In this document: one piece after another, positions 1-64,000 of the stretch | Position numbering within the stretch: position 1 is the first letter of the stretch | How the letters are laid out: every line of letters starts with the position of its first letter | Source of the DNA: a virus | Direction: 5' to 3' (one strand) | DNA length: 64,000 bases | Virus record (IMG/VR): IMGVR_UViG_3300026538_000054 | Location: 32,001-96,000 of that record | Made by a program: the position numbers and the translations under genes | The notes under the pieces: model-generated | Databases searched by the model: none | The model's input: only the letters and a program-made list of their open reading frames with translations | What the model was told of the DNA's origin: nothing

Positions 1-249
1 GGCCTGCACTACGGCGGTGACCTGGGCGAGCGTTACATCGGCGGCCCTCATGGCCGATACCTCGGTATGGGCGCGGGAGCGCTGGGTGGCGGTCTGGCTG
101 GCCGCATGGCCTCTGGCCTTCTGCCAGGCGGCGATGACGACGAGGAAGACGACCCGCGAGCCAGGCGGCTCAGGAAGCGGTCCTTCGTGGAGGACCTGGC
201 TGACAGGGCGGCCGCTGCCTCGGCTGGCGTGAAGTGAGGATTGGAATTC

Positions 250-261
250 TTTTCCGGAAAA
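250..261. promoter_or_regulatory. TTTTCCGGAAAA palindrome (other copies 5809, 24959, 29101, 41417, 55740)
   Basis: Perfect 12-bp palindrome, 6 copies, 5 intergenic. Confidence 0.6.
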
Positions 262-267
262 CGCTAT

Positions 268-750
268 ATGGCCCGTGGTGCTGCTTGGTGGGACCGGTTC
301 TTCCTGGGCATGGCGCAGTACGTCTCGACGGCGTCTAAAGACCCCAGCACGAAGGCTGGCGCCGTGGTTGTGGATGACAAACGCAGGGTCGTAAGTGTCG
401 GCTACAACGGCTTCGCACGCGGCGTGGTTGACGACCCTGCACGCTACACTAATCGCGAGCTCAAGTACAAAATGATCCTGCACGCTGAGCGCAACGCGCT
501 ACTGTTTGCCGGCCGATCGCTTGAGAACTGCGTCCTCTACACCTGGCCGTTCATGACCTGCTCCGTCTGCGCGGCGATGGTCATCCAGACCGGTATCGTT
601 CGGTGTGTCGCCCCTCCCATACCTGACCATCTGCAAGCTCGCTGGGGCGAGGACATGGCCCTGGCCGCGACCATGCTCCGCGAGGCCGGCGTCAGTCTGG
701 TCGTTTATGAGGGGGAGATCAACGAGCGCAAGGACTGTTGCAGCACGTAG
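268..750 (+). CDS. dCMP deaminase (ComEB/DCD family)
   Basis: S-K-D-P-S-T-K-A-G-A, GYNG, HAERNA and P-x-x-x-C-x-x-C zinc motifs; ATG at 268 preferred over TTG at 241. Confidence 0.92.
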   Translation: MARGAAWWDRFFLGMAQYVSTASKDPSTKAGAVVVDDKRRVVSVGYNGFARGVVDDPARYTNRELKYKMILHAERNALLFAGRSLENCVLYTWPFMTCSVCAAMVIQTGIVRCVAPPIPDHLQARWGEDMALAATMLREAGVSLVVYEGEINERKDCCST

Positions 751-778
751 CCCTCTGCAGCGGGCTGAAAGCTGCGAC
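749..778 (+). repeat. Solitary CRISPR-like repeat (core), overlaps dCMP deaminase stop
   Basis: AGCCCTCTGCAGCGGGCTGAAAGCTGCGAC. Confidence 0.85.
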
Positions 779-801
779 GTCGAGGTGATGACGCCAGGAC
801 A

Positions 802-1167
802 TCACCTCCTTGGTGCTGGCGTGAGGCTGATCCGCGGCGTGCCGTAGTCGCCCTCGGCCGTCCCTCTTAGTCTGCCGTTCAGGCGGACGGACCACTTGTG
901 CTCCCAGCCATTCTCGCCGAGCTTGCTCGTCACTTTTAGGACGCCGTCCTTGAGCGACCAGCGGCCCGTATACCACGCTCCGTCGATCTCTCTGCTGCAC
1001 TCATACTTGCCGTCTGCGTGGAAGGTCACCTGGTAGTCCTGTGTGCCCCAGATGAGTACGTACTCGCCCTGCAGCCTAATAGGCTTCGTCGCGGGCACCG
1101 GTGCGCTCCATCCAGGGAACAAAGTCGAACCCGTCACGACTGTTGCCAACAAGATTGCGTTTCGCAT
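802..1167 (-). CDS. Secreted/lipocalin-like hypothetical protein
   Basis: N-terminal signal-like segment, beta-rich (VTFHADGKY...GRWSLKDGVL); flanked by two repeats. Confidence 0.6.
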   Translation of the reverse strand: MRNAILLATVVTGSTLFPGWSAPVPATKPIRLQGEYVLIWGTQDYQVTFHADGKYECSREIDGAWYTGRWSLKDGVLKVTSKLGENGWEHKWSVRLNGRLRGTAEGDYGTPRISLTPAPRR

Positions 1168-1197
1168 GGCTTCGCATTGCTCTGACAGGGAAGTGGT

Positions 1198-1234
1198 GTC
1201 GTAGCTTTTAGCCCGCTACGGAGGGCTTCGGCAC
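1198..1234 (-). repeat. Solitary CRISPR-like repeat in 5' UTR of 802..1167
   Basis: Reverse complement GTGCCGAAGCCCTCCGTAGCGGGCTAAAAGCTACGAC. Confidence 0.85.
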
Positions 1235-1280
1235 TCTCGGTATCGTAGCATGCCCGGTAGCCCTTTTTCCGGAGACCTTT

Positions 1281-2144
1281 ATGGCTGTGTTCATGGAGCT
1301 CGGCAAGCATGTTGCCGATATGGATCAGGACTGTTACGTCCGGTTGACGGCGCTTCAGAAGATCTCTGGCGACGATCGTGAGCCGCGGACGTACGCGAGG
1401 ACCGTGTCCGGCAAGGCCGCCATGAAGCGGTTGGAAGCGGAGCTGGGCCTGCGCCAGGAGGAGCTCTTCCGGATCGGCAAGGGCGGCGCCAAGTACGCCC
1501 ACCTGCGCGTTGTCGAGCTGCTCGTCAACTGGTGGGGAAAGAGCGACAAGGTCAAGCCGGGGTTCGTCTCTTACTGCAGGCAGCGAATCGCGGACCTACT
1601 GGCCGCCCGAAGCGGCGACCCTGAAGCGAAGTCCCGCGCGAGCGCCCAGACGGCGGCCTTTCAAGAGAGCCAGAAGAAGCTGCACACCTGGCACGGGATC
1701 GGCTTTCACACGGCTAGCGGTTACTTCTACGCCGACGAGATGTGCCGACCCTACGGCAGGCGGCTCGACGACTTTCTGGCTACCCAGGAGGGGCGAGCCG
1801 TTCTGGAGCAGACCTCCAAGAGGTCGAACAGGCCCGTGGCCGACCTGGTGCGGCTCGCCCCTGACGGCGTGAATCGTTTGGTCCACGGGGTGGTGGGCGT
1901 GGCGCTTGCCCACTGGCTGGACGTCGAGTTCTTCGTCTACTGCCAGGACTGGCTGATCCGGCACGGCCTCAACGTCCTGTCGCCCCGAAACGGCGCTCCG
2001 GTCTACGACGAGCTTCACGGTCGAATTGACGCCCTGGAAGAGCAGGCCTGGCAGGCGGCGCAGGAGTTTGCCAGGCTTCGTCGAGATCTGGACATTGCCG
2101 CCGCGTGTATTGAGTACTGCGACGCCAGGCTTCGGCGGTCCTGA
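1281..2144 (+). CDS. KilA-N (APSES-like) DNA-binding protein, two KilA-N-like units plus coiled coil
   Basis: DCYVRLTALQK...GGAKYAH...LVNWW and GYFYADEMC...LDDFL...VHGVVGVALAHWLDVEF patterns. Confidence 0.75.
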   Translation: MAVFMELGKHVADMDQDCYVRLTALQKISGDDREPRTYARTVSGKAAMKRLEAELGLRQEELFRIGKGGAKYAHLRVVELLVNWWGKSDKVKPGFVSYCRQRIADLLAARSGDPEAKSRASAQTAAFQESQKKLHTWHGIGFHTASGYFYADEMCRPYGRRLDDFLATQEGRAVLEQTSKRSNRPVADLVRLAPDGVNRLVHGVVGVALAHWLDVEFFVYCQDWLIRHGLNVLSPRNGAPVYDELHGRIDALEEQAWQAAQEFARLRRDLDIAAACIEYCDARLRRS

Positions 2145-2173
2145 ACGGCCCTGAGTATCTGACCTATTACCCG

Positions 2174-2224
2174 GCGGTCGGTGGTGACTGGTTGTTCCAG
2201 TCACCACCGACCGCTTTGTTTTTT
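2174..2224 (+). terminator. Intrinsic terminator
   Basis: 18-bp perfect stem GCGGTCGGTGGTGACTGG/CCAGTCACCACCGACCGC followed by a T-rich tail. Confidence 0.8.
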
Positions 2225-2235
2225 GAGGTAGTGTT

Positions 2236-3543
2236 ATGTTTCGTGTACGAAGCAGGCGGCTGGGCGTTGAGTGCTTGAGCGAGCGCGTCGTTCCCGCCGC
2301 CATGACCTGGGGCGGTGGCAGCATGCTTGACGCTTCCGTTCTGAGAACAGACAACTGGGCTGGTGGTGTGGTGCCGGGCGCGAATGACAGTGTCACGATC
2401 GGCGTGAGCGATCATCCGCCCTGGGTCCCGGCCGGCTGGCCTGTCACCTGGGGGGCGTTAAGCCTGGCGTCTAACGCCGTCATTCACGATACCGGGTTGT
2501 TAATCATTACCGGGGCTGGCGTCGCGGGCGACTATCCTAGCGTCATTTCCGGCAGCGTCGATTTCCATTACCAGGGACCGCCGAAAGGCCCTGCCCCTGG
2601 CAGGATTGAAGAGAACGGAGTGTTGGCGTTCGAGTCCAGGGGCGCGCTCTGGAACTCGGGCGGGATCGGTGACGGGACCGGACTGGGAACTGTCATTATC
2701 GATACTGGCGGGACGTTAGAGGCTCGCTCGAACGCCGTGGGCTTCAACTGGTGTGATGTCGTTGTCGGCTACAACGGCAAGCTAAACTTAACCAGCTTGA
2801 ACGCCAACCTGCTAACGACGGTTACGGATATAACGATTGAGAATAATGGGCAGCTTAACTTCACCAGCACTGACACGGGACAGGGCGCGCGAGGCGGCTT
2901 GGCGGGTGATGGGCGGGTATTCCTGACGGACGACGGCGTGATCATGAACCAGGCCAGGGTTGCTCCCGGTCAGGGGGTTGGCTGGTTGACGCTCAACGTA
3001 AAGTTGACCATTTCGGGTGGCAACTATACGGTTGACACCGAAAGCTATAGTAAGCACTCCGGTGCCGATCTGATCTTCACCCAAGACGTCTATCAGGACG
3101 GCGGTGCCATGCACCTGCACGGCCGTTGTGACGCCATCTGGTACGACGACGGCGGGATCTTCAAGTTTGAGTTGGGAGATCACCCAACTATCTGCGGCAC
3201 GCTCACGATTGACGACGGCGGCGTGTTGAGCTTCGACCAGTGCGGCAATGAGTCGAAGGTCATCGGCGACCTGATCTTCACCGAGGGCACGTACAACTTG
3301 CCCCTCGGTGACGCGGCGATGGTCCCAAAGCTCCACGTTACCGGCAGCGCGACGTTTGGGTCGAACGAGTTCGGCCCGACCGCCTGCCTGAACTGGTTCG
3401 TCCCGCCGAACCAGACCGCGCCCGCCAACGCCGTCGAGTTCTTCCTGTGCGACGGGACGGTCACGGGCACTCTGGGCGAGCTGCAAGTGCAGCGGTTCCT
3501 GACTGTCGCGGTTGTTAACGGTCAGACGCGCTTCTCGATTTGA
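2236..3543 (+). CDS. Planctomycete-type extracellular beta-helix protein
   Basis: N-terminal RRLGVECLSERVVPA resembles planctomycete LEPR-XLL motif; W-x-G-G...NW-x-GG-x-VPG-x-x-D motif; Gly/Asn/Thr-rich passenger-like repeats. Confidence 0.7.
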   Translation: MFRVRSRRLGVECLSERVVPAAMTWGGGSMLDASVLRTDNWAGGVVPGANDSVTIGVSDHPPWVPAGWPVTWGALSLASNAVIHDTGLLIITGAGVAGDYPSVISGSVDFHYQGPPKGPAPGRIEENGVLAFESRGALWNSGGIGDGTGLGTVIIDTGGTLEARSNAVGFNWCDVVVGYNGKLNLTSLNANLLTTVTDITIENNGQLNFTSTDTGQGARGGLAGDGRVFLTDDGVIMNQARVAPGQGVGWLTLNVKLTISGGNYTVDTESYSKHSGADLIFTQDVYQDGGAMHLHGRCDAIWYDDGGIFKFELGDHPTICGTLTIDDGGVLSFDQCGNESKVIGDLIFTEGTYNLPLGDAAMVPKLHVTGSATFGSNEFGPTACLNWFVPPNQTAPANAVEFFLCDGTVTGTLGELQVQRFLTVAVVNGQTRFSI

Positions 3544-3635
3544 CATATTCGGACCGCCACGAAAGCAACCATGTTTCTCAGCAATTCTCAGCAACAAGGC
3601 CGCTGAGAAGGCCTTCATCTCTGATGGTAGCAACC

Positions 3636-3857
3636 ATGTCAGACTTTGATGTCTTGTATTGCTCGAGCGTCGTCTTCTGCTCCGCCCTGGTTGCCGCGAT
3701 TGTCATCGGCCCCTGGGAACCAGTTCTTCGCTTTTTCGGGCTTCGTCGATCGGCGTGGGCCCTCGGCAAGGTCCGAGGGCTTTGCTGGGCCGCGGCCGCT
3801 CTGGCCGCGGTGTTCTTTCTCGTCTGGCTCGTGCGGCTAATCTTTTTCGGGAGTTAA
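3636..3857 (+). CDS. Small membrane protein
   Basis: Two hydrophobic segments. Confidence 0.5.
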   Translation: MSDFDVLYCSSVVFCSALVAAIVIGPWEPVLRFFGLRRSAWALGKVRGLCWAAAALAAVFFLVWLVRLIFFGS

Positions 3858-3862
3858 CGGTC

Positions 3863-4345
3863 ATGTCAACCAAGGCCAGTCAAGAAGTCGTCATCATCGA
3901 GGCTGAGATCGCCGTCTCCAGGGCGAAGGGGAGGTGCCCCTGGCCCAGCCAGTCCTTCCCGAACGGCTTTGAGTTCTTCTTTGAGCGGCTCCAGATCAAG
4001 CGCATCGAGAAGTGCGCGTACCCCGCGGACCAGGGCCTCGCGGTGCTCAGTCCCTGCGAGGACGACGACTGCGTCACCATCCTGGTCGACGAACCGGCCC
4101 GCCTGGGCGGCGTGCTCCGGCGCTACTACGACCAGGAACGTGCCGAGCTGCGTGTTCCCGGTCGTCTCTGCACTATCTGGCTGGGGGTGAGTCAGTTCAA
4201 GCTCATGGACCTGCTCCAGTCGCAGGCCCCCGAGGCCATCACGGAGGCCCTTGCCCTGGCCGTCCTCGCCCGCAACTACACCACCATCACCGCGCAGGTC
4301 CAGGGTGGGAAGTACACGGAACGGAGAGCGCAGGCCCCGGCGTGA
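3863..4345 (+). CDS. Hypothetical protein
   Basis: ATG after GGAG, GC3-rich codons. Confidence 0.6.
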   Translation: MSTKASQEVVIIEAEIAVSRAKGRCPWPSQSFPNGFEFFFERLQIKRIEKCAYPADQGLAVLSPCEDDDCVTILVDEPARLGGVLRRYYDQERAELRVPGRLCTIWLGVSQFKLMDLLQSQAPEAITEALALAVLARNYTTITAQVQGGKYTERRAQAPA

Positions 4346-4385
4346 CCAAGTGCTGTTTCCTTGCTCTTGTGCGGAGGCACTGATC

Positions 4386-4856
4386 TTGAAAGCCGCATCG
4401 ACGGTGTCGCCGGAGTATCGAGAACTGGCCCTGGCAGCACTTGAGCGGGCGGCCGGGCCATTGACCTGGCTGGCGCTGGCGCAACTGGCGTGCGTCGCCG
4501 ACGTCTCGAGCGCCTATCTCGAGTTCGCGGCGGCCCTGAGGGAGTTGGCGGCCTCCGGCCAGGCCCTGAGACAAGGAGGCCCGGCGGGTGATCTTTTCAG
4601 ACGGGTTGATCAACCAACTCAGCTCGGCGACAAAAGACCCGGTCGGCTGGCCCGTGCCCTCACGAACCTGCGAATCAAGCATGGGCTTTCTCAGGAGCAG
4701 GCGGCCTTGCAGCTTGGCTGGCCGCCCACGCGGGTCGTCAGGCTTGAAAATTCGCCCGACGACGAACAGAAGTTGGGTGAGCTCAAGACCTACGCTCGCG
4801 CGCTAGGTAGAGACTTGTTCGTTGCCTTCGCCGTTGCTGTGGGCGAGGCGGACTAG
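4386..4856 (+). CDS. XRE-family HTH protein
   Basis: LRIKHGLSQEQAALQLGWPPTRVVRLEN; start uncertain. Confidence 0.75.
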   Translation: MKAASTVSPEYRELALAALERAAGPLTWLALAQLACVADVSSAYLEFAAALRELAASGQALRQGGPAGDLFRRVDQPTQLGDKRPGRLARALTNLRIKHGLSQEQAALQLGWPPTRVVRLENSPDDEQKLGELKTYARALGRDLFVAFAVAVGEAD

Positions 4857-4870
4857 CTCGTGTAATGCTG

Positions 4871-4898
4871 GCCCTCTGCAGCGGGCTGAATGCTGCAA
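4871..4898 (+). repeat. Solitary CRISPR-like repeat (core)
   Basis: GCCCTCTGCAGCGGGCTGAATGCTGCAA. Confidence 0.8.
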
Positions 4899-4933
4899 AA
4901 ATGCTGCAAAAAGAAATGGGCCGAGCGCCAAGC

Positions 4934-4986
4934 AGAGACAAGGCCGGTGGCAATTGCCACCGGCCTTGTCTCTTTCTCTTAGCTAT
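4934..4986 (+). terminator. 40-bp perfect palindrome with TTCTCTTAGCTAT tail
   Basis: AGAGACAAGGCCGGTGGCAA|TTGCCACCGGCCTTGTCTCT. Confidence 0.7.
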
Positions 4987-5030
4987 CGAGCCGCGTGCGC
5001 CTTTCCCATGCGGGTGTTATGCTGTAGGCC

Positions 5031-5181
5031 GTACCAGAGCCATACGCAGCGGGCTAAAAGCTGCGAAGGATGGCGACCTGTGTCAAAGCCCTGCGCAGCG
5101 GGCTGAATGCTGCGAGAGGATGTCCCACTCCCTGGCCACGGTGGGTGACAAAGCCCTTTGCAGCGGGCTTAAAGCTGCGAC
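5031..5181 (+). CRISPR. Mini-array, 3 degenerate repeats (5031, 5080, 5145), spacers 12 and 28 bp
   Basis: Three 37-bp copies of the repeat. Confidence 0.75.
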
Positions 5182-5223
5182 GCAGCGGGGTAAGTGCTGT
5201 AACAGCCGAAGGATGAGCGAACC

Positions 5224-5724
5224 ATGTCCGAACACGAGTTGCTGCGCTCCATCAATCAACGCCTCGCACACATAGGCCGCTCGACGGACGCTATCGCCTC
5301 GGCTGTCTTCCTTATCGTGCGAAAGTTGCTCGATGAGGAGCAAGGTGGCCTGTCGCCCGAAGACGCCGCCAAAGTGCTCGCCCGACTGACGGCCCACGAC
5401 CAAGCTCTCGAGGACATCGTCGCCGAGCAAACCGACGAGAGCTCTTCCACGCTCGGCAAACACCACTCAGTAGCGAGAACCGCGATGGCTATTCCGCAAG
5501 CCTTGCAGGACATCTTGGCCAAGATTGACGCCGACACCAGCGCCCTGGCCGCGGTGGTCCTGGACCTGCGCAACAAGATCAGCACGGGCATGTCCCAGGA
5601 GGACGTGGTCGCCGTACAGACCACCCTGGGTCAGATCGCCGACCGTCTCGAGCAGACGGCTCACGACCCCAACGCGCCGGTGCCGCCCGGCCCTCAACCG
5701 GTCTTCGCCGGCCGCAAGCCGTAA
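5224..5724 (+). CDS. Coiled-coil hypothetical protein (possible internal start at 5485)
   Basis: ORF track, helical composition. Confidence 0.55.
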   Translation: MSEHELLRSINQRLAHIGRSTDAIASAVFLIVRKLLDEEQGGLSPEDAAKVLARLTAHDQALEDIVAEQTDESSSTLGKHHSVARTAMAIPQALQDILAKIDADTSALAAVVLDLRNKISTGMSQEDVVAVQTTLGQIADRLEQTAHDPNAPVPPGPQPVFAGRKP

Positions 5725-5911
5725 GGCGGCCAAGAGATCACGTTGTTCGGTAGGTGGTCGGAACGAGCCGAGTGCCCCTCACGGGGAGTCGGCTCGTTTC
5801 GTTTTCCCTTTTCCGGAAAACGTTTTGTCGCGTGCGTGTTAACCTGGCGACAGGCCTACTCGGCGGCCTAATAGCCGAGAAGTAGCCTAGAACGGAAAAA
5901 GAAACGAGCTA

Positions 5912-5965
5912 ATAGCTAAAAGAAAAACGTACCAGGCCACCCGTATACGGGTGGCCTGGTACGTT
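5912..5965 (-). terminator. 40-bp perfect palindrome with TTTTCTTTTAGCTAT tail ending the minus-strand operon
   Basis: AACGTACCAGGCCACCCGTA|TACGGGTGGCCTGGTACGTT (5926-5965). Confidence 0.75.
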
Positions 5966-6478
5966 ACTCGTTGACGTTCGTCAACGAGTGGCCAGGTCAC
6001 GAATAGCCGCGACCAGAACGGTCGCGAAAAACACCATCGCCATGAAGGCGATGGTCATACCTCTTGTCCAGCTCATTTTTTTTTTACTCATTACCCGAAC
6101 ACGCAGACGGCGCTCGGGGTCCTTTCCATCCGAACCTGCTGCTCGCGGATGCGGTAGGTGAACCGCTCCACCCCAAAGACGACGCAATCGTCAGTTTGCG
6201 TCGTCGACCTGCCGCCGGCACAGGCGAGGACGCTCGCCAGCGCATCTTCTCGGCTGGCAAAGACGGCGAGGCCTCCCCCGCCGTTCCAGCTCACCACCCA
6301 GACAGATCTCATCGCAGCTCCTCGACCATCTCCCCGTCGCCCCACCATCCCCGGTCGTTGGGGTGGTCGCTCAGGTACGCTTGGGCCTCCGCGCGGGTGC
6401 GGAAGGCGACACCGAGGTGCTGCGATCCGGCGTGCCCGCCGTCGGTGGAACAGTGGGTGTGGACAGGCACGTAAACTA

Positions 6479-6931
6479 TCATTGACTATCCTCCTCCTTC
6501 CGCACGGTGTAGCGCGCGAGCCGCGGGAGCGCGGCTCGCATGTCTTCCAGGCCGTACTCCTGGCCTCGCGGCGGCGCGCCGCTGAACTCGACGGCCGTTA
6601 CGCTGGCGGCCTCTGCGGCCAGGTTCAGCGGGACGTTCCCGGAGGACGTGCTTGCCGCGCACGTCCTCCGGGCGGGCGTCCCCGGTGATCAACTGGATGT
6701 GCCAGTCCTCCGGCGCCGACGGCAGCAGGCCGTCGGCGTACGAGGAGGACTGGTCCCGGGGGTCCAGCGGGTCCTCCTCGTACGCGAGGACCACTTTGTC
6801 CGCCTCGACACGAGCGAGGCGACGAATATCGGGGCGTCGTGTTCCGGCTCGCACGGCAGGGCAACATAGGCGAGCTTCTTCTCGGCCGCCAGCTTCTCGG
6901 CCGCGAAGAAGATCGGATCGGTTTTCTTCAT
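6479..6931 (-). pseudogene. Frameshifted Csx16-like (CARF-related, ring nuclease-like) gene
   Basis: Joining frames gives ...ITGDARPEDVRGKHVL/GNVPLNLAAEAASVTAVEF...RGQEYGLEDMRAALPRLARYTV, matching the Csx16 pattern G-x-L-P-x-x-L-A-A...RG-x-E-L; extra base near 6641. Confidence 0.6.
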
Positions 6932-6970
6932 CTCTCTCGCTCCTTGCCCCTTGGGGCGGGCTTTCGCATC

Positions 6971-7441
6971 TCACTCCACGTCCGGCCCCTCGGACCGAAC
7001 ACCATCGTCGGCGCAGATCACCAGCCGGCAAATAAAGGCCTGCAGCGGCCAGTCGCCCGCATACTTCAGGTCACCCGCCCGTGGTGGTAAGAGTTCTCGC
7101 CCCAGCCATTCATGCGCCTCGGCGGCCATCTCCCGCCACGACTCCGCTCGTCCACAGAGCCAGGCGACCAGGTGGCCCATGACCGCCGCGTCCACCCCTG
7201 GCCCATTCGCCTTGTGGTTGGCGAGGTCGAAGAGAAGGCCTGCGCCCCGTCTTCTTTCCTCCGCGCCAGCCAGCCGCCCAGCCTCCTTGTCCCTGGCGAA
7301 GGCCTCTGCCGCAGCCCGGCCAGCGCGCCGGTGCGAGGACGGATCGGCGCGCTTCTCCCGTATGAACGCCTCGCCGGCGAGGACGTGAGCGACCACGCGA
7401 AAGGCCACGGCGCGAGGGACCAGGTGCGGCGGGTCAATCAT
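6971..7441 (-). CDS. Hypothetical protein
   Basis: Part of the minus-strand small-gene operon. Confidence 0.5.
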   Translation of the reverse strand: MIDPPHLVPRAVAFRVVAHVLAGEAFIREKRADPSSHRRAGRAAAEAFARDKEAGRLAGAEERRRGAGLLFDLANHKANGPGVDAAVMGHLVAWLCGRAESWREMAAEAHEWLGRELLPPRAGDLKYAGDWPLQAFICRLVICADDGVRSEGPDVE

Positions 7442-7583
7442 GATTTTTCTCTTGGCGCCGGGCGCTGTCCCGGCTAACATCTCATTAGTCGAGGCCGAAT
7501 TGAAGCGAGGCCTTCAGCAGTCTCGGAAAACCCCTCCTCGACTTTTCCCGCTCCGGCAATCTCTTGCCGGAGCGGCCCCGTTT

Positions 7584-8981
7584 CTACTCCTCGTAGCCGC
7601 ACCCGCGGGGCAGCCGCCCGACTTGCGATAGTGGTAAGCGCCAGCAACGGTTCTTGGCGTCCCATCGCGCTCCGTTGATGGCCTTGATGGCCTCTCTGAC
7701 CGGGTAGGTGTTGCCGGTCACGGTGACCATCGGGTCGGCCTTCCGCGCCGCCGCCTTGGTCTTGCGGCTAACCGCTTTCTGTTCGGCCTCTGCCTTCTCC
7801 TTCTTCGCCGACTCCAAAGCGCCGGCCAGCTCGGCCGCGATGTCCGTGCGGTGGCTGTACTGCTCCCACCCCCGCTTTTGTTCGGCGGCGAGCTCGTTGG
7901 CCGCCTCTTGCCCGATCGCCTCGATGGCCGTAGGCAGCCAATCGGCCAGGGCGGTCTCGTAAGCGGCATTCCTCTCAGCCGTGATACGTCGGGCGACCGC
8001 CGCCAGTACCTCGTGGTAACTATCCAGGGTCGCGGCGTCACCAGACTCGACGTAGGCCGTTGACGCGGTCTTGGCGGCCTCGTCGCAGCCCGCCATCCTG
8101 ACGGCGGCCTCCGTGCAGCCCTCCGTCACGAGCGCGGCCCTGTCAGCCTGGTACGCCTCGACGGTCTCCTGTTCGCGCGCCCGACGGACGGCGATGGCGG
8201 CCTGAGCAGCCTCGATGACCGGCAGCAGGGAGACCGGGACGTAGTAGTGGTCCTGGTGGTCGTCGTAACTGCGGTGAGACAGGTGACCGACCACGCCACC
8301 GTCCGGCAGATCAGCGATGTAGCGCACGTTGCCGGAGCGGAACTTCGCGTCCCGCTCGTCGCTTAGCACTCGCCAGGCGCTGGCGGGTATCAGGCCCTCG
8401 GGGAGGGAGTAGATGTGATGCTGCGCTGAGACGGCGCTCCACGTCGCCTCGATCGCCTTCTTCTTGGCGGCGGCCTCATCCTCGGCCGACCGCTTCGCCG
8501 TCTCATCGGTCTCCCGTTCTTTCCGCTCCTTGTCCGTCTCCTCGACGGGAACGGCGACCCAGCGGCTGTACTTGCCTGGCCCATCCGGGTATTCGGCCCA
8601 GGCGTCCATGTCCTCGATGGCGTCGCTGCTCACGTAGCGCAGCGCGGATGACTCGCTGACCACGAACATGCCGCCCCACTTCTTGGAGCGGAAGATCTCG
8701 CCCAGCTTTCGCCGCTCGTCACGTCGGTTGCCCTGGATACCGTCGCCCGGCCGCGGGATGCGCTTGTGCTTGCGGGCGGGGGCATCATGCTCCGCCCGAA
8801 CGACGTGCCCCGTCTCGGGGACGACCACGACGGCCTGATCGGTCTTTCGCAGGATGCGACTCTCGACGGCACGCCCGGCGTCGGCCAGGGCGTCGGCGGC
8901 GACCAGACGACTGACGGGGTCGCTCAAGTCGAAGGTCATGGTCCCGACGGTGAGAGTCAAGGAGATGGTCTCTATGGACAT
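7584..8981 (-). CDS. Hypothetical protein, N-terminal TIGR02996-like segment, C-terminal DUF5710-like motif
   Basis: DPVSRLVAADALADAG; GNTYPVREAIKAINGARWDAKNRCW; ATG 8981 with AAGGA RBS. Confidence 0.6.
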   Translation of the reverse strand: MSIETISLTLTVGTMTFDLSDPVSRLVAADALADAGRAVESRILRKTDQAVVVVPETGHVVRAEHDAPARKHKRIPRPGDGIQGNRRDERRKLGEIFRSKKWGGMFVVSESSALRYVSSDAIEDMDAWAEYPDGPGKYSRWVAVPVEETDKERKERETDETAKRSAEDEAAAKKKAIEATWSAVSAQHHIYSLPEGLIPASAWRVLSDERDAKFRSGNVRYIADLPDGGVVGHLSHRSYDDHQDHYYVPVSLLPVIEAAQAAIAVRRAREQETVEAYQADRAALVTEGCTEAAVRMAGCDEAAKTASTAYVESGDAATLDSYHEVLAAVARRITAERNAAYETALADWLPTAIEAIGQEAANELAAEQKRGWEQYSHRTDIAAELAGALESAKKEKAEAEQKAVSRKTKAAARKADPMVTVTGNTYPVREAIKAINGARWDAKNRCWRLPLSQVGRLPRGCGYEE

Positions 8982-9228
8982 TGATATTTCCTTTCTTGCC
9001 GGGGAGAACAGGCCCCGGCGGCAGGGTGGCAAAAGACTCAAAGCAGAAACTCGTTGAAAAGGGAACTGGACGCCAGTTTGGTCCTGGTCGCCGGGACCGT
9101 CGCTCTGTGACCGGGATAGGCCCCGCGGCGACGCTCCACCAGCAAGTCCTCTCCGGCACGTACCGCGGCGGCCTCTGCAACCTGCCCCGCATCCTCCAGG
9201 TGATCGGCCAGGGCGATTCGGGCGAGGG

Positions 9229-9648
9229 TTAGGCGTATCGCGCCCGGAGGGCCGTGCAGGCCGCGTAAGTCGCCTCGAAGTCATCGCGCTGCATGGCTGC
9301 GACCACCTCGTCATCCGTGGCCATGCCAACGAAACCGCGGTCGCTCCAGTTCGCCGTAAATCGTCGCATGCGTACGCGGCACGCCTCGGGGCAGTCAAGC
9401 GGACCGATGACGCGCTTCACGGCCGAGGCCGGCACTCTCACGCCCTCGAACAGCGCAACGCTCGGCTGAGCGAAAATCTCGCGCTTCCACTTCTCGATCA
9501 ACCTCGAGGTGCGCTTGCCGCCGTCGTCGTAGTAATAGGTCACTTTTCGGCCGGGCTCGACGACCGGCGCGCCGTCGCTGGCAGCCTGGACCGTTCCGTA
9601 GCCGTCGCCGTAGCCTTGATGCAACTCCACCATCAACAGCGTGGTCAT
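9229..9648 (-). CDS. Hypothetical protein
   Basis: GGAGG RBS, operon context. Confidence 0.6.
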   Translation of the reverse strand: MTTLLMVELHQGYGDGYGTVQAASDGAPVVEPGRKVTYYYDDGGKRTSRLIEKWKREIFAQPSVALFEGVRVPASAVKRVIGPLDCPEACRVRMRRFTANWSDRGFVGMATDDEVVAAMQRDDFEATYAACTALRARYA

Positions 9649-9660
9649 GGTCGCCTCCTG

Positions 9661-10029
9661 TTAATCACCGGCGGCCAATCGGCCGAAGTGGTGTCCGAGC
9701 TGATCGCTCGCCGGGGGCGGGGCGCTCCCGTCCGCCTCATGCCCCACCACGACGCCCTCGAACCGCCAGTAGCCCGCGTACTCGATGCTGCCGTGGTACT
9801 GGCTGTACTCGGGGTCGTCATCCGTGTTCACCGGCCCCAGATCGGCGGTGATCTCCACCAGCGGCACAGGGCCGTCCCGCCCCGCGAAGCAAGACACGGG
9901 AACTCGCTCCCCCACTGCCGGCCGAATGACTTCGCCTGCCGTATCCACCTGGATGGCCCATGTACGCCATCGAACCTTCGCCCCGACAGGGACCGGTTCT
10001 TTCGTGTACGTTGCCACAACATCGCTCAT
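9661..10029 (-). CDS. Hypothetical protein
   Basis: AAGGAG RBS, first gene after promoter motif. Confidence 0.6.
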   Translation of the reverse strand: MSDVVATYTKEPVPVGAKVRWRTWAIQVDTAGEVIRPAVGERVPVSCFAGRDGPVPLVEITADLGPVNTDDDPEYSQYHGSIEYAGYWRFEGVVVGHEADGSAPPPASDQLGHHFGRLAAGD

Positions 10030-10102
10030 GCTTTCTCTCCTTGACTGTACCTAACTATACCGCGCTGAAATCCGGCGCCAAGCCCGGCCTGGCAGGTAAA
10101 GA

Positions 10103-10142
10103 GCGGCAAGAGATATTGACATCTTTTTGGTAGGAATTAAGC
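10103..10142 (-). promoter_or_regulatory. Bipartite phage promoter-like motif CTWAA-N15-YGTCAATAT
   Basis: GCTTAA-15nt-TGTCAATATCTCTTGCCGC; 7 copies with identical spacing. Confidence 0.7.
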
Positions 10143-10231
10143 AGCCAGCCCACCCCTGACCAGGGGTGGGCTGGTGCGTTTCCTGCTTCGTGTCCGATCT
10201 GTCTTGTACTGGCGTGCCCAGACAAGAAGAC

Positions 10232-11278
10232 CTATTCTTTCTGCGCCGGCAGCAGATCGAGCTGGACTTTATGCCCACGCTTGGGGTAGGCGCGGTTGAC
10301 CATTTGCATCAGGTGGTCCCAAGAGTCGGCAGCGCGCATCAAACCGATCATCGCGTAGAGGTGTTGGGCAAGCGCCGGGTGTCCGACATCATCCGTGAAC
10401 CACTGGTGGTGCTTCGCTTCCCTGCCGCCGCGATCGGTCTTCGGGTTCTTCTTTTCCAGCTCTTCCAGCACTCCAGGAGCAAGGCGGGCATACACCAGGT
10501 CCTTGGTGTAGTTCGCCACGCACTGCGGTCGGTTGACCTTCATGCCCTTCCACTCCCACTTGCGCAGGCGGAAGATTTCCTTGTAGAAGTCATCCGGGAA
10601 CCGCTTCGCCCAGGCGGCGAACTCCTTGCGCAAGAACGCGTCAAGGATCGCCTGGAGGGCCTGTCGGTCGCGGATCTCTTGGTAGCCCGTCGCCTCATCG
10701 ACCAGCGCGATGATAGCGACGTGAGCCAGAGCACGTATCAGCATGTACGCCTTTTCGGCGGTCTGCTTCTGTGAGTCGGTCAGCACGCCAGCGTCCTTGG
10801 CCTTGAGCCAGACATCGCAGATGCGGGGGACCAACTCGGCCTTGAATCCGTAAGCCGTGCGGCCTCCGTGTTGCGGAACGTACTCGATCGGCTCAGTCAG
10901 CGACGCCGCTAAGTCTATGTCGATAAAGGGCTTGAGGTTGTCAGCCATCAAGAAATTGGGGAGTTTAGCGACGCCCTCCGACGAGGGCTCCGCGCCCGTC
11001 TTCTGTTTCGACGGGCCGCTGCCGGTGGTGTGGCGCCCTAGCGCAGCCGACATACCACGTTGCGAGACGACCCGAATGCCGCTCTTGAGGACGGCACAGG
11101 GAATGACTGCATCGCCGATGGTCAGATTGCCTTCGTGAGTCGCCTCAGGTGGCCCCCAGCGAGCGGCCGCGCCCTTCTTGGCGATTTTCTTCCTTTGTTC
11201 TTCCGACAGTTTCGCCGCTCGCGCACGGCCGCCCTTCGACGGGTCAGGGACGCCAGGTGGCTTCTTTTCCGCACTCAT
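10232..11278 (-). CDS. P63C domain protein
   Basis: KGGRARAAKLS...AAARW; IPCAVL; IIALVDEATGYQ; W-x-K-x-FPDDFY; K-x-HQWFT...GHP. Confidence 0.9.
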   Translation of the reverse strand: MSAEKKPPGVPDPSKGGRARAAKLSEEQRKKIAKKGAAARWGPPEATHEGNLTIGDAVIPCAVLKSGIRVVSQRGMSAALGRHTTGSGPSKQKTGAEPSSEGVAKLPNFLMADNLKPFIDIDLAASLTEPIEYVPQHGGRTAYGFKAELVPRICDVWLKAKDAGVLTDSQKQTAEKAYMLIRALAHVAIIALVDEATGYQEIRDRQALQAILDAFLRKEFAAWAKRFPDDFYKEIFRLRKWEWKGMKVNRPQCVANYTKDLVYARLAPGVLEELEKKNPKTDRGGREAKHHQWFTDDVGHPALAQHLYAMIGLMRAADSWDHLMQMVNRAYPKRGHKVQLDLLPAQKE

Positions 11279-11310
11279 GACGCATCTCCTTCATGACAGG
11301 TGATGATCAC

Positions 11311-11339
11311 ATTATCTCCTTGCTCGGCAAGTATGTCAA
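11311..11339 (-). promoter_or_regulatory. Sigma70-type promoter of P63C gene
   Basis: TTGACA-17nt-GATAAT on minus strand; imperfect palindrome CTTGCTCGGCAAG in the spacer. Confidence 0.65.
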
Positions 11340-11497
11340 GGGTAATTTATGCTTGCCGATCAGGCTGTGGTCGATGGAGACCGGGCGGTAGCCTCAAAGT
11401 GGTGAAGCGCGGTAGTCAGCAGCGAACCGCCGATTTGGTGGCCGGCCTAGAACGCAAAGCTAATGCCTACAAGAACTTGCGCGGCAACAGCAGGAGC

Positions 11498-11602
11498 TCG
11501 CGGCACCTGCTCGATTGACTAAGTAAGCGACGCCGTTAAGTCGCTGGCTGCAAAGGACTTGCGGCTGCCAGCACCCCAAAAACAGGGTAGTTTAGCGACG
11601 CC
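11498..11602 (-). pseudogene. Degenerate ungapped 105-bp copy of P63C segment 10871-10975
   Basis: GVAKLPCFWGAGSRKSFAASDLTASLT*SIEQVP versus GVAKLPNFLMADNLKPFIDIDLAASLTEPIEYVP. Confidence 0.7.
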
Positions 11603-11604
11603 GA

Positions 11605-12933
11605 TCAGGGCGCTCGCTGCTGCCCGCCGGCCGCCTGCCTTGACGCTTCCATCAGCCGCTGCGCGCGTGCCTCAATGGCAGCCAGCGTCTCGTCGCTCAT
11701 ATGGCTACGCCTGATGCCTTCGGCCGCCCGCTCCGCCGGCGGGCCTGTTCGCTTGACCGCCTCGCCAATCTGCCGGGCATGCTCCCGAATCACCTCCGGC
11801 GGTATCTCTTCCCCCGACGTGGCCGCGCTAGACGCCACGCCGAGGAGGCGCCCCAGGGCCGTGGCCGGTTCGCGAACGGCTCGTTGAATGTCTTCGTGGC
11901 CCCTGGCGTCCCGGTACATCGCCCTGGCGGCCGGTCCGTGTTGGACGACCAGGCCAGCGGCCTCCGGGGCCGCCGCTCGGTACACCTCTCTAAGCCTGTC
12001 GCGGGTGCCTTGTGGCATTCTTTCGCGCATGAGCCCGAGTTGATCTCTCGCCTCGCCCAGCCCGTAGAGGTCGAGCAAGGTGCTTCGCCCGATGTCGGCG
12101 GGGTCAGCCATGAACCTTTCCCTGGTGTCCGCCCAGGCCTTGCCGGCCACGTTTCGGTAGAAGTGCGGCGGCAGCTTCTTGGCCGAGCTGCGCATGGCCA
12201 GGGTGCTCATCAGGCCCAGGGGTGATGTGCTGCGCAAGGCGTCCCAGCCGGCCGCCAGATAAGGGCCGTGCGATTGCCGCCAGCTCTCCGGGAACACCGC
12301 CGGGCCTTTTTGCCCGTGCTCGTATTGCCCGTGGCGAAAAGCGCCGACGAGAGCGTGCCGGAAGGCGCTTCGGTGAAAGTCGCCCACGGCAGTGTCATCA
12401 CCGCCAGCCCAGGAAGGGGCGTAACTGCCGTATGCCGCCATCGCAGGCCCCATGGCCGACGTGGCCATCACCGAGGTCTTGAATGGCTCTCGGTCAGCCT
12501 CCGGGACCTGCAGGTAGTCGGCCATCCTGTCACCGGCCCGGTTGGCGGCCTGGTAGGCCCCTGTTGCCGCCGAGTAAGCCGCCGAGCCCAGGCCCACCGC
12601 CGGTAGAAGAGCGAACGGTAATCTCACGGCGTTGGCCAGTCGGGGGTTGTTCTTCCTGATCCAGGGGTCGAAGACCGGCGTGGTGGCGAACCTGAGAGAG
12701 GAGCGCAACGGCTTGTCCGCGAAGTTCTCTCCAGGTTTCAGGCCGGCCATGGACCGCAGGTGGGACAGCACAGGCCCTGGCTTCTTGGGCGCTGGCTCTT
12801 CCTCTTCGTCCTCGTCGGCCTCGAGCGGCTTGAGCGCAGTTGGCAACGGAGCGGCCGTCTTGATCAACCGTTTGATCAGCTCGGGCGGTTCGAGAAAGGA
12901 CCTGAGGCCCAGGACTTCGGCGGCGGTCTTCAC
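11605..12933 (-). CDS. Ala/Gly-rich putative virion protein (KxA motifs)
   Basis: Starts VKTAAEVLGLR, shared with 28772. Confidence 0.55.
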   Translation of the reverse strand: MKTAAEVLGLRSFLEPPELIKRLIKTAAPLPTALKPLEADEDEEEEPAPKKPGPVLSHLRSMAGLKPGENFADKPLRSSLRFATTPVFDPWIRKNNPRLANAVRLPFALLPAVGLGSAAYSAATGAYQAANRAGDRMADYLQVPEADREPFKTSVMATSAMGPAMAAYGSYAPSWAGGDDTAVGDFHRSAFRHALVGAFRHGQYEHGQKGPAVFPESWRQSHGPYLAAGWDALRSTSPLGLMSTLAMRSSAKKLPPHFYRNVAGKAWADTRERFMADPADIGRSTLLDLYGLGEARDQLGLMRERMPQGTRDRLREVYRAAAPEAAGLVVQHGPAARAMYRDARGHEDIQRAVREPATALGRLLGVASSAATSGEEIPPEVIREHARQIGEAVKRTGPPAERAAEGIRRSHMSDETLAAIEARAQRLMEASRQAAGGQQRAP

Positions 12934-12935
12934 GA

Positions 12936-13394
12936 TCAGGCTCGCTGACTAGCAAGGAGGATGGCGAGCGGGCTGCGGGGTGCAGAGGCTTGTTTCTTCT
13001 TGCCCTTGTCCTCTTTGGGCTTCTTCTCTTCCTCGGCGTCATCGTCGTCTATCGGCCGCTTGTTGCCTCGGGCCTTGTCCCACATCGCGCCCCAGAGGCT
13101 TCGCGGGTAGGACCAGGAAAAGCCCGGCTCGCCTCTGGTGTCGAAACCGAGGCCGCCCAACTGCGGCGGCGCCACGCGCAGCCCTAAGTCTCTGTCGCCG
13201 ATTCGCGCGCCGACGTAGGGATGCGGGATCAGGCCAAGCGCGTGGCTGTAGCCAGCCTCCAGGCCCATGGGGAACTTCTCAGGGTCGCCGAGCAAGTAGC
13301 GCCCGCCGCCCCAGGAGATCACGGCCTCTTTCTCCATCTGTACGGAGAACCACGCCGCCTTCTCTGCCAGCCGCTCGATGATGTCGTTCTGCAC
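12936..13394 (-). CDS. Putative virion-associated protein (KxA motifs)
   Basis: EKAA, EKEA, KQAS motifs. Confidence 0.5.
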   Translation of the reverse strand: MQNDIIERLAEKAAWFSVQMEKEAVISWGGGRYLLGDPEKFPMGLEAGYSHALGLIPHPYVGARIGDRDLGLRVAPPQLGGLGFDTRGEPGFSWSYPRSLWGAMWDKARGNKRPIDDDDAEEEKKPKEDKGKKKQASAPRSPLAILLASQRA

Positions 13395-13489
13395 GTCGCG
13401 TCCTCTTGAGCCTGCTGATTGTACGCTCTCGCCGATAGCTAAAAAGAAAGACGCCAGGGCCCCGCAAGGGGCCCTGGGTCGTTGCTCGA

Positions 13490-13864
13490 TCAGGGCGTCA
13501 ACGTTTCTTTCAGGCGCTTGCGCGCCCTCTCGGTCAGTTCTCGGGCCGCCTCGTTGCCCGCGGCCTCACCCTCCACCTCGATGATGATGGCGGCCTTTAT
13601 CTTGCTCAGGGTATCCCGGCCGTACTCGGCTACTAGCTCGTCCGTCAACTGGTCAACGACCCGCCAGGTCTGTTCCTTCGCCGCCTGGCTCTTCTTGTCC
13701 CACCCGCCTGCCTCTTCCTGGGTCAGTCGGTGAGTGTGTTCGACGCTGACGACCTTGATGTCGAATTGGATGGGCGCTCTGAAGACCGGGCCGCTGTGGG
13801 GCGCGACCATGGCGAACAGCACAACCAGGGCGATGGCGAACAGCGCGCAGATGATCTTCTTCAT
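13490..13864 (-). CDS. Exported hypothetical protein
   Basis: MKK plus hydrophobic signal. Confidence 0.6.
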   Translation of the reverse strand: MKKIICALFAIALVVLFAMVAPHSGPVFRAPIQFDIKVVSVEHTHRLTQEEAGGWDKKSQAAKEQTWRVVDQLTDELVAEYGRDTLSKIKAAIIIEVEGEAAGNEAARELTERARKRLKETLTP

Positions 13865-13955
13865 GGTTCTGATCCGGAAAAGAAACGGCCGGAGCACATG
13901 CTCTGGCCTGGGAGGTGGAAACAGGTTGTTGGTTGACTTAGTCGGTCTACTCGGC

Positions 13956-14441
13956 CTACTCTTGCAGCCAGTTGATCAGTTTTTTGGCCGCTTCCCTGCC
14001 CTCCGCGTGTTCTGGGTGGGGCGAAGTCGCGATCAATTGCAGCCCGTACCACAGCCGGACCGTGTTCATTTGCTCTCTCGCCCGTTGACCGGCAGGGCCC
14101 TGTTGCGCGCAGTAGTTGTCAACCATAACCGTCACCTCCCGGATCGCCTCCCTGGCTTCGTCGTCGATATCGGCCCTGGTCTTGTCTTTGGCCATGCGCC
14201 ACAGCTTGTCCAGGGCGTCGGCGAGACTGTCCTTGTAGAGCGCGTCGAGGGTCAGCTCGTTCGGCCGTTTTCTCTTCCCAGCCGCCTTCCCGGCTCCACC
14301 GGCGGCGGCCTTCTCGGTCAGGACGGAGGTGGTCGGGCCGGAGCGAACCGAGCGTTCGCTGTCGTCCTGGTCGCGCTTGACACCGCCACAACCGACGGAC
14401 AAGGCCAGCAGACCGACCAGGACGAAAATGAGATTCTTCAT
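13956..14441 (-). CDS. Putative lipoprotein
   Basis: MKNLIFVLVGLLALSVGC lipobox. Confidence 0.7.
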   Translation of the reverse strand: MKNLIFVLVGLLALSVGCGGVKRDQDDSERSVRSGPTTSVLTEKAAAGGAGKAAGKRKRPNELTLDALYKDSLADALDKLWRMAKDKTRADIDDEAREAIREVTVMVDNYCAQQGPAGQRAREQMNTVRLWYGLQLIATSPHPEHAEGREAAKKLINWLQE

Positions 14442-14541
14442 TTTCCTTCTCCATAAAATGAGAACGGTCGGAGCGCGTGCTCCGACCTTCTGCTTGCGAC
14501 TTTGTTGGTTGACTTAGTCGGCCTGGGCGGCTGTTACGCGG

Positions 14542-15006
14542 TTACTTCGCCGCCTGCCCGCCGGCGAAGACCATGACGCGTGGCCCCGAGAGCGGACCGC
14601 AGACGGCCAGTTGCGGTTGTCGAACGGCTTCGCGGCCGGTGTAAGGCCCGAACTCGTGGTACTGCGCAAAGCGCGTCCGCTCTCGATTGTCCCTTTCGGC
14701 GACGGCATCCGGCGCGAAGTAGGCCGCGATGTCGGGGGACGGCCACAGCCCCGGCGCCGCGTCAATGGTCCAGTGGCGGGCTTCGTTTTCGTCCCTTTCA
14801 GCGGTAGCGGCCTCAAGGCTCTTGAGCTTGTCCAGCAGGTCATACGCCTTGAGGGACCTGGCGATCTTGGCGTCGCTCTCCGCTTTTCCCTTCACCCAGG
14901 CCTCGTGCTGCTTCCTATCGTGCTCGTCGATGTGGCGAGCGAGCGCCATGGCGAGGACGCCACCGATGCCCGACATGGCCACCAACACGGTCAGAAACTT
15001 CTTCAT
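14542..15006 (-). CDS. Membrane-anchored hypothetical protein
   Basis: MKK plus hydrophobic N-terminus. Confidence 0.6.
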   Translation of the reverse strand: MKKFLTVLVAMSGIGGVLAMALARHIDEHDRKQHEAWVKGKAESDAKIARSLKAYDLLDKLKSLEAATAERDENEARHWTIDAAPGLWPSPDIAAYFAPDAVAERDNRERTRFAQYHEFGPYTGREAVRQPQLAVCGPLSGPRVMVFAGGQAAK

Positions 15007-15050
15007 TTTCCTTCTCCCGAAGTGGAACCAGAGGTCTGAGCTAGACCTCT

Positions 15051-15088
15051 CTCAGGAGATATTGACACAAAAACTATCCGAATTAAGC
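15051..15088 (-). promoter_or_regulatory. Bipartite phage promoter-like motif
   Basis: GCTTAA-15nt-TGTCAATATCTC upstream of 15006. Confidence 0.7.
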
Positions 15089-15330
15089 AGTTGCCGGCGC
15101 TCTGGTTTGTCGCGCGGAAGTCGCCTAATGTGACCGGGATCGCCCTTCATGCCCGGAGAGACCAGATGACTACCGAACGCGAAGGCCCCGTCGGACTGTG
15201 GCATCCGCCGAGCGGCGAGGGCAAATCAGATACTGGCCTGGACGTCTCAGTTAGTTTGGCATAGAACTTGCTATGAGGCGCGTCGCGCACCGCTTGATTT
15301 TGACCGGAGGGTCCGGTACAAAGGTGGAAC

Positions 15331-15762
15331 ATGGCGAAAGACAGCGAAAGCCGCCGTGAGGGTCTGCTTGTTCAGGCCGTCAACCCCGTGGACGGCAAGA
15401 CCTGCACAGTCCAGATTTCTCACGCTCGTATGCAGACGGTGGCGACAAGGGGCCTGATCCACGCAAGCGAATGCGGATACATCGTGCCGGCGATCCTGAG
15501 AGGACCGACGGCGATTTTTGAGGGCCTTCGTCGAGAGGAGGACGAAGACCAGTGGGGCGTGGGGTGGCGATGTTACTGCGGCGTGCCGTCCTGCAGCTAC
15601 AGAAAAGACGGCACGAAGGGGCCGTCTTACCCTGGTCAGGTGTACTTGGTATTTGTGAACTCGGACGGAGTGGCCTATAACTGGCGGTGGGAGAAAGCGG
15701 ACGAAGACAACCAGAAGTTGCCGGTTGGCCACGCGGATAGGTTTAAGAGGCGTTTACTATGA
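15331..15762 (+). CDS. Possible BECR-fold toxin-like protein
   Basis: ILRGPTAIFEG...Y...VYLVFVN pattern; overlaps the next gene by ATGA-type coupling. Confidence 0.4.
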   Translation: MAKDSESRREGLLVQAVNPVDGKTCTVQISHARMQTVATRGLIHASECGYIVPAILRGPTAIFEGLRREEDEDQWGVGWRCYCGVPSCSYRKDGTKGPSYPGQVYLVFVNSDGVAYNWRWEKADEDNQKLPVGHADRFKRRLL

Positions 15763-16187
15763 ATACGGTTTCGGAGAACGATTTCGCCACGAAGGTTATG
15801 TCATTGGTTAACCCGGAAGAGCCGTTCAAGCCCGTTGCGACCTACGACCGGGATGGAGACTGCATCGAGTTCCTGATGCGGCCTGATGCGTTCTACGCCG
15901 AGCGGGTGGACGACCTCGTGACCGTCTACTACAGCCAGGACACGAAGGAAGTCATCGGTTCCCTGATCAAGGGGGTCTCCGGTTTCTGCGCCAACGTCTT
16001 GAAGAAATTGCCGGGCTTCCGGATCGATATCATCGACGGGCGCGTGAAGCTGGTTCATATCTTCCGCGCGAAGCTCTGGTCAAGCGAACGCGACCCCGTC
16101 GCCGGCAAGACCGTGACCTACCGCAAGTTGATTGAGGCGGCCGAGGAGTCGGAGCTCGATGTCGAAGCCGAGAGCTGCGTCAGTTGA
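15759..16187 (+). CDS. DUF2283-like putative antitoxin
   Basis: YDRDGDCIEF...TVYYS...VIG pattern. Confidence 0.4.
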   Translation: MNTVSENDFATKVMSLVNPEEPFKPVATYDRDGDCIEFLMRPDAFYAERVDDLVTVYYSQDTKEVIGSLIKGVSGFCANVLKKLPGFRIDIIDGRVKLVHIFRAKLWSSERDPVAGKTVTYRKLIEAAEESELDVEAESCVS

Positions 16188-16216
16188 TCCCGCCCGTTTG
16201 ATTTTCCGCAACAACA

Positions 16217-16252
16217 CGAGACGACGGAGGAAGATATTCCTCCGTCGTCTCG
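16217..16252 (+). terminator. Hairpin after 16187
   Basis: CGAGACGACGGAGGAA/TTCCTCCGTCGTCTCG. Confidence 0.55.
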
Positions 16253-16412
16253 CTTCCGGTCTCGGGACCGGCTGAGGGTGACTGACCCCTCCCCTTTCTT
16301 CCGCTCCCGTGCCTTGTCACCCCTCCTGAATTTCCTTGCTTGTCGGACGAATACCGTCTAGTCTGGTCTGGTAGGGTCTCGTTTCTTCTTGCGCCTGGAA
16401 AGAGGAGGACGG

Positions 16413-18329
16413 ATGGGCGGTCTTCGTGCGGTAACCAGGGCGGGGGTCGTGGCGGTCTTCTGTCTGGTGGTGGGGGGAGTAGGCGTTTTCAACCTGTTGT
16501 CCTGGTCTGCACCGGCGGCCACAGAGATCGTGCTGCCTGGTCAAGCGGCGGCTGTTGCGCGGAAAGGGCTACCGGTCCAGCTGACCGGCGCGCTGCTTCG
16601 CGAAGGTATGAGGCTCATCCCGTGGGCGTCGTTGTTGGAAGTTAACGCCCGCGCGAACTTCACAGTTCGGCTTCAGTCGCTAGGAGTGACCGGCCAGTTT
16701 GAGGTGTCTACGGGACAGTCGGATGACGAACGAGCGCTAGTCGAGGCCGGCAAACGGTTTAAGAGCGAAACCAACGCCATCCTCAAGCAGCAGCTCCTGG
16801 TCATGATCGACACGCTGAAGGAGCAGAAGGAGCGCAACCGCTTGCTCAGGGAGCAGACGCGAGTTGCCCAGCATCTTCTTGACCTCCAGATACGCGCCTT
16901 CGATTACCAGAAGTGGGTTCAGGAAGAAGCCATTTTGCGCAAGAAGGAGTACAGCGTCCCAGTTGACAAGTTAGTGGTCGTCGTGGCGGACTTTTCCAGC
17001 GGCAATCAGGACGAGGGGCGCGAGGTCGCCGACGAGATCGCCCACCACTTGACTGAGCTGTCCCGAAACGGCCTGGACATCCATGTTCTCAATGGCGAGA
17101 TACGGCCGGGCGTCGCGGTGCGAAGCGAGGAGATGGCCCGTGATATTGGCCGGCACTTCCCTGGGACCGACTTCGTCGTGGTCTGGGGCTCGATGTCGCC
17201 ACGCACCGTCGGCCGCTACCGCCCGCATCTGACTTGCGTGCAGTACGTCAAGGGCGCCAAGGCCGCCAGCGTCACCACGTCGATAAACCTTGACCCCGGC
17301 GAGCTGCCGGAGAAGGGCAAGGCGGAGGCTTACCAGCGGGCGTGTTACGAGCGGCTGATCGGCGCGACCTGTGCCGCCATCCCGAGTCTCTACGCGGCCT
17401 ACCAGATCAGACGGGACAAGGTGCCGCAACTGAGCGGTATCTTCAAACTGCTCGGTGACGAACAGCCGGAGACCAAGCAACTAAAGGCGAAGCTCTTGCC
17501 ATTGACCCGGTGGGCCAAGGTCAGTTCGGCTCTGAAGGCCACCCGGTTGTGCCGACTCTCTGACATCTCCTCGGATCGGCCGTTCCCGCTCCGTGTGGTC
17601 AACGAGAAGGATGGCAGCCTTATGGCCCTGGTCACGGATGAGAAGGGCGAACCGCGCAAGTTCTACAACGAGGCGTCGAAGAAACAGGAGTACGTGTACG
17701 TCGACGTGCTTGAGACGACGGTGAGTCAGTTCATCAGGTTCCTGAACGCGAGCGGCGGCAACAAGAAGGGAGGCGGTCACGACTGGCTCTATATGAAGTC
17801 GGACGTCCCGCACTGGGACATTGCCGAGGAGAAAGGGACTTTTATCGAGCGGCCAGATGCTAAGCGCAAGGAGGGGATCGTCCGCGGTCGGCTGCCTGTC
17901 ACCAACATGAGCTGGTTCGGGGCGGTTGCTTACTGCGAGTGGGCCGGCAAGTCGCTGCCGCGTAGAGAGGAGTGGCAGGCTGCCGCCGAGCCTCAGGGCG
18001 GCGGAGAGTTTCCGTGGGGCAAGGACGGAGCTAGTTTTGCCAGGCTTTGCAACGCGGGCAACCGTGACTACCACCTCCACGGCGGCTCGCGCCCTCGTGA
18101 CTGCAGTCGTGTGGGCTGCTTCGACATGGCCGGCAACGTGGCCGAGTGGTGCGCGGACTGGTTTGACGAGAAGGCGGGCAAGCGCATGGTCATGGGAGGG
18201 CACTGCGAGGACACCGAGGTCGCCAACGTCAAGATTACGGCGAAAAAAGGCGAGTACCAGACAAACTACGACTGGAAGATCGGCTTCCGCGGGGTCGTGC
18301 GTATCCCGGTCGATCTCGGGCAGGACTGA
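16413..18329 (+). CDS. Membrane-anchored FGE-sulfatase (SUMF1/C-type lectin fold) domain protein
   Basis: PVTNMSWFGAVAYCEWAGKSLP-x-x-EEW, FPWG, FDMAGNVAEW, IGFRGV. Confidence 0.88.
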   Translation: MGGLRAVTRAGVVAVFCLVVGGVGVFNLLSWSAPAATEIVLPGQAAAVARKGLPVQLTGALLREGMRLIPWASLLEVNARANFTVRLQSLGVTGQFEVSTGQSDDERALVEAGKRFKSETNAILKQQLLVMIDTLKEQKERNRLLREQTRVAQHLLDLQIRAFDYQKWVQEEAILRKKEYSVPVDKLVVVVADFSSGNQDEGREVADEIAHHLTELSRNGLDIHVLNGEIRPGVAVRSEEMARDIGRHFPGTDFVVVWGSMSPRTVGRYRPHLTCVQYVKGAKAASVTTSINLDPGELPEKGKAEAYQRACYERLIGATCAAIPSLYAAYQIRRDKVPQLSGIFKLLGDEQPETKQLKAKLLPLTRWAKVSSALKATRLCRLSDISSDRPFPLRVVNEKDGSLMALVTDEKGEPRKFYNEASKKQEYVYVDVLETTVSQFIRFLNASGGNKKGGGHDWLYMKSDVPHWDIAEEKGTFIERPDAKRKEGIVRGRLPVTNMSWFGAVAYCEWAGKSLPRREEWQAAAEPQGGGEFPWGKDGASFARLCNAGNRDYHLHGGSRPRDCSRVGCFDMAGNVAEWCADWFDEKAGKRMVMGGHCEDTEVANVKITAKKGEYQTNYDWKIGFRGVVRIPVDLGQD

Positions 18330-18345
18330 TACCAGGAGAGGCTAG

Positions 18346-18672
18346 ATGTCTGTTGAGCACCAAGCCAGCCAGGGCGTGACGTCGCAGCCCGCCAGCCCGC
18401 CTGTCGCACCTCCGACCGATAGACAGGCCGGGTCCCAGCCGATTTGGCAGTGCTACACGCCCGGCTCGGTCAGGGCCTTTGGGGACATGCGGTTTATCGC
18501 CGGCCTTCTGATGGGCATGGGTGTAGTCGGCACCGCGGCTGTAGTCGCGAAATTTTTCGGTTACGCTCCCTACCTGCCGCCCTGGCTCGGCCTTGCGGGA
18601 CCGGTTCTCTATTTCGTCGGTTGGTGGCTTAACAGCCGTGCTCGACGTGAATTGCAGTCTCCGCAAGGTTGA
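18346..18672 (+). CDS. Membrane protein
   Basis: Two TM segments, RBS. Confidence 0.55.
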   Translation: MSVEHQASQGVTSQPASPPVAPPTDRQAGSQPIWQCYTPGSVRAFGDMRFIAGLLMGMGVVGTAAVVAKFFGYAPYLPPWLGLAGPVLYFVGWWLNSRARRELQSPQG

Positions 18673-18730
18673 CAATTCGGTTGTTATCTGCTCATGATCT
18701 CCCCTGGCCCTTCTCTTACCAGGGGAGATC

Positions 18731-21253
18731 ATGGAGAGCCTCGGTCTCGCGAAATACGCCGCCGACTACTACCGCCGCACCGTACCTGATGCTTTCAGCT
18801 CCGGCCTCGACGACTTCACCGCCGGCTTCGTGCAGTGCTGCTGGGACGAGGACCTCGACGACGAGGAGATGGTAGATCGCATGGTCAAGGCCGCCATGGC
18901 CGACCCGGAGGTCGCTAGCGAGTTCGCGAAAGAGTGTGCCAAGTTCGAGCTGATGGAGAAGCAGGCCGATGGTGTCGGCGCGGCTGTCGCTAAAGGCATT
19001 GGCAGTTGGCTGGCGCCCGCCGGGAGGAGACTGAATGCTCTCAACCCGTTCAGCAGAGGCGCTCGGCCTCCGGTGCCGCACGCTCCCGTGCCGCCAGCGC
19101 CACACGTTCCTGTGCCGCCAGTCGGACAGGCTGCCGGGCAAGCGGCCGGTCATGGCGCGGCCCAGGCGGCGGGCCACGCCGGCGGCGACGCGTTGTCGCA
19201 TCTCCTTTCTGGGCCTGTCGCCTCTGCCGCTCCGCAGCGAACTTACGCGCAGATGTTGAGCGGCAACCCGTTGGCGCGCGGGACGGGCAGGGCGCTTGGC
19301 TATGGGGCCGGCGCGGTTAGCGCTGTGGGCGGTGCCGCTCTAACCGGTCAAATGGTTGCCCCTGGAACCTACCAGCGCTTGACCGAGAGCGACCAGCAGC
19401 GCACCCTCAGAGAAGGCGGCGAGCGCGCGCAGACTCAAGCTCTGCAACAAGACCAACGTCGGCAATTCGGTGAAACGCTGGCGGGCGAGCTGGAGCACGG
19501 CTTCGCAGGCGGCGAGGGCCTGCGCCCTGTCAACCGAGGCATGAACCTCACCGCCCACGGGAACATGCGTTCAGACACGCCATCGGGCTACGCTCTCCTT
19601 GATGCCGGCGACCAGGGCGGCTGGCTGGGCCGCTATCGCCAGAACCTGCCGGAGCAAGACCGGGCGTCCTTTGATCGCACCGCTCCCTATATCGCCGCCA
19701 TCAGGCAGGACCCACGGCTCGTTCAGCTTCTCGCGACCAACCCGACGGGCGCGGCCGGCCAGACTTTCACGCAGGCCCTTGCGCACGGCGCCGTCGAGTC
19801 AGGTAACAGGACCGGCCTCATGGGCGCCAGGCGCAACCCGACGCAGTTTGTCAATCAGCTTCGTGAGCAGTTCCTGCCCGGCGCTCCCGCTCTCGCTTCT
19901 CTCCCCCTGGATCGAGAAGCGATCGGCAAGACCATGGACGCCCCTGTCCCGCAGGGCATAACGGACGCCCAGCTCACGACCTACTTGCAACAACAAGGCT
20001 TCAATCCCGACGCCTTCCGACAGCTCCCTCCTCAGCAGCAGCAACAGCCCGGTCAGACAGGCCAGCCTGACCCTCAACGACAAATCCGTGCCGGTCAGCT
20101 CGTCAACCAGGAGAGCCAGACCTTGCAGACGGCGCTGGGAGGCCCACGCACCCCGGAGGCCATGCGCAACGCCGTCACCACGCTGCAAGACCCGGCTGCG
20201 TTCGAGAGCTATCACCAAGGGCTGGAAAACCTGGAGCAACAAGTTGCCTCCCAGGCGGGCAGGATCTCCCGAGACCGCGCGCTCTACATGACGGATCAAA
20301 TCAGGCACGCGCGCAGCATTGCCGCCATGGCCAGGGCCCAGGGCGTCACGGGACAGCCGATCGTCTCGCTGAACCATTTGCAGGCCAGGCTCAACTCCGC
20401 CGACATGCGGGACCCCGTGGTCCAGACCGCCCTGGACAACATCAAAAAAGACCCCGAGTTCGCGCGCCAGGCCCGCGCCTTCGAGGCGCAATACCCTGAT
20501 GTACACGAGCCGACCGGTAACTTGCTGGAAGACATCTGGGGCCAGGCCGGCAAGGCCTTTGGCGGCTGGGGCAGGACCATGCTCCTGGGCGGCATGGGCC
20601 TGGGCCTCTTCGGCATGCTTTCCGGCCTGACCGGCCAGACCTCCGGGATGGGCATGTGGGGGCCGCTCCTGGGCGGCGTCGGCCTCGCTGGTCTCGCCGC
20701 CACGGGCGGCTCGCAGCAAGGTGCCGGCAACTTGATGGGCGGCCTGGGGAGCCTCTTCGGCATGGGCCAGGCCCCGCAAGGCTTCTCGCCCTTGCAGGCC
20801 CCGCCCGCTCCTGCTCAGCCTGCTCCGGCGCAACCAGCCCCCGCCGCGGGCGCTGCTCCTCCCGCTGCCGCCGGTAACGCGCCTGCGCCTACCCAGCAGG
20901 AGACGGCCGAGCAGAGAACGCAGCGTACGCAACAGACCAGGGCGCGAGTCTCCGAGTTGGTGGGCTCCGGCCGTCCCGCGGATGTTGAGCGTGGCTCGCA
21001 GATGTTCGCCGACATGTTGGTCAGTGACATGCCCGACCGGGCCAGGGAGCTCGTCGATCGGGAGACGCAGTTTAGAATGGCCACCCCGAAGATGATCGCT
21101 GAGCGCTCGGGCGGCGCCCTCACCGAGCAGGAAGCGACCATGCTCCAGCGCAACCTGGTCCCGGTCCTGACCGCCCTTCGGAAGAAGCTCGGCATGCCGA
21201 GCAAGTTCGTCCCTAACCGCTTCATGCCCGGCGGCACGTGGTCGCAGGAGTAG
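18731..21253 (+). CDS. Large Gly/Ala/Gln-rich putative virion (ejected) protein
   Basis: 840 aa, KYAA/KQAD motifs, glycine-zipper hydrophobic segment. Confidence 0.55.
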   Translation: MESLGLAKYAADYYRRTVPDAFSSGLDDFTAGFVQCCWDEDLDDEEMVDRMVKAAMADPEVASEFAKECAKFELMEKQADGVGAAVAKGIGSWLAPAGRRLNALNPFSRGARPPVPHAPVPPAPHVPVPPVGQAAGQAAGHGAAQAAGHAGGDALSHLLSGPVASAAPQRTYAQMLSGNPLARGTGRALGYGAGAVSAVGGAALTGQMVAPGTYQRLTESDQQRTLREGGERAQTQALQQDQRRQFGETLAGELEHGFAGGEGLRPVNRGMNLTAHGNMRSDTPSGYALLDAGDQGGWLGRYRQNLPEQDRASFDRTAPYIAAIRQDPRLVQLLATNPTGAAGQTFTQALAHGAVESGNRTGLMGARRNPTQFVNQLREQFLPGAPALASLPLDREAIGKTMDAPVPQGITDAQLTTYLQQQGFNPDAFRQLPPQQQQQPGQTGQPDPQRQIRAGQLVNQESQTLQTALGGPRTPEAMRNAVTTLQDPAAFESYHQGLENLEQQVASQAGRISRDRALYMTDQIRHARSIAAMARAQGVTGQPIVSLNHLQARLNSADMRDPVVQTALDNIKKDPEFARQARAFEAQYPDVHEPTGNLLEDIWGQAGKAFGGWGRTMLLGGMGLGLFGMLSGLTGQTSGMGMWGPLLGGVGLAGLAATGGSQQGAGNLMGGLGSLFGMGQAPQGFSPLQAPPAPAQPAPAQPAPAAGAAPPAAAGNAPAPTQQETAEQRTQRTQQTRARVSELVGSGRPADVERGSQMFADMLVSDMPDRARELVDRETQFRMATPKMIAERSGGALTEQEATMLQRNLVPVLTALRKKLGMPSKFVPNRFMPGGTWSQE

Positions 21254-21545
21254 TAAGCACGTCCCACAGCTCCAAGCAGACGTCTTCGCTGAGCTCTAGC
21301 GCCACCTACCTGGCGGTACTAGAGCTCTTGTCGTTCAGTGCCTTCTTCTCCTTTTTGCCAGCCGCTACACTAAGCATTTCCGATCTGATTTTTCGTCGTA
21401 AGCCAGTCGCTGATAAGGACTTTCGTCCGCGATACCAGTCTTTTGACCCGACGGATTTGTTGCCTGTCAGCCAGGCGCTGCGTAGCATAGTCATGCTTAG
21501 CCTAAGCACAGCCTGTCAGCCTACTTGGCGACTTAAAAGAGGAGA

Positions 21546-22601
21546 TTGTTGGTGGAAAAAGTCATCGCTAAAGACGCTCCCTCACTGAGTGACGGAGCCA
21601 GGGGAGGCAAGAAGCGCGCGGAGGTCTTGACGGCCGAGCAGCGCAAGGCGATTGCCAGGCAGGCCGCGGAAGCTCGCTGGTGCAGCAAACTGCCTGTCGC
21701 CACCCACACGGGGACCATCAAGCTGGCGGACAGGGAGATTGCCTGTGCGGTCCTGGAGACGGGCCAGCGTGTCTTAACGCAGGAATCTTTCCTGGCGCTT
21801 ATCGGCCGATCGATCAAGCAGCGGGGCGGGCAGACCGTGGTTTTGTCCGAGGGCCTACCTCCCTTCCTGGCGGCAGACAACCTCTACGCGTTCATCTCGG
21901 ACGACTTACGGCGCGCCGCCACGCCCATCCATTTTTGCGCGCCGGCGACTGATGAGGGTCGCGGGCACCATCCTCGTCGCGCCTACGGTTACGATGCCAA
22001 CCTGTTGCCGATGGTCTGCGAGGTCTACCTGTCCGCCCGAGATGCCGGGAAGGCAACGCTGCAGCAATCGCACATTGTCGCCGCCTGTGATCTGCTCATG
22101 CGCGGCCTGGCCCGTGTCGGCATCACTGCGCTGGTAGACGAGGCCACGGGGTTCCAGGACTGCCGCGCCCGCGACGCGCTGGCCAAGATCCTGGAGGCGT
22201 TCGTTGCCAAGGCCTTGCGGCCCTGGGTCAAGACCTTCCCGCCCGAGTTCTACAAGGAAATGTTCCGGCTTCGTGGGCTGCCCTTCGCTGAGACGGTTCA
22301 GGGGCCGCGGTACATCGGACACCTGACCAACAACCTGGTCTACAAGCGCCTTGCGCCGGGCCTGCGCGAGGAGCTGGTCAGTAGGAACCCGGTCGGTGAC
22401 GACGGTCGTCGGAAGGCCAAGCACCACCAGTGGCTGACGCGGGACATCGGTCACCCCAAGCTCCTGGAGCACTTGCGAATCGTCACGTTGTTCATGCAGG
22501 CCTCCAAGGACTGGACCTCGTTTCAGCAGCAACTCGACATCGTCTTGCCGATCCTCTCCGCCGACGAGGAGCCGAAACCGAGCAAAAAGAAGAAGGCCTG
22601 A
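21546..22601 (+). CDS. P63C domain protein (second paralogue)
   Basis: GGKKRA...EARW; IACAVL; ITALVDEATGFQ; WVKTFPPEFY; KHHQWLT...GHP. Confidence 0.9.
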   Translation: MLVEKVIAKDAPSLSDGARGGKKRAEVLTAEQRKAIARQAAEARWCSKLPVATHTGTIKLADREIACAVLETGQRVLTQESFLALIGRSIKQRGGQTVVLSEGLPPFLAADNLYAFISDDLRRAATPIHFCAPATDEGRGHHPRRAYGYDANLLPMVCEVYLSARDAGKATLQQSHIVAACDLLMRGLARVGITALVDEATGFQDCRARDALAKILEAFVAKALRPWVKTFPPEFYKEMFRLRGLPFAETVQGPRYIGHLTNNLVYKRLAPGLREELVSRNPVGDDGRRKAKHHQWLTRDIGHPKLLEHLRIVTLFMQASKDWTSFQQQLDIVLPILSADEEPKPSKKKKA

Positions 22602-22657
22602 GAGTCACGTCCCACAGCGTCGACTAACCTGTCGCTGTGCGAGGTAAGATGGCAGCG

Positions 22658-22767
22658 GTTCCAAAGCCCTGTGTAGCGGGCTAAAAGCTGCAACCGGTAG
22701 ACGGGGTGGCGCGAGAGCCACGGCTCGGCCGTGCCAAAGCCCTCTGCAGCGGGCTGAAAGCTACAAA
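22658..22767 (+). CRISPR. Mini-array: repeat, 36-bp spacer, repeat
   Basis: Repeats 22658-22694 and 22731-22767. Confidence 0.85.
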
Positions 22768-22806
22768 AAATCTGCAACATGCCGCGGATACCGCCAAGAG
22801 GCTCCA

Positions 22807-24297
22807 ATGCCATCTATCAGACACCAGGGGCCTCTTCTCCTTGGCGCCTCCCGCGCCTTTCACAAGATCGCCGCTCCTCTCTCTGACGACAACCTGGTGC
22901 AAACGGCCAGAGATCACGGCGGCGAGTACCTGGGCGAGATGGCACGGCGCCTGGTCGCCCAGGGCATGCGCGACCAGGTGCAACAGGCCCTTGATCAGTC
23001 CGTGTTCGCATCGGGCATCAACTCGACGAGGGAGAAGCGCCTGCGCCTTAACCAGCTCCTGGTACGGGCCTACCACAGCCCGACGTCCAGGATGCTGGCC
23101 GGCCTGGGCCCTTCTCTTTCAGGCGCCCCTGCCAAGAGAGAGGCCACCGCTCCGGCCGCCTCGCAAGGCGCCGCCATCACCGCGGGAGGGCAAGCTCCTG
23201 CGCCCGCTCCTTTGGTCACAGGCCCCCTCTCTCAGCCGCAAACACAGCAGCCGCTCAAGGACCACTCGCCCGAGCGCATCTACTCCGAGGGCGTGCCGGA
23301 AAGACAACCAACCACGCAGCGGGAGCTCATGCAGGACCGGCAAGCTCTTCAGCCTTCGAGGGAGGTCCGCGAACAGACGCCCGGCAGTGCGGCCGACCTT
23401 TATCACGACTACGCCAACTGGGCCGAAGAGAACCTCGGCAAGTCCATGGGCCTGGAGACCGCCTGGGGCCTCGTCCCCTTACTGGGCGGCGCGCCTGACG
23501 TCGCGAAGGGCATGGCGGCCATGGATGAGGGCCGTCGCTGGGACGCGATGCGCCACTACGGCATGGGCCTTCTCGGCACCATCCCTGGCGCGAAGTTGTT
23601 GACCCGAGGAGGCATGGGACTAACCGCCGGCATGCGCGCCGCTCAGGTGGCTGGTCGAGTTGCTCAAACGGCCAGTCACGTAGCGCCTGTGGTCACGGCT
23701 GGCGCGCGTGGTCTGCAAGCCGTCGAGCATGCCGCCCCTGCCGTGGCCTCGGCCGCCGCTCCGTCGCTAACTCGCAGGGTCGCCACGACCACGGGCCGTG
23801 TGGTTGGTCAGACCGCCGGTCAGATTGCTGCCGGCGGCGCCATCGGCGCCGGCGCCGCGTTGGGAGAGTCCATCGAGAACGCAGGCACTCTAAGGCAGTC
23901 GCTTGCCACGGCGGACCAAGCAGAGCGGTCACGTGCTCAGGCCTTCCTCGACCAGGTCAACAAGAGGCGTGCTTATCTCAACTCCCTGGTGCCAGGGGTC
24001 AACATCGGGGCCCAGGCCCCCGCCACCCTGGAGGCCGTCTCTCAGCCCGGTGCGCTTTCGCGTTTTTCCACCGAGGCCGATCTCCACGAACTGGCCGCCC
24101 ATCCTGCCTGGCAAGAGACTGTCAGGCGACACACCCCCGGCTGGGGCGGCGCTGCCAGCAGAGAAAGTCTTCTGGGGCACGTGTCCCAGAACCTTGGCTT
24201 CGATCTCTCCAGGCCTGTTGCGCCACAGGCCGCTCCCGCTGCGCCGGCGGCCCCTGCGCCAGCTCCTGCCCCGACGCCCACGCCGCCTGCGCCTTGA
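22807..24297 (+). CDS. Ala/Gly-rich putative virion protein
   Basis: 496 aa, KIAA motif, glycine-zipper region, Pro/Ala tail. Confidence 0.55.
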   Translation: MPSIRHQGPLLLGASRAFHKIAAPLSDDNLVQTARDHGGEYLGEMARRLVAQGMRDQVQQALDQSVFASGINSTREKRLRLNQLLVRAYHSPTSRMLAGLGPSLSGAPAKREATAPAASQGAAITAGGQAPAPAPLVTGPLSQPQTQQPLKDHSPERIYSEGVPERQPTTQRELMQDRQALQPSREVREQTPGSAADLYHDYANWAEENLGKSMGLETAWGLVPLLGGAPDVAKGMAAMDEGRRWDAMRHYGMGLLGTIPGAKLLTRGGMGLTAGMRAAQVAGRVAQTASHVAPVVTAGARGLQAVEHAAPAVASAAAPSLTRRVATTTGRVVGQTAGQIAAGGAIGAGAALGESIENAGTLRQSLATADQAERSRAQAFLDQVNKRRAYLNSLVPGVNIGAQAPATLEAVSQPGALSRFSTEADLHELAAHPAWQETVRRHTPGWGGAASRESLLGHVSQNLGFDLSRPVAPQAAPAAPAAPAPAPAPTPTPPAP

Positions 24298-24394
24298 GCG
24301 CGATTCGTTTACATCAGGTTCGCTCAGATACAATCAAGGGCCGACACGGCCTGGCGGCCGCGCTGTCTTTTTTGGCCGCAAGGCGAGTTGAAAT

Positions 24395-24817
24395 ATGAGC
24401 ATGTTGGTGGAAAGACCGGAGAAACTGATCCAGGTCCTCGAGCAAAGTCGCGACATCCTGCGGGAGATCCGAGACGGCATAGGCGGTGCTCCGCAGGAGC
24501 GCCCGGCTGATAACGGGCCTGACTTGTGGCTCTCGATCGAGCAGGCGGCGAAGCACGCTGCTCTCTCGCCTACCACGCTGCGTCGGGCCATCAAGCAAGG
24601 CCTTCTCGACGCCAAGAACGTCTCTTTGGGCAAGAAGCGCCCGACCTATCGGGTCACCATGCGACAGCTCAACAACTTCATCGAGAACGGAGGCGCCCCG
24701 GCGGACGAGCGCGTGCTCGAGTACCGGAGCCGCCACCTCCCTGAGCTGGCCCATGAGAACGGCGACGTGCTCGACGCCGACGTGGATGTCGAGACGAACT
24801 CAGGTGACCCGTCGTGA
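24395..24817 (+). CDS. Excisionase-like HTH protein
   Basis: WLSIEQAAKHAALSPTTLRRAIKQGLL...YRVT; convergent with integrase. Confidence 0.8.
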   Translation: MSMLVERPEKLIQVLEQSRDILREIRDGIGGAPQERPADNGPDLWLSIEQAAKHAALSPTTLRRAIKQGLLDAKNVSLGKKRPTYRVTMRQLNNFIENGGAPADERVLEYRSRHLPELAHENGDVLDADVDVETNSGDPS

Positions 24818-24820
24818 TCG

Positions 24821-24930
24821 GTTGCGGCATCCAGCCCGCCGCACAGGGCTTTGACACACGGTGAGACTGGGCGTAGCGTCATCGGTTCACGATGTTGCAG
24901 CTTTCAGCCCGCTGCAGAGGGCTTTGGAAC
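24821..24930 (-). CRISPR. Mini-array: repeat, 36-bp spacer, repeat
   Basis: Repeats 24894-24930 and 24821-24857, between xis and int. Confidence 0.85.
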
Positions 24931-25074
24931 AACGGCTAGATTATCAACAGGGAAGTTCTTTTCCGGAAAACGTGTTGTAGGCCCCGAAAATTCCTCTCCT
25001 GGGCGCGTATAAGAATAGTAGGGAGGGGCGGCCGGGTAAGGCCGGGACGGACCTGCCGGCCGCTCTTCCCATCT

Positions 25075-25105
25075 AAGCCCTGTGCAGCGGGCTCAATGCT
25101 GCAAA
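25075..25105 (+). repeat. Solitary CRISPR-like repeat (core)
   Basis: AAGCCCTGTGCAGCGGGCTCAATGCTGCAAA. Confidence 0.8.
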
Positions 25106-25118
25106 GCGTTGTCGAATA

Positions 25119-26249
25119 TCAGCGACCCATCCTCTCTTTCTCGTCGGCCTTTTTCAGCGCTTCCGCAGCCAGGTCGCCCGCCCGCGAGACGTCCTCGGCG
25201 CTCAGGTGCAAGTAGTGCTTGGCCATGGTCAGGCTGGTCCAGCCGCCCAGAAGCTGCAACTGCGGCCCGGTGGCCCCGCCTCTGGCCGCCTGGGTCAGGA
25301 TCGTGTGTCTGCTGGAGTAGGCCACGAGTTGTTCGCCGTCTTTTTCTTCCACGCTCGCTCTTTCTCTCAGCCGCCGAAACCAGACGCAGAAGTAGTCCTT
25401 GGTCCAGCGACCGCCCTCGGAGTTGGGAAAGAGCGGCAGGCTCTCCACTCCCGGTCGCTTCTTCTCCAGCCAGACGATCATCTTCATGAGCGGCGCGGGC
25501 AGGCTGATCACCCTGGGCGCCTTGGCCTTGGTCGTCCTGGCCGTCTTGTGCTGCCTGAGGATCAGGAGCCGCTTCTCTTTATCCAGCATCGAGCGCTGCG
25601 CCGTTCTCATCTCCCCCGGCCGCATGCTGGTGAGCCGCAGCGCGTAAAGGGCGATCTTCTGCTCGGGCGCCTTGCAGGCCGCGAGTAGCCTGCGAAACTC
25701 CTCGTTGGTCATGAGCCTGGACCTCGGCTCGGCGGACAGCCTCTTGACGCCGGCGGCCGGGCCGTCGTCGGCGAGCAGCTCGGCCTCTTTCCAGCCCCAG
25801 CGCCAGAGCCTTCGCAGCGCCCTGATCACGTTGTTGACCGTGGCCGGCTTGTACTTCTCGGCCATGTCGTTTCGCAGCTTGAGCACGTCCGCCTTCTTGA
25901 CCCTCCCCACGCGCCAGCCCTTCCAGGCCCTGAGGGCGTAGCGGAACTGCTCCTTGTAGAACTCGTAGGTCCTTTCCGCCTTCGTGGCCTTGACGTCGTC
26001 GAGGAAGAGATCAACGAGCTTGGTCAGGGGCATGTTGGCCCCTTCTCGTCCTCCCTGCGCCTGTCGGCCCTGGAGCTTCGCCAGGGCCTTGGCCGCCTCC
26101 GCCTCGGTGTCCGCCAGGAAGGTCCTCTCCTTGCCGGCGTCGGTGTACCAGCCGTCTCTCCAGAAGAAAGGCTTCGCTCTTCGGGGCACGCGCCACCTCT
26201 TTTCCGGCCCTAACCTGTCCGATCTCGTCTGATCAACTAAAACTGACAC
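25119..26249 (-). CDS. int: Tyrosine recombinase/integrase
   Basis: TSMRPGE (R), HKT (K), YSSRHT, LLGGW...HY catalytic pattern. Confidence 0.92.
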   Translation of the reverse strand: MSVLVDQTRSDRLGPEKRWRVPRRAKPFFWRDGWYTDAGKERTFLADTEAEAAKALAKLQGRQAQGGREGANMPLTKLVDLFLDDVKATKAERTYEFYKEQFRYALRAWKGWRVGRVKKADVLKLRNDMAEKYKPATVNNVIRALRRLWRWGWKEAELLADDGPAAGVKRLSAEPRSRLMTNEEFRRLLAACKAPEQKIALYALRLTSMRPGEMRTAQRSMLDKEKRLLILRQHKTARTTKAKAPRVISLPAPLMKMIVWLEKKRPGVESLPLFPNSEGGRWTKDYFCVWFRRLRERASVEEKDGEQLVAYSSRHTILTQAARGGATGPQLQLLGGWTSLTMAKHYLHLSAEDVSRAGDLAAEALKKADEKERMGR

Positions 26250-26515
26250 GAAAACTGACAGGGGTCTGTTTCACATTACCCATCTCCAACAGCCGTAAGA
26301 GGTTGCGACCTGGAAAGACAAGAAAGCTCGCACGCCTGGCACATGGGCGAGCGCTGTTCCAACGCCTTCACCTCTTCTGCGCCTTAGCTCAGCTAATGCC
26401 TTTCATCGCAACCACTTACGGCAACCAAGTCAACGAGCGACACGCTCGATGACGGTGCTTTTCTTACCTGATTGCGACTCGTTTGACCACGGGAAAACTG
26501 ACAGGAAAACTGACA
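26239..26515. other. attP-like site
   Basis: Two tandem pairs of AAAACTGACA (26239-26260, 26494-26515), inverted IHF-like sites 26292-26308 and 26406-26422, central TTAGCTCAGCTAA palindrome. Confidence 0.65.
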
Positions 26516-26534
26516 CCACCCTGGCAGGTATTAA

Positions 26535-26574
26535 GCTAAAATCTCTCCTGAAACGTGTCAATATCTCTTGCCGC
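26535..26574 (+). promoter_or_regulatory. Bipartite phage promoter-like motif
   Basis: GCTAAA-15nt-TGTCAATATCTCTTGCCGC. Confidence 0.7.
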
Positions 26575-26610
26575 TCTTTAGCCAGCGGTTACTGTTCCGC
26601 GTACGGAGAG

Positions 26611-26880
26611 ATGTCCATGAGCGACGAGACGAAGACCGTGGCGCCCCTGACGAACGCCAAGCCCGAGACCAGGCCGCTGACCCCGTTCGTACTTCGCTGT
26701 CCCTGCTGTAACGAGGAGAAAGCCAGCTTCGCGCTGTTCCTCGGCAACCTGGGCGACGGCGAAGAAATGCAATGCCAGGAGTGCGACCATACCGTCAACC
26801 TGGATGATGTGAGGGACCTCATCGATCGTTGGTCGGTGTTTCTGGCCTGGCTGGCGTTGTTGCCGGCCGGGAAGGGTTGA
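26611..26880 (+). CDS. Small zinc-ribbon protein
   Basis: CPCC...CQEC. Confidence 0.6.
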   Translation: MSMSDETKTVAPLTNAKPETRPLTPFVLRCPCCNEEKASFALFLGNLGDGEEMQCQECDHTVNLDDVRDLIDRWSVFLAWLALLPAGKG

Positions 26881-26908
26881 GCGCAGTGCGTAGAAAGGAG
26901 TGTGTGCG

Positions 26909-27166
26909 ATGTTGATCCGTCTGGTGTTGCCGCCCGAGAAGGCGACATTCGCCTGCGTCAAGAAGCTGCCTGGTCTGGATGGTCTGAAGCTCGACGCAAA
27001 GTACGGCCTGGTGCCGATCGGCGGACATGGCTACGTGGTGAGAGCGAAAGGCCCGCCCGAGAACGTCAAGCCGCGGGTCAGCCCGGAGATCCAGAGTTGG
27101 TATCCGGGCCCGCAAGTCTCACCCGTCGGTGAGAAGAAAGGCGAGGGCACAGTATGTCGATCGTGA
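26909..27166 (+). CDS. Hypothetical protein
   Basis: AAGGAG RBS. Confidence 0.55.
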   Translation: MLIRLVLPPEKATFACVKKLPGLDGLKLDAKYGLVPIGGHGYVVRAKGPPENVKPRVSPEIQSWYPGPQVSPVGEKKGEGTVCRS

Positions 27167-27258
27167 AGATACAAGTGACGGCCGAGGACATCGCCACTTG
27201 AGCACCGGCAACGCCACAGCGATCCCTGGGGGGATCGCTGTGGTATTTTCTTCCTTTT

Positions 27259-27288
27259 AGCCCTCTACAGCGGGCTAAAAGCTGCGAC
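27259..27288 (+). repeat. Solitary CRISPR-like repeat in 5' UTR of 27317
   Basis: AGCCCTCTACAGCGGGCTAAAAGCTGCGAC. Confidence 0.8.
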
Positions 27289-27316
27289 ATGGACGTGAAC
27301 AACGAGTACCGCCAAG

Positions 27317-29029
27317 ATGCTTGCCCTTGACGATCCTGACCTGCGCGCCTTTATCGCGCGCACTGCTGCCTCGACCTACTCGCTTGGCAAGGAGGCGGTC
27401 TCCCTGGTCAAGAAGGGAGGCACGCCCGAGACGACCCACGCCCTGGCCGGCAGGCTCTACCTCTCCCGCTCGGGGTGGCTGCTGCTCAGCGTCCCCAACG
27501 CCCTGGTGCGAGGCGCCTTCGACGCCCTGGACGAGCCAGGATTGGAGCTGCCTTCGGGTCACAATGGTGGACGACTAAACTCTCACATCTCTGTTATTTC
27601 GCCCCGCGAGATGGAGAAGGCGAACCTTGACCCTGAGGCCGTGTCCGAACGCGGACACTCGTTCCACTACACCCTGGGCCCGATCCGCACGGTCAGGCCG
27701 AAGAACTGGGAAGAGATCGAGCGTGTCTGGTACATCCAGGTCAAATCGCCTGAGCTGGAGAAGTTGCGTTTGTCCTACGGTCTCTCGGCCAGGCCTAATA
27801 ACGACAAATTCGATCTGCATTGTACGATAGCGGTAAGGCGCCGAGGTGTTCTACGAAGTAATACCGAAGTCAAGAAGGAGGCTGCTACGGACAGAGCGAC
27901 GCGTGGAGAGCGCGTGTTCACCAGTATGGTCCCGCGCGCTGCGTTGGCTTACGTTCGGCGGCATGGGTTGCTGGGTGGCAAGGCCCTCATGGACCGGCCG
28001 GACGCTCTGGCCGCTGCGGCCAGCAGTAGAGGGCTTAGCACGGGCGAACTCAGGGCTGATATCCAGCGCACCCTGGACGGCTGGAAGAGGGGTGAGGCTG
28101 GCGGGCCGAATGTCTTTTTCCATCTCCCGCCTGACGAGACGCAGTTTCCGGACAATCACCCCTTCAGGAAGCATGACCTGGTGCCGGTGAGGGTTCGGTT
28201 CGACGAGCTTGTGCGCGACGCTCCGGACACCAGGGTCTACGGCATGGAGCTGGAGCCCTACGACCCTGCCAGGCACGTCACAGGCATGGAGCGGCACCGC
28301 TATCTGAAGCCTGACGAAGTGGATACCTTTCTCAGCAAGTCTCCGCGGGACCTCTGGGCCAACTACGCCGACCCTGACAAGAGCGGCTACTACGCCCCCA
28401 ACGTACCGCACGCTTCGCTGCACACGCCGGACGGCACCGTGCCGGCGAGATATCTGGACTTTCCCGATGAGCTTGATGAGGGGCCCAGGCTGCCAACGGC
28501 GCTTAGAGGCTTGAAGTCCGCGGGCGCTTCTTCACCGGTCGAGAAGGCCAAGGAGCTTCTCGCCTCCTGGGGTGATGACGCGCCGTCCATCTACCTTCAC
28601 CAGACCGACAAGAAGGCCTGGCTGATGGTCGGCGACTGGCATGAGAGCGAGTCGGTCAAGAAGTGGTGTGAGGAGCTGGAGAAAGCCCTGCCCGGCTACG
28701 AACTACAGTGCGAGAGCGAGGCCCAGCCCGTGTCCGTGAAACCAGGGAAAGAGAAGGACGGCTGGCTGCGTGTGAAGACCGCTGCCGAGGTGCTGGGCCT
28801 CAGGGTCACCCGTGTCGCTCTTGGCCTGCCACATGCTCTTGCTTGTTTGAGCGGGTGCAGCGAATCGCCCGCCCAGGAAGACAAACCGCCCGACATCTAC
28901 GACAAGACGGAGGCGTTGAAGCACCCGACCACCGCGGCGGATGAGCCACCGCCACCGGCCGACGAAGACGAGTCGCCCGCCGAAGAGCTCTTTGAGGACC
29001 TCGAAGACCTTGACGACGCTGTGAGATAA
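27317..29029 (+). CDS. Multidomain protein: 2H phosphoesterase plus possible ADP-ribosyltransferase-like domain
   Basis: HISV (27584) and HCTI (27818) 2H motifs; second region YVRRHGLLG...NVFF...GTVPARYL is ART-like (weaker). Confidence 0.7.
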   Translation: MLALDDPDLRAFIARTAASTYSLGKEAVSLVKKGGTPETTHALAGRLYLSRSGWLLLSVPNALVRGAFDALDEPGLELPSGHNGGRLNSHISVISPREMEKANLDPEAVSERGHSFHYTLGPIRTVRPKNWEEIERVWYIQVKSPELEKLRLSYGLSARPNNDKFDLHCTIAVRRRGVLRSNTEVKKEAATDRATRGERVFTSMVPRAALAYVRRHGLLGGKALMDRPDALAAAASSRGLSTGELRADIQRTLDGWKRGEAGGPNVFFHLPPDETQFPDNHPFRKHDLVPVRVRFDELVRDAPDTRVYGMELEPYDPARHVTGMERHRYLKPDEVDTFLSKSPRDLWANYADPDKSGYYAPNVPHASLHTPDGTVPARYLDFPDELDEGPRLPTALRGLKSAGASSPVEKAKELLASWGDDAPSIYLHQTDKKAWLMVGDWHESESVKKWCEELEKALPGYELQCESEAQPVSVKPGKEKDGWLRVKTAAEVLGLRVTRVALGLPHALACLSGCSESPAQEDKPPDIYDKTEALKHPTTAADEPPPPADEDESPAEELFEDLEDLDDAVR

Positions 29030-29051
29030 GCGAGTTCTTTTACGGCCTCGG

Positions 29052-29163
29052 CAACAAGGCCGCCAGAGAGGCCTGCGTGTAGGATAGCGACCGGAAACTG
29101 TTTTCCGGAAAAGATTGGCTTCCCTCGCTAGTCTACACACAGGCCTCTCTGGCGGCCTTGTTG
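29052..29163. repeat. 31-bp inverted repeat enclosing TTTTCCGGAAAA
   Basis: CAACAAGGCCGCCAGAGAGGCCTGCGTGTAG / CTACACACAGGCCTCTCTGGCGGCCTTGTTG. Confidence 0.75.
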
Positions 29164-29207
29164 TCAGGAACGGAAAAGCAGCTTACGGTGCTGCTACGAT
29201 GACCGCT

Positions 29208-29315
29208 AGACCAAAGCCCTCCGCAATGGGCTAAAAGCTGCGACGGAGGCGGGAATACGCGACGACGCGACGTTCTACTTGCCAAAGCCCTCTGTAGCGG
29301 GCTAAAAGCTGCAAT
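29208..29315 (+). CRISPR. Mini-array: repeat, 34-bp spacer, repeat
   Basis: Repeats 29208-29244 and 29279-29315. Confidence 0.8.
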
Positions 29316-29393
29316 GTTAGGTGGCGCCTGTGTGGCCTTCCCGGCGGCCCGGTTGCCAGGGACGGAAAAGATCGACTCTAGAGGGGCACGCTC

Positions 29394-29993
29394 GTGAAGT
29401 CGCATCACGCTCCGGTCGTCATGGTCCCTGTCGGTGGCGAGGACGCTCCTGTGTGCCCGCACTGCGGCCAGGTCATCTCTCCTCAGGACGTCTACCGAGA
29501 CAAGCGTGGTTGGACGTTTCACCGTCCTTGCTTCCGCGCCGGCAAGGGCTCGGTGCTCCTGGAAGAGCCAAGGCCTTCCGGCCTTCCCTCCCTGGAGAAA
29601 GAGGCCAGCAATCCGTCTCTGGCCAGGCCCAGAGCGTTGAACGCGCTGGACGACACGGACAGGGTGCGTCGAAACCTGCTCACGCTTGGCTCAGCACAGC
29701 CGCCGGGCACTCTGCCTTCCGCACCGAGTTTTCTCACCCCTGGAGTGGTTCTTCCCGCTGCCGGCGCTGCGGGAGGCGCTCTGCTCTCAGGCGGCGATGA
29801 GGACGAAGAGGCGGAACGACGCATCCCGGCCAGGCTGCGCGGGGCGCTTCGCGGTATTGCGACCGGAGGCGGTGCCGCGCTGGGGCAGCACCTGGCCGGC
29901 GAGGCGACAGGTGGTGACCTGGGCTCTCGCGCGGGCGGCGGCCTTGCAGGGGGCGCCCTGGCCCTTCTTCTTTCCAGGGCGATACCGAAATGA
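29394..29993 (+). CDS. Zn-finger plus glycine-zipper protein
   Basis: CPHC...HRPC; EKEA motif. Confidence 0.55.
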   Translation: MKSHHAPVVMVPVGGEDAPVCPHCGQVISPQDVYRDKRGWTFHRPCFRAGKGSVLLEEPRPSGLPSLEKEASNPSLARPRALNALDDTDRVRRNLLTLGSAQPPGTLPSAPSFLTPGVVLPAAGAAGGALLSGGDEDEEAERRIPARLRGALRGIATGGGAALGQHLAGEATGGDLGSRAGGGLAGGALALLLSRAIPK

Positions 29994-30020
29994 GACCAGC
30001 ACAGGTGCTCATTCCGACCA

Positions 30021-30060
30021 GCTAAAAAACGACCGAAAAGGTGTCAATATCTCTTGCCGC
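30021..30060 (+). promoter_or_regulatory. Bipartite phage promoter-like motif
   Basis: GCTAAA-15nt-TGTCAATATCTCTTGCCGC. Confidence 0.7.
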
Positions 30061-30105
30061 CGGTCTATCTCAGGCCGGCTTTTTCGTTTCATGCAAGAGG
30101 TGGAC

Positions 30106-30531
30106 ATGATCTTCCTGGACCGATCCGCGCTGGACCACGTCAAGTTCGCCCGCGTCATCGCTGTTCACAGGATCGTCCCGCCGGTCTATGAAGAGATTAG
30201 CGAGGGCCGTGTAACCTCCACGGGCTACCGCGTGGAGTGGCAGTCCTTCCGGGCCTCGGTGCTCCGGGGAGAACAGCCCGCTCCGCCCGAGGGCTGGCGG
30301 CCCCTCTGGGCGCGTCTGGTCGAGAAGATACGCCGGGCCCTGGCCTCCTCCGAGGCGCACGAGGCCGTCGCCCAACTGGTCTACGAAAGCGGCCTGGAGC
30401 GACTGGATGGCCCCCTGGTCGCTCCGCCTGCCGATCCCGACGAAGAGGCGCAGGGCCTCTTCGCCTGCGCCATCGCCGACCGGCCGTCCCACGGCCCCGT
30501 GGAGGCCCTGCGGAAGTTGATCTGGGCCTGA
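30106..30531 (+). CDS. Hypothetical protein
   Basis: GAGG RBS, follows promoter motif. Confidence 0.55.
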   Translation: MIFLDRSALDHVKFARVIAVHRIVPPVYEEISEGRVTSTGYRVEWQSFRASVLRGEQPAPPEGWRPLWARLVEKIRRALASSEAHEAVAQLVYESGLERLDGPLVAPPADPDEEAQGLFACAIADRPSHGPVEALRKLIWA

Positions 30532-30546
30532 TAGGAGAAGTAGCAC

Positions 30547-31338
30547 GTGCCCGAAGAGGAATGGCTGCTGCCCGTCGGGGCGCTGGAGAAGCTGAACTAC
30601 GTGTCGCCGAAGTCATCGTTCAGGAAGCTGCGACTCTTCGCCTGCGCGTGCTTTGCCGCAGTGGACATTCCTCTGTGCGAGGCGGAAGAGAGCCAGATCG
30701 ACTTCGGCGAACAGGCCGCGGAGTCGCCGAATACCTGCTTCGGCATCAATATGCGATTCGAGTGGCTCGCCTGGCGCGAGGCGAACAACAAGCCGACAGG
30801 AGGTACACAACTACCGTGCATCCATGATGATCCGCTTAGCGCCGCGGAAGAGTCGCTTTTCGATTCCGCCTCCCTTGTCGCAGCCGTGCTGGATTGCCCA
30901 GCGACTGGCCACCTGTACGCCGAGAAGATTACCTCCAGGCTCAGGTCCCTGGTGTGGGACCTCTTCGGCAACCCGTTCCGGCCCGTGGAGATCAGGAAGA
31001 AGTGCCGGCGTTGTGCAGGCGTCGGCAGGTACAAGACAGTCGTCTATGTCGGCGACGGGAAAAGCGGGAGGATGGATCGCCACTGCCAGGCCTGCCGGGG
31101 CGTCGGGTGGTTTCAGCCTGACTGGCGCTCCTCTCGCGTGATCTCTCTGGCACAGCCGGCCTACGACGAGCGACTCCCTTCAAGAGAACTGGACACGGCA
31201 CGGCTCTTTGTCCTCTCCGACGCCATGGAGGAAGAGGCCGACGCGAGCCTTGATATCAGACTGCTCGAGCACCTACGCTCACCAGGGCCGCACTACCGCG
31301 GGTGCTGGGCCCTGGACCTCATCCTGGGAAAGGAGTGA
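30547..31338 (+). CDS. Gemmata-type expanded family protein (RKLRLFAC...GNPFRP...GCWALDL) with DnaJ-like CxxCxGxG insert
   Basis: Family motifs visible in translation. Confidence 0.75.
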   Translation: MPEEEWLLPVGALEKLNYVSPKSSFRKLRLFACACFAAVDIPLCEAEESQIDFGEQAAESPNTCFGINMRFEWLAWREANNKPTGGTQLPCIHDDPLSAAEESLFDSASLVAAVLDCPATGHLYAEKITSRLRSLVWDLFGNPFRPVEIRKKCRRCAGVGRYKTVVYVGDGKSGRMDRHCQACRGVGWFQPDWRSSRVISLAQPAYDERLPSRELDTARLFVLSDAMEEEADASLDIRLLEHLRSPGPHYRGCWALDLILGKE

Positions 31339-31344
31339 TTTCTT

Positions 31345-31992
31345 GTGACCGAGCAGGAATGGCTGAATAGCAACAACCCTCATGCGATGTTGGTCTGGAT
31401 GAAGCAAGAGGGGCGGGCTGTTAGCCTGCGCACGTTGCGGCTGTTTGCCGCGGGCTGTGCGAGGAACGTCAATCCGCCTCGCGGAAGCAGCCTTATCGCC
31501 CAGGGCTTGAGCGTGGCGGAGCGTTACGCCGACCGTCAGGCCACCGCTCGTGAGCTTGCAAACGCCTCGCTTCAAATGCCCAAGGGCTGTATCCAGGGTA
31601 GGGCCCTGTGGGGCAATAGAGAACTGTGGGCGGGAGTGGAGGACATTCTGTGGTATCGCAGCTCAATGGGGCTGATGGACGCCTTCTTGTTGCGGGATCT
31701 GGTTGGCAATCCGTTCAGGCCCTGGTTGAGCGAGCCCGCGACGGTGAACGAACTTGATGCCCGTCCCGGCGCGCAGATTTTTCTTTACCGCTGGTCGCAC
31801 GCCAACGACCATCTGGCCTGGTGCCTGGCGGATGTTTGTTACGAGAAGAACGACTGGAGGTCCTTGCCCGTCATCGCTGACGCCCTCGAGGACAACGGCT
31901 GCGAGGCCGCAGACGTCCTGACGCACCTTCGGTCCCCCGGCCCTCACGCCAGGGGATGCTGGGCCCTGGACCTGGTCCTTGGAAAGTGGTGA
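31345..31992 (+). CDS. Gemmata-type expanded family protein
   Basis: TEQEWL, LRLFAAGC, GNPFRP, ADALEDNGC, HARGCWALDLVLGK. Confidence 0.8.
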   Translation: MTEQEWLNSNNPHAMLVWMKQEGRAVSLRTLRLFAAGCARNVNPPRGSSLIAQGLSVAERYADRQATARELANASLQMPKGCIQGRALWGNRELWAGVEDILWYRSSMGLMDAFLLRDLVGNPFRPWLSEPATVNELDARPGAQIFLYRWSHANDHLAWCLADVCYEKNDWRSLPVIADALEDNGCEAADVLTHLRSPGPHARGCWALDLVLGKW

Positions 31993-32027
31993 GAGAGAGG
32001 CGCGCAAGCGCCCTCTTTTTTTAGCTG

Positions 32028-32267
32028 TCAGCCCACGTGCTCAAGACCCAGCTCTCGACGGAAGAACTCTCGCGCCCAGTCCAGGCTGCTTTGCCGCATC
32101 GCCAGGACCTCAGCTTCGCTTTTTCCCTGCGCGCGCATGGCCGTGCCGAGGGCCATGTCCCAGAGCATGGCCAGCTTTATGGCCTCGATGTGCTGTTCTC
32201 TCCGTGGTAGCAAGGCCGTCTTTGTCAGCCAGTCCTTGAGGTCTTTGAACTTCGTTTCTTCTTGCAT
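32028..32267 (-). CDS. Hypothetical protein
   Basis: ORF ending at a hairpin. Confidence 0.45.
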   Translation of the reverse strand: MQEETKFKDLKDWLTKTALLPRREQHIEAIKLAMLWDMALGTAMRAQGKSEAEVLAMRQSSLDWAREFFRRELGLEHVG

Positions 32268-32325
32268 GATTCGCCGAACCTTTCTCCAGGGATAATCAGG
32301 CAGCCCGCCCTCGGGAGACAAGCCA

Positions 32326-33633
32326 ATGCCGGCTGACCCGATTCTTCTTGATAGCGTGGCCTCGGCCACGCAGCCTTTCACCGGAAGACGAGTCCTAGAG
32401 GACCTGCTCCGTGCCAAGGCCGAGTCCGACCGAAAGAACTACCCCGCCAAGCACGCCATTCTTCGCAGGCTCATCAGGCAGTCACCGGATGATTTCGCCA
32501 CCGACAGCGAGGATGCGAACTTCTACGGCCTGACTCATCTTCCTACGCGCTTCCGGGTCCATATGCCCAAGGGGGCCATCCCGGACAACGTGGTCCTCAA
32601 GAAGGCCGAGAGCGCTGTTACCAATGAGCTCGAGGTACTGGACCGTCTCGACGAGCTGCTGGACGACCACGGAGACAAAGTTCTCGCCCTGAAAGACGCC
32701 GCCTGGTCCCTGCCCGCCCTGGCCCATAACGAGCACGATCTCAACTACGACCTCAAGACCGGCAAGTTGCTCGTCCATGCCCCTGGCCTCTCTCGCACGG
32801 AGCTGGCTCCCCTGGCCAAGATCGCTTCCTTGCAGTTCTTGCAGGGGCCCTGCGTTCGTGCCGGTAAGGACGAAGTGGCCCACATCAAGCGCTCGTATAG
32901 CCCGACGGCCAGGGCGGTAACGGACCTGCTCCATTTCACCGACGGGCCTGTGAACACCTTCACCGGCGGTGCCAACCCGATGGCCGCCTCTCTTCTCGGC
33001 GGACTGGCCGGAGCTGGGATGGGTTACGCCGGCGGCGCCGCCGTTGAACAATTAGGTGGCGGCCACCTGCAGAAGAAGCGATTGCGCAGGGCCCTGGCTG
33101 CCCTGGGAGGAGCGGTCGGTGCCTCTCCCGGCGCTTACTGGGGCTGGCACTCGCTTGCGCAACAAGGCCCGCCGGGTTGGTTGCCGCCGGATGACTCGCT
33201 CGTCAAGCTCGCCCAGGCCCTGCGCGAGCTTCTTCCCGACGTCAGGCCGAGAGAGGCCTTCTGCAAGAAGTCCGACACCGGCGCCCTCTTCGAGGGACAG
33301 GGCCTCCAGGCCGCCATTCCGGTGGACGGTTTCAACAACGTGGTCTGGTCGGCGCAGGACCCGTTCACGCCGCCATCTCTTCGCTCGGCCGCCGCCGGCC
33401 TGATACAAACAGCCTCCTTGTCCAGGGGAGGCAGCCCCGTGGTGACGCCCTACGACATCGCCCGTCTAGGCGTGGGGATGGGCTCCGGTCTTGCTTCGGG
33501 CTGGGTGGCGGGCCGTGTGCTCGGCGCTCTGGCAGGACTAAGCCCTGAGGCGCAACAAGGCCTGCAACGCGCCGGTATGTGGGCCGGCGTTCTTCGCGCC
33601 GTGGTGCCGCCCGTCTACGGTCAGGATCGTTAA
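32326..33633 (+). CDS. Putative virion protein with glycine zippers
   Basis: KKAE/KIAS/KLAQ motifs, GxxxG segments. Confidence 0.55.
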   Translation: MPADPILLDSVASATQPFTGRRVLEDLLRAKAESDRKNYPAKHAILRRLIRQSPDDFATDSEDANFYGLTHLPTRFRVHMPKGAIPDNVVLKKAESAVTNELEVLDRLDELLDDHGDKVLALKDAAWSLPALAHNEHDLNYDLKTGKLLVHAPGLSRTELAPLAKIASLQFLQGPCVRAGKDEVAHIKRSYSPTARAVTDLLHFTDGPVNTFTGGANPMAASLLGGLAGAGMGYAGGAAVEQLGGGHLQKKRLRRALAALGGAVGASPGAYWGWHSLAQQGPPGWLPPDDSLVKLAQALRELLPDVRPREAFCKKSDTGALFEGQGLQAAIPVDGFNNVVWSAQDPFTPPSLRSAAAGLIQTASLSRGGSPVVTPYDIARLGVGMGSGLASGWVAGRVLGALAGLSPEAQQGLQRAGMWAGVLRAVVPPVYGQDR

Positions 33634-33667
33634 CTGACCTACCACGAGTTACCATGTTCGGCTGTAC

Positions 33668-33698
33668 AAGCCCTCTGCGGCGGGCTGAAAGCTGCGAA
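33668..33698 (+). repeat. Solitary CRISPR-like repeat in 5' UTR of 33721
   Basis: AAGCCCTCTGCGGCGGGCTGAAAGCTGCGAA. Confidence 0.8.
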
Positions 33699-33720
33699 TA
33701 CCGGTAGATGAGCCTGACAC

Positions 33721-34101
33721 GTGGCCGGCAAACTTTCTCACAAGGTTGGCAAGCGCTACAAGTTCCGCCAGACGGAGTTCTGGGCGGAGAACGGCAGCAT
33801 CAAGCAGTTGGACCACCGCAAGGGACCTGAGCCTGATTACACGGTGGTCAGCGTCAGGGACATGCTCTTGCGCGCTCGGGCCCTCAACGAACAGGCCAAG
33901 CGCATGACCTATGCCGACGAGCGGATGGCGCACATCAAGCTCGTCGAGGACATCATCGCCTGCTGCAAGGAGGCCAGGGCGCAGGGAGACCCGTTTGTCG
34001 AGAGCACGTTCCAGGACATCCGGAACATGCGCGACAAGCACCTGCTTCTTCCCGGCCAAAACATCCAGGCCAGCAACTTTGTCATCCAGAGGCCCAAATG
34101 A
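33721..34101 (+). CDS. Hypothetical protein
   Basis: Coupled operon upstream of RNAP. Confidence 0.65.
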   Translation: MAGKLSHKVGKRYKFRQTEFWAENGSIKQLDHRKGPEPDYTVVSVRDMLLRARALNEQAKRMTYADERMAHIKLVEDIIACCKEARAQGDPFVESTFQDIRNMRDKHLLLPGQNIQASNFVIQRPK

Positions 34102-34520
34102 CGGACCGAGAGGCCTTCCGGCTCGGCTTTTATCTGCGCTGCGCGGAAGAGGGCCTCTCTCCCTTTGAGGCCGACCGTGTGGCTGCGGCCCCGCGCGTGA
34201 TGGAGAAAGCGGCCCTGCTACCACTGCTTGGCGCGGGCGCTTTGGCCACGGCGGCTGCGGTGCCTGCCTTTGCCCCGGCCATCGGGACGGGCGCTGGCCT
34301 TCTGGGAGGGGCCGCTCTGGCTGTTCCTCCTGCTCTGGGCTATGCGGGCGGTGTCCTGGGCGCCAAGGCGATGGATGGTACTTTGTTCAGCACTTATGAC
34401 AGCGAAGACCCTGTGATCGAGTCGGCCAAGAAGCGCGAGCTGGCCGACGAGTACCGTCGGCTGGCCGACAGGATCAAGAGGACCACGCGCAGGAGGCGGC
34501 TGCGCGCCGGCGAGCCATGA
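34098..34520 (+). CDS. Putative virion/membrane protein
   Basis: AFRLGF...EKAA, glycine-rich hydrophobic stretch. Confidence 0.6.
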   Translation: MTDREAFRLGFYLRCAEEGLSPFEADRVAAAPRVMEKAALLPLLGAGALATAAAVPAFAPAIGTGAGLLGGAALAVPPALGYAGGVLGAKAMDGTLFSTYDSEDPVIESAKKRELADEYRRLADRIKRTTRRRRLRAGEP

Positions 34521-34897
34521 CCACGCTCTGGGACCACTTCAAGGTCGGCAAGGACAAGGAACAGCACGGCGGCGAGCTTTTCTTCAACGAGAGGCTTTTC
34601 GGCCCCGTCCCGTACCGCGGGACCAAGCTGTCACCGGCCATCACGCAGGATGATGTAGACCTCCTGGAGACCCGGCCGTCCGGCAAGGTCAAGAAGTTTG
34701 ATCTCTCGGACCCGGCGCAGCTCGAGGAATACGAGCTCATCATCCATCGGGCTTGCATCGGCTGGTACAAGGTGCTTTTCCGCGAGCGGCAGTTCGACCC
34801 CGAGAAGAAGGACTGGCTGGTCCTTTGCGAGTGGTGCCAGCTCTACCAAGAAGCGCCGCCGCACCTGAGAGATGCGCTGGAGGGCGTTCATGGTTAG
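34517..34897 (+). CDS. Hypothetical protein
   Basis: Coupled operon. Confidence 0.65.
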   Translation: MTTLWDHFKVGKDKEQHGGELFFNERLFGPVPYRGTKLSPAITQDDVDLLETRPSGKVKKFDLSDPAQLEEYELIIHRACIGWYKVLFRERQFDPEKKDWLVLCEWCQLYQEAPPHLRDALEGVHG

Positions 34898-35870
34898 CTC
34901 CCTGATGTCCCACTTCGCCAAGAGGGCCAACGGCAACCCTGCGACGCCGGCCACGCCGACCGGCGTCAGGGCCATTGATCCCGGCACGGAGCCCTACCCG
35001 ACCAACAACCCGGTCGAGGACCACTACGGCAGGCAGGAAGTAGCCGACGCTCTCAAGGGCATCGGCCTGCTGGGGGCCGTCGGGCTGGGGACCGGCGCGA
35101 TGGCCGGCGGCGTGAAGGGCCTGTCTCGCTGGATGGCGCTCCCCTACGATCAGCCGTCCTACGCCGCCCTTGACCGGGAGATGGAGCTGCCCGTGAAGAG
35201 AAGGAAGCGCGCTCCTCGTTCTTTCTCCAAGTACGCCGGCGAAGCGAGCACCTCTCTGCTTGACGCCCTCAAGAGACCAGGTCCTTCGTACCCGGGGCCA
35301 GGCGCCTGGGCGAAGGGATGGCACCTGGTCAACAAGTACCCCTGGGTCGGCCCGGCGGGCGTCATGGCCGGCCTCGGTGGGACCGCCGCTGGTTATCTCG
35401 GGGCCAACAAGCTGGTGGGCCAGCGAGCCACCGAGGACGATGACCAGGAAGTCGAAGATGCGCGAGCTGAGTATGAGAAGGCCCTGTTAGCGCAACAAGG
35501 TGCGAAGAAACAGGCGGGGTCGGCTTCCACCATCGACGAGCTTTACGAGGGGTGGGCCGCCAAGGAGGCTGGCCTTTCTGACTTACCAGAACTGGGGCGC
35601 GGGTTACGCGACACGGCCAGGTTCCTGTCCAGTGCCTCGCCTCTTTCCCTGGCGGCCACCTACGCCATCCCTGCTGCGGCTGGCTTCGGTCTTCTTGGCT
35701 ACCTGGGTACGCGCAAGCACAACCAGCACATCGTCAACACCGCCCTGAAGAGACGAGCCGCTATGAGGGCGATGGCCTCTCCGCCCGAGATCCACCTCAC
35801 CCCTGTCGACGTCGGCGATGAGGAGGACGAAGAAGGGCCTCCCGCTTCCCCCAGGGCCCTGAGGCGCTGA
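34890..35870 (+). CDS. Putative virion protein with glycine zippers
   Basis: KRAN/KYAG/KQAG/KEAG motifs. Confidence 0.6.
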   Translation: MVSSLMSHFAKRANGNPATPATPTGVRAIDPGTEPYPTNNPVEDHYGRQEVADALKGIGLLGAVGLGTGAMAGGVKGLSRWMALPYDQPSYAALDREMELPVKRRKRAPRSFSKYAGEASTSLLDALKRPGPSYPGPGAWAKGWHLVNKYPWVGPAGVMAGLGGTAAGYLGANKLVGQRATEDDDQEVEDARAEYEKALLAQQGAKKQAGSASTIDELYEGWAAKEAGLSDLPELGRGLRDTARFLSSASPLSLAATYAIPAAAGFGLLGYLGTRKHNQHIVNTALKRRAAMRAMASPPEIHLTPVDVGDEEDEEGPPASPRALRR

Positions 35871-35876
35871 CAACGC

Positions 35877-38800
35877 ATGGCTAACCTACCGCCGCTTCAA
35901 GGCCCCGTCTCCGCGACGCCGTCAGGCCATGGCGCCCCTGTGACCATGCGGGCCTTTGACGATCACGCCGCGACCAGGGAGGCCATTTATTCCAAGACCC
36001 TGAAGGCCCTGGAGAAACTGCCGCCTGTCGAGAACGCGCGACACTCCTTGCGCGTCGAGAGGCCCGCCTACGCAGGCCCCGGCATGGTCTCCCTGGCCGA
36101 GCAAAACAGGGCCATTCTTGAAGGGCGGTCGCTTTTTCGCCGGCTCAAAGGCGACGTGGTCCTCACGGACAAGGCCACGGGCAAGGAGCTCGACCGAAAG
36201 AACGTGACCATCGCCCAGGTGCCCATGTACACCCAACGCGGCACGTTCATCTTTAACGGTTCTGAAAATGGATTGTCACACCAATTGAGGCTGCAGTCAG
36301 GCATCTACGCCCGAATACGCAGCACGGGCGAGGCGGAGTCGCACGTCAATGTACGGCCAGGCAAAGGCCTCTCTCACCGCTACTTCCTGGACCCGGAGAC
36401 CGGCCTCTTCAAGCTCCAGGCTGGACAGGCCTCTGTGCCCCTGGTCACCGTGCTGCGCGCGATGGGTGCGACAGACAGGGAGCTGCAAGAGGCCTGGGGC
36501 CGAGAGCTCTTCTCCGTTAACGCCAAGAAGGACGACCCGCGCTCCATCGAGAAGCTCTACGAGAAGCTGGAGCGACGCCCTGACAAGCAAGCCCCTGCCG
36601 AGGGCAAGCGCCTCAGGGTGGCCGAGCTCATGGCGAAGATGGAGCTTGACCCCGAGGTCACGAAGCGGACGCTGGGCCATCCCCATGCCACCCTGAGCAA
36701 GGAGACCATCCTGGCCGCCACCAGGAAGTTGCTCCGAGTGGCCAGGGACGAAGAAGAGCCGGACGACCGAGATCACCTGGCCTATCAGACCTTCCACGGC
36801 CCGGAGGACATGATCGCGGAGAGGGCTGAGCGGTCATCGCCCCTGTTCCACCAGCTTTTGTGGAAGGCGACGCGCACGGGCAAGCTGGACCATGTTCAGC
36901 CCAACTTCCTGTCCAAACATGTTCAAGGGGCCATCCTTGACTCAGGCATTGGTAACAACCTGGAAGAAATTAACCCATTAGAGTTCCTTAACAACGCGCA
37001 CAAGATAACTCGTATGGGCCGAGGCGGCATCGCCTCAATTGACAGTATACCTTCGTCCAGTAGAGCGGTTCACTCGAGTCACGTCGGTTTCATTGACCTG
37101 GTCTCGACCCCGGAAAGTCAACGTGCCGGCGTAGACACTCGCGCCGGGTTCAAGGCCCTGAAGGGCGACGACGGCCGGCTCTACACGCCGGTACACAACG
37201 CCAGGACTGGCAAGGAAGAGCTCAAAAGCCCGCAGGACCTGGCGGACGCCGTCCTCGCCTTCCCAGGGCAAATGCAAACCGGCAAGAAGCGCGTGACCGC
37301 CCTGGTCAAGGGCAGGGCGACCAGTGTGCCTCGCGAAGAGGTGGATTATGCCCTGCCCCACATGGAGCACGCCTTCACACCTACGTCCAACCTGGTCCCG
37401 CTCAAGGCCATGAGCAAGGGCCAGCGGGTGAGCATGGGTGGTCGGTTCCTGGTTCAGTCCGTGGCGCTCAAGGACGGTGAAGCGCCCCTGGTCCAGGGCC
37501 TTGTTCCCGGCACCAACAAGTCCTTTGAAGAGCTCTACGGACGCCACGTCGGCGCTGTCCATGCCAGAGATGATCAAGGCGGTCGCGTGGTGAAAGTTAC
37601 GCCCGACGGCATCACGGTCAAGTACGACGACGGCAAGACCGAAGAACACGAACTGTACAATCACTTCGTACTGAACAGGAAATCGCTTCTGCACAATACG
37701 CCAGTGGTGCGAGAAGGTGACAGGATTGAAGCGGGCCGTCCGCTGGCGAAGTCCAACTATACCGATGCCCAGGGCCGCGTGGCTGTCGGTAAGAACCTGC
37801 GCACGGCGTACATCGCACATGGTGGAGGTTCTTCCGCGAACTACGAGGATGCCTGGGTCATCAGCGAGTCGGCGGCCAAGAAGTTCACCAGCGACCACGC
37901 CTACCAGCACGCGATCGAGTGGGAAGACAACCACAAGCGCGGCAAGCGCACCTACCAGGCGCTCTTCCCTACGAAGTACGACCGAAAGACGTTGGAGCTC
38001 CTGGACGAAGATGGCGTGATCAAGCCAGGGACCAAGGTTGAGTCCGGTACGCCCCTGGTCCTGGCCGCCAGTCAGAAAGACCCTGATCGCAAGACCGTTC
38101 ACCAGAGTAGAGGCGGTGGCTTCTCAGACGCTTCTCTTGTCTGGGACCACCACGCTCCTGGAGAGGTGGTCAGCGTCGCCAAGACGGACAAGGGCGTCAA
38201 CGTTGTAGTTAGGTCATTTAATACGACTGAGATAGCGGACAAACTTTGTTACGACCCTGAGACGGAGGTGCTGACCAGCCGCGGCTGGGCGCGCGTAGCT
38301 GAGCTAACCACCGCCGACGAGGTCGCCACGTTGGGGCCAGAGGACCGGATCGAGTACCTCCAGCCTGTCGGTATCCACCGCTACCACCACATCGGCCGGA
38401 TGTATCGGCTGGAGACGACGCAGATCGATCTACTGGTCACCGAGAACCATCACCTGTACGCCTGCCGCAGGAATCGGTCTGAGTACTCTCTCCAGACTGC
38501 GTCCGAGCTATTCGGGAAGACGTTTCGGCTGAAACGAGACGGCGTGTGGACTGGCGCCTCGCCGGACTTCGTCAAGATGCCGGACCTCGTTGTTAAGGCT
38601 GGGCAGTTCGGCCACGGTGAGCGCGCCCTGGATGGGCCGAGCTTGCCGACCGACGTGTTTGTCATGCTACTCGGGATGTACCTGTCGGAGGGCTGTACGT
38701 TCAACCAGCCGAGCTACGGGTCGTACGGCATCGATATTACGCAGATCAATCCTGGCGGGCGCGCCAAGCTGTTTCCGGCGCTGGATGCCGCTGGTCTGAA

Positions 38801-41381
38801 GTACAACGCCACGTCGAACGGCGCGCGAATCTATAGCAAGTCGTTGATGGCCTATTTCAACCAGTTTGGGCGCGCCAAGGACAAGTTCATCCCTGAAGAG
38901 GTGTTTTTCTGGGCCACGGAGCACCTCAAGTCTCTTTACTACTGGCTCATGTGGGGCGATGGCTGTGAGGGTGGTACGGGCCACTCTTACTGCACCACGT
39001 CGCCTCGACTGGCCGACGACTTTCAACGGCTCCTGCTCCACATCGGGATGTCAGGCAACATCAAGAGGGTCGAAGCCAGGCGCGGCGTGATCAAGGGCAA
39101 GGAGTACGACTTCGCCCCTCGCTACGACGTTTCTGTCTTCCGGTCGAAAAACAGGCCAGAGATCAATCACGGTCACTGGAAGACCCAAAACGGGCAGAGA
39201 GAGGCCTGGGAGGAGTACTCAGGCGAGGTCTTCTGTCCGCAAATGCCGAAGAACCACGTCATCTATGTCCGCCGAAACGGCAAGCCGGTCTGGTGCGGCA
39301 ACAGCGGGCTTTACGGAGACAAAGGTGTTATATCGGGAATCATGAAAGATGATGAGATGCCTCATGATGAGAATGGCAAACCATTTGAGATGCTAGCTAA
39401 TCCTTTAGGAGTTATATCAAGAATTAACGCTAGCCAGGTGGCAGCGGCTGTCCTGGGCAAGATCGCCCAGAAGACGGGCCAGCCGTACAAGGTGGAGGAC
39501 TTCCCTCACGACAAAGAGGACATCACGGGCTGGGTGCAGCAAGAAGCCAAGAAGCACGGCGTCAAGGACCTGGAGACGGTGATCGATCCTGTGACAGGGA
39601 AGCGCATTCCCAACGTGTTGACAGGCGTTCGCTACTATATGAAACTACACCACTCGGCTGAGGGAAAGGCTTCTGCGAGGGGCCTTGGCGCCTACGACGC
39701 TGAAGGAACGCCTGCGCGAGGCCCTGGCGAGGCGGCTCAGGCCAAGCGACTGGCGCTCATGGAGACGAACGCGCTGCTCAGCCATTCCGCGCTTGACGTC
39801 CTCAAGGACGCCAGATTGGTTCGCGGTAACCAGAACGTCGAGCTCTGGGCGAGCTACATGGGCGGTGACCACCCGTCGACGCCGCCGGTGCCTTTTGTCT
39901 TTCAGAAGTTCGTGAATCAGCTCAAGGCCGCGGGCGTGAACGTGACGCGCAAGGGTGCGCAGACCAGGATCACCGCCCTGACCGACAAGGACATTGATGA
40001 GCTGGCGGGCGACAGGGAGCTGGGAAACGCCGAGACAGTCCACTGGGGCGAGGACATGCGGCCTGTCAAGGGCGGCCTGTTCGACGAGCAACTCACGGGT
40101 GGTCACACGGGCCAGAAGTGGGTGAAATTGGTTCTTGCCGAGCCGATGCTGAACCCGGTGATGGAAGAGCCAGCCCGTCGCCTCCTAGGCCTGACCCAGG
40201 CGCAGCTCGAGAGCGTGATCAAAGGAGAGCGAGAGCTTCAGGGCAAGAAGGGCCCGGAGGCCATCTCGCACGCGCTTGCGTCTATCAACCTGGAGAAGGG
40301 CATCTCGCGCGCCAGGGCGGATATCGCTTCGGGCAGGAAGACCTTGCGAGACGACGCCGTCAAGCGGCTGAGCTACCTGAAAGCGGCGCAGTCTACTGGC
40401 GTTCACCCTGGCGACTGGGTACTGAAGGCCGCCCCTGTTCTTCCTCCTATCTTCAGGCCGGTCTCCGTGATGCAGGGCACGGGCGGCACTCTGATTGCTG
40501 ACGCCAACGTGCTCTATCGCGACTTGTTCGAGTCGAACCAGGTCCTCAAGGGCCTGAAGGGGCAGGTTGACGACACCGGTGCCGAGATGTTGTCGGTCTA
40601 CAACGCGCTCAAGGCCGTTCAGGGGCTGGGTGATCCCGTCAACGCCAAGACGCAAGAGAAGAAGGTCAAGGGCCTTCTGGACACGGTCTTCGGCTCTTCC
40701 AGCAAGCACTCCGTGGTGCAGTCGAGGCTCATTGGTACGCCTGTCAACAACGTGGGTAGGGGCGTGGTGATCCCTGACGCCGATCTGGACATGGATGAGG
40801 TAGGCATACCGGAGGCCCACGCCTGGAAGGTCTACGAGCCTTCGCTCATCAGGTCGCTTGTCCGTCGCGGCATGGGCCGTGTTGACGCCCTGGCCCACGT
40901 CAGGGACAAGAGCGATGTCGCTAGGCAGGCCCTTCTGGCCGAGACGGAGAAGGGGCCGATTCTGATGACCAGGGCCCCTGTGCTTCATCGCTTTGGCATC
41001 TTGGCCTTGCTGCCGCGGCTGGTAAAGGGTGACGCTGTTAAGGTTAATCCTTACATAGTGGCAGGCCAGGGCATGGACTTTGACGGTGATGCTGTCAACT
41101 ATCATCTCCCTTTAACGCAAGAAGCTAAGCAAGAGGCTATGGAGAAGATGCTGCCCAGCAAGAGCCTTCTCGCCGTGAGCGACCTACACACACCGATGTT
41201 CAACGTCCGCCAGGAGTTCCAGGCCGGTCTCTACCGCATGACCCACGCCGAGAACAAAGAGAAGCGAGCGCGCACCTTCGCGACCATGAAGGACCTTCAC
41301 AAGGCCTACCTGCGCGGCGAGATCGAGGCGGACGATCCGGTGACGGTCATGGACCATGGCGGCCAGAGCGGTGCGAAGTAG
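35877..41381 (+). CDS. Phage multisubunit RNA polymerase: beta fused to N-terminal catalytic half of beta' (intein-containing)
   Basis: GTFIFNG, TPESQRAG, NYEDAWVIS, DKL|SGLYGDKGV, NPLGVISRIN, PVLPPIFRP, TRAPVLHR, GMDFDGD. Confidence 0.95.
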   Translation: MANLPPLQGPVSATPSGHGAPVTMRAFDDHAATREAIYSKTLKALEKLPPVENARHSLRVERPAYAGPGMVSLAEQNRAILEGRSLFRRLKGDVVLTDKATGKELDRKNVTIAQVPMYTQRGTFIFNGSENGLSHQLRLQSGIYARIRSTGEAESHVNVRPGKGLSHRYFLDPETGLFKLQAGQASVPLVTVLRAMGATDRELQEAWGRELFSVNAKKDDPRSIEKLYEKLERRPDKQAPAEGKRLRVAELMAKMELDPEVTKRTLGHPHATLSKETILAATRKLLRVARDEEEPDDRDHLAYQTFHGPEDMIAERAERSSPLFHQLLWKATRTGKLDHVQPNFLSKHVQGAILDSGIGNNLEEINPLEFLNNAHKITRMGRGGIASIDSIPSSSRAVHSSHVGFIDLVSTPESQRAGVDTRAGFKALKGDDGRLYTPVHNARTGKEELKSPQDLADAVLAFPGQMQTGKKRVTALVKGRATSVPREEVDYALPHMEHAFTPTSNLVPLKAMSKGQRVSMGGRFLVQSVALKDGEAPLVQGLVPGTNKSFEELYGRHVGAVHARDDQGGRVVKVTPDGITVKYDDGKTEEHELYNHFVLNRKSLLHNTPVVREGDRIEAGRPLAKSNYTDAQGRVAVGKNLRTAYIAHGGGSSANYEDAWVISESAAKKFTSDHAYQHAIEWEDNHKRGKRTYQALFPTKYDRKTLELLDEDGVIKPGTKVESGTPLVLAASQKDPDRKTVHQSRGGGFSDASLVWDHHAPGEVVSVAKTDKGVNVVVRSFNTTEIADKLCYDPETEVLTSRGWARVAELTTADEVATLGPEDRIEYLQPVGIHRYHHIGRMYRLETTQIDLLVTENHHLYACRRNRSEYSLQTASELFGKTFRLKRDGVWTGASPDFVKMPDLVVKAGQFGHGERALDGPSLPTDVFVMLLGMYLSEGCTFNQPSYGSYGIDITQINPGGRAKLFPALDAAGLKYNATSNGARIYSKSLMAYFNQFGRAKDKFIPEEVFFWATEHLKSLYYWLMWGDGCEGGTGHSYCTTSPRLADDFQRLLLHIGMSGNIKRVEARRGVIKGKEYDFAPRYDVSVFRSKNRPEINHGHWKTQNGQREAWEEYSGEVFCPQMPKNHVIYVRRNGKPVWCGNSGLYGDKGVISGIMKDDEMPHDENGKPFEMLANPLGVISRINASQVAAAVLGKIAQKTGQPYKVEDFPHDKEDITGWVQQEAKKHGVKDLETVIDPVTGKRIPNVLTGVRYYMKLHHSAEGKASARGLGAYDAEGTPARGPGEAAQAKRLALMETNALLSHSALDVLKDARLVRGNQNVELWASYMGGDHPSTPPVPFVFQKFVNQLKAAGVNVTRKGAQTRITALTDKDIDELAGDRELGNAETVHWGEDMRPVKGGLFDEQLTGGHTGQKWVKLVLAEPMLNPVMEEPARRLLGLTQAQLESVIKGERELQGKKGPEAISHALASINLEKGISRARADIASGRKTLRDDAVKRLSYLKAAQSTGVHPGDWVLKAAPVLPPIFRPVSVMQGTGGTLIADANVLYRDLFESNQVLKGLKGQVDDTGAEMLSVYNALKAVQGLGDPVNAKTQEKKVKGLLDTVFGSSSKHSVVQSRLIGTPVNNVGRGVVIPDADLDMDEVGIPEAHAWKVYEPSLIRSLVRRGMGRVDALAHVRDKSDVARQALLAETEKGPILMTRAPVLHRFGILALLPRLVKGDAVKVNPYIVAGQGMDFDGDAVNYHLPLTQEAKQEAMEKMLPSKSLLAVSDLHTPMFNVRQEFQAGLYRMTHAENKEKRARTFATMKDLHKAYLRGEIEADDPVTVMDHGGQSGAK
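38247..39302 (+). mobile_element. Intein with LAGLIDADG homing endonuclease in RNAP beta
   Basis: CYDPETEVLT...TENH...LGMYLSEG...WGDG...VWCGN|S. Confidence 0.92.
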
Positions 41382-41440
41382 CTGCTGCGTGTTGACGCTG
41401 TCTGGCAGTCTTTTCTTTTTCCGGAAAACATATTCAAGCG

Positions 41441-41509
41441 GCCAATAGCTAAAAGAAAACGGCGGGATGGCGCTTGCGCGCCACCTCCCGACCGTCTTCA
41501 TCCTGCGCT
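41441..41509 (-). repeat. 69-bp terminator-containing direct repeat (second copy 42061-42129)
   Basis: Two mismatches between copies. Confidence 0.85.
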
Positions 41510-41858
41510 ACCAGGCCCCACCCATTTTCCTCATCGAGGGCGCTGCGGCGTAGGCCCTGGCCTTGAGCCGCAGAGACCTAGGGAAGTAGCCGGACCGGCC
41601 GTCGATCTCGGCCAGGATCGCGTCGGCGAGGGAGGAGCAGACGGGAAGCACCAGGGCGAAGCGATTGGCCTGCCACTGACTGCCGCTCCACCCGACCTGA
41701 TCCACCATCGCCTTCGCCTGCGGCCCGAAAGGCGCAGTGACGTCGGCCTGACATTCGATGTTTTTCACTTCCTGGTCGCGCGCGACCAGGTGGGGGCTTT
41801 CGGTGATCGCCTTCAGGGAGGCGGCGGTCAACGGGTGACGGAAATTGAGAATGATCAT
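41508..41858 (-). CDS. Csx15-like protein (CARF-related, type III CRISPR ancillary family)
   Basis: MIILNFRHPLT...PFGPQ...VG-x-S...WQ...LAEIDGRSGYFP matches the Csx15 signature; C-terminus atypical. Confidence 0.8.
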   Translation of the reverse strand: MIILNFRHPLTAASLKAITESPHLVARDQEVKNIECQADVTAPFGPQAKAMVDQVGWSGSQWQANRFALVLPVCSSLADAILAEIDGRSGYFPRSLRLKARAYAAAPSMRKMGGAW

Positions 41859-41870
41859 AAAAGCTCCTTT

Positions 41871-41965
41871 ATCGGCGCGGGCACGCGAAAGTTCGCATGG
41901 CTACCCGCTCCTCACTACATATTGACGCAATTTATGTCATAATTAAGTTCTTATGCGCGGCGGCA
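41871..41965 (-). repeat. 95-bp promoter-containing direct repeat (second copy 43057-43151)
   Basis: Contains ACTTAA-15nt-CGTCAATAT. Confidence 0.85.
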
Positions 41966-42133
41966 GCCGTCGACTTGGAGTCGCCGACCAGAACAGACTG
42001 ACGCTACCTGACAGGCGTTCCTTTCTAGACTACTGGGCGGCGCAGTGCCGGAACCGAGAAGCCAATAGCTAAAAGAAAACGGCGGGATGGCGCTTGCGCG
42101 CCACTTCCCGACCGTCTTCGTCCTGCGCTGTCT

Positions 42134-42170
42134 GGCGCAGCATTCAGCCCGCTGCGCAGGGCTGCTTCAC
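42134..42170 (-). repeat. Solitary CRISPR-like repeat overlapping stop of 42167..42637
   Basis: Reverse complement GTGAAGCAGCCCTGCGCAGCGGGCTGAATGCTGCGCC. Confidence 0.8.
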
Positions 42171-42637
42171 TCGACGCGGCCCCACCGCCTGATAGCGGCG
42201 CCCCAGCGAGACGTGGAGCCGCAACAGGACGTGGGCGGATCATCCACCAGTCTAGGGCCTACCGTCGGCCCAACGCCTTGGGCATAGACAGATATCCATT
42301 TCTGCTTCATGAACAACTCGGCCTCCGGTCCCTGGTCGTTGACCTGGGACCGGCGATCCACGATCTCAGGCCGGCGAGTCGGGCCTTCGTCCGCTTCCTG
42401 CTCCGAGTGAGCCTCGGCGTCGAGCACGCTGATCCTGGACTGCACACGGTCGTTGTGCAGGCAACTCGCCGCCTTCAGAGCCGCCAGCCGGACGAACTCC
42501 TCGCGCTGAGCCCGACACTTGGCCTTGTCGAGCTGGTCGCAGAGGCCCTCGAACACGCCGATGACGATCAACGCCAGCGCGGCGATGACCAACAGAGAGC
42601 CGATGATCTCCACGAAGATGGCGGATTTCTTGTTCAT
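42167..42637 (-). CDS. Membrane-anchored hypothetical protein
   Basis: N-terminal TM, GGAG RBS. Confidence 0.55.
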   Translation of the reverse strand: MNKKSAIFVEIIGSLLVIAALALIVIGVFEGLCDQLDKAKCRAQREEFVRLAALKAASCLHNDRVQSRISVLDAEAHSEQEADEGPTRRPEIVDRRSQVNDQGPEAELFMKQKWISVYAQGVGPTVGPRLVDDPPTSCCGSTSRWGAAIRRWGRVE

Positions 42638-42751
42638 TTTTCTCCCTTTCAGAAAACGAAAAAGGGAGGCCTGAAAACAGGCCTCCCGGCACCGGAAATC
42701 GAGAAGATCAGAAGACAGGAGAGGGCGGCCCTCTCCTGGCAACGCGTGTAA

Positions 42752-43036
42752 TCAGCTCGCGATGGCCGCGAGCCTGGAAGGGGAGCGCAGCCCGCGCCTC
42801 TCGCGCAGTCGCGCGCGTAAGCAGTGCAGGGCCGCCTCGTAGCGGCCCGTGCCGTCCAGGGGCTGGTTCAGTCGGTAGGACTCGACGACCGCCAGCGCGG
42901 CGGTGGCGGCAGCGTCGGCCATGTCGGCCGCATCGAAGTCGACGTCACGGCAGCACGCGGTCGCCGTCTTCTTGATTTTCTCGGCCGCGATCTCCGCCGA
43001 CCGCCGACACAGGAACAGGATCTGTTCGCCGAGCAT
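42752..43036 (-). CDS. Hypothetical protein
   Basis: Follows duplicated promoter. Confidence 0.55.
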   Translation of the reverse strand: MLGEQILFLCRRSAEIAAEKIKKTATACCRDVDFDAADMADAAATAALAVVESYRLNQPLDGTGRYEAALHCLRARLRERRGLRSPSRLAAIAS

Positions 43037-43128
43037 GACAAGGCTCCGTCAACGAGATCGGCGCGGGCACGCGAAAGTTCGCATGGCTACCCGCGCCTCA
43101 CTAAATATTGACGCAATTTATGGCCTAA

Positions 43129-43374
43129 TTAAGTTCTTATGCGCGGCGGCACAAGAGAGGCCACGTCCTTGTTGGTGAGCACCACGGTCCGGTCCAGGCC
43201 CAGCGACTCCAGGTGCCTCTCGAAGTCCGGCTCGCCGGCGGAGATGAACCGTACGTGCTCCTGGCTCACCTGGAAGAAGACGGCCAGCGGGCGGCCCTGA
43301 TTATCCTTGATCACGAGCCGGGTGGCGTTTATCCGGACCGGCGACTCCATCCTGTTGTGCGATTCCAGGATCAT
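43129..43374 (-). CDS. Hypothetical protein
   Basis: Coupled to 43379..44104. Confidence 0.55.
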   Translation of the reverse strand: MILESHNRMESPVRINATRLVIKDNQGRPLAVFFQVSQEHVRFISAGEPDFERHLESLGLDRTVVLTNKDVASLVPPRIRT

Positions 43375-43378
43375 GCTC

Positions 43379-44104
43379 TCACCACCCTTCCACGGGCTGT
43401 TCGCCCACGGCCGCTTCTCTCTCCTTGAGTCGCTTCTGGAACCGCCAGGCGGCCACGCGGGCGTGTTCGACCGTGGACAGTTCGGCCCTGGGCAGGCCCC
43501 TGCCGTGCGAGGCTTGCTTGCCGCCTGCCTGCGGGAAGGCGCTTTGCATCGGCTCCATGGGCTGGATGGTGCTTTGCGGCGGCTGTCCACCCGCCTGCCC
43601 CTGTTCTTGTCCTCCCTGGACCACCGAGCCACCGTCGGCCGCTTGCGCCGGCATGCCGGTGACAGGGTCGCGGTTCGGGCCGTCCAGGATGTCGGGCGGC
43701 GGCTCCTTGCCTCTGGAGCGCATGTCGTGCATGACCAGCTTCTTGAGCTGAAACATGTCCGTGGCCATGGCGGCAGGGTCCGGTTTGTTGGTCTTGGGCT
43801 GTCCCTTGCCCGCTCCCACCCCTGACTGAGCCAGGGCGTTGTTCACGGCCGTCTGCACGGTCGTGGCCAGGTCGCCCCCTCCTTCCGTCGGAGTGGGCGC
43901 AGGGATGGGAGGGGCCGTAGGCGGCGGCATGGCCCCGCCACCGCCAGCAGGGCCTTGAGCCGGTGGCGGCGGGGACATCGCACCACCCTCCGACGCGGGT
44001 GGCCCGCCGCCACCAGCGGCGGCAGCGGCCGCGTCGGAGGGGACGGCAGCCTTTTTCGCGATGGCGGCCCGAGCGTAGAAGAGAGCGGCCTTGTCCAGGG
44101 GCAT
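43379..44104 (-). CDS. Pro/Gly-rich protein with KxA motifs
   Basis: AGGAG RBS; DKAA, KKAA, KQAS. Confidence 0.6.
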   Translation of the reverse strand: MPLDKAALFYARAAIAKKAAVPSDAAAAAAGGGGPPASEGGAMSPPPPAQGPAGGGGAMPPPTAPPIPAPTPTEGGGDLATTVQTAVNNALAQSGVGAGKGQPKTNKPDPAAMATDMFQLKKLVMHDMRSRGKEPPPDILDGPNRDPVTGMPAQAADGGSVVQGGQEQGQAGGQPPQSTIQPMEPMQSAFPQAGGKQASHGRGLPRAELSTVEHARVAAWRFQKRLKEREAAVGEQPVEGW

Positions 44105-44167
44105 AGCGGTTGTCTCCTGTTCTTGAAGCCATCAAAAATACCGCGTGGACTGCACCTGCGTCCGCCT

Positions 44168-44207
44168 GCTTAATAGGTCTCCATTCCGTGTCAATATTTC
44201 TTGCCAC
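44168..44207 (+). promoter_or_regulatory. Bipartite phage promoter-like motif
   Basis: GCTTAA-15nt-TGTCAATATTTCTTGCC. Confidence 0.7.
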
Positions 44208-44269
44208 CGCCTAGATCGTGCTGATACGACCGGTAGCGCGCTCTTGCTATCTTGAACATCCAGCCAGTG

Positions 44270-44306
44270 TTTGCAGCAATAAGCCCGCTGCAGAGGGCTT
44301 TGGTAC
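44270..44306 (-). repeat. Solitary CRISPR-like repeat
   Basis: Reverse complement GTACCAAAGCCCTCTGCAGCGGGCTTATTGCTGCAAA. Confidence 0.8.
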
Positions 44307-44354
44307 GTCGGTCATCTTAGCAGGTACGGTGAAACGGTCGCTCGAGAGGCCTTC

Positions 44355-44563
44355 ACCTGCGACCACTGCAACTGGGACGAGGTCCAGGCCTGGCAGGGCG
44401 GGCTGATCAGACAACTGGCCAGGCTGGCCTACGAAGGCCGTCAACCGGTTGACGGCGCTCTTGACCCGGCTGCGAGGAGCAAGCCATCCTTGAGTACCTT
44501 CGCAGCGCAGGCCCCCACGTCAGGGGCTGCTGGGCCCTTGACCTCGTTCTCGGTAAGGACTGA
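44355..44563 (+). pseudogene. C-terminal remnant of Gemmata-type family gene
   Basis: LIRQLARLAYEG...GALDP / GCEEQAILEYLRSAGPHVRGCWALDLVLGKD in shifted frames. Confidence 0.7.
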
Positions 44564-44568
44564 CGAAG

Positions 44569-45471
44569 ATGACTTTGAGACAATGGCTTGATGGCCAGGC
44601 CCTGTGGTCGATGTTCACGACGGCCGAGATCAGTGAGCGAAAACAGCGACTTCTGGTCTGTGTGCTGGCCCAAAAAGCGCTGCGAAAATATAAGGCTAAT
44701 GCGAGCAGAAAGGCCATCGAGACGTCTCTGCGTTACGCCGACGGCCTGGCTGACTCGGCAGAACTGTACCGAGCCTTTGTCGAGGCCAGGTCCCTTTGCA
44801 ACTCGACTTCGCTGCCGCTGTCTAGCTGCAAACTGCTCGCTATGCGCATAGCGGGCTGCTGCGCCAGCTTGTCCCTGACCCACTTTTTCAGTGACAACTG
44901 GTTGCCGGCTCAGGGCGACGTGGGCTGGGAGGCCCTGCGATGTGCCATGCGCGAGGTTGTCGAGGCGCCTTTCGCCCTGAGGCGACTGTGCATCTTCAAG
45001 CCGTCCAGGAGGCGCGCCGACAGGTTCCTGGCCTCGCTGGTGGAGAGGAATGAAACGACCCAGACGGCAGAGAAGCGCAAGAAAGGCGTGGCATCTTCCA
45101 CCCTGGTGGAAGAGAGGTGGAAGAAGGTCGACTGGCTCTCCAGGGCCGCGCTTGACATCGCCAGGTTGATCTACGAAGAAGACCGCTTCGAGGACCTGCC
45201 CATCCTTGCCGACGCCCTGGAAGACGCCGGCTGTACAGAGGAGCACCTGCTCATGCACCTGAGAGGCAAGTCGCAATGCCCCGCCTGTCTGGAGAGCCGC
45301 CAGGCCCTGGCGGCCATCGAGCAAGTGGCTGCGCAGGCACGGTCGAAAGGCGTCAGGACCAGTGGCGCCGGTCAGGTCTCTTGCAGCGAGTGCAACCAGG
45401 GCTGGCGGCCTCTTCAAGGCCCGCACTTCAAGGGCTGCTGGGCCCTTGATCTCATCCTCGGAAAGGAGTGA
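44569..45471 (+). CDS. Gemmata-type expanded family protein
   Basis: ERKQRLLVC, LPILADALEDAGC, HFKGCWALDLILGKE. Confidence 0.8.
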   Translation: MTLRQWLDGQALWSMFTTAEISERKQRLLVCVLAQKALRKYKANASRKAIETSLRYADGLADSAELYRAFVEARSLCNSTSLPLSSCKLLAMRIAGCCASLSLTHFFSDNWLPAQGDVGWEALRCAMREVVEAPFALRRLCIFKPSRRRADRFLASLVERNETTQTAEKRKKGVASSTLVEERWKKVDWLSRAALDIARLIYEEDRFEDLPILADALEDAGCTEEHLLMHLRGKSQCPACLESRQALAAIEQVAAQARSKGVRTSGAGQVSCSECNQGWRPLQGPHFKGCWALDLILGKE

Positions 45472-45725
45472 AACCGGTGGACAACACCAACCAGTCTGGA
45501 TCGCGGGAGCCCGCGGACGTGCTGCTCGAGGCGCTGAAGACGCCCGGTAAGACGAAGGTACGTTTCACGTTCGAGGCAGGCATATCTCGCGAGGCCATCA
45601 CCGAGCGGCTCGACGCGCTCAGAAAACTAGTCGAAAGCGTCGGCGGGACGATGACCGTGGAGAGCGTGGACTTTCCCGACGCCGAATGGGACGACGAATC
45701 GGCCGCTATGGAGGAGCACCCGTGA
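45468..45725 (+). CDS. Hypothetical protein
   Basis: Translational coupling. Confidence 0.5.
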   Translation: MKPVDNTNQSGSREPADVLLEALKTPGKTKVRFTFEAGISREAITERLDALRKLVESVGGTMTVESVDFPDAEWDDESAAMEEHP

Positions 45726-46339
45726 CGACGTTGCAAACCATCATTGATCTCCAGGCCGCTCACCGCGCCGTCCTGGAAGAGCCGTTCCGTGATGAGTGGC
45801 GACTCGCCTACGCCGACGCGCGAGAGGACATGGGCCTGGGCCTCGACGCCGAGTTTCTTCGCGACAGGGTGGCCGGCAAGCCCGATGATACCGAGGGCTA
45901 CTGGTTCGGGCCGGCCCTGCCCAACGAAGTGAAGGCGCACCAGATCTACAAGGGCTTCGTCTCTGGCGTGTCGCTGGCCTGCGGGGGCTTTCAGCGACAC
46001 GCCAGGGAGCTATTCTCCTCTCACCCGATCATCGGGGTCATCCTCACGGACAGACACGCCGGCCTAGTTGGCCTGGATGGCCATGACGATTTGTCCTACT
46101 TCTTAGACGAGGCCCGCTGGCCCACTTTGACTAGCAAGACCGACCGGTTGCCTCACGCCGTTTACGAGCTACTTGAGCCGGACCTGCTGACTCGCATCGG
46201 CAACAAGGGCTTTACGAGCCCGGAGAGGGCCAACAGGGCACTGAGCCAGGCCCTGGTACGCTACGGGCGAGGCCTGGTGCAACCGCCCCTGCCCGAGCTG
46301 GTGTTTCCCAAGCCCGAAGAAGAGGAGAAGGACCGATGA
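45722..46339 (+). CDS. TIGR02996-domain protein
   Basis: RAVLEEPFRDEWRLAYAD...KGFVSGV...HPI. Confidence 0.7.
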   Translation: MTTLQTIIDLQAAHRAVLEEPFRDEWRLAYADAREDMGLGLDAEFLRDRVAGKPDDTEGYWFGPALPNEVKAHQIYKGFVSGVSLACGGFQRHARELFSSHPIIGVILTDRHAGLVGLDGHDDLSYFLDEARWPTLTSKTDRLPHAVYELLEPDLLTRIGNKGFTSPERANRALSQALVRYGRGLVQPPLPELVFPKPEEEEKDR

Positions 46340-46842
46340 ACTGCCGCGTGAGGCTCACTGATGTCCAGGGTGATCGAGCTGGTTTCGCCGACCTGATCGG
46401 CAAGGAGGGGGCGCTTACCACCGTCGCCGAGGGCGTGTACTTGTCGCTCGACGGCGTGATCGGTTCCATGACTCTGCCGGCCCGGAGCATCGAGAAGGAC
46501 GACGAGAAAATCGTGGTCAAGACCCGACGGGACAACACCTTCGTCTTCGCCGTCGGCAAGGGCTTGCTCGCCGCGGCCCAGGCTGACAAGGCGCACAAAG
46601 AAGAGCACAAGGATAAGGCCGCGCCGGCCATGCCCGAGGAGAAGAAACCGCATCACGAAGAGATCAGGCCCTCCGAGCCAGAGAAGAAGGACGTGCCGGA
46701 GAGCATCACCCAGCCGATCGTCGAGCTGCCTCCTCCCGAGGAGAAGAAGGCGCAGCCGGAAGAGAGCAAGCCCGCGCAGGCGCCCAAGAAGGATGCCTCT
46801 ACGCCGCCGGCTACCGGCAAGCACGAGAGAAAAGGGAAGTGA
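46336..46842 (+). CDS. Hypothetical protein
   Basis: Coupled operon. Confidence 0.6.
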   Translation: MNCRVRLTDVQGDRAGFADLIGKEGALTTVAEGVYLSLDGVIGSMTLPARSIEKDDEKIVVKTRRDNTFVFAVGKGLLAAAQADKAHKEEHKDKAAPAMPEEKKPHHEEIRPSEPEKKDVPESITQPIVELPPPEEKKAQPEESKPAQAPKKDASTPPATGKHERKGK

Positions 46843-47261
46843 TGGCGAGCGAGGAGCGGGCGAACAAGCCGTTCTATCTGAGCGTGTTCCTGCGACCAGG
46901 GAAGTCACCCGAGGCCCCACAGCGATTGCATGTGCGTGTCGGCCTCACCTCCTGGGCCGGGGTAGATGATGCGGCGGGACGCGAGAACAGACTTCATGAA
47001 TGGACTTTCAGCCACGCTCATGCTCCCGCCCCCGATGCCCGAACCGTTGATGTTGTCGTGATCGCCCCGCAGTGCCGCGTCGAGCCTCTGTCCGCCCGGC
47101 TGCCCTGGCCTCCGGGGGAGGAGCAGTTCCGCGAGTTCTTCCTCACCCTCTTCCCCGAAGAGGTCGGCAAGCGGGACAGCCTCTGGGTTCGGGTGGAGCT
47201 GCTGACCCGGAATCGGGAGGTCGAGTCGGTGCAGGAAGAGTTCGCTCTGTCCGTAGGGTAG
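46839..47261 (+). CDS. Hypothetical protein
   Basis: Coupled operon. Confidence 0.55.
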   Translation: MMASEERANKPFYLSVFLRPGKSPEAPQRLHVRVGLTSWAGVDDAAGRENRLHEWTFSHAHAPAPDARTVDVVVIAPQCRVEPLSARLPWPPGEEQFREFFLTLFPEEVGKRDSLWVRVELLTRNREVESVQEEFALSVG

Positions 47262-47324
47262 TGGCCGCAAAATGGATGACTAACGCCCGGCCTAGACAAG
47301 AAGAGAGGCCACGACCATGAGCGA

Positions 47325-47361
47325 TTCGCAGCTTTTAGCCCGCTGCGTAGGGCTTGATCAC
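47325..47361 (-). repeat. Solitary CRISPR-like repeat antisense to operon
   Basis: Reverse complement GTGATCAAGCCCTACGCAGCGGGCTAAAAGCTGCGAA. Confidence 0.8.
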
Positions 47362-47415
47362 GTCTGCTAGCCCAGTGAAGCGCGCCGATTGGTCAAGTAG
47401 CGAGGGACAAGCACC

Positions 47416-47628
47416 ATGAGCGACAAAGCCTGGATCGTGTTGCGCTGTGAGATTTGTGATCGTGAAGAGGGCCCGATGACCAAGGCAGAGATGGTGACCT
47501 GCCGGAACGAAGGCTGGTCGGGCCTCGAGAGGGGATACTTCCCCGGCTGGTGGCCAAGACACATACCCATCACCTGGACGCATATGGGTGACTGCCCCGC
47601 GTGCGTCAAAGAGGCGAAAATAGCATGA
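47416..47628 (+). CDS. Small zinc-finger protein
   Basis: CEIC...CPAC. Confidence 0.6.
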   Translation: MSDKAWIVLRCEICDREEGPMTKAEMVTCRNEGWSGLERGYFPGWWPRHIPITWTHMGDCPACVKEAKIA

Positions 47629-47834
47629 CGATAGAAGAACGAGAGGCGTTTCTGGGCTGGCGAGCCAACGAGGCGCCGACGGAAGAGCAACTGCGCTACC
47701 TGGCCCGCAGGCTCTTAAACCATCTACCCATGAGCAGGGTCATGTCCTGCGACGTCGATGAGGCCGTCACGTTGCTCAAGGCCCTTCACGAACACGGTCG
47801 TTTGTGCGGCGCTGCTGAGTTCATGCGGCTGTGA
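47625..47834 (+). CDS. Hypothetical protein
   Basis: Coupled. Confidence 0.5.
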   Translation: MTIEEREAFLGWRANEAPTEEQLRYLARRLLNHLPMSRVMSCDVDEAVTLLKALHEHGRLCGAAEFMRL

Positions 47835-47912
47835 AGACGGGCGCAGTTTGATCCGGAAAAGAAACCAGGGGCCGGCTGCCGTGTAGCCTGGCCCTCTCAC
47901 CAGGATGAGGAG

Positions 47913-48224
47913 ATGAAACGACGACCTGTGGTGACGAGAGAGATCCTAGAGGGCTTGTGTCAAGCCTACGGCCGCATGGAGGCGGACGACCTGTCTGACC
48001 TGACCGATGAGCAGCAGGCCGCGTTCGAGGCGGCTGGGCGGTGGGTCAGTAAGATGTGGGAATTCATGCCACCTTCGGAACGGCGGGAGGAAGAAGCCGA
48101 GGCGCTGCTTGACCAGCAGCGCGCCAGCGGCCCCATCCAGGAAGCTCAGGAGCGGATGGCTAACCGTATCAAGGAGATACAGGCGGAGAAGAACCGGCAA
48201 GGGCCGTACCACTGGGAGGCGTGA
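47913..48224 (+). CDS. Hypothetical protein
   Basis: GAGGAG RBS. Confidence 0.6.
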   Translation: MKRRPVVTREILEGLCQAYGRMEADDLSDLTDEQQAAFEAAGRWVSKMWEFMPPSERREEEAEALLDQQRASGPIQEAQERMANRIKEIQAEKNRQGPYHWEA

Positions 48225-48282
48225 CTGACCCGCGACACCTGAGCGGCCCTCGCCCGGCCGCTCGTCTCTGAAAGATGATTGG

Positions 48283-48480
48283 ATGACGCCGGAACACCGT
48301 GACAATATTCGCGCCGCCAACAAGCGGCGCAGCAAGCACCTCTGTCAAAGCTGCGGCCAGCTCGTGACCGTTCGAGATGGATCGGAAGTTGGCGGCTTGC
48401 CTGGAGTCAAGTACCGCCAGTGCAACGGCTGTGGTGCGACCGTCGCCATTACCAGGCGGCCTCCTCGTCGCCTGCCGTAA
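48283..48480 (+). CDS. Small zinc-ribbon protein
   Basis: CQSC...CNGC. Confidence 0.55.
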   Translation: MTPEHRDNIRAANKRRSKHLCQSCGQLVTVRDGSEVGGLPGVKYRQCNGCGATVAITRRPPRRLP

Positions 48481-48521
48481 ACCGGCCCGGTTCGCCAGAC
48501 GGGCCATATAGAGGAGTGAGA

Positions 48522-48950
48522 ATGTCCGAGATGAAGCACACGGAAGAGCCTTGGGAATTGGTGTTGATGGAGGAGGGGCCGGTACTGATGGGTGGAGACG
48601 GCCAGCCAGTGCTGTACTCCATGCCGCAAAAGGCGCCGTACCGTCGCCCTCCAGAGGAGCGAGCCGCCAACATGCGTCGCATGGGCGTGTGCGTCAACGC
48701 CATGGTTGGTGTGCCCAACGAGGCGGTGGAAGAGGTGACGTGCAGACTGGGCGCCTTGATCCGACAGCGGGACGCGTTTTTGGCGATCGTAGCGGCCTAC
48801 GAGCAATGGGAGGCCGACCTGATCCAGTCGCAAGAAGCGTGGGCGGGAGGGCTGGCTCCGTTGCCGACCCTGACGCAGGAGTTGTTCGACCGCTTGCTGG
48901 AGATTCAGGCGTTGCGCAACGCCGCCATCGCCAGCGCGAACGGCAAGTAA
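48522..48950 (+). CDS. Phage hypothetical protein (HTxEPW...ANxRR...CVNA motif)
   Basis: Motif typical of small phage proteins. Confidence 0.6.
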   Translation: MSEMKHTEEPWELVLMEEGPVLMGGDGQPVLYSMPQKAPYRRPPEERAANMRRMGVCVNAMVGVPNEAVEEVTCRLGALIRQRDAFLAIVAAYEQWEADLIQSQEAWAGGLAPLPTLTQELFDRLLEIQALRNAAIASANGK

Positions 48951-48986
48951 CCAAGACAGAAGCACGGCCCTGGAGGGACCACGAAG

Positions 48987-49511
48987 ATGAACAACTGGGC
49001 CACCATCGACGACCCTTTGGACGAGGAAGAGCGCCGCGCCTTGCTAGCCGCCAAGGACCGCGGTCGTAAGCGCCTGAAGAGCGGCGTCATGGACATCCGT
49101 CCAGACCTGCACGCGGTCGCTCGCGGGGGCCTGGAGGCCGAGGTCCGCCGGCTGCAGCTCCTCGTCTTCCGTCTGCTCAGGGACAGGCCGCCCAGCCTTT
49201 CTCAGCCCGACGACGCACCCGAGCTGAAAACGCCATGCGCCCAGATGGAGCGGGCCTTGCTTGACGCCATGGCGTTTCTTTCCCGCTTGTCTGATGCCGA
49301 CGAGCTGTGCGACCGGATCATCGGTCTCCTGGAGCCGGGGGCGTGCGGTATCGACGGTTGTAAAGACCCAGCGGACCATCTGGTATGGGACCGGGTCAAG
49401 GAACAGGTAGTTCGTTGCTGCGACAGCCACTCCAACGAGATCCTCGACCAGGAAGGCCCGGAGTACTCCAGTTTCTGCCCCAACTGTGGTTGCGACATCC
49501 CTATCAACTGA
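48987..49511 (+). CDS. Cys-rich hypothetical protein
   Basis: C-terminal CPNCG. Confidence 0.55.
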   Translation: MNNWATIDDPLDEEERRALLAAKDRGRKRLKSGVMDIRPDLHAVARGGLEAEVRRLQLLVFRLLRDRPPSLSQPDDAPELKTPCAQMERALLDAMAFLSRLSDADELCDRIIGLLEPGACGIDGCKDPADHLVWDRVKEQVVRCCDSHSNEILDQEGPEYSSFCPNCGCDIPIN

Positions 49512-49594
49512 CTCCTGCTAACATCACGGGTTGTCAAGCCCGCCGCGGCGGGCCTGTTGCCGCGACCACCCGATGTGCCACGCGTGAGAACTTC

Positions 49595-52417
49595 ATGCCC
49601 CTTAACAGCACCGCCGGCCAGGCCCTCGTGAACGCCGTCCTCCCTGAGGAACTGCGCAACCACGAGCGCGCCCTGGACAAGAAGGGCATGGCCTCGCTCA
49701 TGAAGGAGGTGGCCAGGAAGCACCCTGAGCAGTACCGAGAGGTCCTCTTTCGCCTGGGGAAGCTAGGCCATCTCACCGCCTACCACACAGGGTCTCTCTC
49801 CTTTGGCCTGGAACACATGCGCACCGCGGTCAGCGCCAGAGACATGAAGAGAAAGCTGCGCCAGGAGATCGATCAGATCTATGACCACCGTTCTCTATCT
49901 CAAAAAGAGAAAGAACAGAAGATCGTTGAGCTGGTGAGCTCCTATCAAGCTCCTCTCGAGAAGGCCGTCTACGACGAGTCCCTTGCCGAGGGAAACCCTC
50001 TTGCTCTGCAAGTTCTCTCAGGGGCCAGGGGCAACAAGACCAACCTGCGCTCCCTGAGAGGCGCTGATCTTCTCTACGTAGACCACAAGGACCAGCCCGT
50101 CCCCATCCCTATCTTGCGATCCTACTCCGAGGGCCTGACCCCGGCTGACTACTATGCCGGCAGTTTCGGAGCGCGAAAGGGCGTCATTGACGTCAAGCAG
50201 GGCGTGGCTGATTCGGGCTTCGCCTCCAAGTTGCTCGTCCAGATGTCTCATCGCCTGGTGACCACCTCTCTGGATCATCCCGAGCCACCCTCTCGTATCA
50301 GGGGCCTGCCTGTTGACCTTGACGACCCTGACAACGAAGGTGCTCTCCTCGCCCATGACATAGGGCCGTTCAAGAGAAACACCGTCCTCACCCCTGACGT
50401 GCTTCACCGGCTCAAGCAAGAAGGCCACAAACACCTCCTTGTGAGATCGCCTACCGTCGGCGGCCCGCCTGACGGAGGAGTGTACGCCCGTGACGTTGGT
50501 ATCAGAGAGAAGGGCGTGATATCTCCCGTAGGAGATTTCGTCGGCATCGCCGCCGCACAGGCTCTCTGCCTAGCTGAAGGCACGTTGGTCACCCTGGCTG
50601 ATCTCACTTTCAAGCGCATCGAAGAGGTCGCTCCGGGAGACCTTATTCTGGCGGCCAACAGCAAGGGTGAGACCGCTTCGGCCAAGGTGAACAGACGTTT
50701 CCTTAACGGCCCCCGTGCGTGTTTACGTTACTTCTGGTCGAATCAGGAGCATTCTGTTCTTGCCACGAGCGAACACAAAGTGCTCAGGCCTGACAAGACC
50801 GTCAGGCCCTTCGACCAGACCTCCGTGGTCTTGCTTCATACGCCTCAAGGGCCTACTCCAGCCGCCCTGGATGAGCCTCTTCATCAAGAGCCAATCATCC
50901 TGCCCACCTATGACCTGGAGATCGACCACCCCGAGCATCTCTACGTGCTCAAGGGCGGCTTGATCGTGGCCAACTCTGAGCCTCTTACCCAGAGCACGCT
51001 GGGCAGCAAGCACTCGGGGGGCGTAGCTGGGGCCAAGAAATCAGGGCCTACGGGCTTCAAATTGCTCTCTTGCTTGGGAGAAGGCACGTTGGTGCGCATG
51101 GCCGACGTGCCTTCCAAGGAGATTGAGAAGATCAAGCCGGGTGACAGGGTCATCGGTGCGAACTTGGAGGGGGGATGGTTCCCCGTCCAGGTCAAGAACG
51201 TCTTTGACAACGGCCAGCGCCCTTGTCGCACGTTCACCTTTGAGTCGATGCTTGGTGAGGAGAGCCTCACTGCCACGGACGACCATCTCGTACTGGCTCA
51301 GGCGCCCTGCTACAAGATCGACAAGACCCTGGCTGACAAGGGCCTGAAACGGTTTGATGAGTGGGAAGGCGGCCTCAAGGTCTCGCTGGGAGAGATACGC
51401 ACGGCGCATAACTTGCCTCACCCGTTGGCGCCTGTGGGCTACAGGCCTGTGAAGGCCGCCAAGGAGCCTGGTTCTCCAGGCGTTCGTGTCGAGCTCCTCT
51501 ACGCCACCCCTGAGGTGCTTCTCCCTACCTACGACCTGGAGGTGGATCACCCTGACCACCTCTTCGTCCTGGCCAACGGCCTGGTGGTGAGCAACTCGCA
51601 GATTCAGGTTCCCAAGGCCTTCCCATCTGGAGCTTCTCACTCTCAAGAAGATGGCCGCGTGCAAGCCGTCTTCCCTGCGCCCCAGGGCGGTAACTACGTG
51701 CAGGTCAACGGCCACAAGCACTACGTGGCCCCTGGCTTCGACGTCCTGGTCAAGCCAGGCGATGAGGTTGAATCTGGCGATGTTCTCAGCGAGGGAGTAC
51801 CGAACCCTGCGGAAGTGGTGGCTCACAAGGGCGTTGGAGAAGGCAGGGCCTACTTCGTCCAGGCGTTCAGAGACTCGTTCAAGCGCTCAGGCCTGCAGGC
51901 GCATCGCCGGAACATCGAGCTGGTCGCCAGGGGCCTGATTGACCATGTCAGGCTTACCGAGGAGCATGGGCACTACTCCCCGGATGACGTAGTGCAGTAC
52001 TCCCGTCTGGAGAGGGACTGGCAGCCAAGAGACGGTGCCAAGGAAAAGGCCCCCAACGAGGCCATGGGGCACTACCTGGAAGCGCCGGTGCTGCACTACT
52101 CCATCGGGACGAAGATCAGGCCCAGCGTGGTGAAGCGCCTGTCTCAGTTCGGCGTCAAGAGCGTGTTGGTGCATCAGCAACCACCGCCTTTTGAGCCTGA
52201 AATGGTCAGGGGGATGGAGAACCTGACCCATGACCCCGACTGGATGACGAGATTTCTGGGGCCTTATGTGAAAAAGAACTTCCTGAAGGGCGTTGCCAGG
52301 GGTGACATCTCCGACGAGGCCGGAAGCAGCTACGTCCCTTCTCTGGCCAGGGGAGCGGACTTCAACCGTCTGCCGCCTGTCAAGGGCTTTGACCCCAGGT
52401 CTCTGGGCCAGCTCTAA
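49595..52417 (+). CDS. Phage RNA polymerase beta' C-terminal subunit (two mini-inteins)
   Basis: SGARGN, SYSEGLT...GARKG (bridge helix), VGIAAAQAL|SEPLTQ...KHSGG (trigger loop), HRRNIELVAR. Confidence 0.93.
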   Translation: MPLNSTAGQALVNAVLPEELRNHERALDKKGMASLMKEVARKHPEQYREVLFRLGKLGHLTAYHTGSLSFGLEHMRTAVSARDMKRKLRQEIDQIYDHRSLSQKEKEQKIVELVSSYQAPLEKAVYDESLAEGNPLALQVLSGARGNKTNLRSLRGADLLYVDHKDQPVPIPILRSYSEGLTPADYYAGSFGARKGVIDVKQGVADSGFASKLLVQMSHRLVTTSLDHPEPPSRIRGLPVDLDDPDNEGALLAHDIGPFKRNTVLTPDVLHRLKQEGHKHLLVRSPTVGGPPDGGVYARDVGIREKGVISPVGDFVGIAAAQALCLAEGTLVTLADLTFKRIEEVAPGDLILAANSKGETASAKVNRRFLNGPRACLRYFWSNQEHSVLATSEHKVLRPDKTVRPFDQTSVVLLHTPQGPTPAALDEPLHQEPIILPTYDLEIDHPEHLYVLKGGLIVANSEPLTQSTLGSKHSGGVAGAKKSGPTGFKLLSCLGEGTLVRMADVPSKEIEKIKPGDRVIGANLEGGWFPVQVKNVFDNGQRPCRTFTFESMLGEESLTATDDHLVLAQAPCYKIDKTLADKGLKRFDEWEGGLKVSLGEIRTAHNLPHPLAPVGYRPVKAAKEPGSPGVRVELLYATPEVLLPTYDLEVDHPDHLFVLANGLVVSNSQIQVPKAFPSGASHSQEDGRVQAVFPAPQGGNYVQVNGHKHYVAPGFDVLVKPGDEVESGDVLSEGVPNPAEVVAHKGVGEGRAYFVQAFRDSFKRSGLQAHRRNIELVARGLIDHVRLTEEHGHYSPDDVVQYSRLERDWQPRDGAKEKAPNEAMGHYLEAPVLHYSIGTKIRPSVVKRLSQFGVKSVLVHQQPPPFEPEMVRGMENLTHDPDWMTRFLGPYVKKNFLKGVARGDISDEAGSSYVPSLARGADFNRLPPVKGFDPRSLGQL
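50567..50974 (+). mobile_element. Mini-intein 1 (136 aa)
   Basis: CLAEGTLV...TSEHK...TYDLEID...LIVAN|S. Confidence 0.9.
51071..51595 (+). mobile_element. Mini-intein 2 (175 aa)
   Basis: CLGEGTLV...TDDHL...TYDLEVD...LVVSN|S. Confidence 0.9.
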
Positions 52418-52446
52418 GCCCTGCGCAGCGGGCTAAATGCTGCGAC
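52416..52446 (+). repeat. Solitary CRISPR-like repeat overlapping beta' stop codon
   Basis: T-AAGCCCTGCGCAGCGGGCTAAATGCTGCGAC. Confidence 0.85.
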
Positions 52447-52503
52447 TTTCCGATGTGCCGTGTCTACCCTTGTCTGTTGCGCTACAGCGCGGAGGAAATT
52501 GCG

Positions 52504-52860
52504 ATGGATGGCTTTGGCCTGGTTCTCGGGCATCTGCTGGGCGACTACATTTTTCAAAACGACTGGATGGCCGCCAACAAGACCTCCCGTTCGTTCCCGT
52601 GCGCCGTTCACTGCACGGCGTACACGCTGGCCGTATGGCTCTGCTCCTTCTGGTGGCTACCTATCTGGGCGCTTGCGGTCATCTGGCTAGCCCACTTCCC
52701 GCTCGACCGCTGGCGGCTGGCAAAGCTCTGGATGGAACGAGTTTCCGGGCAGACCAAGTTCGCTTCGGCACCAGGTCTGGCTCCCTGGTCCGTCATCGTG
52801 GTGGACAACACCATGCACCTGACCGTGCTGTTCTTGCTGGGCGTGTTCGTCCAGGGGTGA
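52504..52860 (+). CDS. DUF3307 membrane protein
   Basis: GHLLGDYIFQNDWMA...H...HFPLD...DNTMH. Confidence 0.85.
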   Translation: MDGFGLVLGHLLGDYIFQNDWMAANKTSRSFPCAVHCTAYTLAVWLCSFWWLPIWALAVIWLAHFPLDRWRLAKLWMERVSGQTKFASAPGLAPWSVIVVDNTMHLTVLFLLGVFVQG

Positions 52861-52868
52861 TTCGTCTG

Positions 52869-52898
52869 AGCCCTGCGCGGCGGGCTAAATGCCGCGAC
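52869..52898 (+). repeat. Solitary CRISPR-like repeat
   Basis: AGCCCTGCGCGGCGGGCTAAATGCCGCGAC. Confidence 0.85.
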
Positions 52899-53013
52899 TA
52901 GCCGAGCTGCCGCCCTGTACCAGGCCTCCGCAGCGGCCTTATTGCTGCGGCAGGATGTTGTGCAGGCAGTCGATGTGTCACGTCTCGCTCATCTTTCGCA
53001 CAAGGACACGACC

Positions 53014-53427
53014 ATGGACGATTTCCAGCAGTAACTCCGTCTGCAGGAGCAGCACTACCGACTGCTCCTGAACGGTGAGGAGCCCAGCACCGGGCCGGTT
53101 GAGGACCTCGAGGACCGGATGGATGCGTTGTGGGACAAGTTCACCGAGGAACAACGGAAGGCGGTCATGGCCCTGGATGGTAACGAGGGCCTTCCCGAGG
53201 TCATCCAGCAAGCGATCAACGCCTACAAGGCCTTGTACGACGCTGGCGGTGGTAGGGGCAACGACACGCCGAGGCCCAAGGTGCAGCAGGACTTCAGCCC
53301 TGCTCAGCTCGGCGATCTTGCCGAGCTGAGTTTGGCCTTTGACGACGCCCGCTGGGGCCTGGAGATGGCCCTTCTCGACAGGAGGCTCGCCAGCCTCAGT
53401 CTCAGCGACAGGAGCGAGGCCCAATGA
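53014..53427 (+). pseudogene. Hypothetical gene with early in-frame TAA (53032)
   Basis: ATG 53014 with AAGGA RBS is in frame with 53119..53427. Confidence 0.45.
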
Positions 53428-53792
53428 AAGAGATAGAAGACCTGATCTTCGACTGGATCGACACCGACCTGGCCTACCAGGCAGCCAGGTCGCGTGGTTA
53501 CACGAGAAGCCGGGACGACAAGAACTACGTGGCAATGCATCAGGCCCGCGCAGTTTGGGGGCGCGCCTGGCGTGCTCTTGCAATTCTTACGAAACCGCTC
53601 TACCCGAAGAGCCCTTTGGAGGAGTTGTTTGCGGACTACCAGGCCTTCAGGGAGCGCCACGGCTGCCAGATTGACCCGAAGGACATACCCGCCCCTTTCA
53701 GCCAGGAGCTGGCCGAGCTCAGGGAGCGCTGCAGCGTGGCGCTCCTAGCGCTTCGCGGGGCGTACCACAAGCAGTTCGACGAGAAGCGCTGA
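53424..53792 (+). CDS. Hypothetical protein, tandem paralogue A
   Basis: MKEIEDLIFD. Confidence 0.7.
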   Translation: MKEIEDLIFDWIDTDLAYQAARSRGYTRSRDDKNYVAMHQARAVWGRAWRALAILTKPLYPKSPLEELFADYQAFRERHGCQIDPKDIPAPFSQELAELRERCSVALLALRGAYHKQFDEKR

Positions 53793-53837
53793 AGACGCCC
53801 GTGGCGTACTCGAGGCTGCGTGCAGGAGCGAGGCCCA

Positions 53838-54263
53838 ATGAAAGAGATAGAAGACCTGATCTTCGACTGTATCGACAACGAACTGGCCTCCCAGGTAGCC
53901 GTGGCGCGTGGCTGTATGAGAGCCCCGGACGACAAGAACTACACAGTACGCGAGGCCTACGCGCGCGCACGCCAGGCTTACGAGCGCTCACGGCGAGTGC
54001 TTGTAAATCTCATGAAGACGGCTGCGCCGAAGCTCGCGATACAAGAGTTGTTCGATGACTACGCGGCCTTCAAGGAGCGCCACGGCCCACTGGGTGACCC
54101 GAAGGACATACCAACCCTTTTCAGCCAGGAGCTTGCTAATCTCAGGTGCCACCACGCCGTGGCGCATCTGGCGCTTCAAGAGGCGTACGCCAGACAGTTC
54201 GACGAGACAGCTAGCGCCAGGTGCGCGACCAGTAGTGGACCAGGTAGCTCTCCGGATGGATGA
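53838..54263 (+). CDS. Hypothetical protein, tandem paralogue B
   Basis: MKEIEDLIFD; shares 46-bp identical 5' DNA with A. Confidence 0.7.
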   Translation: MKEIEDLIFDCIDNELASQVAVARGCMRAPDDKNYTVREAYARARQAYERSRRVLVNLMKTAAPKLAIQELFDDYAAFKERHGPLGDPKDIPTLFSQELANLRCHHAVAHLALQEAYARQFDETASARCATSSGPGSSPDG

Positions 54264-54765
54264 CCGGCTCCTCGTCCCAGAGAAACGGGTAGAAGAAGTG
54301 CCGGGGGTGAATGGTCACTCCCGTCATGTCCTCGCTGAAGAGATCAGGCCCCCAGGGCGGGTATCTATCCACGTAGAAGGGCAGCCGCGCTACCTGCCGC
54401 TTGATCCAGTTATGGCCGGCTTCTGCGCCGAAGACTGCGCTGCAGTAGGTGTGCATGGTCAGGTCACCGGCGAACGCGCGGGCCTCCAACAAAGGATCAA
54501 GTGGCCTCAGGCACTCAATGTCTGCGTCCAGGTACACGCCGCCAAAGGTGTTGACCACGTCCAGGCGCACTACATTGGACCTGGAAGACGGCTTTACGCA
54601 GCGTGGCAGAAAGCGGTAGGTGGCCAATCTCTTGACTGCTGCGTCGTCCCAGAGGACGTACTTCCAGCTCGGGTGCTTGGCCTTGACCGTCTCCATCCAG
54701 GCGCGTTGCTGCTCTGGGACAGGCCCGCCCAACCAGACCTGATGAATGATCTTGGGGATGCTCAT
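54211..54765 (-). CDS. Glycosyltransferase family 32 (OCH1-like, DxD)
   Basis: IPKIIHQVWLG...SNVVRL...GGVYLDADIECLRP. Confidence 0.9.
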   Translation of the reverse strand: MSIPKIIHQVWLGGPVPEQQRAWMETVKAKHPSWKYVLWDDAAVKRLATYRFLPRCVKPSSRSNVVRLDVVNTFGGVYLDADIECLRPLDPLLEARAFAGDLTMHTYCSAVFGAEAGHNWIKRQVARLPFYVDRYPPWGPDLFSEDMTGVTIHPRHFFYPFLWDEEPVIHPESYLVHYWSRTWR

Positions 54766-54938
54766 GATTTTGACTCTAACCTGGGGGAAGAGCATGCGAG
54801 TTGTAAGGTGCAGTAGCTGCGGCAAGGACTTGTGCCTGAAGTGTGACGGTGATGGGTGGTTGTACACCGACGCTGCCGAAGGGGCAGAGTTTTGCCCGGA
54901 CTGCGCCGGCCCGCACCAGTGCCCCAACGAGGAAACGC

Positions 54939-55241
54939 ATGAAGCTCAAGGACAAGACGGCGGCTGACATCGTCGCTACCTGGTACAGGCTCAGGGCCCA
55001 GGGATGGCGTCGCCATCCCGTCGCTTTGGATAACCTCAGAAGCGCGATGTTGGCTCTCGAAGGGCCTGACCTGCCTGAGGAGCTTATCGCGTGGCAGGCG
55101 GCCGTTGAGGCGGAGCGGCAGATGACCGCTGAGCTGGACGCGGACAACATGGTCCCCATGTTGTCCGCGTTTCGCTTCGTCAGGGCCAACCAGGCCCTTA
55201 TCGAGGCCTGTGCAGAAGGAGTAACTGTTGATGGCGACTGA
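54939..55241 (+). CDS. Hypothetical protein
   Basis: GAGG RBS. Confidence 0.5.
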   Translation: MKLKDKTAADIVATWYRLRAQGWRRHPVALDNLRSAMLALEGPDLPEELIAWQAAVEAERQMTAELDADNMVPMLSAFRFVRANQALIEACAEGVTVDGD

Positions 55242-55551
55242 AAAGCAGAAGAAACTGGCGGCCTCTTTTCCCTACGCCGTTCCACAATGCTTCGTCCGGT
55301 TCCTCGACAACAACCACGAAGGCATCGCGGTCTACACCAAACGTGGCGGCGCGGTCAGCTTCACGCGCCATCTCGGCACGCCCATGAACGCTAAGCTCTG
55401 GGAGGACCTGGTGGAGCGGCTGGGCTGCCTGGGGCTGCGTATCTACGGCCCGGGCTTCGACGGTGCGTGGACCATGGGCTTTTTCGGGCCGGGCGCGTTC
55501 ATATACCTGGACGAGAACTTCCTCGTCCGGGACATCGAGTTTCAACCGTGA
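55231..55551 (+). CDS. Hypothetical protein
   Basis: AGGAG RBS. Confidence 0.55.
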   Translation: MATEKQKKLAASFPYAVPQCFVRFLDNNHEGIAVYTKRGGAVSFTRHLGTPMNAKLWEDLVERLGCLGLRIYGPGFDGAWTMGFFGPGAFIYLDENFLVRDIEFQP

Positions 55552-55571
55552 GGTGAGCCATACAAGACGAG

Positions 55572-56060
55572 GTGCTTCAGAAGGCCCTTGAGACCATCAG
55601 GGCCGTCGGCGTCAATCTGCCCGACCCTGCTCCCGGTCTCTGTACCGCCGTCGTGCGACCCTACTACCTGACGGCCGACCAGAACTGGCTCTGCATCGCG
55701 ACCCAGATACACGGGCAGGTCGTCTTCGTGCTCAATTTGTTTTCCGGAAAAGCACACGAGAATGAGCAATGCGTGGCCGATTGGCGGCCTGGTGATGCCC
55801 TGGATGACCAACTGCTTGAGCGATTGCGGCTCTTCGTCCGCGTTGACCATGAGGCCCTTCTCGCCCAGGCCAGGGCCCTGCTTCAGGGCTGGGTGGACAA
55901 ACAAGCCCATGACCGCTGCTGGTACTACCCTGATGTCTTCCGTGAGTTGGCTGCCTTGCTAGGCGTGAAGACGACCGTCCCTGGAGGCTTGCCGCCCAGG
56001 CCTGAGTTCGAGGACGGCTGCAGGAGATACCAGGACGAGGAGTACAACCGCACGGTTTGA
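55572..56060 (+). CDS. Hypothetical protein
   Basis: HDRCW...F...C motif. Confidence 0.55.
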   Translation: MLQKALETIRAVGVNLPDPAPGLCTAVVRPYYLTADQNWLCIATQIHGQVVFVLNLFSGKAHENEQCVADWRPGDALDDQLLERLRLFVRVDHEALLAQARALLQGWVDKQAHDRCWYYPDVFRELAALLGVKTTVPGGLPPRPEFEDGCRRYQDEEYNRTV

Positions 56061-56351
56061 CAGCTCACCTGTTTACCATTACGCTGGAGAGCTCCAGCGT
56101 AATGGTAAGGTTCTCAGCAAGGCCTTCTCGGCGGCCTCGATGCCGTGAAATGCCGTCGGCGCTGCGCTAAATGCCGCAACTCGACCTTGCACACTCGCTC
56201 GCGGGCCAGTAGCATGATGGTGCTCGGAGTGCGTGTTGAGCAGGACAGAGGAAGAAGCCTAGTAGTGTAAGCCGTTCCCCGCGCGGACAGAGCGCCGCCA
56301 ATAGTGGGCCGCGTCGAACAGCTACCCGACGACCTGACCGACGAGCAGAAC

Positions 56352-56592
56352 GAGCAAAAGCCCTGTGCAGCGGGCTGGATGCTGCAACTCTAGCAGTTGG
56401 GGCCAGGACAGGCCTTGCTACACGTACTGAAGCCCTATACAGCGGGCTGATAGCTGTAGCACGGCGAGCGCGTCGACGCCGAGTGGTCAACGCACTGAAG
56501 CCCTCTGCGGCGGGCTGAATGCTGCAACTGGAAGTAGTTGTTCGACAAGGTGGTCGCACCGAAGCCCTCTATAGTGGGCTGAAAGCTGCAGC
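56352..56592 (+). CRISPR. Degenerate array, 4 repeats (56352, 56424, 56492, 56556), spacers 35, 31 and 27 bp
   Basis: Four 37-bp copies; half repeat at 56166-56180. Confidence 0.85.
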
Positions 56593-56626
56593 AGGAGACC
56601 GAGAGCTTGGCGGCCCGGCCCATACC

Positions 56627-56881
56627 ATGTCTACACGCACCATCACCGTCCACGATCGATGTACAAAATGCAACCGCACGCTCCACTTCATATCCGAAGG
56701 CGAGCGAGGCGTGTGCGGTCCTTGCTGGGTGGCCTCTCTCGCGCCCGAGACCAAGAAGGCCATAAATCGCGTGATCGCCAGCGCCTTCAACGGCAGCGGC
56801 GAAGAAGAGAAGAGCCAGGCCGTTGATGGGGCCATGAAGGCCCTCCAGCAAGAAGACAAGAAGCCCTCTGCAGCGGGCTGA
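56627..56881 (+). CDS. Small Zn-finger protein embedded between array repeats
   Basis: CTKCNRTL...SE-x-ERGVCGPC; TGA stop lies inside the next repeat. Confidence 0.65.
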   Translation: MSTRTITVHDRCTKCNRTLHFISEGERGVCGPCWVASLAPETKKAINRVIASAFNGSGEEEKSQAVDGAMKALQQEDKKPSAAG

Positions 56882-56949
56882 AAGCTGCAACTGGAAATAC
56901 TCAAGCATGGGAGTGCCAAAGCCCTCTGTAGCGGGCTAAAAGCTGCGAC
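56861..56949 (+). CRISPR. Mini-array: repeat, 21-bp spacer, repeat
   Basis: Repeats 56861-56891 and 56913-56949. Confidence 0.8.
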
Positions 56950-56963
56950 TGGCGACCGGAGCG

Positions 56964-57155
56964 ATGACGCGCATGTCCGTCGAGGACGACAAGTTCTGGA
57001 ACGAGGTAGTAGGCGATCTCCGCAAGAAGCGAGGCTTTGGCCCGCTCACGCCAGAAGAGGCCCAGGCGGCCTATGACGCCGCGCCGGAAGAGCCTCTCTC
57101 CGAGGACAGGATCAAGGAGATCGTCAAATACGCCGTTTCAGGCGGCCAGGGCTAA
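56964..57155 (+). CDS. Hypothetical protein
   Basis: Short ORF followed by terminator. Confidence 0.55.
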   Translation: MTRMSVEDDKFWNEVVGDLRKKRGFGPLTPEEAQAAYDAAPEEPLSEDRIKEIVKYAVSGGQG

Positions 57156-57193
57156 CCCGACTGAAACGGCGTAGGTAGCACCTCGTCAGGCCT

Positions 57194-57232
57194 AGAAGCG
57201 CCTACTGGAAAACCAGTAGGCGCTTCTTTTGT
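57194..57232 (+). terminator. Intrinsic terminator
   Basis: AGAAGCGCCTACTGG-AAAA-CCAGTAGGCGCTTCT-TTTGT. Confidence 0.75.
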
Positions 57233-57316
57233 CTGTATCATCCCGATAAGCCAGGTGGCCAGGGCGGAGCAGAGGCCACCTGGCACCGTACACGCCTTCA
57301 ACGAGAAGTAGGCTTG

Positions 57317-58030
57317 ATGCCCGTAGCAGTTCAATCCCTGGGCGACGTTCTTATTCAAGAGGTGCTTGAGCACCCCGAGGACGACGTCCCCCGCCTGATC
57401 TACGCCGACTGGCTCGCCGAGAACGATCAGCCCGTCAGGGCCGAGTTCATCCAGCTCCAGTGCCGGCTGGCCAAAGAGCAGCCCGACTACGCCCTTGACA
57501 CTGGAACTTCACCCAGGGCCTACACGTCCTCGGGCGACCCTCGTATCAGGCGGGCCTACGCGCTCTTCCAGGAACTGGCCTTTCCTACCGTCAGCAAGGG
57601 CCCGATTACCTTGACTTCCTTTCAATGGACCGCGGCCACCTGGCGACGAGGCTTCGTGGAGGGCCTCTCCTTGAGCTGCTCGGAATTCACGAGGCTAGCG
57701 CGGCTAGTGTTCAAGCTGCACCCGGTCACGCGCGTGCAGCTCAAAGACAGGCAACCGACCTGGTGCCCGGGATGGAACGGTTACTGGAGTTGGCGCGTTA
57801 CGGGTGACGAGGTCCCGTTTTTTAGCGACGGCTTCTTACTGCCTCACGAAATCTTCAATCTCCTCGGCCCTGGGCACAGGGAGTCGCAACACGGTCAGTG
57901 GCGGCACTTTGACAGCAAGGAGAGGGCCGTACAAGAGCTCTCTCAGGCCTGTGTCGCCTTTGGCATCACCAAGAGGAAGGAGGGCCTCTCTGAGGCCCTG
58001 TCGGCAGAAAGCGAGAAAGATACCTCATGA
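57317..58030 (+). CDS. TIGR02996-domain protein
   Basis: EVLEHPEDDVPRLIYADWLAEN...RAEFIQLQC...WRRGFVE...HPVTRV. Confidence 0.9.
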   Translation: MPVAVQSLGDVLIQEVLEHPEDDVPRLIYADWLAENDQPVRAEFIQLQCRLAKEQPDYALDTGTSPRAYTSSGDPRIRRAYALFQELAFPTVSKGPITLTSFQWTAATWRRGFVEGLSLSCSEFTRLARLVFKLHPVTRVQLKDRQPTWCPGWNGYWSWRVTGDEVPFFSDGFLLPHEIFNLLGPGHRESQHGQWRHFDSKERAVQELSQACVAFGITKRKEGLSEALSAESEKDTS

Positions 58031-58332
58031 CCGATTACGAACAGTGGCGCTTCCGGACCACCTTGCTTAGCGATCTGGCCACCGTGATCGCCGGCAGCGA
58101 ACGTGACTACTCTCCCGAGGAGATCGTCGCCAGGGCCAAGGTCATCACCGAGGCCGTGATCAGAGAGGCGGGCAAGGCCCCGGAGAGACAGGAAAAGCCC
58201 GTCTCTCCGGGGCCTGCCCCCGACGACTACGCGGCCCTGGTGTTTTCGGGCGTCGCCAAGAAACTCGGCGACACGCTGCATGAGTCGGCCGCTTGTTTGA
58301 ACGAAGCGGCCAGAAAGGCCGGGCCGTCGTGA
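58027..58332 (+). CDS. Hypothetical protein
   Basis: Coupled. Confidence 0.55.
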   Translation: MTDYEQWRFRTTLLSDLATVIAGSERDYSPEEIVARAKVITEAVIREAGKAPERQEKPVSPGPAPDDYAALVFSGVAKKLGDTLHESAACLNEAARKAGPS

Positions 58333-58895
58333 ACGAACACCAACGGCTGGAGAGAGACCTTGAGTCTCTCCAGCGTGATCACCTTCTGGTCCTCGCCGAC
58401 GCCGCTCTTGAAGCCGGCGAGGAGCTTCTTGCCGTTGGTTACCGTCGCCTGGCCGAGTGCGGGGCCTGGCCCTTGCAGGTGCTTGAAGACGGCCTGTCTC
58501 GCTGGGAGTGGTGGACGGAGAAGGAAGAAGGCCGCTCCTTTGAGTGCTCCTTGCCGCACCGGTGGATCAAGCGCGTCCGCCAGCTCACCAGGAGCCCTCA
58601 TGGCCAGACGTGCAGGGCCCCTACCAGACAGGCAGCGCTGCGGGCGGCCGCCCAGGCCTGGGGCGAGTTGGCCTTGTCCGTTCACCTGGCTGGGCCGGGC
58701 ACGTCTCTGGGCGATTGGCGCAAGCCCGGGAAGAAGGAAGAAGAAGCGCCAGCTCCCACGGCCTTGCTTGAGGAAATTCAGCAGGAGATGGAGCGCATGC
58801 AGTCGATCAAGGAGCACGTTGACCACATGCGGGCCGCCAGCCCAGCCGGTTGGCGGTCCTGGCGCACGTTCAACCAAGGAGATCAAGGATCATGA
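58329..58895 (+). CDS. Hypothetical protein with TIGR02996-like segment
   Basis: LLVLADAALEAGE. Confidence 0.5.
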   Translation: MNEHQRLERDLESLQRDHLLVLADAALEAGEELLAVGYRRLAECGAWPLQVLEDGLSRWEWWTEKEEGRSFECSLPHRWIKRVRQLTRSPHGQTCRAPTRQAALRAAAQAWGELALSVHLAGPGTSLGDWRKPGKKEEEAPAPTALLEEIQQEMERMQSIKEHVDHMRAASPAGWRSWRTFNQGDQGS

Positions 58896-59680
58896 GCCCA
58901 CCGTTCGATCGCTGTGACAACTGCGGCGGCCAGCTCGGCCACTTCAAACGAGAGGCCTACCTGGAAAAGGCTGTTTGCCTTGCCTGCGGGCTCAAGCACT
59001 TCCGCGACCTGGATGACCATAGGATGTTCAACGCGCCGTATCGCTCGACCCACCCTGTGGACCTGGTCATGTCCCTGCCGGCTGACGACACGAGAGCGCA
59101 GGTGTCGTCTTTCCACCAGCGAGTGGCTGACTCTGGAGTGCCGGTCCTCTTACCGCCGGCGATGTTCGCCAGGCCGTTGGAAGCGGATGCTGAGAGAGGC
59201 CCATCGGCGCCGGCTGGTGTCTGTCAGGGCGACTACGCGGAGATGTTCACCCTTGCCTTCCTGCTCATTCCCGGTCAGGCCCCGCGGATGATCGCTGCGC
59301 CAGGGTTCTCCAGGCCTATCTCCGAGCACATCGGTGACGAACGCGCCTTCCTGGCCCCGTTGGTTCAAGCGGCCGTGCTGCAAGGCGCGCAGCGCATCGC
59401 CAGGGAGGTCCTGGGTCAGGGGCCTTTGCCCCTTCGGGACCTGGACCGCGGCTTGCTCGAGGACATGGGCTTCAAGCGCTACGACAGCCCGTCCCGGGGG
59501 GACTACGAGACCTGGGCCTACGATGGCGGCACCCCGCACGTGCAGTTCTTCGATGGCGAGATAGACCTGCCGCACTGGGCGATCAACGGTCGCGGTCTCT
59601 CTCGCAAGGACTTCTTCGCCTGGTTCCTCAGGGAGCTCAAGACCCAGGTGGTGGATGACGCGCGGGAGAACATGACATGA
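58892..59680 (+). CDS. Zn-ribbon hypothetical protein
   Basis: CDNC...CLAC. Confidence 0.55.
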   Translation: MSPPFDRCDNCGGQLGHFKREAYLEKAVCLACGLKHFRDLDDHRMFNAPYRSTHPVDLVMSLPADDTRAQVSSFHQRVADSGVPVLLPPAMFARPLEADAERGPSAPAGVCQGDYAEMFTLAFLLIPGQAPRMIAAPGFSRPISEHIGDERAFLAPLVQAAVLQGAQRIAREVLGQGPLPLRDLDRGLLEDMGFKRYDSPSRGDYETWAYDGGTPHVQFFDGEIDLPHWAINGRGLSRKDFFAWFLRELKTQVVDDARENMT

Positions 59681-60087
59681 ACGTTTACATCTACTGCGGC
59701 GAGCTCTACTGCGAGGCGTGCGGCAACGTCATGCGCGACGCCTTGAAGAGGATCGGCCGCGCCCCTGCCAACCCTGACGACGAGACGAGCTACGATTCTG
59801 ACTTCTACCCCAAGGGCCCCTACGCCGATGCGGGGGGCGAATCAGACGTCGTTCACCACTGCGGCAGCGACCACAAGTGTCGCGAGCCTGTCGAGATCGG
59901 TGGTAGCCGCTACGGAAAGTTCCTCGAAAACGCCTTGACGACGGCCGGCGTCGCGGAGCTCGAGAGGATGCTTGCGGAAGACCTGGCCAGTCAGGCCGAC
60001 CCGGTCCTACAGTTCTGGGCGGACTACTACCGGAAGGCCGGATACGACATTCGGCAATACGAGAAAGGGAAGCAGGAAGAGAGATGA
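59677..60087 (+). CDS. Hypothetical phage protein
   Basis: YCEAC...YDSDFYPKGP...GGESD...HC. Confidence 0.6.
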   Translation: MNVYIYCGELYCEACGNVMRDALKRIGRAPANPDDETSYDSDFYPKGPYADAGGESDVVHHCGSDHKCREPVEIGGSRYGKFLENALTTAGVAELERMLAEDLASQADPVLQFWADYYRKAGYDIRQYEKGKQEER

Positions 60088-60890
60088 CAGAGGCCCAGTG
60101 GCTTGAGAGCAAAGACCCTTTCGACCTGTTTATGGTGGCGTCCAGCGACGCGCCGGCAAGAAGAAGCGATAGAGAACTGCGTCTTTTCGCCTGCGCCTGC
60201 TGCCGTAGCGTTTGGCACTTGCTTGGCGACGAGAGAAGCAGGCGCGTGGTCGAGGTCGCCGAGAGGTTTGCCGACGGCGAGGTGAGCAGAGAGGAACTGG
60301 GCAGGGCACTCGTCTGCGGCCCTGGTGGTTTCGTTAGCCACTCTCAGCGCACGGACGAACTGGTGCGGCTGTTCTACGCCACGGCCGAGCCCGGCTTCTT
60401 CGTCTTCGCCGGACAACTGCGCAACCTTGGCCGCGGCTGGGAGGGCGAGATGCCGGACAGTGACTGGCACGAGCGCTGGCTGCCCGTGTGGGCCAACTTG
60501 CTCAGGGACGTGGTCGGCAACCCCTTCAGCCCACTCCCTGTCAAGGTGGGCCTTTATCAACCATCCGAAGAGATCACCCGCCTGGCCACGACGGCCTACG
60601 AAGAGCGCTGCCCTGTGTCGGGCGCACTGGAGCCTGCGCGACTCGCCATCCTCGCTGATGCCGTTGAAGAAGCAGGCTGCACGGAAGAGTTATTGCTTCA
60701 TCACCTTCGCGACATGGAGCCGTGCCAGGAGAGGACCAGCCAGGGCTACGAGTGCAAGAACGGGCAGCTCTTCTACCTCAACTCAGGCGGCGCGACTTAC
60801 CATCGCTGTAAAGGGACAGGCTGGATGCGTCATCGCGGTGCTCACGTTCGTGGCTGCTGGGCCCTGGATCTCATCCTGGGAAAGGAGTGA
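60084..60890 (+). CDS. Gemmata-type expanded family protein
   Basis: MTEAQWL, RELRLFACACCR, GNPFSP, LADAVEEAGC, HVRGCWALDLILGKE. Confidence 0.85.
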   Translation: MTEAQWLESKDPFDLFMVASSDAPARRSDRELRLFACACCRSVWHLLGDERSRRVVEVAERFADGEVSREELGRALVCGPGGFVSHSQRTDELVRLFYATAEPGFFVFAGQLRNLGRGWEGEMPDSDWHERWLPVWANLLRDVVGNPFSPLPVKVGLYQPSEEITRLATTAYEERCPVSGALEPARLAILADAVEEAGCTEELLLHHLRDMEPCQERTSQGYECKNGQLFYLNSGGATYHRCKGTGWMRHRGAHVRGCWALDLILGKE

Positions 60891-60894
60891 CCAC

Positions 60895-61791
60895 TTGACC
60901 GAGCGAGAGTGGCTGGGGAGCACGCGGCCCGAGAAGTTACTACGGTGGCTTGACAGTACGACCAGAGCGGACCGCAAGCCCACTCACAGGGGCATGCGTC
61001 TTTTCGTATGCGCCTGTTGCCGCAGCCTGTGGGACAAGTTGAAAGACCAACGACTTCGCGACTCGGTGGAGACCGCCGAGCTTTTCGCCGATGGCGAGGC
61101 TACGGAAAGGCAGTTGGAGCTTGCACACAAAATGGCCTGCCCGGCGGTTAGCAAAACGCATAGTAGCGCGCCTAACGAGTATTTTTGCGTCTGGGCCGCC
61201 CTGATGACGTCGAAGCCTGGTGACCGGTTCCATGACTTCCTAACCGAGCTTGAGCGCTGCCCCTCTGATGATCACCCCCTGCCAAAGGCGACGCAGCTTG
61301 AGTTGATCCGAGAGATCTTCGGCAATCCTTTCCGGCCGGCCATTGCGGACTGCAACGAGGCCCTGGACGGCTCGTGCGAGGCTCACGGCTGCGACTTCCA
61401 GAAGACAGGCGAGGCCACGTCCATATGCCCTGGCGGCAGAGGATGGTTTCGTACACGAATCGCCTGTACACCTACTGTTCGTGATCTTGCGTTAGCCAGC
61501 TACATGGATCGGTCCAGCCAGGATCGTGCTGAGCTCGACCCTTCCAGGCTCCTGGTCCTCGCAGACGCCCTGGAGGAAGCGGGCATGCGGCCCGTTACCG
61601 GCCGTACCGTCTCTCAGGTCGTCCAAGCAAGACAACAAGCCGTCATGGGCGGCTGCTGTGAGCGCTTCGCTGATCACTCGGCTTGTGACTGCCTGGAGCT
61701 GGCCGTTCCTGACGGCGTGCTTGAGCACCTGCGCTCGCCTGGTCCCCACTACCGCGGGTGCTGGGCGCTTGACTTCGTCCTGGGCAGGTAG
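60895..61791 (+). CDS. Gemmata-type expanded family protein
   Basis: TEREWL, RLFVCACCR, GNPFRP, LADALEEAG, HYRGCWALD; TTG start after AAGGAG. Confidence 0.8.
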   Translation: MTEREWLGSTRPEKLLRWLDSTTRADRKPTHRGMRLFVCACCRSLWDKLKDQRLRDSVETAELFADGEATERQLELAHKMACPAVSKTHSSAPNEYFCVWAALMTSKPGDRFHDFLTELERCPSDDHPLPKATQLELIREIFGNPFRPAIADCNEALDGSCEAHGCDFQKTGEATSICPGGRGWFRTRIACTPTVRDLALASYMDRSSQDRAELDPSRLLVLADALEEAGMRPVTGRTVSQVVQARQQAVMGGCCERFADHSACDCLELAVPDGVLEHLRSPGPHYRGCWALDFVLGR

Positions 61792-61899
61792 CGACGGCCC
61801 GCCTCATGGTCGTTGGTGCGACGGACGAGCAGTCGGGTGAGGCCTGGTACAATTCTCCGCCGTGGCTGCTTCGAGTTGCTGGCCGTAGGGAGGCGGAGC

Positions 61900-62235
61900 A
61901 TGTCAGACCAGGCCGTGATGGGCTTGATCACTGCCGTGGTGAGCTTGCTCGGGACGATGTTTACAGGCATCCTCACGTACCTCATGGCCAGGCTCAACGC
62001 TCGCGCCGCCGTCGCCGCGACGGCCGTTGAGCAGGTCAAGAAGGACCTGTCCACCAGCCAGGGCGTGGTCAACGAGAAGCTCGACAAGGCCGAGAAGATA
62101 GCCGAGAAGACGCACACTTTAGTTAACAGTAATATGGGTGTGCAGCTCGAGATGCACGCGCTGCTTGCCAGGCGAATGGCGGACAAGACCCACGAGCCGG
62201 ATGACATCGCGGCGTTCCTGGTCGGCAAGCTGTAA
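61900..62235 (+). CDS. Holin-like membrane protein
   Basis: Single N-terminal TM, coiled coil, HTLVNS motif. Confidence 0.5.
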   Translation: MSDQAVMGLITAVVSLLGTMFTGILTYLMARLNARAAVAATAVEQVKKDLSTSQGVVNEKLDKAEKIAEKTHTLVNSNMGVQLEMHALLARRMADKTHEPDDIAAFLVGKL

Positions 62236-62248
62236 GGGAGCCAGCGGT

Positions 62249-63067
62249 ATGAGGATCTTTGCGTGCGTTCTCCTGCTACCATTCCTGCTTCTCGGCCCTG
62301 CCGAGACCAGGAGGGCAGGACAAGCTCCCACGGCCGAGAAGCGACCGCGTGGCGCATTGAGTTTGAAGCTCGACGGCAACGTGCTGCTCATCGTGCAGTC
62401 GATGCCTTGTACGGTGACGGCCCCCGCCGGCGCAGACTTCTACATGTGGAACTACCCTGAGACCGTGAAGGCCTCAGCCGACGACAACGTCCTGGTGGTG
62501 AAAGACGCCCCCAAGGGCGCTTCGACGATCTCGGTCCTCTCCGTTACCATTGACTTTCAGCTCGACAAGGACGGGAAGGTCAAGAAAGAGATCAAGAAGG
62601 AGACCGGGTCGATCGTCTTGACCTACGGGAGTGGCCCTGAGCCGAAGCCGCCCGTTCCGCCAGGACCGCTTCCGCCCGATCCTCCAGGCCCTGATGACGC
62701 GCCGATCAAGGAGCCAGGCTTTCGCGTCTTGATCGTCTACGAGTCAGCCGAGTTGACCAAGATGCCGTCTGCGCAGCAGTCCGTCCTCTACGCCAAGAGC
62801 GTCAGGGACTACCTGAACGCCAAGTGCGTCGTCGGCCCGGATGGGAAGACGCGTGAGTGGCGCATCTGGGATGCCGACGTGGATACCTCTGCCGAGTCCA
62901 AAATCTGGCAGGGCGCGATGAAGCGGCCCAGGAAGTCCTTGCCCTGGATCTTGATCTCCAACGGCAAGACGGGCTTTGAAGGCGCGCTTCCTGCCGACAC
63001 GACCAAGGCGCTCGAGCTCCTGAAGAAGTACGCCGAGACGTCGACGACGAAAGGTGGCCAGAGATGA
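62249..63067 (+). CDS. Exported protein with Pro-rich linker and thioredoxin-like C-terminal domain
   Basis: Signal peptide, PEPKPPVPPGP linker, VLIVYES...LPWILI. Confidence 0.6.
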   Translation: MRIFACVLLLPFLLLGPAETRRAGQAPTAEKRPRGALSLKLDGNVLLIVQSMPCTVTAPAGADFYMWNYPETVKASADDNVLVVKDAPKGASTISVLSVTIDFQLDKDGKVKKEIKKETGSIVLTYGSGPEPKPPVPPGPLPPDPPGPDDAPIKEPGFRVLIVYESAELTKMPSAQQSVLYAKSVRDYLNAKCVVGPDGKTREWRIWDADVDTSAESKIWQGAMKRPRKSLPWILISNGKTGFEGALPADTTKALELLKKYAETSTTKGGQR

Positions 63068-63984
63068 TGCTACGGCCCAACGAGTTGCTGATCGGCGACC
63101 ACAACTACGCTGAGCACGTCGTCTCCGTGGTGGACGGGGAGCAGAAGGCCAGGGGCCTCGTCCCGCGGGACTTCAAGCTTCACCCTCAAGGGTGCTACGG
63201 CAGCGTCCAGGCCGTGGACATCCCGCTTATCCCCAGGGGCGAATGGAGCGAGCGGATCAAGGACAAGGTCGCGCAGCAGTCGCAACTCTCGGACATCAGG
63301 CTGGTCGGCAACAACGGACAAATAATACCCTCCCTCGACCAGGGAAATAAGGGTTATTGCTGGGCGCACAGCACGACGCAGGGAGTTATCATCGCCCGTG
63401 CGGTCAGCAATCAGCCTTATGTTCCGTTAAGTGCCTATGCCGTGGCTTGTGTTTTGAAAAACTTTCGGGATGAGGGCGGTTGGGGCGCTCTCTCTTGCGA
63501 CTTCATCTCGACGCGTGGCGTGCCCAGCCAGGAGAAGTGGCCGCAGCAGTCGATGAGCCGCAGCAATGACAACCCCGACACCTGGGCCAACGCGGCGCTG
63601 CACAAGATCCAGGAGGGCTGGGTCGACCTGGGGTCCTCGGTCTACGAACGCAACCTCTCCTTCGACCAGACGATCAGCCTGCTGCTCTCGGATGTTCCGG
63701 TGGTGATCGATCTGAACTGGTGGGGGCACAGTATTTTGGGCTTGGACGCGGTGGACGGCTTGTCGATGCGCAAACAGACGAGGGCGAGGTCTGGCAAGCG
63801 CGCTACGCTGCAGGAGTTCGAGTTAGCCTGGGGCGTGAACGAGGTGACAGGCGGCTACGGCGTACGCATACTGAACAGTTGGTCAGATGCGTGGTCCGAT
63901 CGTGGCATGGGAACGCTCTCCGGCAGCAAGGCGATCCCGGACGGTGCGGTCGCTCCGCGAGCCATCACGGCCGCGGCAGCGTAG
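63064..63984 (+). CDS. Papain-like (C1-type) cysteine peptidase
   Basis: DQGNKGYCWAHS, WWGHS, ILNSW catalytic Q/C/H/N pattern. Confidence 0.85.
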   Translation: MMLRPNELLIGDHNYAEHVVSVVDGEQKARGLVPRDFKLHPQGCYGSVQAVDIPLIPRGEWSERIKDKVAQQSQLSDIRLVGNNGQIIPSLDQGNKGYCWAHSTTQGVIIARAVSNQPYVPLSAYAVACVLKNFRDEGGWGALSCDFISTRGVPSQEKWPQQSMSRSNDNPDTWANAALHKIQEGWVDLGSSVYERNLSFDQTISLLLSDVPVVIDLNWWGHSILGLDAVDGLSMRKQTRARSGKRATLQEFELAWGVNEVTGGYGVRILNSWSDAWSDRGMGTLSGSKAIPDGAVAPRAITAAAA

Positions 63985-64000
63985 GGGACTTGCGACGAGG

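Follow-up and report, generated by a model that had tools for sequence, protein, structure and literature searches.

The phage genome studied here encodes a bacterial-type RNA polymerase made up of two chains: beta and the N-terminal half of beta' form a single polypeptide, and the remainder of beta' is the product of a separate gene. Taking all evidence together we read this enzyme as a virion-carried, sigma-dependent minimal RNA polymerase, with a probability of roughly two in three. The window, i.e., the whole stretch of 64,000 nucleotides that was analysed, belongs to C51, a contig of about 199 kb which assembles as a circle and was co-assembled with a bacterial isolate (genome 5.4 Mb). 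C51 is a complete large phage genome, and a search across the contig found a single polymerase set.

Two polymerase genes and three inteins

The first gene (35877–41381, plus strand) codes for a precursor of 1834 aa, which is 1482 aa long after splicing and comprises beta and the N-terminal, catalytic half of beta'. In this one frame Pfam matches to Rpb2_2, Rpb2_3 and Rpb2_6 (E 1e-39) are followed by matches to Rpb1_1 and Rpb1_2 (E 9e-19), so that the fusion proposed in the initial annotation is borne out. The frame was aligned to host rpoB, to host rpoC and to gp206 of Salmonella phage Arash. The beta' part starts approximately at the junction LTDKDIDELAG (39978–40010, plus strand), a segment conserved in 263 relatives, and the clade consensus of the junction, ...G(I/V)NV.R.G....LTDKD(I/V)..., is present in the C51 chain. 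As noted before, the catalytic Mg loop (41070–41090, plus strand) reads GMDFDGD instead of NADFDGD, with all three Asp retained in the alignment, and the beta motif GRHGNKG reads GLYGDKG, within SGLYGDKG at 39303–39326 immediately 3' of the first intein. Both versions are minority variants, the norm in the subclade being GR(Y/F)GDKG and G(A)DFDGD. According to the alignment the two lysines of beta (ADK... and ...DKG) are retained and would be brought together as ADK...GDKG by splicing.

The C-terminal half of beta' (49595–52417, plus strand; 940 aa as precursor, 629 aa spliced) was identified by Pfam Rpb1_5 and by alignments. The open reading frame itself is longer (49385–52417) and matches Rpb1_5 and Hint. 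Because a gene at 48987–49511 overlaps this longer frame and database gene calls give the 940-aa product, we place the start at M71 of the longer frame, nt 49595. With this start 8.2 kb separate the two polymerase genes, and the earlier statement that the rest of beta' is encoded 8.2 kb downstream, beginning just ahead of the TxG motif, is correct. The chain contains the bridge helix (GARKG...SGF...) and the trigger loop (AAQAL/SEPLTQ...KH), both of which align to the host sequence with the trigger-loop His retained, and in addition a clade-specific C-terminal insertion.

The distance of 8.2 kb is peculiar to the C51 phage, the median in the relatives being about 1 kb. Two small conserved genes of 81 and 241 aa (43129–44104, minus strand), located by tblastn of the L005 and L006 neighbouring genes, lie between the polymerase genes and on their strand in the relatives and are inverted in the C51 phage. 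Neither gene has a Pfam match, and an Atlas search with the conserved 241-aa gene gave no lead. When 20 neighbouring genes were compared to PHROGs and Pfam, only an integrase, a kinase-like domain and two phrog_2384 paralogues were matched. The conserved small neighbouring genes could include an alpha- or omega-like subunit beyond detectable sequence similarity.

The polymerase genes contain three inteins, one of the LAGLIDADG type in the first gene and two mini-inteins in the second, with boundaries taken from the alignments. Intein 1 (352 aa; 38247–39302, plus strand) sits inside the beta active-site motif ADKL/SGLYGDKG, has Cys1, TENH, the terminal Asn and a +1 Ser, and matches Pfam LAGLIDADG_3 weakly. 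Intein 2 (136 aa; 50567–50974, plus strand), with Cys1, TSEH, terminal Asn and +1 Ser, interrupts the trigger loop at AAQAL/SEPLTQ, and intein 3 (175 aa; 51071–51595, plus strand), with a Hint match and with Cys1, TDDH, terminal Asn and +1 Ser, follows directly after the trigger loop. All three would have to splice out in order to give the chains of 1482 and 629 aa.

The three inteins, the unusually long and rearranged 8.2 kb interval and the minority substitutions beside catalytic residues (L for R in GRxGxKG; GM for NA before DFDGD) could be taken to mean that these genes are decaying, intein-riddled and rearranged remnants which do not give rise to an active enzyme. We consider this very improbable: neither frame is interrupted over its 1834 or 940 codons and GC3 is of the coding type, all catalytic residues are retained, each intein keeps Cys1, TxxH, the terminal Asn and the +1 Ser, and relatives at 50–60% identity have strongly conserved motifs.

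Distribution of the fused and split layout

Salmonella phage Arash, the Vibrio phages D69, D148 and D181 and 553 IMG/VR contigs all show the same junction and split point and likewise lack the N-terminal zinc ribbon; the contigs were obtained with an alignment-based scan, a single-protein scan of IMG/VR having returned nothing. The junction region was matched by more than 1000 protein clusters, the best 150 of which span the junction. Members of the clade have their beta' divided behind the catalytic barrel, immediately ahead of the TxG motif, and encode its C-terminal half separately, downstream and on the same strand, a layout into which the C51 chain fits. Single-chain, unsplit forms were not found among the 263 sampled relatives. 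The fused-and-split layout is common to hundreds of phages.

The fusion is not an assembly or frame artefact, since its junction recurs in 553 IMG/VR contigs, in complete genomes of cultured phages and in the 263 sampled relatives, and the re-partitioned polymerase of the initial annotation stands. An unrooted tree of 19 rows, built on the catalytic region of beta', unites the fused clade as one group (support 100/99) and, within it, the cysteine-free subclade described below (99/98); the C51 enzyme groups with the Arash-type fused clade. As to the question whether the layout is already standard for a described clade, we find that it is standard in a large clade, but we found no paper describing it. 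The Arash paper names the proteins simply beta and beta' and leaves the fusion unmentioned (PMC10585845), the mReC paper lists beta and beta' as separate genes of other lengths (PMC7481178), and the jumbo-phage reviews treat phiKZ-type enzymes only (PMC7598289, PMC7824862, PMC13282480).

The closest known relatives of the C51 enzyme are the polymerases of Arash (gp206 of 1525 aa and gp216 of 606 aa, with the sigma-like gp10; OQ632216) and of the Vibrio phages, which are about 30% identical to it. They have the same fusion, split point and ribbon deletion, the clade-specific C-terminal insertion and a homologous sigma-like protein, and fall into the same tree group. They differ in the Mg loop, which reads AADYDGD as opposed to GMDFDGD, and their genes are free of inteins and lie 0.6–4.7 kb apart. 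The genes of D69, D148 and D181 are annotated as hypothetical.

The two-barrel active site, the bridge helix, the trigger loop and the clamp helices are common to the C51 enzyme and to the bacterial core (alpha2, beta, beta', omega) with sigma-70, and bacterial beta' and cyanobacterial gamma are its best matches in sequence and fold. In contrast to the bacterial core, the C51 enzyme has beta linked to a beta' that is interrupted behind the catalytic barrel, a gene for alpha or omega is absent from the phage, and the enzyme is devoid of the zinc sites, of cysteine and of the large lineage-specific insertions seen in the host subunits. Natural fusions of rpoB and rpoC are present in Helicobacter and Wolbachia, where the C-terminus of beta is likewise linked to the N-terminus of beta'; these fusions are, however, full-length and occur in cellular enzymes which retain alpha, omega and the zinc sites. 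A division of beta' after the catalytic barrel is also seen in cyanobacteria and plastids (rpoC1/gamma and rpoC2), and in fold the N-half is matched best by gamma/RpoC1 chains. The initial annotation placed the split near the rpoC1/rpoC2 boundary. It is near but not at this boundary, being displaced towards the N-terminus by about 50 residues: the fused chain extends to about residue 568 of the 625 residues of gamma, and the C-terminal chain begins before the start of RpoC2. Unlike in the C51 enzyme, gamma and beta are separate chains there, and the zinc sites are retained.

Two groups of phage polymerases were considered as possible homes for the enzyme and rejected. The phiKZ/AR9-type enzymes (PMC7598289, PMC8287921, PMC7618050) are phage-encoded, do without alpha and omega and have a beta' that is split after the barrel, as in C51. 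However, their beta is in two to three pieces without a fusion to beta', there are two paralogous sets, sequence comparison reveals no homologue of sigma-70, both zinc sites are retained in phiKZ (gp74 C288/C341/C350/C353 and the Cys4 domain of gp55), and these enzymes have drifted much further from the bacterial ones than has the C51 enzyme, whose beta is whole and fused and which comes as a single set together with a sigma-like gene. The mReC phages and the Kleczkowskaviridae, such as Rhizobium phage RHph_Y65, are large phages with bacterial-like beta and beta'. The mReC phages have separate genes for the two subunits, of about 1000 and 900 aa or about 1370 and 1005 aa, and T4-type capsids (Weinheimer and Aylward 2020, PMC7481178), and the subunit lengths given in their Supplementary Data 2 do not fit C51. 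A search of C51 for Gp23 (PF07068) gave no match, and the same search matched none of the control genomes either. RHph_Y65 has an undivided beta' of 1127 aa, in which NADFDGD and the two zinc sites are present.

Zinc sites and cysteine content

The N-terminal zinc-binding domain of beta' is described as common to all multisubunit RNA polymerases in the account of Lane and Darst, as relayed in PMC7618050; the AR9 nvRNAP is also without it (PMC7618050). At this position the host and RHph_Y65 have a Cys4 ribbon, whereas Arash, D69 and all members of the subclade are without the ribbon. In the C51 chain the place of the deleted ribbon is taken by GGLFDEQLTGGHTGQKW (40071–40121, plus strand, from the alignment). 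The equivalent of the second zinc site lies at 50261–50500 (plus strand), where in the alignments all four cysteines are replaced: RSPTVGGPPDGGVYARDVG at 50444–50500 occupies the C..C..C stretch of the host and TTSLDHP at 50261–50281 replaces the fourth cysteine. The second site is free of cysteine in all 120 of the 120 closest relatives of the C-terminal chain, and the replacement motif is conserved among them. In Arash and the Vibrio phages, by contrast, the four cysteines of this site are kept and are the only cysteines of the C-terminal chain.

The predicted spliced exteins contain no cysteine at all in 2111 aa, for which P is about 3e-15 at the phage-wide cysteine frequency of about 1.6%, a frequency based on crude gene calls. 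Likewise cysteine is absent from 92 of 106 intein-free fused relatives and from 81 of 83 relatives of the C-terminal chain. Judging by the alignments, loss of the second zinc site and total loss of cysteine mark a large subclade which includes the C51 phage. The missing N-terminal zinc finger and the cysteine-free second site had both been recognized earlier, and because the spliced chains are without any cysteine the loss of both sites is now firmer than first stated.

It could be argued that the enzyme, though free of cysteine, retains zinc or a different structural metal with the help of His, Asp or Glu ligands. The exteins contain 77 His, and the replaced second site is flanked by an invariant His and several invariant Asp (HRL...D...D and DGG...RD). 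The N-terminal ribbon is deleted and not substituted, however, and Gly and Pro abound in the replacement motif, which has a single invariant His nearby, and we hold metal binding of this kind to be improbable. A fold model of residues 71–394 of the C-terminal chain has a mean pLDDT of 66.5, which drops to about 50 locally at the equivalent of the second zinc site and at the bridge helix, values too low for the model to indicate how the site is rebuilt or that its fold persists in the absence of zinc. Literature searches for zinc-less phage polymerases and for cysteine depletion in ejected phage proteins returned nothing relevant.

Sigma-like factor, probable virion packaging and proposed mode of action

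The initial annotation saw neither alpha nor sigma in the window. This is true of the window, but a sigma-70-like gene (P0386, 242 aa) is present elsewhere on the contig, at C51:25179–25856. Its product matches Sigma70_r3 with 38.5 bits (cut-off 25.3), has a C-terminal HTH and is 26% identical to the Arash virion protein gp10, and the contigs carrying its homologues match those carrying the fused polymerase in length. In a complex model of the sigma-like protein with the polymerase chain the ipSAE was 0.65 compared to 0.01 for the best control; the mark used for this score is attained by 58 of 80 solved complexes and by 2 of 110 mismatched pairs. The runs share at least 79% of the contacts with a partner pLDDT of at least 77, and the modelled contacts are between residues 386–434 of the chain (the coiled-coil helices) and sigma residues 21–60. 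The model thus predicts that the sigma-like protein docks to the beta' clamp helices, and as holoenzymes have already been solved the score measures likeness to these and not binding. On C51 no alpha or omega was found, PF01000, PF01193 and PF01192 (E up to 1) matching host contigs only. A 7-mer enrichment analysis of 92 upstream intergenic regions of C51 gave no clear phage promoter motif.

In Arash virions Gp206 is the top-detected protein with 3516 spectra, and Gp216 and the sigma factor Gp10 are present with 1210 and 467 spectra (PMC10585845). By homology with Arash, a relative that is about 30% identical and that keeps the second zinc site, the C51 enzyme is probably packed into the capsid as well. 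The polymerase might instead be functional but unpackaged, made after infection for middle or late genes only, with the absence of cysteine due to redox stress, evasion of host factors or the like. The portal gene, which adjoins the polymerase gene in Arash, is about 47 kb away in C51, and C51 encodes an integrase, so that the two phages may not share the same life cycle and that of C51 may lean on the host polymerase initially. We nevertheless find this alternative unlikely, as the polymerase and sigma orthologues of Arash are abundant in virions, as other highly detected virion proteins of Arash (gp4, gp217 and gp10) are also free of cysteine, and as there is a single polymerase set, unlike in phiKZ-type phages with separate virion and non-virion enzymes.

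For the packaged, sigma-dependent enzyme we propose the following scheme. The phage has one bacterial-type multisubunit RNA polymerase produced from two genes, the first giving beta with its C-terminus joined to the Mg-binding N-terminal half of beta' and the second the rest of beta' including bridge helix and trigger loop. The covalent link between beta and beta' may stand in for the alpha dimer as assembly platform, and both structural zinc sites are gone, the ribbon by deletion and the second site by rebuilding with a conserved motif rich in Gly, Pro and Asp. The sigma-70-like protein, docked to the clamp helices of beta', would recognize promoters. Delivered together with the DNA, the enzyme would allow phage transcription to begin without the host polymerase. 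The most speculative step is that the absence of cysteine and zinc is an adaptation to extracellular storage and delivery. In its full form the proposal, which we put forward tentatively and regard as possible but somewhat doubtful, is that of a minimal enzyme of two chains and a small sigma factor, without alpha, omega, zinc and cysteine, for which storage in the capsid, an at least partly unfolded transit through the tail and the oxidising periplasm and unaided refolding in the host have selected the loss of cysteine and zinc.

All multisubunit RNA polymerases are considered to possess zinc sites in beta' and an alpha-like platform for their assembly; if the proposal is true, structural zinc and the alpha platform are dispensable in this enzyme family. 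The existence in nature of a large clade devoid of both, but with a recognizable sigma factor and a near-bacterial sequence, makes the role of the zinc sites and of alpha testable, and likewise the question how a large enzyme withstands phage packaging and delivery. RHph_Y65 (unsplit, both zinc sites), Arash and D69 (fused and split, one site) and the C51 subclade (no site, no cysteine) form a graded set for such comparisons. The heavy load of inteins at active-site motifs makes the family useful to intein biology, and a two-chain, cysteine-free polymerase may offer a simple tool for structural studies and orthogonal transcription.

The two polymerase genes and the phage that carries them

The initial annotation had proposed a polymerase in which beta is fused to the N-terminal half of beta', with the remainder of beta' encoded 8.2 kb downstream, and both parts of this proposal are borne out. 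The ORF at 35877-41381 (1834 aa) contains the Pfam Rpb2 domains 2, 3 and 6 followed by Rpb1 domains 1 and 2 in a single frame, and the ORF at 49385-52417 contains Rpb1 domain 5 together with Hint modules. The true start of this second gene, which encodes the C-terminal part of beta' (beta'C), is M71 at nt 49595, since the longer ORF would run into the gene before it (48987-49511) and the database gene calls are 940 aa long. This start is preceded, at a distance of 43 nt, by a perfect palindrome rich in G+C, GCCCGCCGCGGCGGGC (49537-49552), which could be a terminator of the gene upstream.

By aligning both proteins with rpoB and rpoC of the host we set the bounds of three inteins. The first (aa 791-1142 of the first protein) is inserted within a beta motif between ADKL and SGLYGDKG, the second (aa 395-530 of the second protein) within the trigger loop between AAQAL and SEPLTQ, and the third occupies aa 563-737 of the second protein. 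All three look able to splice, because each has Cys1, the TxxH block, the terminal Asn and Ser as the next residue. Splicing leaves chains of 1482 aa and 629 aa, in which the alignments show the Asp triad, both beta lysines, the bridge helix and the trigger-loop His to be retained. The sequence motifs quoted in the annotation were all found at their places; GLYGDKG is a minority form compared with the norm GR(Y/F)GDKG of the cysteine-free subclade described below, and GMDFDGD is rarer there than GADFDGD.

The window corresponds to the minus strand of G000:C51:70146-134145, where G000 is the assembly of a bacterial isolate and C51 a contig of 199,122 bp with an even G+C content of 63% (about 66% on the other contigs). 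Both ends of C51 share an identical 100-bp overlap, so that it assembles as a circle. Three of its gene products, a sigma-like protein, the portal and the intein-split large terminase, have homologues in Salmonella phage Arash, and the bacterium's own rpoB, rpoC, rpoA and rpoZ are on other contigs. We therefore conclude that C51 is a complete large phage genome assembled together with the isolate. It carries a single polymerase set, and most of its genes gave no phage-family match in PHROGs and Pfam scans. A tyrosine-integrase gene (25119-26249, minus strand; phrog_1, E 6e-48) accompanies the RNA polymerase genes on this 199-kb genome, which may belong to a temperate phage or to one maintained as an episome in the isolate. 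The window also contains a pair of phrog_2384 paralogues (10232-11278, minus strand, and 21546-22601, plus strand; E 1e-116 and 1e-108), both Ant-like in their C-terminal part, and a protein of 646 aa whose C-terminal domain is kinase-like (16389-18329, plus strand; phrog_18508, E 8e-10).

Conservation of the fusion and of the split

Gp206 (1525 aa) and gp216 (606 aa) of Arash can be aligned over their full length with the two chains and have the junction, the split point and the zinc-ribbon deletion in common with them; Vibrio phage D69 has an equivalent gene pair annotated as hypothetical. Searching a collection of 5.8 billion proteins with the junction region, we found Rpb2_6 and Rpb1_2 together in every one of the 120 top-scoring matches; nearly all of these cross the junction, and their contigs reach about 235 kb. 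A library clustered at 50% identity gave 1385 cluster representatives with an E-value below 1e-30, the best 150 of which all cover the junction region save for fragments and intein-interrupted matches. A sample of 263 relatives shows conservation of both the junction segment and the fused chain's C-terminal end, and in none of them does the fused chain include the beta'C part. An assembly error is ruled out by Arash, D69 and the 553 IMG/VR contigs that encode the junction region. An unrooted tree of the catalytic region (19 rows, only three of them bacterial) recovered the fused clade with a support of 100/99 and a cysteine-free subclade within it with 99/98. Judged from these sequences, the fused-and-split layout is standard for a clade and no artefact.

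The relatives (P0004-P0265) carry a very heavy intein load, with fused chains of up to 3350 aa. Their matches to residues 1143-1834 of the first-chain precursor break recurrently at about residues 40, 115-145, 270, 470 and 597-604 of this segment, the last directly after DFDGD.

The split had been placed near the cyanobacterial rpoC1/rpoC2 boundary. It is near, but the cut lies some 50 residues closer to the N-terminus than the one in cyanobacteria and plastids, since the fused chain, aligned with the cyanobacterial gamma subunit (625 aa), ends at about residue 568 and beta'C begins ahead of the RpoC2 start. In fold comparisons the beta' part of the fused chain is matched best by gamma/RpoC1 chains and by bacterial beta'.

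Of 80 IMG/VR loci, 64 have the beta'C start on the same strand and less than 4 kb downstream of the fused gene; the median gap is about 1 kb, compared with the 8.2 kb found here (41382-49594). The two small genes usual in this position are inverted (43129-44104, minus strand) within an inverted block at 41508-44104, and one has to go another 22 kb downstream, past the end of the window, to reach the three genes which normally follow beta'C. We thus ascribe the long gap to a rearrangement local to this phage. Also in the interval are about eight additional genes on the plus strand, none of which matched a family.

Loss of cysteine and of both zinc sites

The N-terminal zinc finger of beta' is missing, as had been noticed, and the second zinc site lacks all four cysteines, here and in 120 of the 120 closest beta'C relatives, which have a conserved VRSP.VGGP.DGGVYARDVG.RE at this position. 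There is no cysteine in either spliced chain: all cysteines of the ORFs are in the inteins or in a spurious 70-residue leader, and the spliced protein remains cysteine-free because all three inteins precede Ser. Chance absence is very unlikely, since cysteine makes up 1.6% of the C51 residues, a value from crude gene calls which gives a probability of about 3e-15 for none in 2111 residues. Cysteine is likewise absent from 92 of 106 intein-free fused relatives and 81 of 83 beta'C relatives.

A five-way alignment yields a graded series. Rhizobium phage RHph_Y65 has an unsplit beta' with zinc ribbon, second site and NADFDGD; Arash and D69, with the fused and split layout and AADYDGD, have lost the ribbon and kept the four cysteines of the second site, the only ones in beta'C; the subclade of our phage, also fused and split, has lost both sites and has G(A/M)DFDGD. 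The N-terminal zinc domain is stated to be common to all multisubunit polymerases save the AR9 nvRNAP, in which it was unseen (PMC7618050), and the phiKZ nvRNAP retains the second site too (PMC8287921). The fold model of the second-site region is too weak to reveal how the site is rebuilt, and going by sequence a metal could conceivably still be bound by ligands other than cysteine.

Four more long C51 proteins are without cysteine and are candidates for packaged or delivered proteins: 496 aa (22807-24297, plus strand) and 442 aa (11605-12933, minus strand) in the window, and 907 aa (C51:28903-31626) and 451 aa (C51:53617-54972) elsewhere. The 907-aa protein is encoded 3 kb from the sigma-like gene.

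A putative sigma-like partner and the proposed working of the enzyme

That alpha and sigma are not visible in the window holds: it contains no sigma gene, and family profile searches of C51 gave no match to alpha or omega. A sigma-like gene is, however, found elsewhere on the contig (C51:25179-25856). Its cysteine-free product (242 aa) is 26% identical to Arash gp10, scores over the cut-off for Sigma70_r3 and carries an HTH at its C-terminal end; several of its 69 homologues are on contigs equal in length to fused-polymerase contigs. A complex model placed its N-terminal helices on the beta' coiled-coil with a score of 0.65 (best control 0.01). Among 80 solved complexes 58 reach this mark, as do 2 among 110 mismatched pairs; contact agreement between runs was at least 79% and partner pLDDT at least 77. 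As bacterial holoenzymes are already solved, the model shows likeness to them rather than binding. An insertion of about 40 residues close to the C-terminus of beta' (52204-52417) sets the fused clade, Arash and D69 included, apart from bacterial beta', which lacks it; this insertion might substitute for alpha or omega contacts.

We propose that the covalent link between beta and beta' would take the place of the alpha platform, that the sigma-like protein would direct initiation and that the enzyme would be packaged in the virion, by analogy with Arash, where Gp206 ranked first among the virion proteins detected, with Gp216 and Gp10 also abundant (PMC10585845). Several other abundant Arash virion proteins, gp4, gp217 and gp10, are also without cysteine, which would fit, but does not prove, a selection against cysteine and zinc in proteins stored in the particle and delivered to the host.

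With its gene structure and conservation, its intact catalytic and splicing residues and its lack of cysteine and of both zinc sites, this is a real, conserved variant of the bacterial-type RNA polymerase, and its sequence suggests that it is probably functional. Standard as it is for the clade, the layout was not found described. The Arash paper names the two proteins as beta and beta' without referring to the fusion (PMC10585845), the mReC paper (PMC7481178) has beta and beta' as distinct genes that differ in length from those here and is silent on fusion, split, zinc and inteins in phage polymerases, and the jumbo-phage reviews (PMC7598289, PMC7824862, PMC13282480) treat phiKZ-type enzymes only. 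Layout and apparently zinc-free state are therefore undescribed within the searchable papers, subscription journals aside, and a search with the same scope found no reported multisubunit polymerase that lacks both zinc sites. New as a described variant though the enzyme is, the phage studied here is unexceptional within its clade, which is large and uncultured.

Follow-up and report, generated by a model that had tools for sequence, protein, structure and literature searches.

Organization of the repeat cluster and its two genes

Between 56.1 and 57.23 kb, the analysed window, a stretch of 64,000 nucleotides of a phage contig (G000:C51:70146-134145, reversed), harbours a cluster of six degenerate 37-nt repeats (R1–R6, 56352–56949), all located on the plus strand and recognized by a covariance model with scores of 44–57 bits (Table 1). 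The intervals between successive repeats amount to 35, 31, 27, 262 and 21 nt. The occurrence of the repeat greatly exceeds chance, as its 29-nt core is matched 13 times in the window with up to three mismatches and a looser pattern 27 times, compared to 0.00 and 0.57 matches expected from shuffled sequences. Scans of the window against Rfam and for tRNAs returned no match.

The original prediction had placed an 84-residue Zn-finger ORF between two repeats, with its stop codon contributed by the TGA of the second, and another ORF behind the last repeat. This arrangement is borne out by our analysis. ORF84 fills the interval between the repeats starting at 56556 (R4) and 56855 (R5), and its TGA coincides with columns 25–27 of R5, as is also the case in the related contig L022. 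Codons 77–84 (KKPSAAG and the stop) are encoded by R5, whose 5' segment departs from the consensus. The second ORF (56964/56973–57155, hereafter ORF63) is equally well defined by its coding score of +31 and by its homologues. A third candidate, a 120-residue ORF that gene callers start at an ATG within R3, is spurious. On the 5' side of R1, a position weight matrix of the promoter-like box that precedes other repeat copies identified no site above the cut-off, the candidate TAGCAT scoring below it.

Table 1. Features of the repeat cluster and of related elements on the same or other contigs (window coordinates unless a locus is named)
Feature	Position	Strand	Remarks
Hairpin, 16–17 bp	56073–56108	+	Just 3' of the stop of the upstream gene (55572–56060); lacks a U tract; putative terminator or stabiliser; also present in L022, where C-G replaces T-A (compensatory)
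Two decayed repeat relics	56112–56180	+	70–77% identity in repeat search; miss the E=1 threshold with the covariance model; kept in L022
Candidate -10 box TAGCAT	56210–56215	+	TAGTAT in L022; resembles the TGnTAnnATGA box before other repeat copies
Repeat R1	56352–56388	+	52.0 bits; identical copy in L022 (921–957)
Spacer S1	56389–56423	+	35 nt; absent from L022
Repeat R2	56424–56460	+	43.8 bits; pair 16-34 changed to A-U (compensatory)
Spacer S2	56461–56491	+	31 nt; first 17 nt unchanged in L022, directly after R4'
Repeat R3	56492–56528	+	52.3 bits
Spacer S3	56529–56555	+	27 nt; 26/27 nt identical in L022
Repeat R4	56556–56592	+	44.6 bits; heads the ORF84 leader; homologue R4' in L022 (985–1021)
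ORF84	56627–56881	+	ATG 56627, TGA 56879–56881; 84 codons
Repeat R5	56855–56891	+	51.4 bits; overlaps the last 27 nt of ORF84
Spacer S5	56892–56912	+	21 nt; absent from L022
Repeat R6	56913–56949	+	57.3 bits; ORF63 starts 14 nt (or 23 nt) further 3'
ORF63/60	56973–57155	+	Small acidic protein of 60 aa; alternative ATG at 56964 (60–63 codons)
Intrinsic terminator	57194–57233	+	Stem of 15 bp with a T run behind it; kept in L022 with compensatory stem changes
Main CRISPR array	about -4984 to -3696 (L001:3697-4985)	- (in L001)	18 regular repeats, the same as in the cluster; spacers of 36–38 nt
Repeats before cas12m	about -7383 to -7051 (L001:7040-7470)	- (in L001)	One sense and one antisense copy
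Divergent repeat members	52917–52951; L010:865-901; L010:1887-1923	+ (window copy)	Compensatory changes in the stems
TTTTCCGGAAAAGAA-like motif	24894–24990; 1198–1290; 29150–29208; L002:2150-2180	-; -; +; 	Palindromic

The phage genome and its Cas12m

The contig that contains the window carries an exact terminal repeat of 100 nt and is thus a closed circular genome of about 199 kb. Its genes are almost all located on the same strand, with 89% of the genome coding, and matches to a baseplate wedge protein, ribonucleotide reductase, DnaB and SbcC identify it as a jumbo tailed phage. About 4–7 kb before the window, it carries the array of 18 repeats and, directly upstream of the array and about 61 kb from the cluster on the same circle, the gene for a Cas12m of 628 residues (P0001; match to the PDB entry 23vw_A with E=2.8e-52). 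This is the sole Cas12m of the genome, none being found elsewhere in the MAG, which is 100% complete. Searches detected no Cas1 in genome or MAG, no Y1 transposase on the phage contig, and no match in viral contigs when anchored on a Cas12m locus.

The repeats as Cas12m crRNA scaffolds

In an alignment of 42 distinct repeat copies, with a mean column identity of 83%, columns 8–37 are conserved and columns 1–7 are free to vary. The conserved part fits an H-type pseudoknot composed of two interleaved stems (8–12/21–25 and 15–20/30–35), with 97.8% of the alignment cells being paired. In stem II, four of the six pairs have changed on both sides, with frequent G-U intermediates, and the observed pairing and covariation values were reached in none of 500 shuffles. 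This stem and pseudoknot geometry is the one described for the type V-M crRNA of MmCas12m2 (PMC10442227, section 7). In that RNA, the first 7 nt at the 5' end are disordered, positions -22 to -17 pair with -8 to -3, the protein reads A(-2) and C(-1), and the guide forms 17 bp with its target. In our alignment, A(-2) is conserved in at least 90% of the copies and C(-1) is kept in 26 of 42, with a change to A in about 30% of the dispersed ones. The dispersed copies thus retain exactly the part of the scaffold that is ordered and bound by the protein in the solved complexes. Judged from these patterns, the cluster repeats are genuine, although degenerate, Cas12m crRNA scaffolds, and selection acts on the RNA of the displayed strand, where pairing is kept by compensatory and G-U changes. 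Divergent members carry GGCC/GGCC in stem I and some of them also CTCAGC/GCTGAG in stem II, thus with compensatory changes in both stems (Table 1).

ORF84 and ORF63 as genes

Both ORFs show the hallmarks of genuine genes. Scored with a codon model derived from the long ORFs of the contig, each has its own frame as the best, in case of ORF84 (+18) among all six. ORF84 has homologues with 59–71% identity, distributed over 41 representative clusters at E<1e-3, which share four invariant or near-invariant cysteines in addition to E24 and G28, whereas the homologues of ORF63 are 60–86% identical. Between ORF84 and its copy in L022 we count 11 synonymous changes and a single non-synonymous one. Given this ratio and the homologues, the objection foreseen by the original prediction, an untranslated ORF without homologues, does not apply. 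Coding scores, homology and substitution pattern together indicate that ORF84 and ORF63 are both real genes under purifying selection. ORF84 is predicted to be a small protein consisting of a four-cysteine zinc-ribbon and a helical part, for which AlphaFold2 returned a model with a pLDDT of 88 whose disorder is confined to the repeat-encoded tail. It matches no Pfam family and no PDB structure in Foldseek, and its PHROG match is weak. Since the homology ends at about residue 78, the tail is an add-on supplied by the repeat. As a separate observation, the ORF84 protein is 99% identical between the window (56627–56881) and L022 (1093–1347), compared to 83%, 86% and 59% for its neighbours, which points to either unusually strong constraint or a recent exchange of the gene together with R5.

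Fixed genes and variable repeat units in a relative

The main comparison for the locus is provided by L022, a JGI contig of 2.6 kb, which shows synteny to the window and a column identity of 87% (13% divergence). It preserves the end of the upstream gene with the hairpin, the leader with its two decayed repeats and a TAG(C/T)AT box, the repeat-encoded tail of ORF84 with the TGA inside R5' (L022 1321–1356) and another repeat in front of ORF63, followed by the terminator. The conserved start codon of ORF63 corresponds to the ATG at 56973 (60 aa). The composition of the repeat part differs, with the order R1-S1-R2-S2-R3-S3-R4 in the window contrasting with R1'-S3'-R4' in L022. Moreover, the 16 nt that are located 3' of R6 in the window fall into the R5'–R6' interval of L022, where, measured against the flank common to both, the repeat before ORF63 is shifted downstream by 16 nt. 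A scaffold 14–23 nt before the ORF63 start is present independently in both lineages. The comparison implies that the genes are fixed and that repeat-spacer units have been gained, lost or moved around them. Genes spaced in an identical manner (84 aa, 94 nt, 60 aa, 166 nt and 237 aa) are found in a contig from a sample that contains an 86%-identical Cas12m. Distant homologues of ORF84 (L006, L007, L019 and the contig of P0006) and of ORF63 (L020) reside in tight operons without repeats, and the ORF84 family is found in unrelated gene neighbourhoods. These relationships do not support the suggestion of the original prediction that insertion of genes into arrays could have dispersed the solitary repeats, and its proposed comparison revealed no relative with an uninterrupted array among those compared.

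Dispersed repeat copies across the genome

The cluster is the dense local case of about 38 scaffolds that are distributed throughout the genome at gene boundaries. A combined search with an HMM and the covariance model identified the 18 copies of the array, about 38 strong and about six divergent dispersed copies, all on the phage contig, with none of the 56 strong matches being located elsewhere in the MAG. In 120 genomes of the host's family we found none with more than a single chance-level match, and repeat-pattern scans of viral, metagenome and genome contigs revealed no multi-copy relative, the viral contigs contributing one lone copy. The latter (L005:9106-9141, 31 bits with the covariance model) is a single repeat-like element on an otherwise unrelated viral contig of 40 kb (IMGVR_UViG_3300029822_000027).

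Of the non-array copies, 35 out of 38 are located outside predicted coding sequence, the exceptions being R5 and two doubtful gene calls. They occur in two settings. In one, a TGnTAnnATGA box of the extended -10 type is located 7–8 nt before the repeat, as found for 13–14 copies and for the leader of the array. In the other, the copies begin at, or a few nucleotides from, the stop codon of a co-oriented gene and end 4–42 nt before the next start. Repeats also bracket the genes at 49595–52417 (the C part of RNA polymerase beta') and 52453–52860, and the former gene as well as the gene at 241–750 likewise have their stop codon inside a repeat. Modules of two repeats precede genes at 5080/5145, 22658/22731 and 120716/120760, and further pairs are located at 29208/29279 and 24894/24821. 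Other mini-arrays contain spacers of just 7 and 12 nt, below the guide length of 17 nt, which points to the scaffold as being more important than the guide.

Spacers and their targets

None of the cluster spacers has a detectable target in the phage or the MAG, whether searched by BLAST-short, seed or 17-mer, or in GenBank phages. Equally, the guides of dispersed copies and mini-arrays gave matches in phage and MAG that do not rise above the reversed-guide control, and in GenBank phages either low-complexity matches or nothing. The searches of phage and MAG instead returned two self-matches of the main array only. Its spacer 1 is identical over 36/36 nt to positions 5634–5669 of the window, inside the phage gene 5224–5724 and with a TTG PAM, and its spacer 15 matches 34/36 nt close to the end of the contig, where the flank is ATC. 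Gene 5224–5724 is located just downstream of a mini-array of three repeats (5031–5181).

A model of Cas12m-dependent expression

The Cas12m enzymes described in the literature bind to DNA but do not cut it, and they process their pre-crRNA 5' of the scaffold (PMC10442227, PMC11013384). This described 5' processing, together with the presence of the effector on the same genome and the covariation in stem II, makes processing of the cluster transcript plausible. We propose, with a probability of about one half, that the region of approximately 56.1–57.23 kb constitutes one conserved operon, which interleaves six Cas12m scaffolds with two small genes whose expression is negatively tied to the occupancy by Cas12m. 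In such a mechanism, Cas12m would bind every scaffold on the transcript and cut 5' of each, which would yield the crRNA-like RNAs R1-S1, R2-S2, R3-S3 and R5-S5, an R4-headed RNA containing ORF84 and an R6-headed RNA containing ORF63. Since the mature scaffold requires columns 8–37, the cut at R5 would fall upstream of the TGA and leave the ORF84 RNA without a stop codon. The claim of the original prediction that array processing releases a monocistronic mRNA would therefore hold with respect to the processing, which is plausible, but not with respect to its product, which would not be an intact mRNA. Conversely, with the TGA residing inside R5, a terminating ribosome would cover the entire repeat, and translation of ORF84 and binding or cleavage by Cas12m at R5 would thus be mutually exclusive. 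At the other gene, the GGAG and ATG of ORF63 are contained in the first 17 nt after R6, and this segment, including the ribosome-binding site, would be held by Cas12m as guide. From the stop codon in R5 and the position of this ribosome-binding site we infer the negative relationship between Cas12m occupancy and the expression of both proteins. A feature that counts against this operon is the A at position -1 in about 30% of the dispersed copies, a base that is read specifically in MmCas12m2. More tentatively still, and with somewhat less confidence than in the operon itself, we suggest that the nuclease-silent Cas12m might serve as sequence-specific reader of the jumbo phage's own mRNAs, with the competition between binding or cleavage and translation acting as a post-transcriptional switch.

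Alternative interpretations

The strongest competitor to this proposal, which we consider unlikely but worth weighing, is that the cluster comprises one or two small working CRISPR arrays that guide Cas12m against competing phages or plasmids, with the genes being passengers on their transcript. The periodicity of 64–72 nt would also fit a plain guide-producing array, as would the retention of S3 and of the first 17 nt of S2 in L022. Moreover, all spacers, with their lengths of 21–35 nt, reach the 17 nt of the heteroduplex, and the main array does target DNA by virtue of its spacer 1. However, the matches of the cluster spacers are no commoner than those of reversed-guide controls, and the stop codon in R5, the repeats that abut start codons and the spacers of 7–12 nt elsewhere are left unexplained. 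The same shared architecture in L022, preserved despite 13% divergence, speaks against a functionless leftover of an array duplication in the course of decay, the least probable of the readings considered here. The degenerate repeats, the spacers that shrink along the cluster and the two relics at its 5' end would be expected of such a remnant, but not a pseudoknot that is kept by compensatory changes, nor a repeat just before ORF63 in both lineages independently.

It appears improbable that the repeats are boundaries of cassettes recombining at the level of DNA, where genes inserted into a pre-existing array would have scattered its repeats. Layouts of repeat, gene and repeat do recur, the window and L022 differ by a shuffling of units and the ORF84 family is found in different contexts, yet it is the gene order that is fixed between the two loci and the repeat units that vary. 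In addition, the G-U-compatible changes and the strand-specific orientation indicate selection on RNA, and neither a Cas1 in the MAG, a Y1 transposase on the contig nor a relative with an uninterrupted array was seen. In light of the missing Y1 transposase, a transposon-style spread of the repeats was set aside. We ascribe an even lower probability to the repeats being RNA decoys that titrate the Cas12m of the host or of a competitor. The inhibition of Cas effectors by solitary repeats of viruses is established (PMC10651486), but the only Cas12m and the only repeat copies of the MAG are encoded on the phage contig itself, and the copies are located at gene boundaries instead of one anti-defence locus.

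Relationship to known systems

The locus shares its homologous effector with the type V-M systems of MmCas12m2, GoCas12m and MsCas12m, and its repeats the stem and pseudoknot within 36–37 nt that usually end in AC. The TTG PAM of the perfect self-target is a further common feature. These systems employ a single crRNA without the need for a tracrRNA, processed 5' of the scaffold (PMC10442227, PMC11013384). The main array displays the regularity of near-identical repeats and unique spacers of about 36 nt, whereas the cluster does not, as its copies differ and the gap of 262 nt is a gene. Unlike in type V-M, the system is borne by a phage without Cas1, and its repeats are degenerate, found genome-wide at gene boundaries and interleaved with genes, one of them supplying a stop codon. 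The myxophage MV-1 has been reported to encode a Cas12m next to an array, without adaptation genes (bioRxiv 10.64898/2026.09.14.751636), but this report describes no protospacers, dispersed repeats or genes between repeats.

With regulatory mini-arrays and crRNA-like RNAs (CreA/CreTA, scaRNA and viral Cracr) the cluster has in common degenerate repeats that flank short or shrinking spacers, multiplexed units on a mobile element and a use that is presumably regulatory rather than directed towards cleavage. In these RNAs, the spacer is partly complementary to a promoter and the Cas protein is usually borrowed from the host (Shmakov 2023, bioRxiv 10.1101/2023.03.03.530964; Liu et al., bioRxiv 10.1101/2024.10.29.618823). 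Here, by contrast, the Cas protein is the phage's own, the units reside inside mRNAs and no target was found, as neither seeds nor 17-mers of the cluster spacers matched a PAM-flanked promoter or gene target above the level of the reversed-guide control. Racr solitary repeat units (PMC10651486) resemble the dispersed copies as lone viral repeats that keep the effector-binding fold. Racrs mimic a host repeat to poison host effectors, whereas in our case the host MAG has no matching system, as all 56 matches are located on the phage contig and neither Cas12m nor Cas1 is found elsewhere. Finally, integron-like cassette arrays are characterized by an integrase and by attC sites of 57–141 nt, and the repeats described here are RNA-type scaffolds of 37 nt.

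CRISPR effectors are known for their action on foreign DNA and, via mini-arrays, on a few promoters. If the proposed operon holds, it would provide a case of a Cas12 protein that acts in cis on mRNAs, by processing, control of translation or capping of 5' ends, thus adding a post-transcriptional role to type V systems, and it would represent a compact natural design for Cas12m-controlled operons. With the locus being small and well defined, this idea is directly testable. Whereas Cas12m, viral mini-arrays, solitary repeat units and regulatory crRNA-like RNAs were already known, the new elements are the operon with a gene inside an array, the finding that a related phage conserves it, the turnover of repeat units while the genes stay in place, and the consequence of a cut at R5 for the stop codon. 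A search of the literature found no paper on protein genes between effector-binding repeats or on a stop codon supplied by a repeat.

Additional sequence motifs associated with the repeats

Several motifs accompany the repeats elsewhere on the contig. A palindromic TTTTCCGGAAAAGAA-like motif is located about 20–35 nt upstream of several promoter-bearing copies (Table 1) and could serve as -35 element or as operator. The repeats that bracket the gene for the C part of RNA polymerase beta' (49530–49566 and 52410–52459) have in common the 10-mer CCGATGTGCC, located 3 nt behind each of them. The 11-mer TCGCTCATGGT opens both spacer 2 of the main array (L001:4874-4910) and a solitary unit of the window (47325–47361, minus strand). 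Its reverse complement corresponds to the start context ACCATGAGCGA, which is common to the genes at 47413, 86506 and -18844 (window coordinates), and the site at 47423 (within 47413–47423) carries a TTG PAM. Repeats are also found in front of the effector gene itself, where a degenerate sense copy is located 125 nt upstream of cas12m, together with an antisense copy that has a promoter box of its own, an arrangement that could be an autoregulatory unit. The relative L015, whose Cas12m is 86% identical, lacks a sense copy in front of cas12m, and in L017, a phage-like locus with a 31%-identical Cas12m, three degenerate repeats are located directly before the gene.
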